Below, one piece after another: positions 1-41,402 of a DNA stretch of 41,402 nucleotides (positions within the stretch are counted from its first letter, which is position 1; every line of letters begins with the position of its first letter). The translations under genes were made by a program, and so were the position numbers. Source of the stretch: Thermotogota bacterium (GTDB lineage Bacteria > Bipolaricaulota > Bipolaricaulia > UBA7950 > UBA9294). The DNA is taken from the NCBI GenBank assembly GCA_039679545.1, contig JBDKUT010000062.1:1-41402 (forward strand), written 5' to 3'. The notes under the pieces are model-generated. The model worked only from the letters and a program-made list of their open reading frames with translations, was not told the DNA's origin and made no database searches.

Positions 1-630
1 ATCTACCACCAGCGTCGCGCCAAGGTGCAGGCGCTGAAGGATGCGACGAAGATCCTCGCCAAGACCGGACTCCCCGACGCGGAGGAGAAGTCGAGGAACT
101 ATCCTCACGAGCTGTCCGGAGGAATGCGGCAGCGAGCGATGATCGCCATGTCGCTCACCTGCGAGCCGGACCTGTTGATCGCGGACGAGCCCACGACGAA
201 CCTCGACGTGACGATTGGGCGCCAGATCCTCGACCTCGTCAAGGACCTGCAGCGCGAGTTCGGAGCCAGCGTCCTGTGGATCACGCACGACATGGCGGTC
301 GTGGCTCAGATGTGCGACCGCGTCGGGGTGATGTACGCGGGGACCATCGTCGAGAAGACCGACGTGAGAACGCTGTTCCGAAGCGCCAAGCACCCCTACA
401 CGGAACGGTTGCTCCGCGCCATCCCTTCTGCGGTGAAGTCGGCCGACAAGCTGGAGGAAATCCCGGGCTCCGTTCCGCAGCTGATCCATCCGCCCGCAGG
501 GTGTCGGTTCCATCCGCGCTGCGATCACGTGATGGAGATCTGCAGCCGCGTGAAGCCGCTGGAACTAGAAGTCGAGCCGGGGCACATGGTGGCGTGCCAC
601 CTGTTCGGTGGGGAAAGGGAAGCGACATGA
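1..630 (+). CDS. Oligopeptide/dipeptide ABC transporter ATP-binding protein (OppD/DppD-like), 5'-truncated by window edge
   Basis: Frame is open from base 1. Contains YPHELSGGMRQR signature, LLIADEPTT Walker B, ITHD switch, HPYT and the C-terminal oligoHPY GCRFHPRC motif. Confidence 0.93.
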   Translation: MYHQRRAKVQALKDATKILAKTGLPDAEEKSRNYPHELSGGMRQRAMIAMSLTCEPDLLIADEPTTNLDVTIGRQILDLVKDLQREFGASVLWITHDMAVVAQMCDRVGVMYAGTIVEKTDVRTLFRSAKHPYTERLLRAIPSAVKSADKLEEIPGSVPQLIHPPAGCRFHPRCDHVMEICSRVKPLELEVEPGHMVACHLFGGEREAT

Positions 631-1592
631 CGACCGCGCTGTTTGAGTGTCGGAACCTGACGAAGTTCTTCCCGATCAAGAACCTGTTCCGCGAGACGGG
701 GCGGGTCCACGCGGTGGAGGACGTCAACCTGACGATCCCCGAGGGGGGTACCGTCGGCCTGGTGGGCGAGAGCGGTTGCGGGAAGACAACGCTGGCGCGG
801 ACCATCCTGTTGTTGATTGAGCCGACGTCGGGTCAGATCCTCTTCCGCGGCGAGGACATGGCTTCGCGCTCGAAACGAGACCTGCGGCAGTTCCGCCGCG
901 AGACGGCGATCGTATTCCAGGACCCGTACTCTTCCCTCGATCCGCGCATGCTGATTGCGGATGTCGTCGGCGAGCCGCTCGTGATTCACAAAGTGGCGTT
1001 CGGGGAAGACCGCGACGATGTCGTGCTGTCGCTCTTGGAGCGGGTCGGGCTGAAGGCCGACCACATGTACCGCTACCCGCATGAGTTCAGCGGAGGCCAG
1101 AGGCAACGGCTGGCGATCGCCCGTGCGCTGGCGGCGGACCCGAAGTTCATCCTGCTCGATGAGGCGACGTCGGCGCTCGACGTTTCGGTTCAGGCCAAGA
1201 TCTTGAACATGCTGAACGGCCTCAAGGCCGACCTGCGGCTGACGTACATGTTCATCTCCCACGATTTGAACGTCGTGCGCCACCTGAGCGACCACATCGG
1301 GGTGATGTACCTCGGGCGGATGGTTGAATACGGCACGCGGGCGCAGGTGTTCGACAGTCCGACTCACCCGTACACGCGTGGACTTCTCGCCGCGGCGCCG
1401 AGCTTGGATCCGAACGATCGGGATCGCCCGCGGGAAGTTGTGCTGCAGGGCGAGGTGCCCAGTGCCGTCGAGCCGCCGTCGGGCTGCCGTTTTCACCCGC
1501 GGTGTCCCAACCGAAAGCCGGACTGCGACCGCGTGCGCCCTGAGCTGGTGGACATCGGTGACGGCCACCTGGTAGCCTGTCTTCCAGGATGA
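627..1592 (+). CDS. Oligopeptide/dipeptide ABC transporter ATP-binding protein (OppF/DppF-like)
   Basis: ATG at 627 overlaps the upstream stop (ATGA). Contains GESGCGKT, FSGGQRQR, LLDE, ISHD and GCRFHPRC. Confidence 0.94.
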   Translation: MTTALFECRNLTKFFPIKNLFRETGRVHAVEDVNLTIPEGGTVGLVGESGCGKTTLARTILLLIEPTSGQILFRGEDMASRSKRDLRQFRRETAIVFQDPYSSLDPRMLIADVVGEPLVIHKVAFGEDRDDVVLSLLERVGLKADHMYRYPHEFSGGQRQRLAIARALAADPKFILLDEATSALDVSVQAKILNMLNGLKADLRLTYMFISHDLNVVRHLSDHIGVMYLGRMVEYGTRAQVFDSPTHPYTRGLLAAAPSLDPNDRDRPREVVLQGEVPSAVEPPSGCRFHPRCPNRKPDCDRVRPELVDIGDGHLVACLPG

Positions 1593-1783
1593 AGATCGGC
1601 AGGCGGCGGACGGAAAGGATGGATCTCGCTCGGGGCACGGACGACTCCGGCGCAGAGCGCAAGCCACCGGAGCTATCGCGCAAGGACATCCTGGCGGTGA
1701 TGATCGCGATGTTGCAGCTCTTCCTCCCGTTGATCGTCGGCCTGGTCATCGTCGGCGCCATCGTGGCGCTGATCCTTCGCTGA
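1589..1783 (+). CDS. Small single-pass/hairpin membrane protein, hypothetical (alternative start 1619)
   Basis: ATGA overlap with the preceding ABC gene. Strongly hydrophobic C-terminus (ILAVMIAMLQLFLPLIVGLVIVGAIVALILR). Fills the gap before the peptidase. Confidence 0.6.
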   Translation: MKIGRRRTERMDLARGTDDSGAERKPPELSRKDILAVMIAMLQLFLPLIVGLVIVGAIVALILR

Positions 1784-1816
1784 GCGCGCCAAGGCGAATC
1801 CGAAGAAGGAGATGAC

Positions 1817-2998
1817 GTGGACCCGGCCCTTGTCGCACGGAAGTCACATCAAGCCTGTGGGATCCTTAAAGAACTCGGCATGGATTGCTGGCTCGTCTGG
1901 GTCCGCGAAACGATGCAGATACGCGACCCTAGCCTCGATCTCGTCCTCGGAAGCGACGTGATCGCGCAGACCGCCCTCCTCTTCACGCAAGAGGGAGAGC
2001 GCATCGCCATCGCCCAGGAGCACGACGCGGCGGGTTTCCCCGACGGCCTGTTCGATCGTACGATCCCGTACCGGACGGGAATCGCCGACCCGCTTCGGCG
2101 CGAGCTGTCGCGCATCGACCCTCAGCAGATCGCTCTCAACTACAGCGTGGACAACGACGCGGCCGACGGGTTGACGGTTGGGATGTTCGAGCTGCTCCGC
2201 CAGATTCTGGGCGGCACCGACTACCCTCGCCGCTTTGTCTCGGCAGGTCCGGTTGTGGAGCGCCTGCGTGGCCGGAAGCTCCCGGAGGAAGTCGAGCGCA
2301 TCCGCGCCGCCATCTCCATCACGGAGCGCATCTTCAACGATCTGCGGGGGTTCCTCCGAGTCGGCCAGATGGAACGGGAGATCGCAGAGTACGTGCGTGT
2401 CCGAATGCGCGAACTCGGCGTGGGTCCGTCCTGGGACCCGTCGTACTGCCCCGCCGTCGACGCAGGACCGGACAAAGAGTTCGGCCACGCAGGCCCGACA
2501 ACTCTTCGGACGAAGGCCGGGCACCTACTTCACTTCGACTTCGGTGTGAAAGCAGATGGGTATTGCTCCGACCTGCAGCGGATGTACTTCTTCGGCCGTC
2601 GCTCTGAGATCCCGGCCGAGATCCAACACACCTTCATTACGGTACGCGGCGCCATCGACGCAGCGGCCGCGTTCCTCCGTCCCGGTCGGGTCGGTCACGA
2701 GGTGGACGCGGTGGCTCGTGCCCACATCACCGGCGGCGGCTACGAAGAATACGCACACGGGCTCGGCCATCAGATCGGGCGCTTCGCACACGACGGGGGA
2801 ATGCGACTTGCGCCGACGTGGGAACTGTTCGGCCGTCGACCCTTCGGAATCGTTGAACAAGGCAACATCTTCACCATCGAACCAAACGCTATGACACAGA
2901 ATTATGGCCGGGTCAGCCTTGAGGAAGACGTCGTCGTCACCGCCGAGGGGTGCACTTTCCTCTCGCATCCCCAGAGAGAGCTCTTCTGCATCGAGTGA
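1817..2998 (+). CDS. M24 family metallopeptidase (Xaa-Pro aminopeptidase/prolidase-like)
   Basis: RBS AAGGAGA before GTG. Pita-bread-fold metal ligands visible: HFDFG, YCSD, HGLGHQIG, TIEP, EED. Confidence 0.9.
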   Translation: MDPALVARKSHQACGILKELGMDCWLVWVRETMQIRDPSLDLVLGSDVIAQTALLFTQEGERIAIAQEHDAAGFPDGLFDRTIPYRTGIADPLRRELSRIDPQQIALNYSVDNDAADGLTVGMFELLRQILGGTDYPRRFVSAGPVVERLRGRKLPEEVERIRAAISITERIFNDLRGFLRVGQMEREIAEYVRVRMRELGVGPSWDPSYCPAVDAGPDKEFGHAGPTTLRTKAGHLLHFDFGVKADGYCSDLQRMYFFGRRSEIPAEIQHTFITVRGAIDAAAAFLRPGRVGHEVDAVARAHITGGGYEEYAHGLGHQIGRFAHDGGMRLAPTWELFGRRPFGIVEQGNIFTIEPNAMTQNYGRVSLEEDVVVTAEGCTFLSHPQRELFCIE

Positions 2999-3003
2999 CG
3001 TCG

Positions 3004-4095
3004 CTACGCGCAGACGATCGGCTTGTCCTTCGGAAACCGGCTCAGAATCTCCGGCCCCCCCTCGGCAATCAGAACCACGTCTTCGATCCGCACGCCGCCC
3101 TTTCCGAGAAGGTAGACGCCCGGCTCGGCGGTCACCACCATCCCGGGCGCGTAGGCGTCAATCGCTTGCGGACCCGAGGATGCCGGCAGCTCGTGGACCT
3201 CTAGACCAACCCCATGGCTGAGGCCGTGCGTGTACTCCGCGCCGTAGCCGGCTTGCTCGATGACTTCCCGAGCGGCTCGATCGGCATCGGAGCCCGAATA
3301 GCCCGGACGAAGCGCGTCGATGCCGGCGCGGTTGGCTTCGAGGACGACCTCGTAGACCCGACGCATCTGCGCCTCCGGCTCGCCCATGAAGACCGCGCGG
3401 CTGATATCGCTGCAGTAGCCGTCGACACGCGCCCCGATGTCGAACAAGAGGACGTCTCCTCCCCTGATCTCGCGGTGATCCGGACGGTGGTGAGGAAGCG
3501 CGCTCGCGGCACCGCTCGCAACGACCAGTTCGAACGCCACCCCTTCGGCCCCCAGGTGGCGCATCGCGAACTCGAGCTCCAGAGCGAGTTCGCTCTCCGT
3601 GACTCCCGGAGCGACGCTGCGAAGCACGCCGCTGAACGCTGTTTCCGTCACATCCGTTGCCCGTCGGATCGCGGCCACCTCGTCCTGGTCCTTGATCTGG
3701 CGGAGCTCGGCCACCGGGTCGTCGAACACCTCAAGGGCGGTCTTCATCTGGGTCTCGAGGGCACGCGCGGTGTGGAAGCCAAGACGACGCGACGCGACGC
3801 CCACTCGCCTGCACTTGCAGTCATCGACGGCCTCCGCAATCGCCTTCGGGTAGTTCCAGTCGAGGATTCGCCATTCGAGATCGGGGGCGTCCTGCTGTGC
3901 TTGGCCGATGTTGGTGCGCGACGCGAGGGGAATCGTCGCTTTGCGCGTGATCACAAGCGCCCCGCACCCGGGGTACCCGGTCAGATACCGCATCGATGGG
4001 CCATCAGGATCTGTGCCCTCCAGATTCACGACGAGGAAGGCGTCGACGTCCAGGTTTTCCAGAACGCGAAACCTACGATGCGCGTAGTCCGTCAT
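3004..4095 (-). CDS. M24 family Xaa-Pro dipeptidase (PepQ/YqhT-like)
   Basis: MRYLTG N-terminal motif, LRQIKD, ALPHH, LFDIG, YCSD, HGLSHGVGLEVHE, TAEPG, GGVRIED. Start taken at MTDYAH (4095). Confidence 0.92.
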   Translation of the reverse strand: MTDYAHRRFRVLENLDVDAFLVVNLEGTDPDGPSMRYLTGYPGCGALVITRKATIPLASRTNIGQAQQDAPDLEWRILDWNYPKAIAEAVDDCKCRRVGVASRRLGFHTARALETQMKTALEVFDDPVAELRQIKDQDEVAAIRRATDVTETAFSGVLRSVAPGVTESELALELEFAMRHLGAEGVAFELVVASGAASALPHHRPDHREIRGGDVLLFDIGARVDGYCSDISRAVFMGEPEAQMRRVYEVVLEANRAGIDALRPGYSGSDADRAAREVIEQAGYGAEYTHGLSHGVGLEVHELPASSGPQAIDAYAPGMVVTAEPGVYLLGKGGVRIEDVVLIAEGGPEILSRFPKDKPIVCA

Positions 4096-5167
4096 CTTCA
4101 GTTCCTTTCTGTTCTTGAACAAGCCGACGTGGATCCGCCTCACCAGCGGGAGGCTGGGGGGTGGAGCCAAGGAGAAATCCGTCCTTGAGTGGGTCGTCGG
4201 GGTCGATGACGAACTCGTGATGTCCGGTCACGAATGCACGGCCCGAGATCTCAGGAACGACCGCCGCGCAGTCGCCGACCTTCGTCTCCTCGACGATACG
4301 TCCGGTGAGCGTGGTGCCGATCAGGCTCTCGTGGACAAACGGCTCCCCCACCGCGATCTCGTCCCGCGCGTAGAGAATTGCGAGGCGCGCTGCGGTTCCG
4401 GTCCCGCACGCGGACCGATCGATCGCGCCTGGCGGGATCACGACGGCGTTGCGACCGGAGACGCCGGGGTTCTCAGACGAAGCGGTGAATTGTACATGAG
4501 TGATTTCGTCGACCCACGCCAACTCAGGGTGTCGAACGCGAATCCGGCCCCGCGCCGCGTCCCGAAGAGCGAGGCCGACGCGGACGAGATCCGCGGCAGC
4601 TTCGGGAACGAGTCGGAGGCCGAGGCGTCCCGCCTCGACCGAGGCGTAGACGTTGCCGCCGTACGCGACGTCGACGCCCACCCTCCCGAAGCCGGGGATG
4701 TCAACCGGCGTGTCGAGCGTGAAGACGAAGGCAGGGACCGAGCGGAATGAGACTCGCACGGCTCTTCCCCGGTCGATGAGAACTTGAGCGGCAACGAGTC
4801 CGCCGGGCGTATCGAGGACGACCTCGGTCTCTCCCGAGCCACGGACGAAACCAGCCTCCACAAGGGCCGTACAGCAGCCGATCGTATCGTGCCCGCACAT
4901 CGGCAAGTACCCGCCGACCTCGACGAAGATGACGCCGAACTGGGAGCCGCGCTGGCACGGCTCCGTCAGCACGACCGCGGACATGACGCTGTTCCCGCGC
5001 GGCTCGAACGTGAGGGCCGTGCGGATCCAGTCCATGTGCGTGCGAAGGTACAGAGCACGCGCGCTCATGGTGCCGCCGGGGATGGAAGGCAGCCCGGACA
5101 GGATCGTGCGCGTCGGCTCGCCACCGGTATGAGTGTCGATCGTTACGACGCGCTGTCTAGGAATCAT
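4073..5167 (-). CDS. Proline racemase family, Cys/Cys type; probable 4-hydroxyproline 2-epimerase
   Basis: DTHTGGEPTR, EPRG, MCGH and DRSACGTG give two catalytic Cys. Ser rather than Phe in the RGNSVMS segment favours a hydroxyproline epimerase over a proline racemase (inference). RBS GGGAGA precedes ATG 5167. Confidence 0.85.
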   Translation of the reverse strand: MIPRQRVVTIDTHTGGEPTRTILSGLPSIPGGTMSARALYLRTHMDWIRTALTFEPRGNSVMSAVVLTEPCQRGSQFGVIFVEVGGYLPMCGHDTIGCCTALVEAGFVRGSGETEVVLDTPGGLVAAQVLIDRGRAVRVSFRSVPAFVFTLDTPVDIPGFGRVGVDVAYGGNVYASVEAGRLGLRLVPEAAADLVRVGLALRDAARGRIRVRHPELAWVDEITHVQFTASSENPGVSGRNAVVIPPGAIDRSACGTGTAARLAILYARDEIAVGEPFVHESLIGTTLTGRIVEETKVGDCAAVVPEISGRAFVTGHHEFVIDPDDPLKDGFLLGSTPQPPAGEADPRRLVQEQKGTEDDGLRAS

Positions 5168-5201
5168 AGTCTCCCTTTCGGTACCCCCTAGCGCTTGCGA
5201 G

Positions 5202-5230
5202 ACGGTAGGAGCGACGCTTCGTCTTGTCAA
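5202..5230 (-). promoter_or_regulatory. Sigma70-type promoter for the epimerase-prolidase pair
   Basis: Minus strand TTGACA (5225-5230), 17-bp spacer, TACCGT (5202-5207). Confidence 0.6.
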
Positions 5231-5256
5231 GCGTTCCGCCGGAATGGGCACGCAGC

Positions 5257-5285
5257 TTGATGGCCCACGGTATTTTACCTACACT
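5257..5285 (+). promoter_or_regulatory. Sigma70-type promoter for the XRE-cupin regulator (divergent from the epimerase)
   Basis: TTGATG (5257-5262), 17-bp spacer, TACACT (5280-5285). Confidence 0.5.
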
Positions 5286-5293
5286 GCATGAAC

Positions 5294-5896
5294 ATGGAAT
5301 CCGTCGGGCAGCTTATTCGCGACCTCCGCGCCGAGAAGGGATGGACGCTGAAGGAACTCGCTTCGAAGTGCGCGCTTTCAACTAGCTTTCTTTCGCAGGT
5401 CGAGCGCGGACTCTCCTCGGTGTCGATCACGTCTCTTCACGTTATTTGCCAGGCTCTCGGCATGACGCTGGGCGAGTTCTTCCGCCAACTCGGAGACGGT
5501 GCTGGGCAGCCCGAGCCTGGAGGGCAGACGCTTGAGGTTATGAAGGCGAAGGACCAGCGGGCGATCAACCTGTCGGAGGCGTCCATCAAGTATCGTTTCC
5601 TCAGCCGTGAGTTTCCCGGTCGGCAGTTCGAAATCATGCTCGGGGAAATCCCCTCGGGCTACTTCTACCCGCCGTTCCCCCACGAGGGGGAGGAGTTCGG
5701 CTACGTCCTCGAAGGCCAACTCCGACTGACGATCGGCGACGAAACCTACACCCTCGGCCCCGGAGACAGCTACCACTTTGCGGCGTCGACGCCTCACGGA
5801 TACCAGGCGGAGGGCGACGCGGCCGTGCGGATCCTGTGGGTTCAGACCTTGAAGTACTTCCAGACGCGGGACGGGATTCCGGCCGCGTCGACCTAG
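5294..5896 (+). CDS. XRE-family HTH + cupin transcriptional regulator (PuuR/SutR-like)
   Basis: HTH TLKELASKCALSTSFLSQVERG and cupin HEGEEFGYVLEG...GDSYHF...PH. ATG 5294 is preferred over 5288 because 5288 lies only 2 nt past the predicted -10. Confidence 0.9.
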   Translation: MESVGQLIRDLRAEKGWTLKELASKCALSTSFLSQVERGLSSVSITSLHVICQALGMTLGEFFRQLGDGAGQPEPGGQTLEVMKAKDQRAINLSEASIKYRFLSREFPGRQFEIMLGEIPSGYFYPPFPHEGEEFGYVLEGQLRLTIGDETYTLGPGDSYHFAASTPHGYQAEGDAAVRILWVQTLKYFQTRDGIPAAST

Positions 5897-5963
5897 GAGC
5901 CCGTCCAACCGGCGGTACGTCTTGCGAAAGAGGTCATCCCAGTGCATGCCCAGGGGTGGCGTG

Positions 5964-7022
5964 ATGAGCACTCGGCGAGCCCGGAGAGAGGAAGTCGCGC
6001 CAAAGTGGCACCATCGCAAGGGGTGGCGATCGTTTCAGACGGTCGACCTCCACACGGCGGGTGAGCCGCTGCGCATCGCGATCGAGGGGTTTCCGGAGCT
6101 CCGCGGCGCGACGATGCTCGAACGCCGAGAGGATGCGCGAGCGCGCTGCGACGAGCTGCGGCGGATTCTTCTGTGGGAGCCACGCGGGCACGCTGACATG
6201 TACGGGTGTCTCGTCACTCCTCCTGCGAGCAACGACGCGAATTTCGGCGTCCTCTTCATGCACAACGAGGGGTGGAGCACGATGTGCGGTCACGGCGTGA
6301 TCGCCGTGACCACGGCGGCCGTCGAACTCGGATGGGTCGCCGCACGAGAGCCTGAGACAACGGTGCGGATCGACGCCCCGGCGGGACGGATCACAGCCCT
6401 GGCGCGTCTCGAGACCGGAAACGTTCGCGCGGTCCGGTTCCGCAACGTTCCGTCGTTCGTCCTCGCCCTCGATCAGACGGTCGACGTCCCGGGGGTCGGG
6501 CGCATTCGATACGACCTCGCGTTCGGTGGCGCATTCTACGCCTACGTCGACGCCGCGGACGTAGGACTCCGGTGCGTCCCAGGGGAGGTTGACGCCTTGA
6601 TCGCCGCAGGCCGTGCCATCAAGCACGCCGTCGTGGCACAACGGGCGATTCCGCATCCCCTCGACGCCGCCCTCGGCTTCCTCTACGGCGTGATCTTCAT
6701 CGCGCCGCCACTCTCGAACGAAGCAGACAGCCGAAACGTCTGTGTCTTTGCGGACGGCGAGGTCGACCGTAGTCCGACGGGCACGGGGGTGAGTGGGCGG
6801 ATGGCGCTGCACTACGCGCGCGGTGAGGTGGGGCTCGGACAGCCGCTCGTGATGGAGAGCATTCTCGGAACTCGGTTCACGGGCCGCGTTGTTGAGGAGA
6901 CGACGTGCGGAGAGTCCGCCGCGGTGATCCCCGAGGTCGAAGGCTCGGCGCACATCACCGGCTACCACACGTTCGTCGTCGACCCCGAGGATCCCCTCGG
7001 GGAGGGGTTCTTCCTCCGCTGA
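5964..7022 (+). CDS. Proline racemase family, Cys/Thr type; probable trans-3-hydroxy-L-proline dehydratase
   Basis: DLHTAGEPLR, EPRGHADMYG, MCGH and DRSPTGTG, with Thr in place of the second Cys. This is the established signature of t3LHyp dehydratases such as L3HYPDH. Confidence 0.85.
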   Translation: MSTRRARREEVAPKWHHRKGWRSFQTVDLHTAGEPLRIAIEGFPELRGATMLERREDARARCDELRRILLWEPRGHADMYGCLVTPPASNDANFGVLFMHNEGWSTMCGHGVIAVTTAAVELGWVAAREPETTVRIDAPAGRITALARLETGNVRAVRFRNVPSFVLALDQTVDVPGVGRIRYDLAFGGAFYAYVDAADVGLRCVPGEVDALIAAGRAIKHAVVAQRAIPHPLDAALGFLYGVIFIAPPLSNEADSRNVCVFADGEVDRSPTGTGVSGRMALHYARGEVGLGQPLVMESILGTRFTGRVVEETTCGESAAVIPEVEGSAHITGYHTFVVDPEDPLGEGFFLR

Positions 7023-7026
7023 CGCG

Positions 7027-9390
7027 TCAGGCTTCGCTGTGCGCGGTGCGCGCGATGACTTCCTCCTGCAGCGCCCTGTCGAGAGCGTGGAAGTAGTCGC
7101 TGTAGCCCGCCACACGGACGATCAGGTCACGGTACTCCTCAGGATTCTCCTGAGCACGCCGCAGCGTAGCGGAGTCCACGACGTTGAACTGGATGTGGTG
7201 GCCGTCGTACCGGAAGTACGTCCGCACGATCGCCGCCACCTTCCGCAGCCCTTCCTCATCCTTGAGCACATCGGGCAGGAACCGCTGGTTGAGGAGCGTG
7301 CCCCCCGTGCGGACGTGGTCGATCTTCCCCACGGAGCGAATGACGGCCGTCGGTCCGTGCGTGTCGGCCCCCTGCGTCGGCGAGATTCCGTCGGACAAGG
7401 GGATCCCGGCACGGCGGCCGTTCGGCGTGGCGCCGACCTTCTCGCCGAAGAAGACGTGCACCGTGGTCGGCAAGAGGTTGATGCGGTGCGTACCGCCCTT
7501 CGTGTTCGGCCGGCCGTCGATGGCATCGAAGTACGCATCGAAGATCCGCCGGGCGATGTCGTCGGCGCGGTCGTCGTCGTTGCCGAAGAACGGGGTTTCG
7601 TGCACGAGGAGGTTCCGCTCGGCATCGTGCCCCGCGAAGTCCGCCGCGAGAGCTTGAAGCAACCGTTCCATTGACAGGGACTTGCGCACATACACATGCT
7701 CGCGAATCGCCGAGAGGGAGTCGGTCGTCGTCCCCATCCCGACCCCTTGAATGTACGTGGACTTGTAACGTGGGCCCTGGCCGTTGTAGTCCTGGCCCTT
7801 CTCGATGCAGTCGTCGACGAGCACCGAGATGAACGGAGCCGGCATGTGCTCGGCGAAGATCCGCTCAATGCGCCCGTTGCCTTCGATCTTGACGTCCACG
7901 AAGTGCCGAAGCTGTTTCTCGAATGCGTCGAAGACCTGCTCGAAGCTCTCGAACGTGCGCGGGTCGCCCGTGCTCGGCCCGATCCGCCGCCCGCTCTTCG
8001 GGTCCACGCCATCGTGGAGGGCAAGTTCAAGGATCTTCGGCCAGTTCATGTACCCGGTCAGGATGCAGCTCTCCTTCCCGAACGCGCTGATCTCGACGCA
8101 GCCGCTCGGACCGCCGGAGCGGGCATCCCGCAGGCTCTTCCCAACGCGCAGGAACTCCTGGACGATCGCGTCGGTGTTGAAGATCGACGGCTGGCCGAAC
8201 CCCTTTCGAATCACCTCGAGCGCTCGGAGCAGAAACCGATCGGGGCTCTTTTTCGAGAGCTGCACGCACGACCCCGTGTACGGAAGGCGCATTTCCTCGA
8301 TCACGTCGAGCACGAGGTAGGACAGCTCGTTGACGGCGTCGGCGCCCTCCGGTGTCACGCCTCCGACGTTGATCAGGGTGAAGTCGTTGTAGGTCGCGCT
8401 CTGCTCCTCGGTCACGCCGACCTTCGGCGGCGCAGGCTGGTTCGAGAACTTCACCCAGAAGCACTCGAGCAGCTCCTTCGCGCTGTCTCGCGTCAGCCGG
8501 CCTTCGTCGATGTCTCGTCGGTAGAACGGGTAGAGGTTCAGGTCGAGGCGGCCCGGATTGTAGGAGTCCCACTCGTTGAGTTCGGTGACGACGCCCAAGT
8601 GGACGAACCAGTACATCTGCAGTGCCTCGCGGAACGTCCGCGGCGCGTGAGCCGGAACCCACGAGCAAACCTCGGCGATCTCAAGGAACTCGGCTCGACG
8701 AAGCGGGGTCTTCGCCTCGGCCGCCTTCCGCCGCGCGAGATCGGCGTACCGTTCCGCAAGTCGAACCAGCGCGTCGCAAACAATCTCCATCGCGTCGAGC
8801 TCCTCAACCCGCGCCGTACGATCGGGAACGTCGGACGCCCGGAAGCGGTCCCGCGCCGCCGCGACCCGCGCCTTGAAGTCGAGGAAGCCGTGGCGGTAGA
8901 TCTTGTCGTCGAGGATGGCGTGGCCCGGCGCTCGCTGCTCCATGAACTCCGTGAAAACCCCGGCATCGAACGCCGCGTGCCAGTCCTCGGACATGGCCGC
9001 GAACACCCGCTCGCGTAGGCTTTTCCCGGTCCAGAAGGGGACGATCGTCGACTCGTAGAGCTTCTTCGTCGCGTCGTCCACGAGGAACGGTGTCTTCCGA
9101 CGGGTCGAGAGGACGCGTAGATCCTCGAGCGAGTGACAGCACAACTCGGGGTACGTCGACGTCGCACGGGGGCGCGGCCCCCTCTCACCAACAATCAGCT
9201 CGTCGTCACCGATGTAGATCGTCTCGTTCTCGAGGATGTAGCGAAACCCCCGTGCGCGGTGGACGGGCGTCGACTCCTGGACGGATGCATTCTCGCGCTC
9301 GAAGCGCGTCAGAAGCTCTGCACGCTCGCTACTCACGCTCGGACGGGTCGTTACGCATTCGGTTCGCAAGCGCTGGACTCTTTCGTTCAT
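7027..9390 (-). CDS. hypD: Glycyl radical enzyme, trans-4-hydroxy-L-proline dehydratase
   Basis: RVAGY glycyl motif and SGCVE Cys loop. HypD-type segments FTEFMEQRAPGH, ELNEWD, PAPPKVG..S.TY.DF, LTGY and LLPTT match the C. difficile HypD active-site set as I recall it (His, two Asp, Ser, Phe, Cys, Glu, Tyr, Thr); alignment needed to confirm. Confidence 0.88.
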   Translation of the reverse strand: MNERVQRLRTECVTTRPSVSSERAELLTRFERENASVQESTPVHRARGFRYILENETIYIGDDELIVGERGPRPRATSTYPELCCHSLEDLRVLSTRRKTPFLVDDATKKLYESTIVPFWTGKSLRERVFAAMSEDWHAAFDAGVFTEFMEQRAPGHAILDDKIYRHGFLDFKARVAAARDRFRASDVPDRTARVEELDAMEIVCDALVRLAERYADLARRKAAEAKTPLRRAEFLEIAEVCSWVPAHAPRTFREALQMYWFVHLGVVTELNEWDSYNPGRLDLNLYPFYRRDIDEGRLTRDSAKELLECFWVKFSNQPAPPKVGVTEEQSATYNDFTLINVGGVTPEGADAVNELSYLVLDVIEEMRLPYTGSCVQLSKKSPDRFLLRALEVIRKGFGQPSIFNTDAIVQEFLRVGKSLRDARSGGPSGCVEISAFGKESCILTGYMNWPKILELALHDGVDPKSGRRIGPSTGDPRTFESFEQVFDAFEKQLRHFVDVKIEGNGRIERIFAEHMPAPFISVLVDDCIEKGQDYNGQGPRYKSTYIQGVGMGTTTDSLSAIREHVYVRKSLSMERLLQALAADFAGHDAERNLLVHETPFFGNDDDRADDIARRIFDAYFDAIDGRPNTKGGTHRINLLPTTVHVFFGEKVGATPNGRRAGIPLSDGISPTQGADTHGPTAVIRSVGKIDHVRTGGTLLNQRFLPDVLKDEEGLRKVAAIVRTYFRYDGHHIQFNVVDSATLRRAQENPEEYRDLIVRVAGYSDYFHALDRALQEEVIARTAHSEA

Positions 9391-9394
9391 CGTT

Positions 9395-10315
9395 CTATCC
9401 CCCTATCGTCACCGGAAGGCTCGCCGCGGAGTGAACGGCCGCCGCCGCGCGCTCGACCGTCTCCGGGTCGGGCGGCAGCACCTCGGGGAGCGCATAGCGC
9501 CGCCCGAGGTGCTCGAACTTCCGCTCTCCTGCGACGTGGTACGGCAGGATCTGTACGGCCTCCACCCCGGGGAGCCGCGAGACGAACCTCCCAAGACCCA
9601 TGAGATCCTGCTCCGAGTCGTTCACCCCGGGAATCAACGGATACCGAATCCAGAGGTGTTTCCCCTCGCTCGACAGCCATCGGAGGTTCTCGAGGATCGT
9701 GGTGTTGGAGACGCCCGTCCATAGGCGGTGCCTCTCATCGTCAAGCAGCTTGACGTCGTACAGAAAGAGGTCGGTGTGCGCGGCCACCGCGGCCAAAGCC
9801 TCCTCGTCGGCGAAGCCGCAGGTGTCGACGGCCGTGTGAATCCGGCGCTCCTGGCACGCCCGCAATAGCTCGGCGGAGAACTCCGGCTGCGCCAGCGGCT
9901 CGCCCCCCGACAGCGTGATCCCCCCCCGCGACTGATCGTAGAAAAGTGCGTCGCGGTCGACTTCAGTTAGGAGGCCGTCGATCGTGCACGTCGTCCCCGT
10001 GATCGTTCGGGCGCGCGGGTTGCACACTGCGACACACGCGCCGCAGGCCGTGCAGCGGGTCCGGTCGGTCTCAGGCTTGGCGCCGCTCGCCGGGAGGACG
10101 ATCGCCCCATGGGGGCACGTCGAAACGCACGCCCCACAGCCAACACACCGCTCGTTCCAGAAGAGGAGCTCCGGCCCTCGTTCCTGGCTCTCCGGGTTAT
10201 GACACCAAGCACATCGCAACGGGCAACCCTTCAGGAAGACCGTGGTTCGCACACCAGGGCCGTCGTGAATGGCAAAGCGCTTGACGTCGAAGACAACCCC
10301 AACTCTTGGCGTCAT
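9395..10315 (-). CDS. Glycyl-radical enzyme activating enzyme (radical SAM, with ferredoxin insert)
   Basis: HDGPGVRTTVFLKGCPLRCAWCHNPES (CxxxCxxC), two CxxCxxCxxxC ferredoxin motifs and SGGEP. Directly upstream of the GRE. Confidence 0.93.
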   Translation of the reverse strand: MTPRVGVVFDVKRFAIHDGPGVRTTVFLKGCPLRCAWCHNPESQERGPELLFWNERCVGCGACVSTCPHGAIVLPASGAKPETDRTRCTACGACVAVCNPRARTITGTTCTIDGLLTEVDRDALFYDQSRGGITLSGGEPLAQPEFSAELLRACQERRIHTAVDTCGFADEEALAAVAAHTDLFLYDVKLLDDERHRLWTGVSNTTILENLRWLSSEGKHLWIRYPLIPGVNDSEQDLMGLGRFVSRLPGVEAVQILPYHVAGERKFEHLGRRYALPEVLPPDPETVERAAAAVHSAASLPVTIGG

Positions 10316-10330
10316 TACAGTGCCACTGCA
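10316..10330. promoter_or_regulatory. Palindromic operator copy 1 (TACAGTG-C-CACTGCA) abutting the activase start codon
   Basis: One-mismatch copy of the perfect palindrome at 10428-10442. Confidence 0.6.
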
Positions 10331-10381
10331 CACTCCGACGCGTCCATCTCCTTTGACTCGTGCTCGTTGATCCACGAAGAG

Positions 10382-10410
10382 ACGATACGCCGAGGCCCGG
10401 ACGGATGCAA
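10382..10410 (-). promoter_or_regulatory. Sigma70-type promoter for activase-hypD
   Basis: Minus strand TTGCAT (10405-10410), 17-bp spacer, TATCGT (10382-10387), lying between two copies of a palindrome. Confidence 0.55.
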
Positions 10411-10427
10411 GGGCACACGTCAGCTCT

Positions 10428-10442
10428 TGCAGTGCCACTGCA
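10428..10442. promoter_or_regulatory. Palindromic operator copy 2 (TGCAGTG-C-CACTGCA)
   Basis: Perfect 7-1-7 inverted repeat upstream of the predicted -35. Confidence 0.62.
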
Positions 10443-10467
10443 CGCCCATCGACCTCGACCAACCTGT

Positions 10468-12270
10468 CTACGACGTCTTCGAGACCTTGGGGGTCTTCCC
10501 CTTCAGCCCTTCCAGCTTCCCCGTGGAACCTGCAGAGTTTTCCCCGGCTCGCCGCCGCTCGGTCGCGCGCACGTCGACCACAACGGGGTCGCCCGTGAGC
10601 ACAACACCGTAGACGGAGCCCGCTGCCTCCCGGGACACATACCCGTTTTCGACGTCGGCTCGAACCTCCTCCAGGGGACGCGCCATCGGATCGCCGTAGC
10701 CGCCGCCCGTGCCTGTGATGAAGCGAACCAAGGTTCCGGCCGGCATGCTCTCCCCGGAAAGGCGGCCGCGTCGGTCGATCCGGCCGTCGGGGTAGTAGAC
10801 CTCAACCCGGTTTTGGGATCCGTCCTGTCCACCCGCGAATCCCCACGGCGGATACAGGTGGCGGCCGAAGCTTGCAGTCACCGACGCACGGGAGTTGCAA
10901 ATGCGGTAGTCCTTGACGATGCCCAAACCGCCGCGTCGCGCTCCGTGTCCGGCATCCGCAGCGTGAAGCGCGAACTGCTCTACAAGGAGCGGGTAGCGCG
11001 TCTCGGCGACCTCGGCGGACAGGATGTACGTCTCGCCGTCGTTCGTGCAGACGAGGGCGCTCTCCCCGTCCTTTCCCGCCGCCGCGCCCCATCCCCCCGC
11101 ATTGGGCTCAACGGAAAAGAACCACTTTCCCGTCTCGTCGGAGATTCCACTGACGGTGGTGCCGCAGACTGAGAGGAAGTGGCCAGCGGGAATCCGGTCC
11201 GGAAGCGCCGCCGCAAGCGCTCTCCAGATGACGTCCCCGGAGTACGCGTCCGACTCCCAGTAGGTGCTGATGGGGGCCGGGCGCCTCGGATTGAACACCG
11301 TGTCCTCGGGCACGACGATGCGAAGGGGAGCGAAGAAGCCCTCGTTCGGCGCCGCGTGGGGCGACAGAACGCTTTGGTACGCGAACTTCACCGTGCTGAT
11401 CAGAACAGACAACGGACAGTTGATCGGCCCGGCGCACGTCTTGCCGGTCCCTGTGAAGTCGACGACAAACTCGTCGTCGCTGAGAGTGACGCGAACGTGC
11501 ACGGGGACCGGGTCACCTCCAAGTCCGTCGTCGTCGATGAACTCCTCGGCTTCGTAGACGCCGTGAGGCAGAGACCGAAGCTCCGCCAGGGCGTGACGTC
11601 GGCCCTGATCGATCGAAATCTCGATCGCCTCGAGCACGCCCTCGACGCCGAACTTCCCGCATAGCTCGGCCACGCGGCGGGCGGCGACTTGGAGCGACGC
11701 CGCCTGGGCACGCATGTCACCGAGGGTCAGCTCGGGAGCTCGCACGTTGCGGGCCACCATTTCGACGATGTCCTCGACCTCCTCGCCCGCGGAAACGAGC
11801 CGGACGGCGGGAAACTGGATTCCTTCCTGGTAGATGTCGGTCGCGCTCGGAGACCAACTCCCCGGATCTTTCCCGCCGACGTCGTTCCAGTGCGCTTTGC
11901 TCGCCGCGAACAGCACCAACTCGCCGTCAAAGAAGACGGGGGCGACAAGGACGACGTCGTTCTGATGCGTGGCGCCGCCCATGTACGGGTCGTTGGTCAT
12001 GAACACGTCCCCGGGCCGGATGCGCCCGTGAAACTTCGCGAGCACGTCGCGTACGGCGTCGGTCAACACTCCAATGAACGGCGGGATGCCGTTCGCCTGT
12101 GCGACCATGCGGCCCGTGCGATCGACCACGGCACATCCGTAGTCGAGGACCTCGTAGATGACGGAGCTCTTCGCGGTGCGTCCGAGCGCCACGAACATCT
12201 GCTCTGCCGCGGAGACCAACGCCCGCTTGATGACTTCGACGGTGAAGAGGTCGACGGTACACGCGGTCAT
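10468..12270 (-). CDS. Hydantoinase B/oxoprolinase family protein (copy 2)
   Basis: SSVIYEVLDY, TNDPYMGGATHQND, AHWNDVGG, YQEG, RGGLG and TGTGGGYGDP motifs. Start MTACTVD overlaps the upstream A-subunit stop. Confidence 0.92.
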   Translation of the reverse strand: MTACTVDLFTVEVIKRALVSAAEQMFVALGRTAKSSVIYEVLDYGCAVVDRTGRMVAQANGIPPFIGVLTDAVRDVLAKFHGRIRPGDVFMTNDPYMGGATHQNDVVLVAPVFFDGELVLFAASKAHWNDVGGKDPGSWSPSATDIYQEGIQFPAVRLVSAGEEVEDIVEMVARNVRAPELTLGDMRAQAASLQVAARRVAELCGKFGVEGVLEAIEISIDQGRRHALAELRSLPHGVYEAEEFIDDDGLGGDPVPVHVRVTLSDDEFVVDFTGTGKTCAGPINCPLSVLISTVKFAYQSVLSPHAAPNEGFFAPLRIVVPEDTVFNPRRPAPISTYWESDAYSGDVIWRALAAALPDRIPAGHFLSVCGTTVSGISDETGKWFFSVEPNAGGWGAAAGKDGESALVCTNDGETYILSAEVAETRYPLLVEQFALHAADAGHGARRGGLGIVKDYRICNSRASVTASFGRHLYPPWGFAGGQDGSQNRVEVYYPDGRIDRRGRLSGESMPAGTLVRFITGTGGGYGDPMARPLEEVRADVENGYVSREAAGSVYGVVLTGDPVVVDVRATERRRAGENSAGSTGKLEGLKGKTPKVSKTS

Positions 12271-14315
12271 GGGGTGACCTCCTCGGCGAGGATCAGATTG
12301 CCGAACCGGTCTCGCCGCAAGGTTTGTCCCGGGAGGACGATCGTCGTCGCCGCTGGCTCCTCGATGACGGCGGGGCCTTCGATCTCCCGGTCGACGGGGA
12401 TCCGATCCCGCTCGAAGACCCGGGCGCTCACCCACCCGAGACCTTCATACTGCACGCGGCGGTCCTTCTTGCGCGCCACGGAGAGCGGGGCTGACCCTCC
12501 GCCCACTTCACGGAGCGACGGCTTGCGCACGGTTCCCCACGCCGCCACGTGGTAGTTGACAACCTCGACGGGATCGGCGAGCCGGAACACATACGCACGC
12601 TCGTGCAGGCCATGGAAGCGCTCGAGGAGGCGGTCGAGGTCGTCGTCGTCGTGAATCGGCGTCAGGACGGTGTGCTCTTGACCCGCGTAGCGCAGATCGA
12701 CGTAAAGCTGTGCCCAGGCTCGCTCGACGACGACGCGCTCCTCCGCGAAGCCTCGCAGAGCCTCGGAGGCCAGATCGCCGATCTCGGAACGGACGTGCTC
12801 CCACGTCGCGGGGGTGCACGGCGTGACACAGGTTCGGACGAAGTCCTGCCGCAGGTCGGTGAGGAGCATTCCCCACGCGGAGAATTGGCCCGGCGCCGCG
12901 GGAACGAGGATTGTGCCGACGTGGAGCTGCCGCGCGAGCGACGACGCGTGGAGTCCGCCGGCGCCTCCGTAGGCGACGAGAGCAAAGTCGCGCGGGTCGT
13001 GGCCGCGCTCCACCGTAACGCGCTCAAGCGCGGCTTGCATGTTGGCGTTGACCAGACGCAAGATTCCCATCGCCGCGTCGTCTACGCCGAGACCGACCTG
13101 TTCGCCGAGCGTCGCGACCGCACGGCGCGCGTTTTCCCCATTGAGGGTCATCCGCCCACCGAGGAAGTAGCCGGCGTCGAGTCGGCCGACGACAAGGTTC
13201 GCATCCGTTACCGTAGGCAGGTCCCCTCCGCGGTTGTAGCACGCGGGACCAGGACTCGCCCCCGCGCTCCGCGGGCCGACGTGAAGCCCGCCTCCCTCGT
13301 CGAGCCACGCAATGGATCCCCCGCCAGCGCCGACCTCGACGATGTCGACGACGGGGATGCGAAGCGGATAGCCGGCCCACGTTTGTGACCGCTCGAGGTG
13401 GTAATCGGTGCGGATCGCGACGTCTCCGGACTCGATCACGCTGACCTTGGCGGTGGTTCCGCCCATGTCGAAGGCGATGCAGTTCGCAAGGCCGGCTTGT
13501 CGAGCCACGGCGGCCGCTCCGATGATCCCGCCGACGGGCCCCGACTCGACAAGGTGGATCGGCAGCCGCCGCGATCGTCCGAAGCTGCTCGTCCCCCCGT
13601 TCGACTGCATTGCCAGCATCGAGCCCCGCAGGCCGCGAGCCTCGAGCTGCTCCGCCAATGAAGCGAGGTAGGCGTCTGCCACGGGGCGCACATAGGCGTT
13701 CAAAACGGTGGTGTTCGTTCGCTCGTACTCCCGCCACTCGCGCGTCAATTCATAGGACGCGGAGACCGGAATCCCCGGGCAGGCTTCCTCTAGGAGGCAC
13801 TTCGCTCGCTCCTCGTGCTCGACGTGCGCGTAGGCGTGGAGGAAACAGATCGCGATCGCCTCGACGCCTCTGCGCCGGCACGCGGCGGCGACTTCGAGCA
13901 CGTCCTCTTCGCACAGGGGCTCGAGAACTTCGCCCTTCCAGGTGACGCGCTCGCGAACCTCGAATCGCAGGGCCCGCGGCACGAACGGCGAGGGCTTGCG
14001 GTAGAGGAGGTTGTACATGTCGGTCCGGTTCGCCCGCTGGATCTCGAGAACATCACGAAAGCCCCGCGTCGTGACGAGCGCGACGCGGCACCCCGTTCGC
14101 TCGGTCAGTGCGTTGATCACCACGGTTGTTCCGTGGACAAACTGGGAGACGTCCGCAAGGTCGATGTCCCCCTGAGCGATCGCGTCGAGGACGCCGTCGG
14201 CAAAGTTCCCGGGCGTCGTCAACGTCTTGCCAAGGTCGAGCGCGCCGGTGGACTCGTCAAGAGCGACCAGATCCGTGAACGTGCCCCCGATGTCGACGGC
14301 AAGCCTTCTGCTCAC
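12267..14315 (-). CDS. Hydantoinase A/oxoprolinase family protein (copy 2), ATP-binding subunit
   Basis: VDIGGTFTD, HGTT, EYERTNTT, ESGPVGG, DMGGTT, GAGGGS, PGPACY, TVTDANL, YGGAG. Confidence 0.94.
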   Translation of the reverse strand: MSRRLAVDIGGTFTDLVALDESTGALDLGKTLTTPGNFADGVLDAIAQGDIDLADVSQFVHGTTVVINALTERTGCRVALVTTRGFRDVLEIQRANRTDMYNLLYRKPSPFVPRALRFEVRERVTWKGEVLEPLCEEDVLEVAAACRRRGVEAIAICFLHAYAHVEHEERAKCLLEEACPGIPVSASYELTREWREYERTNTTVLNAYVRPVADAYLASLAEQLEARGLRGSMLAMQSNGGTSSFGRSRRLPIHLVESGPVGGIIGAAAVARQAGLANCIAFDMGGTTAKVSVIESGDVAIRTDYHLERSQTWAGYPLRIPVVDIVEVGAGGGSIAWLDEGGGLHVGPRSAGASPGPACYNRGGDLPTVTDANLVVGRLDAGYFLGGRMTLNGENARRAVATLGEQVGLGVDDAAMGILRLVNANMQAALERVTVERGHDPRDFALVAYGGAGGLHASSLARQLHVGTILVPAAPGQFSAWGMLLTDLRQDFVRTCVTPCTPATWEHVRSEIGDLASEALRGFAEERVVVERAWAQLYVDLRYAGQEHTVLTPIHDDDDLDRLLERFHGLHERAYVFRLADPVEVVNYHVAAWGTVRKPSLREVGGGSAPLSVARKKDRRVQYEGLGWVSARVFERDRIPVDREIEGPAVIEEPAATTIVLPGQTLRRDRFGNLILAEEVTP

Positions 14316-15292
14316 GCCGATGCCTCCCGCTGCGACGGGTACAGGTGACAGCGAACCACGTGACCCGGCGCGACCTCGACCGTTCCCGGGTCGATCTTGT
14401 CGCAGACGTCAAGGCGGCTCGGGCAGCGCGAGTGGAAGCTGCATCCGGGAGGGATGTTGACGGGGCTCGGGATTTCGCCGCGCGAGATCCCCTTGGCCGG
14501 CTTTAGGCTCTCCTCCTCGTCCGAGACCACCGGAATCGAGGAGAGAAGCATCTTCGTGTACGGATGAAGCGGCGTCTGGAAGAAGTCGGCTGTGTTCGCG
14601 ATTTCGCTCAGCTTGCCGAGGTACATGATCGCAACCCGCGAGGCGACGTTTCGCATGAGCGACATGTCGTGGGTGATGAACAAGTAGGTTAGCCCCATCT
14701 CCTTCTGCAACCCAAGAAGGAGGTTGATGATCTTCGCCTGAACCGAGACATCGAGCGCCGACGTCGGCTCGTCGAGAACAACGAACGAGGGGTCGGTCGC
14801 CAGAGCGCGGGCAATGGCAACCATCTGCTTCTCGCCGCCCCCGATCGACTGCGGGTGCTTGTAGAGATACTCGGCCGGCGGAAGCTCGACGCGTTCGAGC
14901 AGCGCGCCGATTCGCGCCAATTGCTCGCGTCCCGAGGCCATGCGGTGAACGGCGAGCGGCGTCGCCAGGATCTGCTTGATCGTCCGCTTCGGATTGAGCG
15001 ACGAACCGGGGTCCTGGAATACGATTCGGATCTCACGCTTCAGGTCCTTGCCGCGCTTCGCCGCCGTGGCGCCGATGGACTGCCCGTGGAACAGGATGTC
15101 GCCTGTCGTGGGAGCGTAGATTCCAACCACGCACTGCGCGGTCGTCGTCTTTCCCGACCCGGATTCACCGACCAGCCCGAGGGTATCGCCCGGCGCCATC
15201 TGAAAGTCGATGGCGTCGACGGCGCGCACGGTGCCTCGCTTCGTGGGGAAGAACTTTGTCAGTCCGCGAGCTTCGAGGATGGGTTCGGTCAT
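14312..15292 (-). CDS. Oligopeptide ABC transporter ATP-binding protein (OppF-like)
   Basis: GESGSGKT, VLDEPTSALD, ITHD, HPYT and GCSFHSRC. Signature is the atypical SIGGGEKQ. Confidence 0.92.
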   Translation of the reverse strand: MTEPILEARGLTKFFPTKRGTVRAVDAIDFQMAPGDTLGLVGESGSGKTTTAQCVVGIYAPTTGDILFHGQSIGATAAKRGKDLKREIRIVFQDPGSSLNPKRTIKQILATPLAVHRMASGREQLARIGALLERVELPPAEYLYKHPQSIGGGEKQMVAIARALATDPSFVVLDEPTSALDVSVQAKIINLLLGLQKEMGLTYLFITHDMSLMRNVASRVAIMYLGKLSEIANTADFFQTPLHPYTKMLLSSIPVVSDEEESLKPAKGISRGEIPSPVNIPPGCSFHSRCPSRLDVCDKIDPGTVEVAPGHVVRCHLYPSQREASA

Positions 15293-16290
15293 GACGGGGA
15301 CCTCCGGTACAGGTAGCAGGCTGCGCGCTGGTCGGCTCCGACGTCGAACATCGGTGGTACCTCGACGGAGCACTCGGGCATTCGGTGGGGGCAGCGCGGG
15401 TGGAATCGGCATCCCGACGGCGGAGCAAGGTAGTTCGGGATCCGCCCGGGGATTCCCTCGCTGACACCGCGCCCCGTGAGGCGAGGCACGCTCGCCATCA
15501 ACCCCTGCGTGTACGGGTGCTTCGGCGACGCGAGCAGTTGCCGCGTAGGACCGGTCTCCACGATCGAGCCAGCGTACATGATGTAGATGCGCTGCGTCAG
15601 GTCGCGGACCACGCCCATCGAGTGCGTGATCATGAGGACGGACGAGCCCTTCTGGTCGACGAGCCGATCGAGCTTGCGAAGAATCTGATCCTGGATCGTG
15701 ACGTCGAGGTTGGTGGTCGGCTCATCGGCGAGAAGGAGCCGCGCGGTCGTTGACAGGGCCTCCGCAATGCAGACGCGTTGGCGCATTCCGCCCGACAACT
15801 GGATCGGGTAGTTCGACATGATGCGCTCCGGATCCGGCATCCCCGTCTCCTCAAGCGCCTGGATGCAGCGCGCTTCGATCTCCCGCCGCGAGAGGGACTT
15901 CCCCTCAGGGGTGCGCATCGAGTCGCGAACGATGTCGCGAAGCTGTGAGCCGACCGTGAACACCGGGTTGAGCGACTGCAGAGGGTCCTGGAAGATGGCG
16001 GTCAACTCCTCCCGACGCAACACGTGGAGCGCGTGTCGGTGCATTCGGAGGATGTCCCGGCCACGGTAGAGAATCTCCCCGCCGGTTACCCTCGCGGGAG
16101 GGATCGGAAGCACGCGCAATACAGACTTCACGGTTGTCGTCTTCCCGCAACCCGTCTCGCCGACGAGGCCGACCCGCTCGCCCTCGTGAACGGCCAGCGT
16201 GACGCCGGTCAGGACCCGAAGATGGCCTTCGAAGATGCGGAAACCGACGTGGAGGTCACGTATTTCGAGAAGAGACAAGGAGTTGGGCAT
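15289..16290 (-). CDS. Oligopeptide ABC transporter ATP-binding protein (OppD-like)
   Basis: GETGCGKT, LSGGMRQR, LADEPTT, HPYT and GCRFHPRC. Start MPNSLSLLE at 16290. Confidence 0.93.
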   Translation of the reverse strand: MPNSLSLLEIRDLHVGFRIFEGHLRVLTGVTLAVHEGERVGLVGETGCGKTTTVKSVLRVLPIPPARVTGGEILYRGRDILRMHRHALHVLRREELTAIFQDPLQSLNPVFTVGSQLRDIVRDSMRTPEGKSLSRREIEARCIQALEETGMPDPERIMSNYPIQLSGGMRQRVCIAEALSTTARLLLADEPTTNLDVTIQDQILRKLDRLVDQKGSSVLMITHSMGVVRDLTQRIYIMYAGSIVETGPTRQLLASPKHPYTQGLMASVPRLTGRGVSEGIPGRIPNYLAPPSGCRFHPRCPHRMPECSVEVPPMFDVGADQRAACYLYRRSPS

Positions 16291-17186
16291 CACACATCCT
16301 CCACGGCAAAGACGTCGCGCAGGCCGTCTCCAATGAGGTTGAACGCGAGAATGACGATCACGATGGCGAGCGCGGGGAAGATCGTCGACCACCACTCCGC
16401 GGGAAGGCGTTTCGCGCCCTCGGCAACCATCGTCCCGAGCGCAGGCTTGGGCGGTTGCACACCCAACCCGACGAAGCTCAGCGTCGACTCGATGAGGATG
16501 ACGAGGCCCATGTCGAGCGTCATCTTGGTCATGATCGGGGCGAAGCAGTTGGGGAGGATCTCGCGGAACAGGATGTGCGCCTGGCTCGCTCCGGTGAGCT
16601 CTGCCTCCTTGACGAAGTACTCGTTGCGTAGGGAAGAGGCGAGCGAGAACACGAGGCGCGAGTACCACGGCCACCAGACGAGGGCGATCGCCATCATCTG
16701 GTTGATCAGGTTCGGCGTCAGCATCGCCGTGATGGCGAGGGCCAAGACCAGCGGAGGCACCGCGAGGAAGACGTCGGTGACCCTCATGATCACCACCTCG
16801 ACCCACGTCCCGCGGCGGTATCCGGCGATGAGCCCCAGGATGACTCCGGGGGCCACACCGAGGCCCAGGACGACGACGCCGATCAGGAGCGAGAACCGAT
16901 ACCCGAACAGGATTCGACTGAAGATGTCGCGACCGATACGATCGGTCCCGAAGAAGTGCTGCGCGCTCGGGGCCTGACTTGCCTCACGGAAGTTCGTGTA
17001 CGCCTTGGCGTGCCCGGGGTACGGGGCGATGTACGGCGCGAAGATGGCCACGAGCACGATCAGGACGAGGACGACCAATCCGATCACGGAGAGCGGGTTG
17101 CGCGAGAACTTGTACCAGCCGTGGGCGAGGTTGCGCTTCCGCTGTCGCCATGCGGCCAGGAGGTTGGCCTTTGTCGAGTCTTGCAT
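16290..17186 (-). CDS. Oligopeptide ABC transporter permease (OppC/DppC-like)
   Basis: HFFGTDRIGRD, EAA-like loop YFVKEAELTGAS, LSFVGLG and multiple TM helices. Confidence 0.93.
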   Translation of the reverse strand: MQDSTKANLLAAWRQRKRNLAHGWYKFSRNPLSVIGLVVLVLIVLVAIFAPYIAPYPGHAKAYTNFREASQAPSAQHFFGTDRIGRDIFSRILFGYRFSLLIGVVVLGLGVAPGVILGLIAGYRRGTWVEVVIMRVTDVFLAVPPLVLALAITAMLTPNLINQMMAIALVWWPWYSRLVFSLASSLRNEYFVKEAELTGASQAHILFREILPNCFAPIMTKMTLDMGLVILIESTLSFVGLGVQPPKPALGTMVAEGAKRLPAEWWSTIFPALAIVIVILAFNLIGDGLRDVFAVEDV

Positions 17187-17189
17187 GGC

Positions 17190-18209
17190 CTACGCACCTC
17201 CCTGTCGAAGGCGAACGGTCGGATCGAGGAACATGATGATCACGTCGACGAGAAGATTCACGAGAGCGAACGTGACTCCGATCACGAGGACCACGGCGAC
17301 GATCGCGTTGAGGTCCTTGTTGAGCATCGCCGTCATGGCGTAGCGCGAAAACCCCGGCCACATGTAGACGGTCTCGACAAGGAACGCGTTCGACATCAGG
17401 AAGGCGAAGTCCAGGCCCATGACCGTGACCGTCGGGATGATCGACGGGCGAAGCAGGTACTTGAACAGAATCCGCCTTGTGTTGATCCCGTGGACCCGGT
17501 GAAGCGTGATGTAGTCCTTCTGCATCGTCTCGACAATCGACGTCCGCGTGATCCGTCCCTCCTGAGCGATGTGGATCACGGAGAGACTGAACGCTGGCAG
17601 AAGCAGGTGCTTGAGAGCCGTCAGGGTCACATCGGGACGGCCCGCCAAGAGGCCATCGATGATCATGAACCCCGTTCGCGCTGGAGGAGCCTGCATCATG
17701 ATCGGGATTCTGCCGATCCCCGGCGCCAGCTTGAGTACCTGGCTGAACACGAAGAGAAGGAGAATGGCGATCACGAACGCCGGCGTCGCGATCCCCAAGT
17801 ATGAGACAAGACGAGACGCTCCATCGAACCACGAGTTGCGGAAGTACCCGGCGAGCACCCCGGTCACCTGCCCGAAGATGAAGGAGATCAAAGTCGCAAA
17901 CAGGATCAACTCCAGCGTGGCCGGAAGGTACTGGGCCAAGTCGGTCGTCACCGGCCGCCGCGTGTATGAGGACACCCCCAGATCGCCGTGCAGCAGGGAT
18001 CGGAGCCAGTAGTAGTACTGGACAGGAAAGGGGTCGTTAAGGTGCATCTGCTCCCGCACCCGCTCTACCTGTTCCTGCGTTGCCAGAAGGCCGAGAGCCT
18101 GACGGGCGGGGTCACCCGGGACCACTCGGGCGATGAAGAAGATGAGAAGCGAGAGGCCAAAAAGAACGAACACCGACTGCAGGAGCCTGAGACCGATGTA
18201 CTTGGCCAT
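17190..18209 (-). CDS. Oligopeptide ABC transporter permease (OppB/DppB-like)
   Basis: PGDPA, GDLGVS, LPATLEL, VETVYMWPG and TM helices. Confidence 0.93.
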   Translation of the reverse strand: MAKYIGLRLLQSVFVLFGLSLLIFFIARVVPGDPARQALGLLATQEQVERVREQMHLNDPFPVQYYYWLRSLLHGDLGVSSYTRRPVTTDLAQYLPATLELILFATLISFIFGQVTGVLAGYFRNSWFDGASRLVSYLGIATPAFVIAILLLFVFSQVLKLAPGIGRIPIMMQAPPARTGFMIIDGLLAGRPDVTLTALKHLLLPAFSLSVIHIAQEGRITRTSIVETMQKDYITLHRVHGINTRRILFKYLLRPSIIPTVTVMGLDFAFLMSNAFLVETVYMWPGFSRYAMTAMLNKDLNAIVAVVLVIGVTFALVNLLVDVIIMFLDPTVRLRQGGA

Positions 18210-18240
18210 GCTGTCCTTGCGCTCGGTTTCGAGCGACGAA

Positions 18241-18270
18241 GGAGGGCGAGACCCGCAGGTCTCGCCCTCC
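18241..18270. terminator. Perfect 13-bp stem-loop between binding-protein and permease genes (partial terminator or mRNA stabiliser)
   Basis: GGAGGGCGAGACC-cgca-GGTCTCGCCCTCC, at the typical position downstream of an ABC solute-binding gene. Confidence 0.65.
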
Positions 18271-18279
18271 CGTTGCGGG

Positions 18280-19920
18280 CTATCTGCCCATCGCCTCTTT
18301 TGCCTTCAGGTTGATCCGCCACATGTGCATGTTCTCGCTCGGACCAATGAAGACGATGGTCTCCTGCGGTCCGACGATGTACGCCTGGCGGGCGAACAGG
18401 GTCGGCTTCTGATACGGATAGAACGCGAGCGCGTGGGCCGCAATCAACGGCTGCACCTGCTCGTAGAGCGCAAGGCGCTTGGCGGCGTCAGGCTCCGCCC
18501 GCGTCGCATCCAGGATCCGGATGATCTCGGGGTCGTCAAAGAACCAGTGAGCCTCGAAGATCCATCCGAGCCCCTTCGGCGCAAACATCGCGTACGTGTA
18601 GTAGTCGTGCGTCGGCGCGGACTGCGGGCCGAACAGGAAGATCGTCATGTTCGGCGTCGTCTCGGGTGACGAGCACTCCGCGGAGTACTGCGGCCACGGG
18701 GGCCCGGTAACCTCGACCGTCACGCCGAGCTGCGCCATGTCGGCCTGCAGCTGAAGCCCGACCTCTTCCTCGAATCCCAATCCTCCGCAGAAGTGGAAGG
18801 CCACCTTGACGTTCTTCAGGTCCTTCGCGTACTTGGAGAGCGCCAGCTCCTGGCGCGCCCGCTCGAGATTCTGCTTGCGCGGCTGCGGATCGATGGGCAC
18901 GTATCCTGGCATGTTCGGCAGCAGGATTCCGGTCTCACCGTTTCCGAACGCCATCCACGGGCCGACGATGCTCTCGTAGTCAAACGCGTACAGGATCGCC
19001 TTGCGGAAGTGCTCGTCGTCGGTCGGCGCCACCTTCGAGTTCATCCACACCGTCACGTTCTGCGCCCACACGCTCGAAAACGCGAGCGTGAGGTCCTTCT
19101 GGATCTCCTGAAGTTGCGGGAGAGTCCAGCCGCCGTTGATTTCGAGGTCGAGTCCGCCGCTCTTCAGAAGCGTCATGAGCGTCGTGTAGTCGGTCTCCAT
19201 GATGAAGACCAGCTTCTCAATCGGCACTTCGTCCGGGCCCCAACCCTCGTTCGACCAACCTTCAAAGTAGCCCGCGAAGCGCACCGCGTCGAGACGCTGC
19301 CCCGGGATGTGGCTTGTCATCTGATACGGGCCGGTCCCGGCGTCGTGCGTCGTCAGCCAGTCCTCGCCGTAGTCCCCGAACTCGCCGTAGTTCCCGGCTT
19401 TCTTGTTCGCAAGCACGACGGCCTTCTCCACCGGGAAGAACAGCACGAGAACCTCGGGGAAGATGGCGCTCGGTTTGTCGAGCACGAAGTCGACGGTGTA
19501 GCGATCCACCGCGACCGCATTGACCTTTCCCAACGGCCCCGAGTTGCCGCGCCCCATGGCGATGAACCGCGCCATGGAGAATGCAACGTCCTCGGCGGTC
19601 ATCTCGTTGCCGGAGTGGAACTTCACTCCCTGTCGAAGCACGAATCGCCAGTGGGTGAAGTCTCCCCCGACCGGCTCCCAGCTCGTCGCCAGGTGAGCCC
19701 GAACTCCGCCCTCCGGAGCGGGGTAGACGAGCGGGCTGTACAGGTTGTACATCGTCTCCGTGTCATACCAGTCCGACGCGGTGGCCGGGTCCGCCGTGAT
19801 CACGGGGTACCCGTTGATGACGGCCACGTTGTCCGTGGCACCCAATCCGATGAAGCCCATCAGGCCGACGACAAGCGCGGAGAGCGCCGCCGCCACACCT
19901 AGAAGCCTCGGAATTCTCAC
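18280..19920 (-). CDS. Family 5 extracellular solute-binding protein (OppA/DppA-like)
   Basis: Sec signal without a lipobox, LATSWE, LRQGVKFHSG..TAEDVAFS, GTGPY and RKAILYAFD. RBS GAGGTG before GTG. Confidence 0.93.
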   Translation of the reverse strand: MRIPRLLGVAAALSALVVGLMGFIGLGATDNVAVINGYPVITADPATASDWYDTETMYNLYSPLVYPAPEGGVRAHLATSWEPVGGDFTHWRFVLRQGVKFHSGNEMTAEDVAFSMARFIAMGRGNSGPLGKVNAVAVDRYTVDFVLDKPSAIFPEVLVLFFPVEKAVVLANKKAGNYGEFGDYGEDWLTTHDAGTGPYQMTSHIPGQRLDAVRFAGYFEGWSNEGWGPDEVPIEKLVFIMETDYTTLMTLLKSGGLDLEINGGWTLPQLQEIQKDLTLAFSSVWAQNVTVWMNSKVAPTDDEHFRKAILYAFDYESIVGPWMAFGNGETGILLPNMPGYVPIDPQPRKQNLERARQELALSKYAKDLKNVKVAFHFCGGLGFEEEVGLQLQADMAQLGVTVEVTGPPWPQYSAECSSPETTPNMTIFLFGPQSAPTHDYYTYAMFAPKGLGWIFEAHWFFDDPEIIRILDATRAEPDAAKRLALYEQVQPLIAAHALAFYPYQKPTLFARQAYIVGPQETIVFIGPSENMHMWRINLKAKEAMGR

Positions 19921-20045
19921 GCTGCATCACCTCTTTCCGCTTCCTTCAGCCACGCACATGCCTCCCTCCAGGTTCTCGACTGCTCTTCGTTCCACCTCCT
20001 CTTTTGATCTATCTTCGTGACCGCGGCGGCAGACGCCGCGCCTCT

Positions 20046-21158
20046 TCAATCCACAATCAAGAGCTCGTGAGTCACGGTCGTCATCGGCATGCCGCTCGAC
20101 TCCGAAACCACGACGATGTCCTCGATGCGGACCCCGAAGCGCTCCGGAAAGTACACACCGGGTTCCACGGAGAAAGCCATCCCGGGCTCGAGCGGGATCT
20201 TGTTTCCCGCGACGATGTACGGGGGCTCGTGGATGTCGAGGCCGATGCCGTGTCCCGTGCGGTGGATGAAGCGATCGCCGAACCCTCGTGCGGTCAGGAA
20301 GTCCCGAGCCACACGGTCGATTTCCTCGGCCGGTACCCCCGGTCGCACGGCGTCTACGGCCCGCTGCTGCGCCTCGCGAACCGCGTCGAAGGCCGTTCGA
20401 ACCTCGCGCGATGGATCGCCGCACACGACGGTCCGGCTAATGTCCGAGCGATAACCGCCCGTGCGGCACCCGTAGTCGAGGATGACCGCGTCGCCGCGCG
20501 CAATCCGGCGGTTTCCCGCCCGGTAGTGAGGCAGCGCCGACGCCGGCCCCGAAGCGACCAGCGGGTTGAACGCTGTGTTGTCGGCTCCGGCGCTCCGCAT
20601 GGCGTCCACCAGGACCGCGGCGATCTCGAGCTCCGTGCGCCCGATGAACGGCGTCTCGACGACCCGCCGAAAGGCCTCGTCGGCGATCGAGCCGGCTCGA
20701 CGTAGGAGCTCCACTTCCTGGACGTCCTTTCGCATGCGGAGCTTCGCGAGAACCGGTGTCGCACTTGAGAACGCGCGCTTGGGCAGCGCCTCCTGGCACG
20801 CGAGGAGGAACTCCGACCAAAGGGACTCCTCAACCAAAACCGTTCCCGGTGGCCTCGCCACGTCCTTGACCGCCGCCGCAAGAGCGTCGTGCGGGCCCTC
20901 GTGATCGGCCCACACGAAGTGCTTCGCGAACCCGGTGTCGACCCGCACTTGCTCCGCGTAGAGCTCAGGAACCACGAAGGCCGGCTCGCCCTCCCGCGGA
21001 ACCAGAACCACCAAGAGGCGTTCGCCCGGGTCGTCGGTAAACCCCGTCAGGTAACGCATCGACGAGGACAGACCGACGATCAAGAGACCCGCGAAACTCC
21101 TCCCCAACTCACGCTGCACGGCGGATAACCGCTCGCCGTACGGCTTTACGCTCGTCAT
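20046..21158 (-). CDS. M24 family Xaa-Pro dipeptidase (prolidase-like)
   Basis: MRYLTGF, LRMRKD, ALPHY, ILDYG, YRSD, HRTGHGIGLDIHE, SVEPG, GVRIED. Confidence 0.93.
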   Translation of the reverse strand: MTSVKPYGERLSAVQRELGRSFAGLLIVGLSSSMRYLTGFTDDPGERLLVVLVPREGEPAFVVPELYAEQVRVDTGFAKHFVWADHEGPHDALAAAVKDVARPPGTVLVEESLWSEFLLACQEALPKRAFSSATPVLAKLRMRKDVQEVELLRRAGSIADEAFRRVVETPFIGRTELEIAAVLVDAMRSAGADNTAFNPLVASGPASALPHYRAGNRRIARGDAVILDYGCRTGGYRSDISRTVVCGDPSREVRTAFDAVREAQQRAVDAVRPGVPAEEIDRVARDFLTARGFGDRFIHRTGHGIGLDIHEPPYIVAGNKIPLEPGMAFSVEPGVYFPERFGVRIEDIVVVSESSGMPMTTVTHELLIVD

Positions 21159-21643
21159 TTCGTTGACTTACCTCCTCGGTCCGCCTGACGCGGAGCGTCA
21201 CTCGCTGGAATCCGCGTCAGACGAATCGTCTCGATGCCGTGTTGCCAGATCCGAACGCCGATCTCGGCGATCTTCGGCCACTGGTCCTGCGAGACGCGCG
21301 CGAAGACATTGACCGACAGGAACCCGTGATGGTCGCGGACGACCTCGGCGCCGTAGTATACGGAGAGCGCCTCGTTCGCCTCTTCACCCTTCTCCCACTC
21401 GCGCCAGTAGATCATGTCCCCGATGTTCACCGTCGACGTGTCGTTCTCGCGCGGGGGGCCGGAACGGCCGAGCGCCACCGGAAAGTAGACCTCGCGCCCG
21501 CACCACCGCGTGTGGTACGCCGTCGTTTCGAGCGGAAGTGCGGCAAGCACCGCGGAGACCGTCCGGGGAGCGAGCTCGGAGAGAACGTCAGCAATGAGCA
21601 CGCCGCCGCGCTCGAACTCGAGCCGAATGCACTCGCCCGTCAC
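21155..21643 (-). CDS. Cyclophilin-like fold protein (DUF3830/DUF369-like)
   Basis: APRTV..VLAALPL....HTRWCGREVYF...PREN.T....GD..YW pattern recalled from this family. Translationally coupled on both sides. Confidence 0.7.
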   Translation of the reverse strand: MTGECIRLEFERGGVLIADVLSELAPRTVSAVLAALPLETTAYHTRWCGREVYFPVALGRSGPPRENDTSTVNIGDMIYWREWEKGEEANEALSVYYGAEVVRDHHGFLSVNVFARVSQDQWPKIAEIGVRIWQHGIETIRLTRIPASDAPRQADRGGKSTK

Positions 21644-23400
21644 CGCTTGTCACCCACCTTGCCAAGCTTCTTGCGCAGGGTCGTCGTGGCGGTTCGATCG
21701 ACGGCGAGTGTGCCTGGGTCCAAGGACACTCCGTAGTCGGAGCGCGCCGCTTCGAGGGACACGTAGCCGTTGGCCACATCGTCGGCGACTGCGGCCGGGT
21801 CGCGGTCAAGCGGATTCCCATACCCGCCGCCGCCGCCGCCCTGGAAGCTGACGACCTCGCCCTTCGCGAGCGGGAGGTTGGAGATCTTCCTCCACCGCTC
21901 CTCTCGCCCGTCGCGGCGATGGACGACCGTGATGTTCGTCTTTCCCGGCTTCCCGCCGAAGACGCCCCACGGAGGCGTGTACAGCACGCGATCGGCGGTG
22001 ACCGTCAGCCCGGCGTCGGAGCCTAGGCGATACTCGCGATGGACCCCGAGCCCGCCGCGGAACTTGCCCGCTCCGCCGGAATCCTTGATCAGCTCGAACC
22101 GCTCAACCTGCCACGGATAGCGGATCTCGACGACCTCGGCCGGGACGTTGTAGGTGTCGCCGAGCGTCATCGAGAACAGCGCCGCCTCTCCGTCCTCGTT
22201 CGGTTTTCCGCCGTATCCGCCGGCGTCCGCCTCCGCACAGACGTAGTACTTCTTCGACTTCGGGTCGGTGCCGTAGATGAAGTTGGCCATCGAATCCCCG
22301 AAATGCCCTCCGCGGACCTGGTCCGGGATCGCGGGAGCGAGGGCTTTGAGGAACAGGTCGGGGATCGTCGACGACGGCGTTGGCCACATCGCGCACGCCG
22401 CCGGGAACTTCGGCTTCAGGAAGCTTCCGTCCGGAATCACGATCCGCAGGGCGCGGAAGAACCCCTCATTGCTCGGAAGGTGAGGACTGGTCACGATCTT
22501 GAACGCGTAGCGGGTCGCCGAGATCGTCGACGGCTCGGGCGTATTCATCGGACCGCGGCTCTGCGGACCCGTCCCGGTGAAGTCGGCGATCATCTCGTCG
22601 TCGTCCACCGTGATCGTGAGCTTCAAGAGGAGCTTCTCGTCAAGCGGAGCATCGTCGTTCCCGTCGCCGTCGAGGACGGCCTCCGCGGCGTACACTCCGT
22701 TCGGGATGCGCCGCACAGCGGCGCGGGCGAGCCGCTCGCCCTGGGCCAGGATCTCGGCGAGGGCCCCCGTCGTGGTCTTCACGCCGAAGCGGTCGATCAC
22801 CTCGGAGAAGCGCTGGCTTCCCTTGCGCACCGCGGCCACCATGGCTCGAATGTCGCCGAGCACGGCGTCGGGTACCCGCGTGTTCGCGCGGATCAGGCGG
22901 AAGACGTCGTCGTTGTTCTTCCCTTCAATCAGCAGTTTGACGGGGGGAAGGCGGAAGCCCTCCTGGAAAACCTCGACGGTGTCGCTGTACCACCCGCCCG
23001 GGTAGATGCCCCCCATGTCGACGGTGTGGCCTCGGAATGCCGCCCACCCGAGGATCTCCCCGTCGTGGAACGCAGGACAGAGTGCGACCAGATCGGGGCA
23101 GTGCGTGCCCCCGCCGCTGTACGGGTCGTTGCACAGGATGACGTCTCCGGGGTGCAGGTTGGCGCGGCCGATCGTCTCGTAGGTCGACTGTACGGCGTAA
23201 CCCAAGTTCGCGAGGAAGATGGGGAGTCCCGGCGTCTCGGCGATCAGGTTCGCGTCGCCGTCGAGGATTCCGCAGCTGAAGTCGACGACCTCGTAAAGGA
23301 TCGGGGAGTACGCGGCGTGTTCGACGGTTCGCCGGATGTCGCGGCTCGCCGCGATCAGCCGGTTACGAACGACCTCCAGGGTGATCGGATCGATCTTCAT
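21640..23400 (-). CDS. Hydantoinase B/oxoprolinase family protein (copy 1)
   Basis: IDPITLEVVRNRL, SPILYEVVDFS, NDPYSGGGTHCPD, GHTVDMGG, FQEG, GAGKFRGGLG, GGGGYGNP. Confidence 0.94.
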   Translation of the reverse strand: MKIDPITLEVVRNRLIAASRDIRRTVEHAAYSPILYEVVDFSCGILDGDANLIAETPGLPIFLANLGYAVQSTYETIGRANLHPGDVILCNDPYSGGGTHCPDLVALCPAFHDGEILGWAAFRGHTVDMGGIYPGGWYSDTVEVFQEGFRLPPVKLLIEGKNNDDVFRLIRANTRVPDAVLGDIRAMVAAVRKGSQRFSEVIDRFGVKTTTGALAEILAQGERLARAAVRRIPNGVYAAEAVLDGDGNDDAPLDEKLLLKLTITVDDDEMIADFTGTGPQSRGPMNTPEPSTISATRYAFKIVTSPHLPSNEGFFRALRIVIPDGSFLKPKFPAACAMWPTPSSTIPDLFLKALAPAIPDQVRGGHFGDSMANFIYGTDPKSKKYYVCAEADAGGYGGKPNEDGEAALFSMTLGDTYNVPAEVVEIRYPWQVERFELIKDSGGAGKFRGGLGVHREYRLGSDAGLTVTADRVLYTPPWGVFGGKPGKTNITVVHRRDGREERWRKISNLPLAKGEVVSFQGGGGGGYGNPLDRDPAAVADDVANGYVSLEAARSDYGVSLDPGTLAVDRTATTTLRKKLGKVGDKR

Positions 23401-25442
23401 CGCTCCTCCTCGTGCACCGAGATGATCAAGGTTCCGTACTCATCGACGCGGCAGCTTTGCTTCGCTTCGACCACCGCGGTTGCCGTGACTTCTTCGATCA
23501 GCGCTGGACCGTCGACGACGTTCCCGGCAAGCAGCCGCTCGCGGCGGTAGATCGCAAACGGCTGATGCCGGCCGCTTCCGATGTACACGGGGCGCTCCCC
23601 CATGCGGGCATCGGCGGGCGGCGTCTTCGAGCCTTTCTGAATCTTCTCCAGTACCGGCTTGTTGACACTCCCGATCCCGATCACCTTGAGCGAGACGATC
23701 TCCTTCTCCTCCTCGGGGGCGTTGTGGCCGTACACTCGGAGGTGCGTCTCGTCGAACGCCGCGGCCAGGCCGGGCTTCGCCGTCTCGGTGACGGGGTACG
23801 TGGCCCCAACGGCGAGCGTGTGTTCCTGGCCGACGTAGCGCAGATCGAGTTGATACGACATCGCGATCTGCTTCTTGTCGACGTTCTCCTTCCGGAACAC
23901 CTCACGAATCTTCTCCTCGAGCGAAGCGAGGGTGGCGTTGAGCTCCCCGATGTCGGCCGAGCGCAATGGAGCGATGTAGGTCTGGCCAAGGTCGTGGCGC
24001 AGGTCAGCCATGAGCATGCCCCACGCGGAAAAGACGCCGGAGTAGGGCGGGACGATCACGGTTGGGATGTGCAGATCTTTGGCGATCGCGGCGGCGTGGA
24101 TCGGGCCTGCTCCGCCGAACGCGACCATCGCGAACTCCCGCGGGTCGTAGCCTCGCTTCACGGTCATCGACTGGAGAAGGCCGGACATGTTCGTGTTGAC
24201 GATCTTGACGATTCCGAGCGCCGCCTCGTCGACGGAGAGCTCGAAGTGATCGGCGACCTTCTTGATCGCGTCATGCGCGTGGGCCTTCGAGATTTTCATC
24301 TCCCCGCCGAGGAAGTAGTCGGGATCCAGAATCCCGAGCTGCAGGTTGGCATCCGTGACCGTCGGCTCGGTGCCTCCTCGCAGGTAACACGCCGGTCCCG
24401 GCGCGGCGCCCGCACTCTGCGGGCCGACGTGCATGGCGCCCGCTTCGTCGATCCAGGCGATCGACCCTCCTCCCGCTCCGATCTCGCGCAGGTCCACGAC
24501 GGGGAGCAGGATCGGCCGTCCCTCCACGACGTACTGCTCGGCCGTCTCGGGAAGCCCTCCGGTGATGATGGACGTCTTCGCCGTGGTCCCGCCCATGTCG
24601 TACGAGATCACGTTGGCGAACCCGGCGAACTTCGCAAGCTGGGCGGCCCCGATAGCCCCGCCTGCCGGACCGGACTCGACCATGGCGATCGGCATGTCAC
24701 GGGCCACCGACGCCGCCATCACGCCGCCGTTCGACTGCATGATCTGAAGGATCTGGGTGAAGCCGCGCTTCCGAAGATCCTCCTCGAGCTGGTTCAGGTA
24801 CAGCCGAACGACCGGCATCACGTAGGCGTTCTGCGTGGCCGTGCTCGTTCGCTCGAACTCGTAGTAGCGCCGAGTGATCAGGTGGGACAGGGACACCGTG
24901 ACCCCGGGAAGCCGCCGGCCGAGGAACTCGCCGATTGCCGTCTCGTGCTCCGGGTTGGCGTAGGCGTTGAGCAGACACACGGCCACGGACTCCACCCTCT
25001 CTTGGACGAGGATGTCAATGAGGCTGTCCAGCTCCTCCTCGTGGAGCGGCACCACGACGCGGCCTTCCGCGTCGATTCGCTCGCGCACTTCGAGCCGAAG
25101 GCGTCGCGGCACGAGCGGGCGAGGCTTGGCGTAGAGCGCGTCGTACATCTCCGTCCGGTTCGAGCGGCCGATCTCAAGGACATCGCGGAAGCCTTGGGTA
25201 GTGATGAGCGCCGTCTTCGCGCCCTTCCCTTCGATCAGGGCGTTGATGACGACCGTCGTGCCGTGCGACAGGAACGAGGCGTCCCGCAGAGGAACGTTCC
25301 ACTTCTCGATGCACTCGATGGTTCCGATCGCGGGATTGTGGGGCGTGGAAGAGACCTTGCTGAGCCTGACCTTCCCCGTCTTCTCGTCGAGGAGTACACC
25401 GTCGGTGAACGTCCCCCCCACGTCCGTGCTGAGCCTATACAT
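23397..25442 (-). CDS. Hydantoinase A/oxoprolinase family protein (copy 1), ATP-binding subunit
   Basis: DVGGTFTD, HGTT, EFERTST, ESGPAGG, DMGGTT, GAGGGS, PGPACY, TVTDANL, FGGAGP. Confidence 0.94.
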   Translation of the reverse strand: MYRLSTDVGGTFTDGVLLDEKTGKVRLSKVSSTPHNPAIGTIECIEKWNVPLRDASFLSHGTTVVINALIEGKGAKTALITTQGFRDVLEIGRSNRTEMYDALYAKPRPLVPRRLRLEVRERIDAEGRVVVPLHEEELDSLIDILVQERVESVAVCLLNAYANPEHETAIGEFLGRRLPGVTVSLSHLITRRYYEFERTSTATQNAYVMPVVRLYLNQLEEDLRKRGFTQILQIMQSNGGVMAASVARDMPIAMVESGPAGGAIGAAQLAKFAGFANVISYDMGGTTAKTSIITGGLPETAEQYVVEGRPILLPVVDLREIGAGGGSIAWIDEAGAMHVGPQSAGAAPGPACYLRGGTEPTVTDANLQLGILDPDYFLGGEMKISKAHAHDAIKKVADHFELSVDEAALGIVKIVNTNMSGLLQSMTVKRGYDPREFAMVAFGGAGPIHAAAIAKDLHIPTVIVPPYSGVFSAWGMLMADLRHDLGQTYIAPLRSADIGELNATLASLEEKIREVFRKENVDKKQIAMSYQLDLRYVGQEHTLAVGATYPVTETAKPGLAAAFDETHLRVYGHNAPEEEKEIVSLKVIGIGSVNKPVLEKIQKGSKTPPADARMGERPVYIGSGRHQPFAIYRRERLLAGNVVDGPALIEEVTATAVVEAKQSCRVDEYGTLIISVHEEER

Positions 25443-26511
25443 TGCTTCCTCCTGATGGTCGAGGTTTCGGATGACCGACCCCGGTCGTTCCCTGCAGAGA
25501 GTTCTCCGTAGCCGCCTGCCACACCCGCTCCGTTTCGATCGACCCGGGAGCCGATCGAGCCAGAAGCAGCTTGGCTCCGCCGTTCTGCGTCGTTGCGCAA
25601 CCTCGGTGACTGAAAGCCGGGAGGTGGTAGCAGTCGCCGGATCTGAGGGCGTAGTCCTCTTCTCCGATTGTCAGTTGAATGCGCCCCTCAAGGACGAATC
25701 CGAACTCCTCCCCTTCATACGCTCCCGGCTCCTGTGAAAAGCCAGATGGGATCTCCGCCACGAGCACTTCCAGCGAGCCCGCGGGGAGCGCGCCGCTCAA
25801 GAAGCGGTACGTAACCGTGTTGTCTGAAAGCTTCACGTGATCCGCGCCGTCGTCGCTTCCCAAGAGGGGAACCCGCTTTTCCTGGGCTCCCGGAAGGTCC
25901 GGAAGTTCGGCGCCCAGAAGCGCGATCGCCTTGGCATACCGCGCCGTCTGCACCCACAGTACCTTCGCCCCGGACTCGGCCGCCGCACACCGGTGGGACG
26001 TCGCCGCAAGCAGGTGGTAGCTGTCCCCGATGCCCAGGTGGTGCTCCTCCTCACCTATCGTCAGGTCGATGGTCCCGTCGAGGATGTAGCCGAACTCTTC
26101 CCCCTCGTGGACGTGCGACTCGTGGGAACTCCCTTGCGCCATCTCGCCAATCAGCACTTCGAAGCGACGCCCGGGGAACTCGGCGCTGAGGAATCGGTAC
26201 TTGATCGACGTGTCCGACAAGCTGACGTACGAGCGGTTGTCTCCCTTCGTGATCGCCGAGGGACGCGGATCGGCGAGGAACGCCTTCCCGGGACCGTTCG
26301 ACATCACGAGCATGTCGGCCAACGCAACATCCAACGCTTCGCAGATAGCGCGGAGGGAAGGAATGGAGAACGACGACAACCCTCGCTCGATCTGGGAAAG
26401 GAAGCCGACCGAAAGACCGCATTGTTCCGAGAGCGAGCGCAGGGTCAACCCGCGTTGACGCCGTAGGTATCTGAGTTTGCGGCCAACCTCCTGGAGGCGT
26501 TCAGTCTCCAT
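25435..26511 (-). CDS. XRE-family HTH regulator with two tandem cupin domains
   Basis: HTH TLRSLSEQCGLSVGFLSQIERG, then two repeats of YRFLS...EGEEFG.(I/V)L.G...LTIGEE...GD.YHL. Confidence 0.88.
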   Translation of the reverse strand: METERLQEVGRKLRYLRRQRGLTLRSLSEQCGLSVGFLSQIERGLSSFSIPSLRAICEALDVALADMLVMSNGPGKAFLADPRPSAITKGDNRSYVSLSDTSIKYRFLSAEFPGRRFEVLIGEMAQGSSHESHVHEGEEFGYILDGTIDLTIGEEEHHLGIGDSYHLLAATSHRCAAAESGAKVLWVQTARYAKAIALLGAELPDLPGAQEKRVPLLGSDDGADHVKLSDNTVTYRFLSGALPAGSLEVLVAEIPSGFSQEPGAYEGEEFGFVLEGRIQLTIGEEDYALRSGDCYHLPAFSHRGCATTQNGGAKLLLARSAPGSIETERVWQAATENSLQGTTGVGHPKPRPSGGSNV

Positions 26512-26517
26512 GAAGCC

Positions 26518-26546
26518 ATTCTAGACAGAGTGTGAACGCCAGTCAA
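26518..26546 (-). promoter_or_regulatory. Sigma70-type promoter of the regulator/hydantoinase/Opp operon (leaderless)
   Basis: Minus strand TTGACT (26541-26546), 17-bp spacer, TAGAAT (26518-26523), 6 nt before the ATG at 26511. Confidence 0.7.
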
Positions 26547-26551
26547 GCGGT

Positions 26552-26568
26552 AGTGAACATCGTTCACT
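26552..26568. promoter_or_regulatory. Palindromic operator AGTGAAC-ATC-GTTCACT
   Basis: Perfect 7-3-7 inverted repeat just upstream of the -35. A related GTGAAC half-site lies at 26532-26537 in the spacer. Confidence 0.6.
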
Positions 26569-26658
26569 GAAAGTGATCCGCGTCACGACAAGCTCCACCT
26601 TCCCCTGACGACACCATAGTTCGGGACTGAGAAGAATTGGGGGACGGCGGCTCGGTAC

Positions 26659-27276
26659 CTACTCGGCCGCGTCAAGCGGCTTCCCGGTGTCCAGGCGCGC
26701 GGCCTCAACGTATCCGGTGCCGATCGGCGAACCGACGCGGTAGTAGCGGTTGTCAAGAGCGTAGAGGATCGGATCGAGGGCGCGGACGTCGGGGAGATTG
26801 GGCTCTGCGGCCCCTTCGGAAACGGCTCTCTCGGGGATGAGTTTCTCGGAGAGATGAGCCTCAAGGACCTCAGCGACGAAGAAGTGGCGGTGCTGGATCG
26901 TCCCGTCGTGCAGCACGCGGCACTCGAGGTTCACAGGGCAATCGTCGATGAGCGGCACGGGAAGGACGTCGCCGAGCTTCCAGGCGACAAGCTTCGACTT
27001 GTCTACGTCTCGACCCGAGACCGTTCCGAAGTAGTCGACGAGGGAAAGTTGGGTCGTCGTGGGAACGTTGATGCTGAATTCGTGGTGGTCGCGCAGCCCG
27101 CGCGTCGTGAAGTGACCCTCCCCGAGCGAGACCGCAACAAGAGCCGGACGGACCCCCATGATCGCGCAGTCGCCGATCGTAGCGAAGTTCGCTCGCCCGT
27201 CGACCATCGCGCCAACCAGAACAATGGGTACGGGGTACAGACATTGCACCGGGCCGAGGCGCTTCTTGTTCGTCAC
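26659..27276 (-). CDS. Flavin reductase-like / flavoredoxin family protein
   Basis: [42 protein letters not shown] and FVAEV, typical of FMN-binding split-barrel proteins. Confidence 0.85.
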
Positions 27277-27461
27277 GATTGATCACCAAAGGCCGGGCGT
27301 CCCGGCTCTCGTCAGAAGCCTATCCACCAGGGCGTCTCGCTTGCGTCCCCTGGTCGGCGAGTGGAGCCTACGCTAGACTCTCGTTTCACGCGTGCGTGGG
27401 CACGCAGATCCCTTTCCCTCGAGGAGGTTCCGGAGATGGGGCAGTAGGGCGGAACAAGGAT

Positions 27462-29159
27462 ATGGAGAACACGACGACTGACTTCGTCCGCGAGATTGTG
27501 CGAGAGGACCTGCGCCTGGGAAAGAACAACCGCAAGGTCCAAACCCGGTGGCCGCCGGAGCCGAACGGGTACATCCACGTCGGCCACGCGAAGGGGTTTC
27601 TCCTCGCGTACGGGATCGCCCAGGAGTTCGGCGGCACGTTCAACCTTCGTTTCGATGACACCAACCCCGCGAAAGAGGAGCAGGAGTTTGTGGACGGGAT
27701 CATCGAGGACATGCGGTGGCTTGGCGTTAAGTGGCAGAACGTCTTCTTCGCCTCCGACTACTTCGGCCAGCTGTACGAGTGGGCGGAGCTCCTAGTTCAA
27801 GCGGGGAAGGCCTACGTCTGCGATCTCTCGCCCGAAGAGGTGAGCGCCTATCGCGGCACGGCCATCGAGAAGGACGGGCAAATCATCACGCCTCCAGGAA
27901 AGGACAGCCCCTACCGCAACCGCTCCCGGGAGGAGAACCTCGACTTGTTCCGTCGGATGCGGGCGGGCGAATTCCCCGACGGAGCCAGGACGCTGCGCGC
28001 GAAGATCGACATGGCCCATCCGAACTTGAATATGCGCGATCCCGTCATGTACCGGATCCTGCGCGCGACGCACCACCGCCAGGGCGACGCCTGGTGCATC
28101 TACCCGACCTACGACTGGGCTCACGGCCAGTCAGATGCCATCGAAGGCGTCACGCATTCCACGTGCGACCTCGGGTTTGAGAACCATCGTCCTCTGTACG
28201 ACTGGTTCCTCGACCAACTCCCGATTCGCACGCGCCCGCGGCAGATCGAGTACGGTCGACTCAACCTGAGCCACACCGTGATGAGCAAGCGGTGGCTGCG
28301 GCAGTTGGTCGAGGGCGGGCACGTCAACGGCTGGGACGACCCGCGGCTGCCGACCCTCCGAGGCATGCGTCGCCGCGGCTACACGCCGGAAGGGATCCGG
28401 GCTTTCGTCCGTGCGACGGGGGTCACGAAATCCCAGGGGATCGTCGACGCCGCCCTCCTCGAGCACTTCCAGAGGCAAGACCTGAACACCACGTCACCGC
28501 GCGTCATGGCCGTCTTGGACCCAGTGCGTCTTGTGGTCACGAACTACCCTGAAGGGCAAGTCGAGTGGCTGGAGGCAGTGAACAACCCCGAGAACCCCGC
28601 GGCGGGGACGCGGAAGGTTCCATTCTCTCGTGATCTCTTCATCGAACGTGAGGACTTCCTCGAGAACCCGCCGAGCAAGTTCTTCCGGCTTGCCCCCGGG
28701 CGCGAGGTTCGGCTGCGCTACGCCTACTTCGTCCGTTGCGAGGAGGTCGTAAAAGACAAGCGCGGCGAGGTCGTGGAGATCCGGTGCACGTACGATCCCT
28801 CGACACGAGGCGGCGACGCCCCGGACGGGAGGAAGGTGAAAGCGACGCTGCATTGGGTCTCGGCGACGCACGCCGTCGACCTCGAGGCTCGCCTCTACGA
28901 CCATCTCTTCTCCGCCGAGGACCCGACGGGCGTCGCGGGGGACACGTCCTGGCTCGACAACCTGAACCCGAACTCGCTTGTGGTCTGCCGCGGCAAGGGC
29001 GAGCCGAGCTTGCGGAACGCAAAACCCTCCGACCGCTTCCAGTTCGAGCGGAAGGGGTACTTCTGCGCTGACCCCGATTCGTCGGAGAGCAGGCTCGTGT
29101 TCAACCGAACCGTGGGGCTTCGCGACACGTGGGCGAAGGCCCAGGGCACGCCGGAGTAG
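27462..29159 (+). CDS. glnS: Glutamine--tRNA ligase
   Basis: [15 protein letters not shown] (HIGH), [42 protein letters not shown] and FQFER. RBS AAGGA before ATG 27462. Confidence 0.95.
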
Positions 29160-29184
29160 GCTGACACTCCCGACCTTGGAATGA

Positions 29185-29212
29185 GCGGGCGCTCGCCTCG
29201 GTGGGCGCCCGC
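29185..29212 (+). terminator. GC-rich stem-loop downstream of glnS
   Basis: GCGGGCGCTCGC-ctcg-GTGGGCGCCCGC (12 bp including G-U pairs), with a weak U-tract. Confidence 0.45.
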
Positions 29213-29281
29213 GTGCTCGTTGTTGCACCGACTCGCCGACCTCGTGTAGGATCTCCTCCCGAAGACCTTGAGGGGGTTCGG

Positions 29282-30052
29282 GTGAAGCGAGACTCGGCGA
29301 AGACGTCGGCAACGGCCCATGACGGGCCGTTTTTTTCTACCTCGAGCGGACGCTTGGACTCGCGGACCGTCGCCGGAGGGTACGCGCGGATCGCCGTGAG
29401 CGTCGATCCCGCCCTGGCTACACCCCGTCCTGGGCAATTCGTGCTCCTGCGCCTGCGAGAGGGACCGGCGCTTCCGCGCGCCTTCTCCGTTCTGACGGCC
29501 GAGGCAGGGTGCCTTGAGTTCTTCTTGAAGCTGGACGGAGCTCTGCGCGAGGCCTTGGGGCGAGCGGCGATCGGAACGGAGGTCGTCGTGCGAGGACCGT
29601 ACGGCACCCCGTACGAAAGCCGCATCGGCCGCGAGTGTCGCTACGTTCTCGTCGGGGGAGGGAGCGGGATCGCTCCGCTCCTTCACTTCGCGGCCGTGCA
29701 TCCAGAACTGGTAGAGGCGGTCGCGTTCGGGGTTCGGGGCCGAGGCGTGCGCGACCTCCTGCCGGGGATCGACCTTGCGGTCGAAGAGGAGAACGGCGAG
29801 ATGGCCGCCGAGCGCCTTCGAGAACGCTGGAACCGGGGCCTCGGGATCCTTGCGTGCGGTCCCGAACCGATGCTTCGAGACATCGCGCGGCAGTATGCGG
29901 GGGAGCCGAACACGTACGTCTCGCTGGAGACGAGGATTGGATGCGGATTCGGCGCCTGCCAGGGGTGCAGCATCGAGACACGCTCCGGGATGCAACGTGT
30001 CTGCCGTGACGGCCCCCTGTTTGCCTGTTCGGAGGTCTCGTGGCTGCCTTGA
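29282..30052 (+). CDS. pyrK: Dihydroorotate dehydrogenase electron transfer subunit
   Basis: PGQF, RAFS, GPYG, VGGGSGIAPL, ACGPEPM and CGFGACQGC...VCRDGP ([2Fe-2S]). GTG 29282 follows SD GAGGGGG; start is uncertain. Confidence 0.88.
   Translation: MKRDSAKTSATAHDGPFFSTSSGRLDSRTVAGGYARIAVSVDPALATPRPGQFVLLRLREGPALPRAFSVLTAEAGCLEFFLKLDGALREALGRAAIGTEVVVRGPYGTPYESRIGRECRYVLVGGGSGIAPLLHFAAVHPELVEAVAFGVRGRGVRDLLPGIDLAVEEENGEMAAERLRERWNRGLGILACGPEPMLRDIARQYAGEPNTYVSLETRIGCGFGACQGCSIETRSGMQRVCRDGPLFACSEVSWLP
29311..29336 (+). terminator. Intrinsic-terminator-like hairpin with T7 tract at the 5' end of the pyr operon (putative attenuator)
   Basis: AACGGCCC-atgac-GGGCCGTT followed by further T's, 7 T in total. 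Lies downstream of candidate promoter TTGCAC(29223)-18-TAGGAT(29247). Confidence 0.55.
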
Positions 30053-30963
30053 CGGTTCGTGCCTTGGGACTCGAGTTTCGAAACCCCGTGGTCCTCGCAT
30101 CGGGGCCGGCGGGGTTCGGTCTGGAACTCGCGGAGTCGTTCGACCTGGCCAAGGTCGGCGCGCTCACCACAAAGACGGTGACCCTCGAGCCTCGCGCGGG
30201 AAACCCGCAGCCGCGACTCGTGGACGCGCCGTGTGGCGTTCTCAATTCCATCGGACTGCAGAATCCCGGATGTGACGCGTTCCATGCGGAGCTTCTCCCG
30301 AAGATCCGCGCCTTCCCAACGAAGCGCATCGTCAGCATCGCCGGGCGAAGCCCGGAGGAGCTCGGATCTCTGGCGGCTTGCCTCTCGGAAGAGCCCGGGG
30401 TCGACGCCCTCGAGGTGAACCTGTCTTGTCCGAACGTGCGGGGCGAGACGGTGGCCGACGATCCCCAGAGCGTGCGGTCGTTCGTCAGCAGCGCTCGGTC
30501 CGCGGCAGCTGGTCCCCTTCTCGTGAAACTCCCCGGCGAAGGGAACTACCTCGACCTCGTGGACGCGGCCCTCTCCGCGGGTGCCGACGGCGTCGCGCTG
30601 ATCAACGCCCTTCGCGGAATGAGGATTCACACCGAGACAGGCCTCCCGCTGCTGGACCGCCAGGTGGGTGGGCTTTGCGGTCCAGCGATCTTCCCGATCG
30701 CCCTTCACCGGGTGTTCGAGGCACGGAAGGCGTTTCCGGAGGCCGTGATCGTCGGAACGGGCGGCATCTCCGATCTGCGCAGCGCTCTCGAGATGCTCTG
30801 CGCTGGAGCGGACCTCGTCGGCCTTGGGTTCGCCGTGATGGCTGACCCGGACGCCGTCTTCCGCCTGGAGCGGGAGCTGGACGAATGGCTGACGGCCCGC
30901 GAAATCTCGAATGTCAAGGAACTGCGCGGCACAGCGCACCGAGGGGGAATCCATGTTCGTTGA
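30040..30963 (+). CDS. pyrD: Dihydroorotate dehydrogenase family 1B catalytic subunit
   Basis: NPVVLASG, TTKTVT, GNPQPR, NSIGLQNPG, EVNLSCPN and GTGGI. Confidence 0.93.
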   Translation: MAALTVRALGLEFRNPVVLASGPAGFGLELAESFDLAKVGALTTKTVTLEPRAGNPQPRLVDAPCGVLNSIGLQNPGCDAFHAELLPKIRAFPTKRIVSIAGRSPEELGSLAACLSEEPGVDALEVNLSCPNVRGETVADDPQSVRSFVSSARSAAAGPLLVKLPGEGNYLDLVDAALSAGADGVALINALRGMRIHTETGLPLLDRQVGGLCGPAIFPIALHRVFEARKAFPEAVIVGTGGISDLRSALEMLCAGADLVGLGFAVMADPDAVFRLERELDEWLTAREISNVKELRGTAHRGGIHVR

Positions 30964-31732
30964 CCAGCTGAAGAGGGCCGAGAGGGAGACCCAGGGAAGG
31001 CTTTGCGTCGGCCTTGACCCTCATCCCGCGATCGTCCCGGGCGGGGGCTCGAAGGCTCGCGCCGTGGGGCGATTCCTCGACGCGGTGATCTTGCAGACGA
31101 AGGACGACGCTTCTGTCTACAAACCGAACAGCGCGTTCTTCGAAGCGCTGGGATCGGACGGCGTCGCTCTTCTCCGGCGAACAGTCGATCGGATCCACGA
31201 TGCCGGGCGTCTTGCGATCCTCGACGCCAAGAGGGGCGACATCGCCTCGACGGCGGCGGCCTACGCTCGTGCGGCCCACGACGTGCTGGCGGCGGACGCG
31301 ATCACCGTCGTCCCGTACATGGGGGAGGACGCCATCGTCCCGTTTCTCGACAGCGGGCTTGCGGTCTTCGTCGTCGCTCTTCCCTCGAACACGGCCGCGG
31401 CACTCATCGTCGATCACGGCTCGCCTCCGCTGTACGTCCGCGTGGCTGAGCTGGCGGCTCGCCTCGCGGAGCGATTTCCCGGGCAGGTAGGGTTGGTCGT
31501 GGGCGCGACGAGTCCCTCCAAGGCGCGTTCGCTGCGCGACATCGGCCCAGCTCTGCCGTGGCTCGTGCCAGGAATCGGGGCGCAGGGCGGGGAGCTTGAG
31601 GCGTTCCTCGACGCCGCCGGCGGCGACCGCACGCTCGTCTTCAACGTGTCCCGCGGCATCCTCGCGGCAGAGCACCCGCGCGATGCCGCCCGAACCTACA
31701 GAGAAGCGATGGGGAGGACCCATGACCGATGA
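30953..31732 (+). CDS. pyrF: Orotidine-5'-phosphate decarboxylase
   Basis: LCVGLDP, YKPNSAFFE, ILDAKRGDIAST, GLVVGAT, LVPGIGAQGG and NVSRGI. Confidence 0.94.
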   Translation: MFVDQLKRAERETQGRLCVGLDPHPAIVPGGGSKARAVGRFLDAVILQTKDDASVYKPNSAFFEALGSDGVALLRRTVDRIHDAGRLAILDAKRGDIASTAAAYARAAHDVLAADAITVVPYMGEDAIVPFLDSGLAVFVVALPSNTAAALIVDHGSPPLYVRVAELAARLAERFPGQVGLVVGATSPSKARSLRDIGPALPWLVPGIGAQGGELEAFLDAAGGDRTLVFNVSRGILAAEHPRDAARTYREAMGRTHDR

Positions 31733-32324
31733 GAAGCGATGGCTCGATCTGTTGCAGGCGACGGGAGCGGTCCAGTCCGGTGACTTCCTTCTCTCCTCGG
31801 GACGGCACTCCGGCCGCTACGTCCAGTGCGCCAAGGTGTTGGAGAATCCCGCGAACGCCGAGACCCTCGGAGCCGCCCTCGCGGCGAGCCTGCCGAAGGA
31901 AATTGACCGCGTGGCGTCGCCTCCGCTGGGAGGTATCCTGATTGGGTACGAGGTGGCGCGCGCCCTGGGCCGTCCGTTCCTCTTCCCGGAGCGCGGGCCG
32001 GACGGCAGGTTCCAGCTTCGCCGCGGATTCACCCTGCGTGCCGGAGAACGGATCTGCATCGTCGAAGACGTCGTAACAACCGGGCGGACCACGCGCGAGC
32101 TGATCGACCTCGTCCGGGGGTTCGGCGCCGAGCCGGTCTGCTCGGCGGCCATCGTCGACCGATCCGAGACCCACGCGGTGGAAGGGATGCCGATTCACGC
32201 GCTCGTTCACCTGAGCATTCCCACCTATACGTACTCGGAGTGTCCGCTGTGCGCCTTGGGAACCCCGCTCTACCAGCCCGGAAGCCGCAAGGACCCGACG
32301 AAAAGGGGGCCGAATGAGGGTTGA
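31722..32324 (+). CDS. pyrE: Orotate phosphoribosyltransferase
   Basis: GDFLLSSGRHS..YVQC, PRPP motif IVEDVVTTGRT and C-terminal CPLC...PGSR. Confidence 0.93.
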   Translation: MTDEKRWLDLLQATGAVQSGDFLLSSGRHSGRYVQCAKVLENPANAETLGAALAASLPKEIDRVASPPLGGILIGYEVARALGRPFLFPERGPDGRFQLRRGFTLRAGERICIVEDVVTTGRTTRELIDLVRGFGAEPVCSAAIVDRSETHAVEGMPIHALVHLSIPTYTYSECPLCALGTPLYQPGSRKDPTKRGPNEG

Positions 32325-32847
32325 CATCCTCGAGGAGCACGGGTACGAGTCCGCCTTGCTCGGGCTGTCGCTCTCCTACCGACAGGACCTGGAGCGAATG
32401 CCCGCCGTGGCTCAGCGCCTGCGCTTCCTCGGGGGCGGGCACAACAAGTTCCTGGAGTCCATCGTCGTGTGGCTCGACATGACGGCGCCGCGGTACTTCT
32501 GGCAGCAGTTCGACACGTACCGAGTCGGCGTGACCAAGCAGAGCGAGTCCACCATGCACACACTGGCGTCGCGGCCGCTCTCTCAGGATGACTTCGCCCA
32601 CCCCGTCCCCGCCGACTACCTCGACCACCTGAACGGACTCATCGCGGCGAACGATTGGGAGGAAGCGAAAGCAGGAGTGCCGGAGTCGCTCCTGCAGCGA
32701 CGCGTCGTGTGTCTAAACTACATGGTTCTTCAGCGGATGACCCGGCAGCGAAAGACGCACCGCCTGCCAGAATGGCACCTGTTTGTGGCGCGGGTGCTGG
32801 AAGGGGTCCAGCACCCGGAGTTGCTCGAAGATGAGGGAGGATCGTGA
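32314..32847 (+). CDS. ThyX-like (flavin-dependent thymidylate synthase fold) protein with non-canonical motif
   Basis: GH.KFLE, APRYFWQQFDTYR...SESTMH, PES..Q.R....NY..L....R..HRL.EW align with the ThyX architecture, but RHRx7SxR is replaced. Coupled to pyrE and dcd. Confidence 0.72.
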   Translation: MRVDILEEHGYESALLGLSLSYRQDLERMPAVAQRLRFLGGGHNKFLESIVVWLDMTAPRYFWQQFDTYRVGVTKQSESTMHTLASRPLSQDDFAHPVPADYLDHLNGLIAANDWEEAKAGVPESLLQRRVVCLNYMVLQRMTRQRKTHRLPEWHLFVARVLEGVQHPELLEDEGGS

Positions 32848-33407
32848 TGGGGTACGGAGTGCTTTCGGATCGCGAGATCGCGGCGCTGTGTGCGGGAGAG
32901 GCACCCATGTTGTCTCCGTTCGTCGCGCGCCAGGAAGGGAAGCCGTCGTACGGACTCGGGAGTTACGGGTACGACCTTCGCCTCGGGCGGCGGCTCCTCG
33001 TGCCGCTCGGCGGGCTGAACGTTGTGCTCGACCCGGTCATGTTCCCTGTGAACCACTTTCGCGCCGTGGAGGTCGACAAGACGTTCGAGCTGGCGCCAAA
33101 TGCCCAAGTTCTGGCGGAGTCCGTCGAGTGGTTCCGCATGCCGGACGACGTCTGCGGGGTGTGCTGGGGCAAGAGCTCGTACGCTCGCTGCGGCCTCCTG
33201 GTCAACGTGACGCCTCTCGAACCCGGGTGGCGAGGCATCCTGACCATCGAACTCGCGAACGTGTCTCCGCTCCCGATTCGTCTGCACATCGGTCAGGGAA
33301 TCGCCCAGGTCGTCTTCTTTCGCGGCGAGCGCCCCAATCGGACGTACGGAGAAAAGGAAGCAGGCGGCGGGTATCAGGATCAGCCTGGCGTCACGCTTCC
33401 GCGGTAG
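32847..33407 (+). CDS. dcd: dCTP deaminase
   Basis: VLSDREI, SYGLGSYGYDLRL, GKSSYARCG, PLEPGWRGILTIEL, GIAQ and YQDQPGVTLPR. Confidence 0.94.
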   Translation: MGYGVLSDREIAALCAGEAPMLSPFVARQEGKPSYGLGSYGYDLRLGRRLLVPLGGLNVVLDPVMFPVNHFRAVEVDKTFELAPNAQVLAESVEWFRMPDDVCGVCWGKSSYARCGLLVNVTPLEPGWRGILTIELANVSPLPIRLHIGQGIAQVVFFRGERPNRTYGEKEAGGGYQDQPGVTLPR

Positions 33408-33521
33408 CCCCGATGAACTCGACGCCCGCCGCGGTCGATGGTGTATCCTTTCGGTCTGTCGCTCGGCCGCAAGGGTCGCCCGGCGACCGGTGCTCGGGGT
33501 CGAGGTGCCGAAGGGGGAACG

Positions 33522-34514
33522 ATGAACTGCACGATAAGAACCTTCTGGTTCGCACTGATCGTGATCGTGACGGGCGCGTCGCTTGGGAGCGTTGCGACTC
33601 CCGTTTCGTCACGGTACGTCGACGTTGACGTTGAGGTGTTTCGGTCTTGGGGGCTGCTGGGGCTCGGCACGTGGGAGCCGCTCGGCGCGCGCTTCCTGTC
33701 CATGGACATCGCTCGCCTCGAGGCGTCCGACCAAGCCCAGCTTCAGGAGATCGTCGGTGGGTGCCAGAGCGGAACGTGGAGCGAACTCGGTTCGTGCTCA
33801 GCGCTCGCGACCGTCCAGTACATGTTCGAGCGGCATTACGCGGTCGAGCCGGTGCTCGGATCGCTCTATCGGGTCACCCTTACGAACCGAACCACGGGCC
33901 TGCTCGGTGTCGTGCTGGCGATCGACGGTCTGAACACGAACGGCAGCGGCGAAGTCGCCGGGACCGCCAAGGACAAGAAGTGGATTCTCCTGCCGAAGCA
34001 GACCGTGCGGATCACGGGGTGGCAGGTGAGCTCGGACGAAGCGCTGCAGTTCCGGTTTGCCACACCGAGTCAGGCCCACTCCTCGCTCGACGCGCTGCGT
34101 GGCTCGATCCGCGTGTACGTCTACCTCCCGGATCCCCGCGGCGACGCGGCCAAGGGAACCGGGGCCGGAGCGGTGATCGACCAACCTACAGTCCTGATCC
34201 CGTTTACGTCCGCAACGTTCCTGCCGATCGACGCAGTTGCCCTGACCTACGCTCGCACGTCGGTGTCGCTCGGCATTCTGTGTGAAGAAACGGGTGGAAC
34301 GGGAATTCGGATCAGCTCGGTCGTCGCCGGGACCATCGCCGAGTTGCGCGGCCTGCGCATCGGAGACGTGATTACGTACGCGAACGGCGTTCCCATCAAC
34401 ACGTGCGCCGACCTCGCGGCGTACCTTGCCACGCGGCGCGCCGGCGACCGGGTTGTTCTTAAGGTCCACCGCGCCGACGCCGTCCTCCTCATCACCCTGG
34501 AGCTGGAAGAATAG
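33522..34514 (+). CDS. Secreted protein with C-terminal PDZ domain
   Basis: N-terminal hydrophobic signal and C-terminal GIRISSVVAGTIAELRGLRIGDVITYANG...GDRVVLKVHR (PDZ). RBS AAGGGGG. Confidence 0.78.
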   Translation: MNCTIRTFWFALIVIVTGASLGSVATPVSSRYVDVDVEVFRSWGLLGLGTWEPLGARFLSMDIARLEASDQAQLQEIVGGCQSGTWSELGSCSALATVQYMFERHYAVEPVLGSLYRVTLTNRTTGLLGVVLAIDGLNTNGSGEVAGTAKDKKWILLPKQTVRITGWQVSSDEALQFRFATPSQAHSSLDALRGSIRVYVYLPDPRGDAAKGTGAGAVIDQPTVLIPFTSATFLPIDAVALTYARTSVSLGILCEETGGTGIRISSVVAGTIAELRGLRIGDVITYANGVPINTCADLAAYLATRRAGDRVVLKVHRADAVLLITLELEE

Positions 34515-37500
34515 CCGGAGTCGCCGGGTCGGCCGGCACAGGGCGGAGGCTATCGCCGACGGCAGGCAGGTCGCCCCGCACGACTCGGCACGCCGCCGTG
34601 TCTCCGCCCACCAACTCGACCACTTCGAGTTCGCAGGGGCCTGCGGAAGACTCCAATCGATCGCCCATGCGGAGCCCGTTCCCCTCTCCCAGGGACACGA
34701 GGACGGCCCCCGTCGTGGCGTCAATCGAGAGGACGCGCCCCGCGGGGCCGACAGCAACGTGGGACGTGGCGCTTCCGGCAATTCCGCGTGCATCGGTGAC
34801 GCGGAGTTCAATAACGTACTCCCCTTCTACCGCGTACGTGTGGATCGGTGACGGATTCGTCGACGTGGTCCCGTCGCCGAATGACCAGGCGTACGAGGCG
34901 GGGGTTCGGGAAACCCGCGTCTGATCGGCAAACCGCACCGAGACCCCGGCGTACGGAAGGTCAGGGCCGTAGGTGAAGGCAACGACCGGAGGCCGATCGG
35001 CGGTTGCGAGAAGGACTCGCACTTCGCCCTCTCCCGCCAGTTGTGGCTCTTGCACGGCTCCGCGCTCCCGACGGACCCGCTCCGGAACGGCTCGGGCCAC
35101 ATACTCGTACAGCTCCCATGCCGTCACCCGAAGATCTCCGTTGAGATCCGCTGCGCCGCGCAACCCCTCGATCACACAGTAGGTAAACACACCGTGCCCC
35201 AGTTCGGGCGACTCAAACGCCTCTTGGGCCTCCGCGGCCGCGGAGAGGACAAGCCTCCCCTCAAGGGCAAAGTCCGAGAAAAGATCAGGTCGATCTCCAA
35301 TCGGACGCTTCGACGAGGGAAGGCTGCGTGAGAGTCCGCCGGAGTAGCAGCCATCGAACAGAACCAGGACGTGATTCGATTCGAGCCGGTCGAGAAAGCG
35401 CCCGAATTCGTCGTCGCGGAGTGCCGTGTCCTCGACCGCCGCGGCCGACGTATCCACGAGGACGAAGAACTCGTCGACGCCGTCCTTCTCGTCGCCGTTG
35501 TCGTCGTCGCCCTGGAATCCGTGCCCCGAGAACGACACCAGGGCGAGGTCGTCCTCCCCCGCCACGCGTCGCAGCCACCCGAGCGCCTCTCGCACGTTGA
35601 CCAAGGACGCAAGGTGTGGTGTCACGCCCGGGAGTTCCGCAACGGCGACCTCGGAGTCGAGGAGGAGGCGGATGTGGTCTTCGGCGACCCCGGAGTCGAG
35701 AAGCCAACGGCACATGGCGATGGCATCCTCTCTCCCGTACTGCAGGTCCTTCACCTGGGCGTAGTCTGAGATTCCAATGACGAGGGCCCAGACCTCATCC
35801 ACCGGGACAATCTCAGGCGTGGGCGAGACCACGATGGACTTCGACTCCGTCGCCTCGAGACCGTCCGAGTCTCTCACCGTCAGCTTCACCGTGTACTGCC
35901 CCTCCGCCGGGAAGCGGTGGACCGGTGAGGCGTCGCGCGAACTCCGGCCGTCACCGAAGTCCCACGTCCACGCGACGACGCTTCCGTCCGTATCGACGGA
36001 GCGGTCGGAGAAGTAGACCGGATCCTGGATCGCCGGCGTCGGGGGCGTGAAGGAGAACGCTGCGCGCGGGGGTTCGGCCTGGTCGATCAAGACGACGCGC
36101 ATGACCGCGTCCGCCCGCGACGTGTCGTCAACCACTCGCAGGGTGATCGGGTGCGGCCCCGCCCCGAGCGGCGGTGCGACGAGGGTCGGATCGCCCGAGA
36201 CAACGTCGATCACGCCGTCGGACTCGAAGTCCCAACTGTACTCGACGACGAATCCGTCGGAGTCGCTCGACTCCGACGCATCGAGCAGGACGCGATCCCC
36301 GGCCCGCGGGCCCCTCGGAAGGCGCACGCCGCCCTCCGACACGGCCACGGCCACGAACGTGGCGACCGGTGACGTGTCCGCGGGCCAGACCACGACCGGG
36401 AGCGTGAGCGAGGCGGCGGCGCCGCGGTCGTCGGACACGGTCAGCACGACACTGTAGGCCCCCGCAGACGTGTACGCATGATCGACGGAATCGCCTTCGG
36501 CGACCGTACCGTCGCCAAAATCCCACCACAGCTCGCGGATTTCGCCGTCCGGGTCGAACGAGTCGGCGGCACGGAACTGGACCGGCGTGCCCGCTTCGGG
36601 GTCCGCGGGAAGCGCAGAAAACGCGGGAATCGGCGGCTCGTTGGGCGACCGACGCAGCCATGCCGTCGGATCGAACGCAATCCCCGTCGCGACGCGGGGG
36701 CCGTCGTCCACCGAGAGCGCAAGCTCGCCGGACAGCGTCACGGGGCCGAGACTGGCCGCGGCGGAGACTGACCCCTCCGAGAGGCTCGAGCCCACGAAGC
36801 GGGCCTTCCCGGCCACGGAGAACCCCCGGTCCGCGAGAGCAAGGCGCACTCGCCACGCCTCTTCTCCAATCTCAACGAGCCCCGTCCAATCCCACCCATC
36901 GCCCGCCCACCGCGCCGACGCCGCGAGGATCCGATCGGGCAGAAGCTGCACCCGCTCCTCGAGGCTGAGACGCCGAGCACCGACGCCCACTCCCTGGAGT
37001 ACAGCGACGTCCAGGGTCGTCAGCGTCACGTCGACGGCCGCCAAGGATGTCTCAAGCCCCCACGAGGCGAGCGTGAAGTCCAGTTTGAGCCGCGACGCCA
37101 GGTGCGGCGAAGGCCAGTTCGTGGCCAAGCGGAGGGACGCTTCCACGGGCCCGCCGCCGAGGGCCGCCAGCCCCCACACGGCTCCCCAAGACTCGCCGCT
37201 CTCCAAGACCCCCGCAAATCCGCACTGCATCGTCAGCGCTTCGCCGTCACCGCCCTGACGCCAGACGCTCTGGACACTCCCGCTCGCCGCCACCCTACGG
37301 TGGAGACTTCCGAGCACGGTTGACTCGATGTCGAGGGCGACGCCACCACCGCTGTAGCGGAGGCCGAGGTCGAGCGAGTCGATCTCGGCGGGGGATCCGG
37401 AGAGGTGGAGATCCGCATGCCAGGTCTCGCCAAACCATCCTCGCGACGCCGAGGACACGAGTTCGACCGCCCACGAGGAGGTCGTCGACGGATCCTCGTG

Positions 37501-38817
37501 CGCACCGATCGTCGTCCACCCGAGTCCCGCTTCAATGCACGGCGAATCGAACCGAAGGGACACGTCGCCCGACGGAAGGTCCGCGAACTCAGGCGCCGCG
37601 GCGACGTCCGACGGCCGCCGCGTGGTTCCCTCATAGTCCGTCCCGTTCCCCCAGACGCAGTTGTGCGAGAAGGTCCGAACGCTCGATGCGTTGCCGGAGT
37701 CGCTCACCCTCAGACCAACCTCGCGGTTGTACGCCAGGATGCAGTGCTCGACCTGCGCGTCGCCGCCGGAGATCCGTACTCCGTCCCCGGCGTTCCGCGC
37801 CACTGTCGAATACGTGAGTTCGCACCGCGCCGTTGTCTCGAAGACCACGCCGTCGCCGCCTCCCCCCACAATCTCGCACGCTCGCGCCAAGATCGATGCC
37901 CCGCCCGCCGCGTGAAGGGAGATCCTGTCCACGGCGCTGAACCGTCCGCCCTCGATCGTGCACGTAGCCCCATCCTCGCACGAGACGGCGGCGGCGCCTC
38001 CTTCGACGTGGAGGCGAGCGAACGCTCCGGTCGCGCTGCTCATCAGGCGGACGGCATATCTCGCGTTGTCGGTGAGGGCCAGATCGCTGGCGACGATCCT
38101 CGCGGCGGCGTCGACGAGGATCCCATCCGTGGAGTGCCCGACGATCTCGCACCCGCCGAGAGAGGCGGTCGCGTTCGACTCGAGGACGAGCCCGCCCCCC
38201 GCGTTGTCCTCGAATCGCGAGCCGGTCGCCTCGAGTCGGGCATCATCTTCCACCAGGACACCGGCCGCTTCGTTTTCCTGGATCGTACAGCTGTCGAGGG
38301 TGACGCTTGCCCCGTCGTGAACCCAGATTCCGGCACCCGCGTTGTCTTCGATCGTCACCGAGTCGAACGTCAGGTCGGAGGTCACCTCCCCGACGTCAAC
38401 GCCGGGACCCACGGCGCCCGAGATCACGCAGTCGACGAGAGCCGCCGACCCTGCCGTGACCGCGACGGTCGAGCCCTCGAGGATGGACGCGGCACGCTCG
38501 ATCGTCATTCCCTCGATTCGCCCCGAACTTACGTGATCGACGACCAGCACGGGGTCGAACCCGTACGCGTAGCGAACGACCGTCTGTTGAGGCCCGGCGC
38601 CCACGACCGCCACGCCGTCCTTGAGCGCCACTTGTTCCTCGTAGACCCCGCCAGCCACCCGGATGACATCGCCGAAGGCCGCCGCGTCCATCGCGCCCCG
38701 AATCGTTTGGTAGTCGGCCGACCCATCCGGGGAGACAAGAAGTTCGGTGGCCGTCGCCAGAAGCGAACCTGTCAGCAGGAACACGGCGCAAGCACTAACT
38801 CGGAGCACGGCTCTCAT
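34492..38817 (-). CDS. Large secreted multidomain protein: right-handed beta-helix + beta-strand-rich region + 3 PKD + caspase-like (C14) peptidase + PKD
   Basis: Signal peptide MRAVLRVSACAVFLL, DYQTIRGAMDAA..GD beta-helix start with repeated N..G motifs, W.WDFGDG PKD repeats, ALVIGISDY...SFSGHG...LFDGCYSG His-Cys dyad, and HGVFTY. 1441 aa from ATG 38817. Confidence 0.85.
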   Translation of the reverse strand: MRAVLRVSACAVFLLTGSLLATATELLVSPDGSADYQTIRGAMDAAAFGDVIRVAGGVYEEQVALKDGVAVVGAGPQQTVVRYAYGFDPVLVVDHVSSGRIEGMTIERAASILEGSTVAVTAGSAALVDCVISGAVGPGVDVGEVTSDLTFDSVTIEDNAGAGIWVHDGASVTLDSCTIQENEAAGVLVEDDARLEATGSRFEDNAGGGLVLESNATASLGGCEIVGHSTDGILVDAAARIVASDLALTDNARYAVRLMSSATGAFARLHVEGGAAAVSCEDGATCTIEGGRFSAVDRISLHAAGGASILARACEIVGGGGDGVVFETTARCELTYSTVARNAGDGVRISGGDAQVEHCILAYNREVGLRVSDSGNASSVRTFSHNCVWGNGTDYEGTTRRPSDVAAAPEFADLPSGDVSLRFDSPCIEAGLGWTTIGAHEDPSTTSSWAVELVSSASRGWFGETWHADLHLSGSPAEIDSLDLGLRYSGGGVALDIESTVLGSLHRRVAASGSVQSVWRQGGDGEALTMQCGFAGVLESGESWGAVWGLAALGGGPVEASLRLATNWPSPHLASRLKLDFTLASWGLETSLAAVDVTLTTLDVAVLQGVGVGARRLSLEERVQLLPDRILAASARWAGDGWDWTGLVEIGEEAWRVRLALADRGFSVAGKARFVGSSLSEGSVSAAASLGPVTLSGELALSVDDGPRVATGIAFDPTAWLRRSPNEPPIPAFSALPADPEAGTPVQFRAADSFDPDGEIRELWWDFGDGTVAEGDSVDHAYTSAGAYSVVLTVSDDRGAAASLTLPVVVWPADTSPVATFVAVAVSEGGVRLPRGPRAGDRVLLDASESSDSDGFVVEYSWDFESDGVIDVVSGDPTLVAPPLGAGPHPITLRVVDDTSRADAVMRVVLIDQAEPPRAAFSFTPPTPAIQDPVYFSDRSVDTDGSVVAWTWDFGDGRSSRDASPVHRFPAEGQYTVKLTVRDSDGLEATESKSIVVSPTPEIVPVDEVWALVIGISDYAQVKDLQYGREDAIAMCRWLLDSGVAEDHIRLLLDSEVAVAELPGVTPHLASLVNVREALGWLRRVAGEDDLALVSFSGHGFQGDDDNGDEKDGVDEFFVLVDTSAAAVEDTALRDDEFGRFLDRLESNHVLVLFDGCYSGGLSRSLPSSKRPIGDRPDLFSDFALEGRLVLSAAAEAQEAFESPELGHGVFTYCVIEGLRGAADLNGDLRVTAWELYEYVARAVPERVRRERGAVQEPQLAGEGEVRVLLATADRPPVVAFTYGPDLPYAGVSVRFADQTRVSRTPASYAWSFGDGTTSTNPSPIHTYAVEGEYVIELRVTDARGIAGSATSHVAVGPAGRVLSIDATTGAVLVSLGEGNGLRMGDRLESSAGPCELEVVELVGGDTAACRVVRGDLPAVGDSLRPVPADPATPAILPAPG

Positions 38818-38925
38818 GCCGGGATTGTATAGGTCGACGAAACGTCCACAAAGCGAGCGGCGCTCTCCGAAGTCCGTCACGCAGAACTGGTATGATAGGG
38901 CGGAGCCCGGAGCCAAAGGGGGATC

Positions 38926-39489
38926 ATGAGAGTGTTCTTCTCTCTGCCCGTTGACGGGGCGCTTCGCATGCAGATCGGCCGCGTGGCGGAGCGGCTCCGC
39001 CGCGAGACGACGATGCCGGCCTCGTGGGTCCGCCCCGACAACTACCACGTCACGCTGCGCTTTCTCGGAGAGATCGACCCGGAGCTCACCATCCCCCTCG
39101 AGAAAGCCGCACAAGGGGCCGCTCGAAAAGTCGCTCCGTTCGCACTCCGCGTCGACACGCTCGGCGCGTTTCCGTCGATCGACCGCGCGAGGGTTCTCTG
39201 GGTTGGCGCGATGGCAGATCCGGCGTTTGGGAGCCTCGTCGGGGCTCTCGAAGAGCGGCTTGACGAGCTCGGATTCGCCCCCGAGCGCTCCGAGGCCCTT
39301 GCCCACGTCACGATGGCGCGAATCAAGGGACACCCCGACGCCCGCCTTCCTCGCGTTTTCGAAGCGATTGGCCCCTTCCCGCCGCACGTGCTCCGCATCG
39401 ACCGTCTCGTTCTCATGGAAAGCCGGCTCTCCCCGCACGGACCGACATACGCCCCGCTCTTCTCAGTACCGCTCGGCCCGGAGGAATAA
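38926..39489 (+). CDS. thpR: RNA 2',3'-cyclic phosphodiesterase (2H phosphoesterase, LigT-like)
   Basis: MRVFFSL, two HxT motifs (HVTLRFLG, HVTMAR), ARVLWVG and ESRLSPHGPTY. Confidence 0.92.
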   Translation: MRVFFSLPVDGALRMQIGRVAERLRRETTMPASWVRPDNYHVTLRFLGEIDPELTIPLEKAAQGAARKVAPFALRVDTLGAFPSIDRARVLWVGAMADPAFGSLVGALEERLDELGFAPERSEALAHVTMARIKGHPDARLPRVFEAIGPFPPHVLRIDRLVLMESRLSPHGPTYAPLFSVPLGPEE

Positions 39490-39499
39490 GGGAGCACCG

Positions 39500-39922
39500 A
39501 TGCCCTTCATCTACCTTGACCACACCGCCGACCTGGCCATTCGGGCGTGGGGATCCAGCATCGGCGAGGCGTTCGCCCAAGCGGCGCTCGCCATGTTCTC
39601 GAAAATGATCCGAACGGACCGAGTCCGCCCGGCGATCGTGCGCGATTACACGTTCCAGGCCGGCACGCTCCGGGATCTGCTCGTCGCGTGGTTGGCGGCG
39701 CTCCTCGCGCCGAAGGATGTTGAGAACTTGGTTTTCTCCCACTTCGACGTCGACGTGCGCGCGACGGAGGCCGGATTCGAACTCTCCGGCCGAGCGCTCG
39801 GTGAGCCACTCAACGCCGAGCGACATGAGCCAAGCGGCGAGGTGAAGGGGATCACCTACCTCGGCCTCGACGTCCGCGAGGACGCCGGAGTGTGGTACGC
39901 TGAGTTCGTCGCCGACGTCTGA
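39500..39922 (+). CDS. Archease (RtcB activator)
   Basis: YLDHTAD N-terminus, EVKGITY and terminal DV. RBS AAGGGAG. Confidence 0.92.
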   Translation: MPFIYLDHTADLAIRAWGSSIGEAFAQAALAMFSKMIRTDRVRPAIVRDYTFQAGTLRDLLVAWLAALLAPKDVENLVFSHFDVDVRATEAGFELSGRALGEPLNAERHEPSGEVKGITYLGLDVREDAGVWYAEFVADV

Positions 39923-39958
39923 GAGGCACGTCGACAGCGTCGCGATAGGGAGAGACCG

Positions 39959-41402
39959 GTGAGCATCTTCGACCACATGGAGCGGGCGGGCGACGTCGAA
40001 TGGATCTTGGCCCCGCACGACGGGATGCTCGTTGCCGGGCGGATCTACGCTGACGCCGCAAGCATCGAGCAGCTCCGCCGCGAGGCCGACGCTCCGAAGG
40101 GCTGGAGTGCCATCCGCCAACTGAAGAACGTGGCGAGCCTCCCCGGGATCGTCGCACCGGCCCTCGCGCTCCCTGACGTTCACCCCGGCTACGGCTTCCC
40201 GATCGGCGGGGTCGGTGCCTTCGACTTGGATGACGGAGTTGTCGTCGTCGGAGGCGTCGGGTTTGACATCAACTGCGGGGTCCGCCTGCTGCGCACTCCT
40301 CTCCATCGAGATGACGTCGCGCCCATCATCGATGAGATCGCGACGGACCTGTACCACGCGGTCCCTGCGGGGCTTGGATCGAAGGGGGCCCTTCGCCTCT
40401 CCATGAAGGAGATCGATCGCGTACTCCGGGAGGGCGCTCCGTACGTCGTCCGGCTCGGGAACGGCATTGAGGGCGACCTCGAATACACCGAGGAGAAGGG
40501 GCACGCGGACGGCGCGGAGCCGGATACCGTAAGCGCCCTCGCGAAGCAGCGACAGTTCCAGCAGGTAGGCACTCTCGGCTCGGGGAACCACTACCTCGAG
40601 GTGCAGACGGTCGACGAGATCCTCGAACCGAAGGCGGCGCGGGCGTTCGGGGTGACCGCCGGCCAGGTGGTCGTCTCCATTCATACTGGCTCGCGCGCGC
40701 TCGGGCACCAGATCGGCCAGGACTACTTGAAGGAGATGACGTCGGCTTCGACCAGGTACGGAATCCGAATCCCCGACCAAGAGATGGTGTGTGCTCCGGT
40801 CCGAAGCCCCGAGGGGCAGCGATACCTCGCGGCGGCGGCCTGCGGTGCAAACTGCGCGTTCGCCAACCGCCAGGCGATCACGCACCTGGTGAGAACCTCG
40901 CTCGCGCACAGCTGTGGGATCGGCCTGGAGACGATCCAGACGGTCTACGACATCGGCCACAACCACGTCCGAATCGAAGAGCACGAGGTCGGCGGCGTCC
41001 TGCGCCGCTTGCTCGTCCACCGAAAGGGGTCGACGCGCGCATTCGGTCCAGGACGCGGCGACGTCCCGCCCGCCTACCGTGAGGTCGGCCACCCCACTCT
41101 CGTCGGCGGGACGATGGGGACGTCGTCGTACGTCATGCACGGGACGTCGGCCGGCATGGACCTCGCTTTCGGCAGCGGGATTCACGGAGCGGGGCGTGCG
41201 CTGTCGCGCAACCAGGCGATCAAGCGATTCCGCCGCGACGGGATCCTGTCCGACCTCACGGCGAAGGGAATTCGCCTCTTGGCGCACGACAAGCGCGGCA
41301 TCGCCGAGGAGGCGCCGGGAGCCTACAAGGACGTCGACAGCGTCGTGCGAGCTGCCGAGACGGCCGGAATCAACGTCTCCGTCGCGCGGCTGCGGCCGCT
41401 GG
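39959..41402 (+). CDS. rtcB: RNA-splicing/repair ligase RtcB (3'-truncated by window edge; absent from ORF track because it has no stop)
   Basis: Read from sequence: GTG 39959, then LPDVHPGYGFPIGGV, GFDINCGVR, GTLGSGNHYLEVQ, IHTGSR..GHQ, HRKG, HGAGR and EEAPGAYKDV. Frame is open to the end. Confidence 0.95.
   Translation, partial: MSIFDHMERAGDVEWILAPHDGMLVAGRIYADAASIEQLRREADAPKGWSAIRQLKNVASLPGIVAPALALPDVHPGYGFPIGGVGAFDLDDGVVVVGGVGFDINCGVRLLRTPLHRDDVAPIIDEIATDLYHAVPAGLGSKGALRLSMKEIDRVLREGAPYVVRLGNGIEGDLEYTEEKGHADGAEPDTVSALAKQRQFQQVGTLGSGNHYLEVQTVDEILEPKAARAFGVTAGQVVVSIHTGSRALGHQIGQDYLKEMTSASTRYGIRIPDQEMVCAPVRSPEGQRYLAAAACGANCAFANRQAITHLVRTSLAHSCGIGLETIQTVYDIGHNHVRIEEHEVGGVLRRLLVHRKGSTRAFGPGRGDVPPAYREVGHPTLVGGTMGTSSYVMHGTSAGMDLAFGSGIHGAGRALSRNQAIKRFRRDGILSDLTAKGIRLLAHDKRGIAEEAPGAYKDVDSVVRAAETAGINVSVARLRPL

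Follow-up and report, generated by a model that had tools for sequence, protein, structure and literature searches.

Which enzymes free hydroxyproline (Hyp) for anaerobes bearing HypD has been named as an open problem (PMC6219649). In the Bipolaricaulota genome studied here, HypD is encoded beside a peptide transporter, M24 peptidases, and two pairs of lactamase-family genes, and the question is what this set of genes acts on.

Gene Content and Organization

The window, meaning the whole 41,402-nt stretch of contig JBDKUT010000062.1 that was analyzed, was examined by profile and open reading frame checks. Between positions 1 and 26511, every gene family named in the original prediction was present with an open frame, namely three M24-family peptidases, two proline-racemase-family enzymes (one Cys/Cys, one Cys/Thr), HypD with its activase, two pairs of HyuA and HyuB, and two regulators of XRE-cupin type. 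Of the two Opp transporter sets proposed, the right set is complete, whereas the left is represented in the window only by OppF and a 5′-cut OppD; OppA, OppB, OppC, and the start of the left OppD lie where contig C67 ends, and this contig shares an overlap with the first 215 nt of the window at 201/215 identity. Contigs from sequencing runs X1 and X2 (the runs searched were of wastewater, sediment, and landfill DNA from three studies) also extend beyond the window start, with 14 differences. Two genes had been overlooked: DUF3830 at 21155-21643, which belongs to the conserved core, and an open reading frame of 64 aa (1589-1783). The left end and the regulatory features are as follows:

1..630, plus strand: OppD1, ABC ATPase, 5′-truncated, with the remaining left Opp set on contig C67
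627..1592, plus strand: OppF1, ABC ATPase
1589..1783, plus strand: 64-aa open reading frame, C-terminal half hydrophobic, without Pfam match, present in G140 and G142 too
1817..2998, plus strand: M24a, divergent M24 metallopeptidase with metal-ligand motifs and no Creatinase_N domain
3004..4095, minus strand: M24b, Creatinase_N and M24 domains, Xaa-Pro peptidase-like
5288..5896, plus strand: Reg1, XRE-cupin regulator
25435..26511, minus strand: Reg2, XRE regulator with two cupin domains, heading the 14-gene run
26496..26546, minus strand: promoter-like site (10/12) immediately preceding Reg2 and overlapping with an inverted repeat of 13 nt

The description of these genes as an island was not borne out, as their GC content is 0.649 against 0.650 for the genome and they fall into four gene runs with three orientation changes. 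Horizontal acquisition was likewise rejected, since composition matches the host and synteny is kept in the sister genomes G140, G142, and G143; the cluster is native to Bipolaricaulota. Its main run comprises 14 minus-strand genes (26511 to 7027), within which overlapping stop and start codons couple the genes from HyuA2 through M24c. The left Opp set and M24a adjoin the block only within the genus, among the loci examined. Reg1 and Reg2 are 46% identical, and an XRE-cupin regulator was found in 19 of the 39 HypD neighborhoods fetched. The promoter scan as a whole was not above chance (two sites found, 1.8 expected), nor was the terminator scan.

HypD and the Fate of P5C

The identity of HypD was upheld by both profile and residue evidence:

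7027..9390, minus strand: HypD glycyl radical enzyme, with CVE motif
9395..10315, minus strand: HypD-activating radical-SAM enzyme, CxxxCxxC motif, ferredoxin insert

HypD scored 1174.6 bits against the NCBIfam cut-off of 1100 (NF043068), and all 13 positions checked are kept (F152, H160, W277, D278, S334, D339, F340, C434, E436, Y450, L643, T645, and G765, numbered from the alignment with 6VXC, the Clostridioides difficile reference). F152, W277, and L643 are presumed here to be HypD sites. Eleven of the residues are named in, or derived from, the portions of text or mutant table of PMC7077986 that were covered. The activase gene lies 4 nt from HypD, and its product scored above the TIGR02494 cut-off and below that of NF043069 (350 vs. 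425). The C. difficile HypD/HypD-AE system (6VXC/6VXE) is thus matched in full length (991 bits), at the same positions and with an adjacent activase, but it differs in what follows: proC had no match in the window's genome (93.6% complete; control matched in 12/14), and a P5C dehydrogenase is encoded elsewhere in it. A Stickland-type HypD-ProC route was therefore rejected; the search for PrdA/GrdE-type reductases gave no matches, with the control also matching nowhere. Given the P5C dehydrogenase gene, P5C likely goes to glutamate. In a quick HypD tree built without a characterized outgroup, the window's HypD belonged to a CVE-bearing branch nested within a mostly CVT clade.

Proline-Racemase-Family Enzymes and the 3-Hyp Branch

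Two members of the proline racemase family flank Reg1:

4073..5167, minus strand: Cys/Cys proline-racemase-family enzyme, predicted hydroxyproline 2-epimerase
5964..7022, plus strand: Cys/Thr proline-racemase-family enzyme, predicted t3LHyp dehydratase type

The Cys/Cys enzyme scored below the NCBIfam equivalog cut-offs (314 vs. 376 for NF010578; 351 vs. 556 for proline racemase). At the site equivalent to Phe102 of proline racemase it carries Ser, and replacement of this Phe by Ser or Val marks hydroxyproline 2-epimerases (PMC1964878). Its assignment to the hydroxyproline-2-epimerase type therefore stands, and these residues strongly suggest that it turns cis-4-hydroxy-D-proline into the HypD substrate. 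The second enzyme, although below the NF045511 cut-off (421 vs. 540), keeps the Cys/Thr pair that serves as the rule for t3HypD in the covered parts of PMC4113996, in agreement with its assignment as t3LHyp dehydratase type.

The predicted coverage of both 4-Hyp and 3-Hyp held only in part, since the 4-Hyp enzymes and the t3LHyp dehydratase type are present, but the 3-Hyp branch appears to be without a gene of the Pyr2C-reductase type: no OCD/mu-crystallin gene was matched in the window's genome. In G140, G142, and G143, such a gene follows Reg1. An assembly artefact was rejected as the cause, as X1 and X2 contigs (one study) bridge the junction. A single MLD2-family gene lies on contig C71 among genes that we take, from their sequences by eye, to be malic enzyme- and fumarase-like.

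Adjacent Cys/Cys and Cys/Thr enzymes (4HypE, t3HypD) are already published in the Hyp clusters of Zhao et al. (2014), as described in the covered parts of PMC4113996. Of the arrangements given there, the one with a Pyr2C reductase has its counterpart in the OCD partner of the three sister genomes, absent from the window's genome, and the one with DAAO and DHDPS genes corresponds to the route that replaces HypD in G143; the window's set differs in its linkage to two lactamase pairs and a glycyl radical enzyme, and the word "hydantoinase" has no occurrence in those same parts. The suggestion that the architecture may be undescribed does not extend to this gene pair; for the cluster as a whole, a search of the openly accessible literature found no published description.

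A Conserved Module Linked to Hyp Catabolism

The remaining genes of the main run encode two lactamase pairs, the complete transporter, a third M24 peptidase, and DUF3830:

10468..12270, minus strand: HyuB1, ATP-dependent lactamase-family beta subunit
12267..14315, minus strand: HyuA1, ATP-binding alpha subunit
14312..15292, minus strand: OppF2
15289..16290, minus strand: OppD2
16290..17186, minus strand: OppC permease
17190..18209, minus strand: OppB permease
18280..19920, minus strand: OppA2, family-5 solute-binding protein
20046..21158, minus strand: M24c, Creatinase_N and M24 domains, conserved core, predicted Xaa-Pro/Xaa-Hyp dipeptidase
21155..21643, minus strand: DUF3830, cyclophilin-like protein
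21640..23400, minus strand: HyuB2, lactamase-family beta subunit, marker of the conserved module
23397..25442, minus strand: HyuA2, ATP-binding alpha subunit

Comparison across genomes revealed a conserved core of HyuA2-HyuB2-DUF3830-M24-OppABCDF. In the 52 genome loci around HyuB2 orthologs, DUF3830 was present in 40, OppA in 36, and M24c in 32; in 41 metagenome loci of at least 12 kb, the numbers were 38, 36, and 29, and 22 of these 41 also held HypD, a racemase, or AcnX. OppA2 was 77-95% identical in 11 of the 12 other HypD loci carrying one, and HyuB2 69-97% identical across phyla. Racemase-family genes flank the module in 5 of 22 loci labeled Spirochaetota, Chloroflexota, and Aerophobetes.

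Co-location was surveyed in 184 genomes of the phylum, counting only genomes holding HypD or a racemase-family gene. Such a gene lay within 25 kb of 17/31 HyuB2-type, 19/41 HyuB1-type, and only 1/51 other HyuB genes, a contrast whose significance the Fisher p-values overstate, because related genomes are not independent. The linkage persists in rearranged gene orders across families f1, f3, f5, and f10, bearing out a conserved link of lactamases, transporter, and M24 with Hyp catabolism. HypD occurred in 27 of the 31 genomes with HyuB2; the other four, in which no PFL-like glycyl radical enzyme was matched, encode a Cys/Cys epimerase of the Ser type alongside FAD/FeS dehydrogenase genes and members of the DAO and DHDPS families. 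The slot of HypD and its activase, between HyuB1 and the Cys/Thr gene, is filled in G143 by these oxidative Hyp-route genes. This exchange, together with the co-location, makes it very likely that the module delivers Hyp. In relatives, HyuB1 is linked to proline-dehydrogenase-like genes and to a proline racemase of the Phe type, and gene context argues strongly that the HyuA2B2 route yields Hyp and that the HyuA1B1 route probably yields Pro.

These data bear on the original prediction that the locus scavenges collagen- or extensin-derived peptides, which, if these are linear, would leave the Hyu pairs as bystanders acting on free 5-oxoproline or an unrelated lactam. It accommodates two Opp sets, three M24 enzymes, and 4-Hyp and 3-Hyp enzymes together, syntenic in G140, G142, and G143, and it agrees with the HypD neighborhood survey, in which only 14 of 40 stretches had a Hyu pair, so that HypD can do without the module. 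Nevertheless, it leaves unexplained the excess of HyuB2 over other HyuB genes near Hyp catabolism, the identity of HyuB2 across phyla, the stop/start overlaps from HyuA2 to M24c, and the retention of the module where HypD is replaced, and no U32 collagenase was found (the M9 collagenase search gave no informative match, with its control matching nowhere). Because ordinary linear collagen peptides can be used without any ATP-dependent lactam hydrolase, this reading omits the most conserved part of the cluster and is considered quite unlikely. A role of the lactamases downstream, on an oxidized ring product formed out of P5C or Hyp (such as 5-oxoproline or 4-hydroxy-5-oxoproline), is highly improbable: AFOR-family oxidoreductase genes lie inside or beside some loci, but P5C dehydrogenase would already yield glutamate, and the lactamase genes are coupled to importer and peptidase and remain in place where another downstream route takes over.

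Lactamase Pairs, M24 Peptidases, and DUF3830

Both Hyu pairs contain Hydantoinase_A and Hydantoinase_B domains, ATP-site motifs, and an Asp-His-Asp-His metal site, which in HyuB2 (Asp40-His100-Asp103-His125) is intact and equals the CapB metal tetrad. The predicted HyuB2 structure (AlphaFold, 147-row alignment, pLDDT 96.6; 56 with a 20-row alignment) has the lactamase fold, with TM scores of 0.90-0.91 to caprolactamase and N-methylhydantoinase. The window's lactamases thus share two-subunit layout, ATP motifs, metal site, and fold with CapAB (6YRA), N-methylhydantoinase (7HK5/9H03), and OplAB, but are only 30-32% identical to them, score 504-558 and 266-288 against the caprolactamase cut-off of 1000 (NF050156/NF050157), differ in the pocket from CapB (Trp137 at Tyr136 and Glu37 at Leu38), and are coupled to a peptide ABC importer, M24, DUF3830, and Hyp catabolism. 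Substrate range in this family varies by enzyme (PMC11033972).

The genome has a single DUF3830 gene, which accompanies HyuB2 and whose product has 24 invariant residues across 38 orthologs; a literature search on DUF3830 returned no matches. The predicted HyuB2-DUF3830 complex scored 0.00, which weighs neither way on binding. For DUF3830 and OppA2, the ESM Atlas gave nothing beyond known Pfam families, and a PDB sequence search found no close solved or informative ligand-bound relative of OppA2 (three matches, E about 1e-16 to 1e-18). All three M24 enzymes have the metal ligands, and M24b and M24c the Creatinase_N domain; with a best score of 215 against 630, they fall far under the NCBIfam PepQ/PepP cut-offs, and their earlier label of three prolidases is not retained.

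One substrate that the family suggests is pGlu-Hyp or pGlu-Pro, whose pGlu ring a lactamase would open to give Glu-Hyp for cleavage by M24c. Such a route would also yield Xaa-Hyp and need a peptide importer, the lactamase family includes 5-oxoprolinases, and no C15 pyroglutamyl peptidase was found in the genome (control matched in 4/14). We nonetheless regard it as rather unlikely, because HyuB1 and HyuB2 lack the NIKERRD segment, presumably associated with 5-oxoprolinases, that the genome's third HyuB paralog has, and because two distinct lactamase pairs and a C2-epimerase are explained less simply than by diketopiperazines, which presumably epimerize readily.

A Candidate Route for Cyclic Dipeptides

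The reading preferred here, which gene context brings just short of an even chance, is that the module acts on cyclic Xaa-Hyp/Xaa-Pro dipeptides. OppABCDF would import these diketopiperazines, the predicted ATP-dependent HyuA2B2 and HyuA1B1 would open the ring to a linear dipeptide, M24c would split it to free trans-4-hydroxy-L-proline, and HypD would dehydrate this to P5C. The lactim mechanism proposed for the lactamase family would require an N-H amide, and breaking the N-H amide of cyclo(Xaa-Hyp) releases Xaa-Hyp, the kind of substrate on which M24 prolidases act. Prolidase is presumably trans-specific. DUF3830 may, speculatively, assist the cis-locked product or bind substrate.

Hyp-containing diketopiperazines arise from collagen peptides (PMC6213548), and the covered parts of PMC3852281 (Perzborn et al., 2013) report that diketopiperazines were not cleaved by the peptidases tested. 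The scheme in those parts is the same, from ring opening through a dipeptidase to amino acids, but activity there came from whole cells or extracts, ATP is not mentioned, nor was cyclo(L-Pro-L-Tyr) degraded by any of the strains tested.

Several observations weigh against diketopiperazines. Solved relatives share only some 30% identity with HyuB2; M24c is absent from 20/52 loci; 17 of the 22 loci outside the Bipolaricaulota-like set, many of them short, have neither HypD nor a racemase-family gene within 10 kb; and cyclo(Pro-Hyp), a known collagen product, is without an N-H amide and misfits the lactim logic. Others point instead to hydantoins, with the lactamases opening a cyclic amide of Pro or Hyp that is of hydantoin type (either creatinine-like or a bicyclic hydantoin, prolyl or hydroxyprolyl) as N-methylhydantoinase does and an M24 or TatD-like neighbor removing the carbamoyl group. 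N-methylhydantoinase is the closest solved relative, hydantoin-racemase-family genes occur in 3/52 HyuB2 and 10/20 HyuB1 loci, NCS1 permeases of nucleobase/allantoin type in 4/52, and creatininase-family neighbors at several loci, and the Hyp linkage data fit equally well. However, M24c retains the full metallopeptidase ligand set, in the loci examined the module is not accompanied by any recognized carbamoylase, import usually falls to a family-5 peptide ABC system (36/52), and we are aware of no Hyp hydantoin that is abundant in nature; this substrate class is accordingly judged unlikely.

With diketopiperazines as the preferred substrates, a broader proposal can be put forward more tentatively: HyuA2B2 and HyuA1B1 may be ATP-dependent diketopiperazine hydrolases that, with OppA2, DUF3830, and M24c, would form the first gene-defined cyclo(Xaa-Hyp/Pro) pathway, spread across uncultured anaerobes of several phyla and feeding HypD or an oxidative route, with DUF3830 serving the cis-locked product as a new accessory factor.

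Implications

The cluster offers specific proteins that can be assayed on small, simple substrates, as well as an initial lead on DUF3830. Were the substrate a hydantoin or a pGlu peptide, the result would still be an unassigned lactamase specificity tied to Hyp catabolism. Proline-containing cyclic dipeptides are, according to the covered parts of PMC3852281 and PMC8533947, common and peptidase-resistant, with degraders that are little known; if the diketopiperazine reading is true, the module would provide a testable route for their poorly known breakdown.

Organization and extent of the gene block

Pfam and NCBIfam scans confirmed all the gene families named in the original prediction, although its list had overlooked a gene for a cyclophilin-like protein (DUF3830, 21155-21643). 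The block comprises four runs:

1-2998, plus strand: OppD1, OppF1, a 64-aa ORF and the M24 peptidase M24a
3004-5167, minus strand: the Cys/Cys enzyme of the proline-racemase family and M24b
5288-7022, plus strand: the XRE-cupin regulator Reg1 and the Cys/Thr enzyme
26511-7027, minus strand: 14 genes, from the XRE-cupin regulator Reg2 (26511) to HypD (7027)

Genes of the last run overlap at eight of 13 junctions and are 3-4 nt apart at two more, and GC content is 0.649 in the block and 0.650 genome-wide. The genome (2.35 Mb; 93.6% completeness, 3.6% contamination) encodes proteins whose closest named relatives are labeled Candidatus Bipolaricaulota, and the left Opp set extends onto another of its contigs, C67. 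The claim of a single 26-kb block held for the genes and the conserved core described below; its extent is in part aggregation at genus level. The first 215 nt of the window overlap the end of C67 with 14 mismatches, and contigs from two sequencing runs (X1 and X2) that extend beyond the window start also differ from it at 14 positions; this stretch may therefore derive from a sister strain. A 17-nt direct repeat (10315-10445, copies 112 nt apart) lies before the activase gene and at its beginning, a possible operator or duplication scar.

Elsewhere in the window, a 1648-aa ORF (34492-39438) combines a beta-helix, three PKD domains and a caspase-like C14 domain (Pfam); 2′-5′ RNA ligase-like, archease and RtcB genes are consecutive at 38926-41401; and pyrE and the dCTP deaminase gene flank a 177-aa ORF (32314-32847) that has no Pfam match at 1e-5 and may be ThyX-like.

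HypD and the fate of P5C

The assignment of the glycyl radical enzyme (GRE) to HypD, which dehydrates t4LHyp to P5C, was upheld as a predicted activity: its NF043068 score is 1174.6 (cut-off 1100), its match to 6VXC reaches 991 bits (next GRE, about 500), and it retains 13 of 13 checked positions, for which mutant data on the Clostridioides difficile enzyme appear in parts of PMC7077986, including Table 2. HypD is common in the phylum, as a profile search placed it over cut-off in 58 of 184 genomes. No ProC was found in the genome (control positive in 12 of 14), and its sole aldehyde-dehydrogenase match is a P5C dehydrogenase over the TIGR01236 cut-off, so P5C likely goes to glutamate; this fate, and the scarcity of proC next door, are already stated in a portion of PMC6219649. 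A third XRE-cupin paralog, on contig C21, heads a FAD/FeS and DAO-family gene pair that is 62-74% identical to pairs adjoining racemase genes in relatives and that we infer to be a proline dehydrogenase.

The window HypD (7027-9390) carries the motif CVE, yet is nested in a strongly supported clade with mostly Thr at Glu436, a residue essential in C. difficile HypD (PMC7077986, in part). In its relatives (e.g., L035, L036, L045, L061; P0271-P0390), CVT occurs in 15 of 39 phylum HypD sequences and in 94 of the 120 nearest, and a quick, midpoint-rooted tree requires two changes, which fits a putative loss of Glu436 and its regain in this branch. Elsewhere in the genome (C153:22284-26202), a second GRE of 905 aa accompanies an 82-aa ORF and an activase in a layout resembling that of arylacetate decarboxylase.

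A conserved module beside HypD

The gene-neighborhood survey called for by the original prediction was run on 39 fetched stretches that include 38 of the other 58 HypD places over cut-off, with genes called by a purpose-built codon model. HyuA2-HyuB2-DUF3830-M24c-OppA, including a pair of the ATP-dependent lactamase family (HyuA2B2), recurs next to HypD in varying gene order. Complete HyuB2 copies in these neighborhoods are 82-94% identical. As a control, HyuB matches in the phylum were classed and their distances to HypD and racemase-family places measured, restricted to genomes holding either gene: among the matches listed, 17 of 31 HyuB2-type, 19 of 41 HyuB1-type and 1 of 51 other genes lay within 25 kb, rates that are all depressed by fragmented assemblies and drawn from kin genomes that are not independent. 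The single exception is a third HyuB within the cluster of one genome, G146. These counts leave out 52 weaker HyuB matches, 20 weak racemase-family matches (E above 1e-10) and three HyuB2 sequences that are tandem second copies or fragments. The HypD set takes in 16 pieces scoring below cut-off, which were interpreted as HypD that is broken or lies at a contig edge.

HyuB2 orthologs (69-97% identity) were found in 52 genome loci, including records labeled Spirochaetota, Chloroflexota, Aerophobetes and Eubacteriales. Within 10 kb of HyuB2 were HyuA2 (50 loci), DUF3830 (40), OppA (36), M24c (32), HypD (12) and the racemase family (7). Among the 22 loci not classed as Bipolaricaulota-like, HypD was absent from all within 10 kb, a racemase-family neighbor was present in five (L101, L105, L120, L121, L125; two also with a DapA-family gene), and neither was found in 17. 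The 41 of 77 metagenome loci that were at least 12 kb long held DUF3830 (38), OppA (36), M24c (29) and HypD (17), with HypD, racemase or aconitase X in 22. A TatD-family metallohydrolase, absent from the window's block, adjoins the module in 11 of the 52 loci (e.g., L113:9607-10419).

Twenty stretches picked for their HyuB1-type genes often show HyuA1B1 at the head of a second cluster. Alongside an OppA of its own, this cluster has a hydantoin-racemase-family gene (10 of 20 stretches), DUF917 genes and an M24 (8 of 20), together with proline-dehydrogenase-like genes and a proline racemase of the Phe type. These neighbors suggest that HyuA1B1 may serve Pro and HyuA2B2 Hyp. In L137-L143 and L146 this second cluster, which is likewise conserved, also holds a nitroreductase, DUF6092, Opp, a HyuA-like gene and two DUF917 genes.

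The racemase-family pair and 3-Hyp

The Cys/Cys enzyme has Ser at the site of Phe in proline racemase 7PB3, a mark of hydroxyproline epimerases (PMC1964878, in part), and the best matches of the Cys/Thr enzyme are 6R76 and the human t3LHyp dehydratase; both fall below every NCBIfam equivalog cut-off. Neighboring 4HypE and t3HypD genes are already known from sections of PMC4113996. In three syntenic sister genomes (G140, G142, G143; L032, L034, L155), Reg1 and the Cys/Thr gene are separated by an OCD/mu-crystallin gene (about 1 kb), but none was found in our genome, either at window 5896-5964 or elsewhere, and contigs of both X1 and X2 (two runs of one study) span the junction gap-free. The Cys/Thr enzyme, though of the t3LHyp dehydratase type expected for 3-Hyp coverage, thus lacks its usual partner, and the 3-Hyp branch is probably incomplete unless the one MLD2-family gene, on contig C71, substitutes. 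In two relatives (L038:6223-8676, L046:12227-15238), a gene for aconitase X, not found in this genome, adjoins that for the Cys/Thr enzyme close to HypD.

Natural replacement of HypD by genes of an oxidative route

HypD is present in 27 of the 31 genomes with HyuB2. The other four (G143, G141, G124, G125; completeness 79-90%) have no PFL-like match, and in each of them a further Ser-type Cys/Cys enzyme is accompanied by FAD/FeS, DAO-family and DHDPS-family genes, as in the oxidative Hyp route set out in part of PMC4113996. In G143 the interval from HyuB1 to the Cys/Thr gene, which HypD and its activase occupy in the window, holds these genes and an AFOR gene, with both flanks aligning to the window; in G141 the two ends of this arrangement lie on separate contigs. 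The G143 oxidative genes (C74, 5767-13893) end in an AFOR-family oxidoreductase, not an NAD-dependent aldehyde dehydrogenase. That the upstream module is kept while the Hyp route changes is the strongest sign that the module would deliver Hyp.

A candidate substrate for HyuA2B2

Lactamase-family enzymes are proposed to open cyclic amides via an activated lactim. HyuB2 has a predicted fold like those of caprolactamase and N-methylhydantoinase, and in alignment retains the CapB metal tetrad (PMC8453981, in part). Upstream of Hyp catabolism stand an importer for peptides, a hydrolase of cyclic amides and a peptidase of the Xaa-Pro type. Such a set would fit ring-closed Xaa-Hyp as the substrate, a reading we put forward tentatively, at slightly below even chances: the importer would bring in the cyclic dipeptide, HyuA2B2 would open it to linear Xaa-Hyp, and the peptidase would split this, releasing Hyp into catabolism. 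Cyclo(Xaa-Hyp) has a single N-H amide, and its cleavage yields Xaa-Hyp. Hyp-containing cyclic dipeptides arise from collagen peptides (PMC6213548, in part) and are also microbial products (excerpts of PMC8533947), and one sentence in the consulted part of PMC6061476 speculates that many oxoprolinase-annotated genes encode cyclic dipeptide hydrolases.

Several observations count against a cyclic-dipeptide substrate, namely NCS1 permeases (4 of 52 HyuB2 loci), hydantoin-racemase-family genes (3 of 52), creatininase-family neighbors and the 20 of 52 loci without M24c. Cyclo(Pro-Hyp), moreover, has no N-H. Substrate range in the lactamase family also varies by enzyme (PMC11033972, in part). Any role of DUF3830, with 24 residues invariant among 38 orthologs, is speculative.

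Relation to known systems

The lactamase family, HypD and both chemistries of the racemase-family enzymes are already known, from descriptions including part of the GRE review PMC13450708. Diketopiperazine hydrolysis has been demonstrated in cells and extracts, with cyclo(L-Pro-L-Tyr) cleaved by no tested strain in the portion of PMC3852281 consulted. The suggestion that the architecture may be undescribed stands: no paper describing the module combined with Hyp catabolism was found in the open-access literature searched. The cluster is a real, conserved front end to hydroxyproline catabolism, made of known families and apparently undescribed so far, and this reading yields a specific prediction that would be cheap to test.

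Follow-up and report, generated by a model that had tools for sequence, protein, structure and literature searches.

A conserved gene cluster with two HyuA/HyuB pairs as a candidate system for the catabolism of proline-containing cyclic dipeptides

As natural products and signals, cyclic dipeptides are abundant and resist proteases. Bacteria consume them in two steps, i.e., ring opening followed by the action of a dipeptidase, and the relevant passages of PMC3852281 state that the ring-opening enzymes are unidentified; a passage of PMC6061476 raises, as speculation, that cyclic dipeptides may be what some "oxoprolinases" hydrolyse. Which ring, then, does the operon studied here open? It lies in the window, by which we mean the whole 41,402-nt stretch of DNA that was analysed (contig JBDKUT010000062.1 of a Thermotogota bacterium, placed by GTDB in Bipolaricaulota), and an earlier note had read it as a candidate system for the catabolism of diketopiperazines or pyroglutamyl peptides. 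Judging from gene context, we consider it fairly probable that the operon catabolises diketopiperazines of the cyclo-X-Pro/Hyp type, a reading that has gained strength from AlbAB-like neighbours, the recruitment of several unrelated dipeptidase families, a binding protein without DppA's terminal anchors and recurrent proline-catabolic genes.

Layout and control of the operon

The gene order given in the earlier note, on a single strand (minus), is borne out by Pfam/NCBIfam matches for every gene: XRE-2xcupin, hyuA1, hyuB1, DUF3830, M24, oppABCDF, hyuA2, hyuB2 and activase-hypD. All genes of this run are intact and lie downstream of one conserved operator and promoter. The features are as follows:

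26553..26567, no strand: palindrome GTGAAC-N3-GTTCAC, predicted XRE operator; only exact copy in the genome
26518..26546, minus: sigma-70-type promoter TTGACT-17-TAGAAT; 10/12 consensus matches, similar layout in relatives
25435..26511, minus: XRE HTH with two cupin domains, predicted ligand-sensing repressor (Pfam/NCBIfam)
23397..25442, minus: HyuA-like ATPase subunit A1 (PF05378/PF01968/PF19278; ATP motifs intact)
21640..23400, minus: HyuB-like metal hydrolase subunit B1 with D40, H100, D103, H125 (PF02538)
21155..21643, minus: DUF3830 cyclophilin-like protein (PF12903, PF04126)
20046..21158, minus: M24B metallopeptidase, prolidase type; five metal ligands all intact
18280..19920, minus: family-5 solute-binding protein ("oppA"), dedicated clade
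17190..18209, minus: OppB-type permease (Pfam)
16290..17186, minus: OppC-type permease (Pfam)
15289..16290, minus: OppD-type ATPase, start corrected (Pfam, junctions)
14312..15292, minus: OppF-type ATPase, start corrected (Pfam, junctions)
12267..14315, minus: HyuA-like ATPase subunit A2 (Pfam; ATP motifs intact)
10468..12270, minus: HyuB-like subunit B2 (Pfam, clade)
9395..10315, minus: glycyl-radical activating enzyme (Pfam/NCBIfam)
7027..9390, minus: HypD, trans-4-hydroxy-L-proline dehydratase (NF043068)
5922..7022, plus: proline-racemase family, Cys/Thr pair, predicted trans-3-hydroxy-L-proline dehydratase (motifs MCGH, DRSPTGTG)
4073..5164, minus: proline-racemase family, Cys/Cys, predicted proline racemase or hydroxyproline epimerase (MCGH, DRSACGTG)
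3004..4095, minus: second M24 prolidase-like peptidase (Pfam/NCBIfam, alignment)

The run was described as largely stop/start-overlapping, and most junctions indeed overlap by 1–8 nt: 8 nt at XRE/A1, 4 nt (ATGA or GTGA) at A1/B1, B1/DUF3830, DUF3830/M24, oppD/oppF, oppF/A2 and A2/B2, and 1 nt at oppC/oppD. Gaps are found 5' of oppA (125 nt), oppB (70 nt) and oppC (3 nt). For oppD, oppF, hyuB2 and the activase, the true starts likely lie inside the listed ORFs at 16290, 15292, 12270 and 10315, respectively, the last of these 152 nt past hyuB2. Its recurrence in dozens of genomes shows that this gene order is not due to chance.

Of 17 XRE-2xcupin loci, 15 have the operator palindrome 56–60 nt upstream of their XRE match, and the promoter spacer contains a second operator half-site. 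Our promoter scan came out near chance (2 sites found, 1.6 expected), so the claim for a promoter rests on its conservation in relatives; the transcript starting there is predicted to be leaderless. The XRE-cupin protein may repress this promoter until a metabolite of the pathway binds. A terminator scan returned fewer sites than expected by chance (7 vs 11.4).

Predicted lactamases, peptidases and importer

According to passages of PMC8453981 and PMC6061476, subunit A of the HyuAB family uses ATP to activate the lactam, which is then hydrolysed in subunit B at a metal site, for which a tetrad of Asp/His/Asp/His is described in CapAB (PMC8453981). Both A1 and A2 match PF05378/PF01968 and carry the ATP motifs DxGGTxTD, DMGGT and GxxPGP, while B1 and B2 match PF02538 and have the same metal tetrad as CapAB: His100, Asp103 and His125 are invariant in 71 B1-type and 49 B2-type rows of the alignment, and Asp40 is kept in all rows covering that position. 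A1B1 and A2B2 are likely ATP-dependent lactamases of the hydantoinase/oxoprolinase family. As the earlier note had stated, the pairs diverge from each other (A1/A2 46% and B1/B2 38% identical), and B1 forms a tight clade of 70–97% identity whose next relatives reach 50% at most. Neither the caprolactamase cut-off of NF050156/NF050157 (1000 bits; 558/504 and 288/266 bits obtained) nor those of the acetophenone carboxylases ApcA/C/D (at most 332 of 1250–1500 bits, NCBIfam) are reached. A housekeeping 5-oxoprolinase role for the pairs was rejected because the genome has a third, apparently fused hyuAB gene of putative function outside the clade, on contig C151.

The operon M24 protein has Creatinase_N and M24 domains with all metal ligands (D, D, H, E, E), and among NCBIfam models it scores best against Xaa-Pro dipeptidase PepQ (215 bits vs a cut-off of 630). 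We rejected the idea that it is a non-peptidase like the opine cyclase AgcA, which lacks the metal ligands. Through overlaps, its translation is coupled to that of DUF3830 and hyuB1, and the M24 proteins associated with these hydrolases, from Haloferax to Bipolaricaulota, fall into a single clade (0.991) in which all metal ligands are retained. In counts that include related genomes and are not independent, 31/41 dereplicated B1 loci have an M24 peptidase no more than 10 kb away and 11/22 other B2-clade loci a match to any peptidase query nearby, vs 0/20 outgroup hyuB loci in either case; against the diketopiperazine reading, a peptidase lies this close (10 kb) to only 7/27 B2-orthologue loci. 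Other loci have amidohydrolases resembling Xaa-Pro dipeptidases, M20 dipeptidase-like or M19 enzymes beside the hydrolases, the M20 proteins being of the dipeptidase-like type only (L086, L193). Against the diketopiperazine reading, which accounts for none of them, a creatininase-family hydrolase occurs near several B1 loci, a TatD-like hydrolase near 12/41 and NCS1 nucleobase-type permeases beside 4. DUF3830 adjoins 35/41 B1 loci, and its motif H-x-R-W-G-R-E is invariant in the alignment columns. Prolidases, as far as is known, need the trans form of X-Pro, and it is a long shot that the cyclophilin-like DUF3830 protein turns the cis-X-Pro set free on ring opening into that form.

What the importer carries is best approached through its binding protein, for which the earlier label "oppA" holds as far as the family-5 fold but not beyond it, no solved binding protein among the matches listed being more than 22% identical to it. 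The binding proteins fall into a single clade (0.964) that accompanies these hydrolases. In DppA, D408 and R355 are the Asp and Arg that we take to anchor the termini of the peptide. In an alignment at 25% identity to DppA, among 38 rows chosen from the binding-protein clade, the D408 equivalent is kept in none and R355 falls in a gap in all, while one Asp and one Trp are invariant and the invariant Arg residues are mostly those common to the DppA scaffold. The low identity of this alignment and the use of other anchors by other peptide-binding proteins count against the argument from these two sites. An alignment-based model (pLDDT 91, compared with 37 for a single-sequence model) had no close ligand-bound relative in a fold search and hence does not name the ligand.

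Taken together as a pathway, the importer would take up uncharged 2,5-diketopiperazines containing proline or hydroxyproline, and the two ATP-dependent HyuA/HyuB lactamases would open the ring. If cyclo(X-Pro) is cut at its N-H amide, X-Pro would result, which is the prolidase substrate, so that the operon prolidase could cleave the linear X-Pro or X-Hyp product; freed hydroxyproline could then pass to HypD, the epimerase and the 3-Hyp dehydratase encoded nearby. The two pairs may take different ring substrates or stereoisomers because pocket columns differ between B1 and B2 in the alignment and, according to the tree, the pairs come with different binding proteins.

The HypD assignment is above the equivalog cut-off of NF043068 (1174.6 vs 1100 bits), and the candidate trans-3-hydroxy-L-proline dehydratase has NF045511 as its best model (421 of 540 bits). 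That the operon feeds HypD, as had been suggested, fits a common but not an obligatory association: hypD is present in 27/31 B1 genomes vs 42/153 others and was not found in 4/31, and its position varies, i.e., within 10 kb of 10/41 B1 loci and not beside 31/41. Beyond HypD, proline-catabolic genes recur in different forms beside related clusters in unrelated phyla, with ProDH/PutA in Parageobacillus, Paenarthrobacter and Rhodococcus and with the proline-racemase family and related genes at 6/20 listed non-Bipolaricaulota loci. ProC was not found in the window's genome (93.6% complete).

Two modules in bacteria and archaea

The cluster is real and conserved across many bacteria and archaea. 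Its sandwich of two pairs is present as first described, yet it is a fusion of two modules that each stand alone elsewhere, and we rejected the sandwich as one ancestral unit since the modules occur separately in other genomes. Module I (A1B1-DUF3830-prolidase-Opp) is 70–97% conserved in Bipolaricaulota, Spirochaetota, Aerophobetes and others. In other genomes, pair 2 stands first in a separate operon that also encodes a complete AlbAB homologue, an enzyme of the hydantoin-racemase family and a second Opp. Clusters of a related kind, often with proline-catabolic genes, occur in Haloferax volcanii, Parageobacillus, Thermus, alphaproteobacteria and actinobacteria; the plasmid loci are 17 top matches hand-picked from 889 and 177 listed records. 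Gut-metagenome loci of the B2 clade have a cupin as their sole feature, and loci L224 and L221 lack any of the neighbour features searched for.

The nitroreductase 3' of hyuB2 orthologues best matches AlbA (8uc3, E 6e-31), with a second entry, 9exv, at 1e-30 and the next match at 3.5e-21. A PF19585/AlbB gene follows it, an arrangement found at 13/27 B2 loci, and PF19585 is present in 29/38 B2 genomes vs 13/146 others as counted from profile listings. In these related operons outside the window, the adjacent pair is predicted to be an AlbAB-type cyclodipeptide oxidase (CDO) homologue; the CDO pair of the window's own genome is on another contig. The associated racemase retains both catalytic Cys and matches OpaE (E 1.5e-21, 80 bits), the epimerase acting on an aminoacyl centre of a cyclic peptide alkaloid (PMC7530659). 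It had no match in the window's own genome (93.6% complete).

Candidate substrates and known systems

The main rival to diketopiperazines is a hydantoin-type substrate, e.g., amino-acid hydantoins, allantoin-like rings or purine or creatinine derivatives. HyuAB would then yield N-carbamoyl amino acids, the racemase would swap enantiomers, and M24, TatD-like or creatininase-like enzymes would strip the carbamoyl group, a scheme that we regard as unlikely throughout. It draws on N-methylhydantoinase 7hk5 as the nearest solved relative of B1 and B2 (324 and 288 bits), on the racemase, whose top match is an allantoin/hydantoin racemase (84 bits vs 80 for OpaE, which counts against diketopiperazines), on NCS1 nucleobase-type permeases flanking 4 B1 loci together with DUF917 in the clusters, and on passages of PMC11055893 that propose hydantoin or purine chemistry for related CDO clusters. 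However, B1 and B2 are no more than about 35% identical to solved relatives, 7hk5 has Gln in place of His at one of their metal-ligand positions, the typable partner hydrolases are dipeptidase-like, and the repeated proline-catabolic neighbours would be unexplained unless the substrate were proline hydantoin.

Quite unlikely, in our estimate, is another lactam, e.g., a hydroxylated oxoproline or, as in agropinic acid, a pyroglutamate with an N-substituent, with peptidase and hypD neighbours reflecting shared amino-acid scavenging instead of one pathway. The Agrobacterium aga region (AgaABCD importer, AgaF/AgaG), which we take to serve agropinic acid catabolism, pairs an Opp-type importer with a HyuA/HyuB-like pair for a cyclic amide, and by this observed layout it is a system of similar form, of which the earlier note knew none. 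An AgaA–agropinic acid complex is the title of a solved structure entry, and AgaA is among the top structural matches of our binding protein; the variable position of hypD also fits. Yet AgaG (30–31% identical) and AgaA (24%) fall outside the hydrolase and binding-protein clades found here, the nearby M24 (AgcA) lacks metal ligands, an oxidase follows in the aga system instead of a dipeptidase, and the coupling of the operon M24, whose clade travels with the system, speaks against mere scavenging. The pyroglutamyl-peptide alternative raised in the earlier note ended up without support and is very improbable; under it, the lactamase would open the pGlu ring of dipeptides such as pGlu-Pro or pGlu-Hyp and the prolidase would cut Glu-Pro. 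The family does include 5-oxoprolinases, pyroglutamyl peptidase (PF01470) was not found in the genome, and pyroglutamyl peptidase I is not known to cut pGlu-Pro. But such ligands have a free carboxylate, while the binding-protein clade has no R355 loop and shares its invariant Arg mostly with the DppA scaffold; the basic residue common in outgroup HyuB (R/K in 84/130) is Tyr in B1 and B2; and the CDO pair and racemase would be left without a role.

The closest known systems offer partial likenesses. CapAB (6yra), OplAB of P. putida and 7hk5 have the same A and B subunits, ATP motifs and Asp/His/Asp/His site, while the operon differs in pocket residues and adds a dipeptidase and a dedicated importer. 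Pseudomonas sp. NS671 hyuABCE, a hydantoin pathway, resembles the pair-2 operons in combining an ATP-dependent A+B hydrolase with a hydantoin-racemase-family enzyme. This pathway is named in passages of PMC8453981 and PMC6061476; its HyuC carbamoylase probably differs from the downstream hydrolases here, which are dipeptidase-like, and the placement of NS671 HyuAB, CapB and 7hk5 relative to the hydrolase tree rests on pairwise scores. The stand-alone operon of pair 2 matches the non-CDPS CDO clusters described in PMC11055893, i.e., AlbAB homologues with racemase, DUF917, AroM, Opp and peptidases, for which hydantoin or purine metabolism or biosynthesis is suggested; unlike our reading, the passages concerned leave out the HyuA/HyuB pair and diketopiperazine catabolism. 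Plasmid pGEOTH01 of Parageobacillus thermoglucosidasius C56-YS93 carries a pair of the B2 clade alongside genes for a racemase, a cupin, an Xaa-Pro peptidase and proline oxidation, described from annotation in a passage of PMC4593210 as proline and hydroxyproline capture, a proposal that names no lactamase substrate there; its downstream route is oxidative, while that of the operon here is glycyl-radical. The literature searched, with most subscription journals outside the search, yielded no characterisation of the present system.

The cluster provides candidate genes for the import, ring opening, epimerisation and cleavage of cyclic dipeptides. More tentatively, with a chance that we put a little short of even, A1B1 and A2B2 may be the missing diketopiperazine ring-opening enzymes of a bacterial and archaeal pathway with its own binding-protein clade, ring epimerase and catabolic cyclodipeptide oxidase, wired here to glycyl-radical hydroxyproline fermentation. 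If true, this would supply genes for a breakdown step without assigned ones, reinterpret the non-CDPS CDO clusters and link the nitrogen pool of cyclic dipeptides to anaerobic hydroxyproline fermentation, though the surprise is limited because the enzyme family is already known. In the literature searched, six Haloferax locus tags led to one glycoproteomics listing. On plasmid pHV4 of the genetic model Haloferax volcanii (HVO_RS03525-03580), two pairs likewise surround an Opp, which makes the idea directly testable.

Operon layout and hydroxyproline genes

Domain scans recovered the gene run that the earlier note had described, from an XRE-2xcupin regulator to hyuB2 and on to the HypD unit, and the run is as co-directional and largely overlapping as claimed there, with overlaps of 1–8 nt at most junctions. 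The window features discussed here are:

26511–10468 (−): XRE-2xcupin, hyuA1, hyuB1, DUF3830, M24 peptidase, five-gene Opp-type ABC importer, hyuA2, hyuB2; a glycyl-radical activase and then HypD come after hyuB2
18240–18271: GC-rich hairpin between oppA and oppB, spotted by eye, which may stabilise the upstream transcript
25–1592 (+) and 1817–2998 (+): a different Opp operon, ending in a divergent M24 gene (1817–2998) with intact metal ligands
5288–5896 (+): second XRE-cupin regulator
34492–39438 (−): 1648-aa protein combining a beta-helix with several PKD domains and carrying a caspase-like domain at its C-terminus

Upstream of the operon lie a predicted promoter (TTGACT-17-TAGAAT) and a palindrome with no second copy in the genome; of 17 related XRE-2xcupin loci, 15 keep the palindrome. 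Stand-alone pair-2 operons (L083, L158, L162-L171) carry another, AT-rich inverted motif (GTGAAA...TTTCAC) within the promoter.

To the left of hypD lie Cys/Thr and Cys/Cys proline-racemase-family genes, the second XRE-cupin and two further M24 genes. Given these neighbours and HypD itself, the region is a hydroxyproline-centred cluster. The Opp operon ending in M24 converges on the prolidase-epimerase unit and is a second peptide-scavenging module beside the hydroxyproline genes. HypD is carried by 27 of 31 genomes with B1 versus 42 of 153 others. ProDH or PutA lies beside related clusters in Bacillota and Actinomycetota, and proline-racemase-family or related genes occur at 6 of the 20 listed non-Bipolaricaulota loci, with hypD adjacent to none of them; proline chemistry is thus recruited repeatedly and in varied forms. 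Close relatives (L178, L179, L180) have an OCD-family gene, absent in the window, between the second XRE-cupin and 3-Hyp dehydratase. Elsewhere in the window's genome (G000:C21:55224-59141), an XRE-cupin accompanies 2Fe-2S/FAD and DAO-family subunits resembling proline or D-hydroxyproline dehydrogenase; genes like these lie beside the operon in L045, L062, L176 and L195.

Two modules and their HyuA/HyuB pairs

The order A1-B1-DUF3830-M24-Opp (module I) repeats as a core across B1 genomes, and A2 directly follows oppF in the window and nine further genomes (L025, L026, L034, L038, L040, L057, L061, L169, L170). Elsewhere, pair 2 leads a separate operon, ordered XRE-cupin, A2, B2, nitroreductase, a small ORF, a second Opp system (binding protein ~33% identical), racemase, a short HyuA-like gene and DUF917. 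Taken together, these arrangements show the window's sandwich to be pair 2 grafted onto module I.

As in CapAB (caprolactamase), the ATP motifs and the metal tetrad are intact in both pairs. The nearest relatives (91-97%) bear the titles Candidatus Bipolaricaulis or Bipolaricaulota. In species genomes, a scan with B1 found 54 loci, mostly at 70-97% identity, spanning Bipolaricaulota, Spirochaetota, Aerophobetes, Fraserbacteria and Eubacteriales; beyond this group, relatives fall to <=50%. AgaFG of the Agrobacterium aga region serves agropinic acid catabolism, and HyuABCE of NS671 a hydantoin pathway. As to the comparison with characterised relatives proposed in the earlier note, both pairs score far under the CapAB and Apc (acetophenone carboxylase) cut-offs, and in a FastTree phylogeny of 356 HyuB sequences AgaG and the genome's third hyuB fall outside a 226-leaf group containing both B1 and B2. 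Within it, B1 forms its own tight clade apart from the 91-member B2 clade (support 0.979), which includes Haloferax volcanii, H. mediterranei and Natrononativus, organisms that also have two pairs plus an Opp system.

The pairs are divergent as claimed (46% identity for A1/A2, 38% for B1/B2). In the pocket, B1 and B2 have Y36, F62 and, at 415, an acidic residue in common, at columns filled mostly by R/K, H/Q and N in the outgroup; many other pocket columns differ between the two. We read this as related yet probably distinct substrates.

Seven loci (L043, L054, L041, L095, L123, L203, L208) have two hyuB copies per single hyuA, which suggests B subunits of differing specificity sharing one ATPase subunit. 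A short HyuA-like gene without HyuB, coupled to DUF917 genes, repeats near operons (L037:298-5588, L206, L210, L212) and is possibly a second type of ATP-driven ring-opening pair.

Substrate clues and competing readings

Gene neighbours within 10 kb. Of 184 loci, 65 were dropped, either as 95% duplicates or because their flanks measured <7 kb; the 23 earliest short-flanked loci had been excluded beforehand. Many flanks end at contig ends, and loci share kinship.
B1 orthologues (n = 41): M24 31; family binding protein 34; DUF3830 35; hypD 10; any Pro/Hyp gene 14; TatD-like 12
B2 orthologues (n = 27): AlbB 13; racemase 10; peptidase 7
Other B2-clade loci (n = 22): peptidase 11; racemase 9
Sister loci (n = 9): peptidase 5
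Outgroup loci (n = 20): peptidase 0; family binding protein 0; racemase 2

B1, B2 and the binding protein have their best plasmid matches in like clusters; among 17 hand-picked top entries of two lists (889 and 177 records), an M24 gene lies beside the pair in 9 and proline-catabolic genes in 4. The ring-opening product looks like a dipeptide: the system's M24 proteins form a single clade with every metal ligand present, and other loci carry amidohydrolase Xaa-Pro-dipeptidase-like, M20 dipeptidase-like or M19 enzymes. Each of these peptidases, the M24s included, scores under curated cut-offs. The gene 3' of hyuB2 orthologues has the cyclodipeptide oxidase subunit AlbA as its nearest solved structure and is followed by a PF19585 (AlbB family) gene; among 184 genomes of the phylum, PF19585 is carried by 29 of 38 with B2 versus 13 of 146 without. 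Diketopiperazines are the substrates of characterised cyclodipeptide oxidase family members (PMC11055893).

The binding proteins form one clade of archaea and bacteria (support 0.964) with DppA and AgaA outside. In 38 aligned rows from this clade, D50 and W409 are invariant and the DppA residues that anchor peptide termini (D408, R355) are absent throughout, which would fit a neutral ring as ligand. The racemase is about equally like allantoin racemase and OpaE, whose substrate is a cyclic peptide alkaloid that it epimerises at an aminoacyl centre (PMC7530659). DUF3830 has an invariant His/Arg/Glu motif, suggesting an activity of its own.

In the proposed pathway, the importer would bring in cyclo(X-Pro/Hyp), and subunit A would use ATP to activate the N-H amide that subunit B then hydrolyses, in line with the mechanism described for the family (PMC8453981, PMC6061476). 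Opening at this amide would yield X-Pro, the prolidase's substrate; the epimerase, HypD and 3-Hyp dehydratase would take over the hydroxyproline isomers. Some members of the hydantoinase/oxoprolinase family open tertiary lactams, and prolidases are trans-specific.

Hydantoin chemistry also fits as the system's role: it agrees with the racemase, NCS1 permeases and DUF917, the nearest solved relative is the N-methylhydantoinase 7hk5, and it is favoured in PMC11055893. Several points count against diketopiperazines: that reading leaves the TatD-like and creatininase-like partner genes unaccounted for, searches of the window's genome found neither a racemase match nor ProC, its AlbA/AlbB-like pair lies off-operon (G000:C9:22154-22967, preceded by genes for an M20 peptidase and for an AMP-binding enzyme), and several B2-clade loci lack any peptidase within 10 kb. 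With moderate confidence, we still favour the diketopiperazine catabolism proposed in the earlier note on the context of peptidases, AlbAB, binding protein, racemase and proline genes, from which we infer the substrate.

In keeping with the earlier note, our literature searches found no characterisation of this system. A Parageobacillus cluster had been remarked on as proline capture (PMC4593210), cyclic dipeptide hydrolases were a matter of speculation (PMC6061476), and diketopiperazine ring-opening enzymes were stated to be unknown (PMC3852281). This is a real, conserved, uncharacterised catabolic system based on a known enzyme family.

A TatD-like hydrolase lies next to module I at 11 of loci L024-L071 (L037, L043, L044, L045, L048, L051, L052, L054, L064, L066, L067). 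B2-clade pairs on metagenome contigs (L098-L113, L142), several of them gut-derived by title or likelihood, mostly stand alone but for a small cupin.

Follow-up and report, generated by a model that had tools for sequence, protein, structure and literature searches.

A ThyX-like gene between pyrE and dcd in a Bipolaricaulota genome, a candidate divergent thymidylate synthase

Described relatives and the predicted fold

Flavin-dependent thymidylate synthases (ThyX or FDTS; PF02511) are represented by structures from H. pylori (3AH5/3N3Y), T. maritima (TM0449; 1O26/5CHP) and M. tuberculosis (2AF6). According to PMC6514825, FAD is bound by the RHR motif in every solved ThyX, and dUMP is contacted by residues that include R87 in M. 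tuberculosis and R66 in H. pylori. For the T. maritima enzyme, PMC8316439 reports a proposal in which R174 activates dUMP, while S88 and Y91, the latter acidified by R90, expel the hydroxyl group of a carbinolamine; the S88A, R90A and Y91A replacements all cause large rate losses. H53, S30 and a bond between H53 and Y91 are described in PMC11940539. In addition, PolB (4P5A), a UMP/dUMP methylase of polyoxin biosynthesis, is an earlier example of a ThyX relative whose specificity has changed (PMC5954106).

The DNA analysed here is a stretch of 41,402 nucleotides (the window; contig JBDKUT010000062.1 of assembly GCA_039679545.1) from a bacterium of the phylum Bipolaricaulota. Positions 32314..32847 of its forward strand encode a 177-aa protein, called the ThyX-like protein below, which belongs to the DTYR..S-E-S-T-M-H subfamily (PHROG 6721) and is likely to be a flavin-dependent thymidylate synthase. 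A preliminary description of the window had pointed out this protein and its motif QQFDTYRVGVTKQSESTMH (residues 64-82; 32503..32559, forward strand), both of which can be read directly from the sequence, and had regarded its layout as ThyX-like.

Structural comparison agrees with that view. In a Foldseek search, the AlphaFold (AF2) model of the protein (pLDDT 96.4), built from a 144-row alignment of the family (A1), matched H. pylori ThyX best (3n3y; E 3e-10, TM 0.81), and ThyX was the protein found in all 32 matches listed. An unbiased VIA-align comparison with 48,161 chains gave only five with Z>=5, all of the ThyX fold (ThyX/PolB), with Z values of 16.5, 14.0, 13.5, 13.2 and 12.9, and the next chain scored 4.7; the top match, to ThyX, aligned 174 residues with an rmsd of 2.1 Å. 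In BFVD, two uncharacterised phage proteins rank highest and ThyX entries come after them. The ThyX-like protein is thus predicted to have the Thy1 (ThyX) fold over its whole chain. Membership in the ThyA/dUMP hydroxymethylase fold was also considered and is not supported, as PF00303 gives no match and the high-Z matches of the model are ThyX-fold chains alone.

At the sequence level, the ThyX-like protein shares 13-19% identity with ThyX and is about 40 residues shorter. Its score against the Pfam model PF02511 (Thy1) is 14.7 bits (E 0.027), below the required gathering score of 24.8; some orthologues narrowly pass this threshold at 25-29 bits, and 66 of the 144 family members match the model at E<=0.01. 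No NCBIfam model matches the protein. A phmmer search against the PDB returned only noise, a family profile search placed H. pylori ThyX at the top, though at E 0.14, and hhalign of the family against ThyX gave a weak match (probability 2.8%, E 0.016). PolB, which shares the fold (Z 13.2), is in contrast close to canonical ThyX in sequence (E 2e-37 to a canonical query). The protein does match PHROG 6721, labelled 'unknown function' (E 2e-30), and clusters of the ESM Atlas named 'FAD-dependent thymidylate synthase family protein' or 'putative ThyX' represent the same family (Atlas scores 0.97-0.98). These names are unvalidated or automatic and the entries are mostly viral, whereas the host copy is fixed in a bacterial pyr operon. 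The literature searched, which was mainly open-access (including PMC9931769, PMC5954106, PMC4913046, PMC10733785 and bioRxiv 2024.12.05.627091), yielded no description or assay of this family.

Active-site residues

Residue correspondences were assigned using the T. maritima and M. tuberculosis sequences as references, and conservation was calculated over 131 diverse rows of A1, with the query and 12 close homologues left out. Between G42 and R70, the protein aligns with T. maritima ThyX without gaps, at an offset of 10. At this offset to the 1kq4 sequence, GHNKFLE (residues 42-48; 32437..32457, forward strand) corresponds to G52-H53...E58, so that H43 takes the folate-stacking position of H53 (His in 85% of the family, Glu in 15%), K45 that of T55 (Lys in 92%) and E48 that of E58. 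Farther along, Q64 and Q65 correspond to R74 and Q75, T68 to R78 (Thr in 84%), Y69 to H79 (Tyr in 98%) and R70 to R80 (Arg or Lys in 90%). The RHRx7S motif is therefore absent, its place being taken by T68-Y69-R70-x8-S79. A looser ThyX motif, R/T-H-R-x7-8-S, was reportedly given by Liu and Yang in 2004, but even this motif needs His where the ThyX-like family has Tyr. R60 (79% of the family), which lies eight residues ahead of the first motif position, falls on M. tuberculosis R87 and H. pylori R66, so that the loss of R74 is covered.

R70 is followed by a one-residue insertion, after which the hhalign register (weak, with the 2.8% probability given above) pairs S77 with E86, S79 with S88, M81 with R90 and H82 with Y91. 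S77 and S79 are both invariant; the assignment of S79 to S88 rests on this weak register and on the position of S79 as the +1 residue of inteins in homologues (see below), and S77 is the alternative. M81 (86%) and H82 (92%) are conserved in the preferred register, and the R90-Y91 pair is absent in either register. In ThyX, E86 has a role in sugar binding. Toward the C-terminus, the alignment is again gap-free from K119 (R147; Lys in 81%, and likewise Lys in H. pylori ThyX) through N135 (N163; 79%) to R146, which occupies the position of the uracil-activating R174 (R199 in M. tuberculosis) and is found in 100% of the 131 rows. The segment NYMVLQRMTRQRKTHRLPEW (residues 135-154; 32716..32775, forward strand) is aligned with N163...R174...W181 and contains the invariant R146 together with H149, which is conserved in 98% of the family, as is R130. 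Position 137, corresponding to R165, is Lys in 54% of the family and Met in this protein.

By alignment, then, the ThyX-like protein keeps counterparts of T. maritima H53, R80, S88 (in the preferred register), R147, N163 and R174 and of M. tuberculosis R87, and has counterparts of S30, E58 and Q75 as well, whereas R78, H79, E86, R90 and Y91 are changed to T, Y, S, M and H. Roughly half of the customary active-site residues thus differ. Among the five dUMP contacts named in PMC6514825 (M. tuberculosis numbering), three are kept (R87, R199 and, in the preferred register, S105) and two are lost (R95, R107). Where ThyX has RHRx7SxRY, the ThyX-like protein has TYRx8STMH, accompanied by E86->S and R165->K/M, and the family conserves residues of its own (K45, W63, D67, Y69, S77, T80, Q128, R130 and Q145). 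The preliminary description was right about R78->T, H79->Y and R90->M, but it overlooked Y91->H and E86->S and did not see that most other catalytic residues are kept. Overall, the protein appears to belong to the ThyX structural family and yet lacks the RHR motif, the R90-Y91 pair and a sufficient Pfam score, and is probably best regarded as a variant rather than a plain member.

The operon, the host genome and alternation beside dcd

The genes around the ThyX-like gene are all on the forward strand, in the order glnS, pyrK-like, pyrD, pyrF, pyrE, ThyX-like gene, dcd and a gene for a PDZ protein. The pyr block begins with the pyrK-like gene for a dihydroorotate dehydrogenase electron-transfer subunit (29201..30052; PF10418 E 1e-11; NF000798 E 4e-29, below cut-off) and continues with pyrD, dihydroorotate dehydrogenase (30040..30963; NF005574, 288 bits, over cut-off), pyrF, OMP decarboxylase (30953..31732; TIGR02127, 208 bits), and pyrE, orotate phosphoribosyltransferase (31722..32324; TIGR01367, 192 bits). 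The overlap-coupling proposed earlier is found at both ends of the ThyX-like gene: its ATG lies 11 nt within the end of pyrE (stop TGA at 32322-32324), giving an 11-nt overlap, and its own TGA (32845-32847) overlaps the start of dcd (GTG 32844 or ATG 32847, the latter in TGATG), with GAGGGAGGA just upstream of that start. The dcd gene itself (32847..33407) encodes dCTP deaminase (TIGR02274, 134 bits).

The ThyX-like ORF is not a chance ORF, since it has 2337 homologues at 90% clustering (2242 clusters at 50%), a low dN/dS and a host-like GC3. The nearest named homologues (77-92%) are from Ca. Bipolaricaulis or Bipolaricaulota, and the host is related to Ca. Bipolaricaulis. Against five congeners the gene has a dN/dS of 0.08-0.22 (pyrE 0.05-0.10; dcd 0.03-0.05) and is under purifying selection, and its GC3 of 0.84 is like that of its neighbours. 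A recent island was ruled out because both GC and GC3 match the neighbouring genes and synteny holds across genera. Searches for other elements gave no Rfam match at the gathering score between 26000 and 35000, no sigma-70-like promoter, about as many terminator-like sites as chance would give (5 found, 4.3 expected) and no PADLOC match for the three proteins tried.

The host genome is 93.55% complete in 163 contigs. The preliminary description had pointed to thyA and canonical thyX as the genes to look for, and neither was found: ThyX was absent from profile searches (best E 0.24 in a six-frame hmmsearch --max), as was ThyA from profile searches and from tblastn with five ThyA queries. DHFR (folA) was not found in the genome either, which, together with the common gene slot beside dcd, is a further likeness to ThyX systems. 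The genome encodes thymidine kinase, Tmk, SHMT and an NrdD-like gene. The ThyX-like gene is therefore at most the sole de novo dTMP source in the host; the earlier suggestion that it might be the only dTMP source does not hold, given thymidine kinase and thymidylate kinase in the same genome and four relatives that have lost the pyrKDFE and ThyX-like block. Note that dUTPase was also not found in the host genome, a pattern seen across the phylum (trimeric dUTPase in 2 of 151 genomes, dimeric in 0 of 5). The idea that dUTP is the methylated substrate in a host without dUTPase was rejected, because trimeric dUTPase is missing from genomes with canonical ThyX too (the same 2/151) and because phage copies of the ThyX-like gene adjoin dUTPases.

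In a sample of 151 genomes of the phylum, the ThyX-like gene occurs in 17, all from one family, PF02511 in 87 (eight of these matches being the ThyX-like gene itself) and PF00303 in seven. Among 74 genomes of the host family, the ThyX-like gene is found in 26, canonical ThyX in 12 and ThyA in two of the 65 genomes searched for it; 25 of the 26 genomes with the ThyX-like gene have no ThyX and none of the 26 has ThyA. The sole overlap with ThyX is a 7% contaminated genome (G160), in which a phage-like contig carries the ThyX-like gene next to an additional dcd of 49% identity. Fisher's test gives p 0.015 for this exclusion, a significance that is overstated since the genomes are related and not independent. 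The absence of thyA and thyX is frequent in the host family even without the ThyX-like gene, with 35 of the 74 genomes having none of the three (the ThyA search covered 26 of these 35).

The alternation is most direct at dcd itself. At the 41 dcd loci of the host family, the neighbour is the ThyX-like gene in 24, ThyX in 10 and an archaeal-type ThyA in two, with none in four and a contig end in one; exactly one of the three kinds is present at 36 of the 41 loci and two kinds at none. The archaeal-type ThyA (G015 and G131, genus g2) takes the same position upstream of dcd, although it has an unrelated fold and no similarity to the ThyX-like protein. Each of the three loci examined in the sister family f3 (L026, L028, L029) has canonical thyX directly upstream of a dcd that is 73-75% identical. 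The ThyX-like gene, retained in at least nine genera, is adjacent to dcd at 16 of 17 loci and has pyrE directly upstream at 14 of 17, and dcd stays next to it at loci without adjacent pyr genes (L008, L017, L244). Its conserved partner is dcd more than pyrE.

Losses follow a related pattern. In four genomes (G040, G122, G038, G116; 87-94% complete), glnS is joined to dcd and the whole pyrKDFE and ThyX-like block is lost, with no pyrE match anywhere and no detectable thymidylate synthase; all four have thymidine kinase, as do 66 of the 74 host-family genomes. One genome (G087) has pyrKDFE and lacks both the ThyX-like gene and dcd, and two genomes of genus g15 have the ThyX-like gene without dcd. 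Taken together, alternation beside dcd and co-loss indicate that the ThyX-like gene behaves like the thymidylate synthase of the locus, dispensable where salvage suffices. The preliminary description had relied on the operon as strong contextual evidence. That evidence is stronger than was first thought, because the place next to dcd is filled by the ThyX-like gene in some genomes and by ThyX or ThyA in others; of the two neighbours that it named, pyrE is less constant than dcd.

Phage relatives and the candidate reaction

As the preliminary description had suggested, most relatives are unannotated phage proteins. Among ESM Atlas members with a taxon, 83-90% are viral, and all annotated phage copies are called 'hypothetical'. 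In a set of 50,697 phage records, 27 match, of which 23 bear the name of a bacterial genus (Desulfovibrio, Clostridium and relatives, Enterocloster, Fusobacterium). These genera are anaerobes, and the 17 plasmid matches are likewise from anaerobes. Phage ProddE gp14, near nrdD/nrdG, is 43% identical to the ThyX-like protein. We collected 82 viral loci (64 distinct at 90%); in the available flanks of the 64, genes for dUTPase, Dcd or dCMP deaminase occur in 21, RNR in 23, and either in 34. Within 2 kb, RNR and dUMP-supply genes reach 7.0 and 5.3 per 100 kb, a density that falls to 0 at 8-10 kb. This clustering shows a module, not a reaction, since phage nucleotide genes cluster generally. Among 40 longer viral records from these loci, two also carry canonical ThyX (G175, G180), which in G180 is the gene that adjoins nrdD/nrdG instead of the ThyX-like gene, and two carry a weak ThyA-fold gene (G187, G179).

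Twelve of 28 longer homologues have an intein-like insert (Cys...Asn; LAGLIDADG in nine) immediately before S79, and one of the 28 (P0132) is a fusion to dCMP deaminase. Inteins occupy conserved active-site positions, phage ThyX included, according to PMC5050341. The site differs from that of the four Bipolaricaulota ThyX inteins observed, which follow RHRIA/RHRIS in this loop and so lie some five residues closer to its start. Outside the phylum, the ThyX-like gene occurs in two of 296 Fibrobacterota genomes, of which one (G502) gave no match in the Thy1 search and the other, a MAG (G210), also has a Thy1 match at E 2e-30; 18 of 20 Fibrobacterota genomes without the ThyX-like gene have a Thy1 match. 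Metagenome contigs L242 and L244 show the order nusG-rplK-(dcd)-ThyX-like-gatB. Copies in g15 and Fibrobacterota have no genes of nucleotide metabolism beside them. In a FastTree phylogeny, the chromosomal copies (40 of 145 rows) group together with support 0.80 and are nested in viral sequences when the tree is rooted at its midpoint rather than by a proper outgroup, which would fit a possible phage origin. Phages have been argued to drive thy exchange (PMC2826268).

We consider it quite probable that the gene belongs to a ThyX subfamily carried mainly by phages, and that it took the place of thyX beside dcd and serves as the de novo thymidylate synthase of the host, making dTMP. An ancestral thyX beside dcd would have been displaced after capture of the ThyX-like gene from a phage, and the protein would methylate dUMP supplied by the adjacent Dcd. 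By analogy with ThyX chemistry (PMC8316439), a homotetramer would bind FAD, and the reduced flavin would take the methylene from CH2-THF, with SHMT present and DHFR unneeded. H43 may stack on folate or flavin, R146 (R174) may activate the uracil, and S79 (S88) and H82 may help the carbinolamine hydroxyl to leave, with H82 replacing the Arg-Tyr acid at Y91; the joint change of R90-Y91 to M-H would then be explained, because a His acid can do without an adjacent Arg that lowers its pKa. The dUMP phosphate could be held by R60, Q65 and K119, while the conserved K45, D67, Y69, S77 and R130 could make up for the missing R78/H79/E86 contacts. Salvage of thymidine would run in parallel with this de novo route.

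Several observations count against this reading: RHR is reduced to T-Y-R, R165 is altered and the R90 and Y91 positions are changed; four genomes or viral records (G160, G210, G175, G180) carry both the ThyX-like gene and ThyX; thyA and thyX are often missing in the host family even where the ThyX-like gene is absent, and thymidine kinase is widespread there; the g15 and Fibrobacterota copies stand apart from nucleotide genes; and dN/dS is above the pyrE and dcd values. If dTMP is nevertheless made, the supposed ThyX hallmarks R78, H79, R90 and Y91 would be replaceable, and the family would offer a natural test of the flavin-carbinolamine mechanism with its Arg-activated Tyr91 acid. It would also give a function to more than 2,000 clusters (50% identity) now called 'hypothetical', fill the missing thymidylate step in Bipolaricaulota and in some CPR and Fibrobacterota genomes scored empty by thyA/thyX searches, and provide a clean case of a likely phage-derived gene occupying a housekeeping slot. 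This window contributes the alternation of three genes at dcd within one bacterial family, the pattern of joint loss, the site of intein insertion and the fusion to dCMP deaminase. A bolder version, which we hold to be rather doubtful, would make the family a mechanistically distinct, third kind of thymidylate synthase. Anaerobes and their phages would then have a minimal enzyme of the ThyX fold that has dropped the RHR/R165 FAD clamp and the Arg-Tyr acid; it would produce dTMP by means of another cofactor or another way of binding flavin, with His as the acid and perhaps with a reductant other than NADPH, and would have become the housekeeping enzyme of a whole bacterial clade.

Other activities of a ThyX-derived protein must be weighed against dTMP synthesis. 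The protein might act on dUMP to give a different or half-way product, such as 5-hydroxymethyl-dUMP, for phage base modification, with bacterial carriers living on thymidine salvage. The alteration of the FAD-binding RHR motif and of R165, the largely viral membership of the family (83-90% in the Atlas), a thymidine kinase that could meet dTMP needs and the presence of ThyX as well in a few of the viruses all fit such a role. We nevertheless think it unlikely, because the gene takes turns with ThyX and ThyA at one and the same chromosomal dcd and persists across its genera, its commonest phage neighbours are RNR, dUTPase and Dcd rather than base-modifying enzymes, and G187 and G179 have separate divergent ThyA-fold genes, of a kind that usually hydroxymethylates (a function inferred for these copies). 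To a role without methylation, such as that of an oxidoreductase using flavin and NAD(P)H or of a partner of Dcd that binds nucleotides, we give less credence still. The loss of R78, H79, R90 and Y91, the dispensability of the gene in four relatives, the stand-alone copies of genus g15 and Fibrobacterota and the additional ThyX of G210 speak for it, but neither the Arg predicted to activate the uracil nor the putative active-site Ser varies, that Ser is the intein target, and three unrelated dUMP-producing partners (Dcd, dUTPase and dCMP deaminase) point to a shared metabolite, not to one partner.

The position of pyrE directly upstream at 14 of the 17 loci raises the question of a UMP (ribo)methylase like PolB, acting on UMP from the adjacent PyrE/PyrF. 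E86 has become Ser, PolB (4p5a) is among the fold matches, and PMC5954106 describes this ThyX paralogue as able to methylate UMP. Such a role is nonetheless very improbable: dcd is the more constant neighbour and is retained at the three loci without adjacent pyr genes, the phage neighbours are deoxynucleotide enzymes, and no nucleoside-antibiotic cluster lies nearby. Moreover, PolB accompanies a normal ThyX as the second copy, within an antibiotic cluster, whereas the ThyX-like gene is the sole copy, standing among pyr genes, dcd, glnS and the PDZ protein gene.

The dcd flank and loss of the pyrimidine genes

The block pyrK-pyrD-pyrF-pyrE-X, in which X denotes the ThyX-like gene, is cleanly missing between glnS and dcd in four of the compared genomes, G040, G122, G038 and G116 (loci L102, L103, L104 and L105, respectively), which are spread over two genera. 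Because the block is lost, these four organisms are likely to be pyrimidine auxotrophs. The dcd gene of G038 is more diverged (61%). In most loci of the family, including those that lack the block, dcd is still followed on its 3' side by a gene (33522-34514 in the window) whose product is predicted to be secreted or membrane-located; this protein has a PDZ domain at its C-terminus, while its N-terminal part carries no annotation.

Removal of dUTP

Trimeric dUTPase is absent from 149 of the 151 Bipolaricaulota genomes in the phylum sample, and dimeric dUTPase was found in none of the five genomes tried; in contrast, dcd is common in the phylum. The Dcd encoded in the window (32847-33407) is of the VTPLEPGW type and may be bifunctional, or else dUTP may be removed by an unrecognised enzyme.

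Other forms of ThyX

In family f4, canonical ThyX (L037, L038, L039 and L113) carries an intein directly after RHRIA/RHRIS, that is, in the same loop as the intein of the X family but at a different site. Copies with an N-terminal insertion occur in genera g4, g6 and g8 (L045, L098 and L042); they match only Pfam positions 59-190, and their genes lie downstream of dcd, not upstream. Tandem forms are present in G021, G037, G055, G062, G108 and G149 of family f5 and in G218-G230; these are long ORFs (450-700 aa) that match Thy1 weakly, either once or twice. Finally, a divergent Thy1-like protein of 313 aa (L116:796-1734, G153:C667; 25.1 bits) does not match the profile of the X family.

A viral gene cluster and the remaining ORFs

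The viral record G187, which also contains an X-type gene, has a gene cluster (L284:1041-3016) adjoining a UDG-containing polymerase. The cluster comprises the gene for a dCMP deaminase, one with a weak match to the ThyA fold and another that is unannotated, and it is possibly a modified-base pathway. In the window, inspection of the sequence alone suggests that a 1648-aa ORF on the minus strand (34492-39438) encodes a surface protein of several domains, which include PKD-like repeats and one domain that is caspase-like. Consecutive ORFs at 38926-41402 were recognised by eye as resembling 2'-5' RNA ligase/phosphodiesterase, archease and RtcB.
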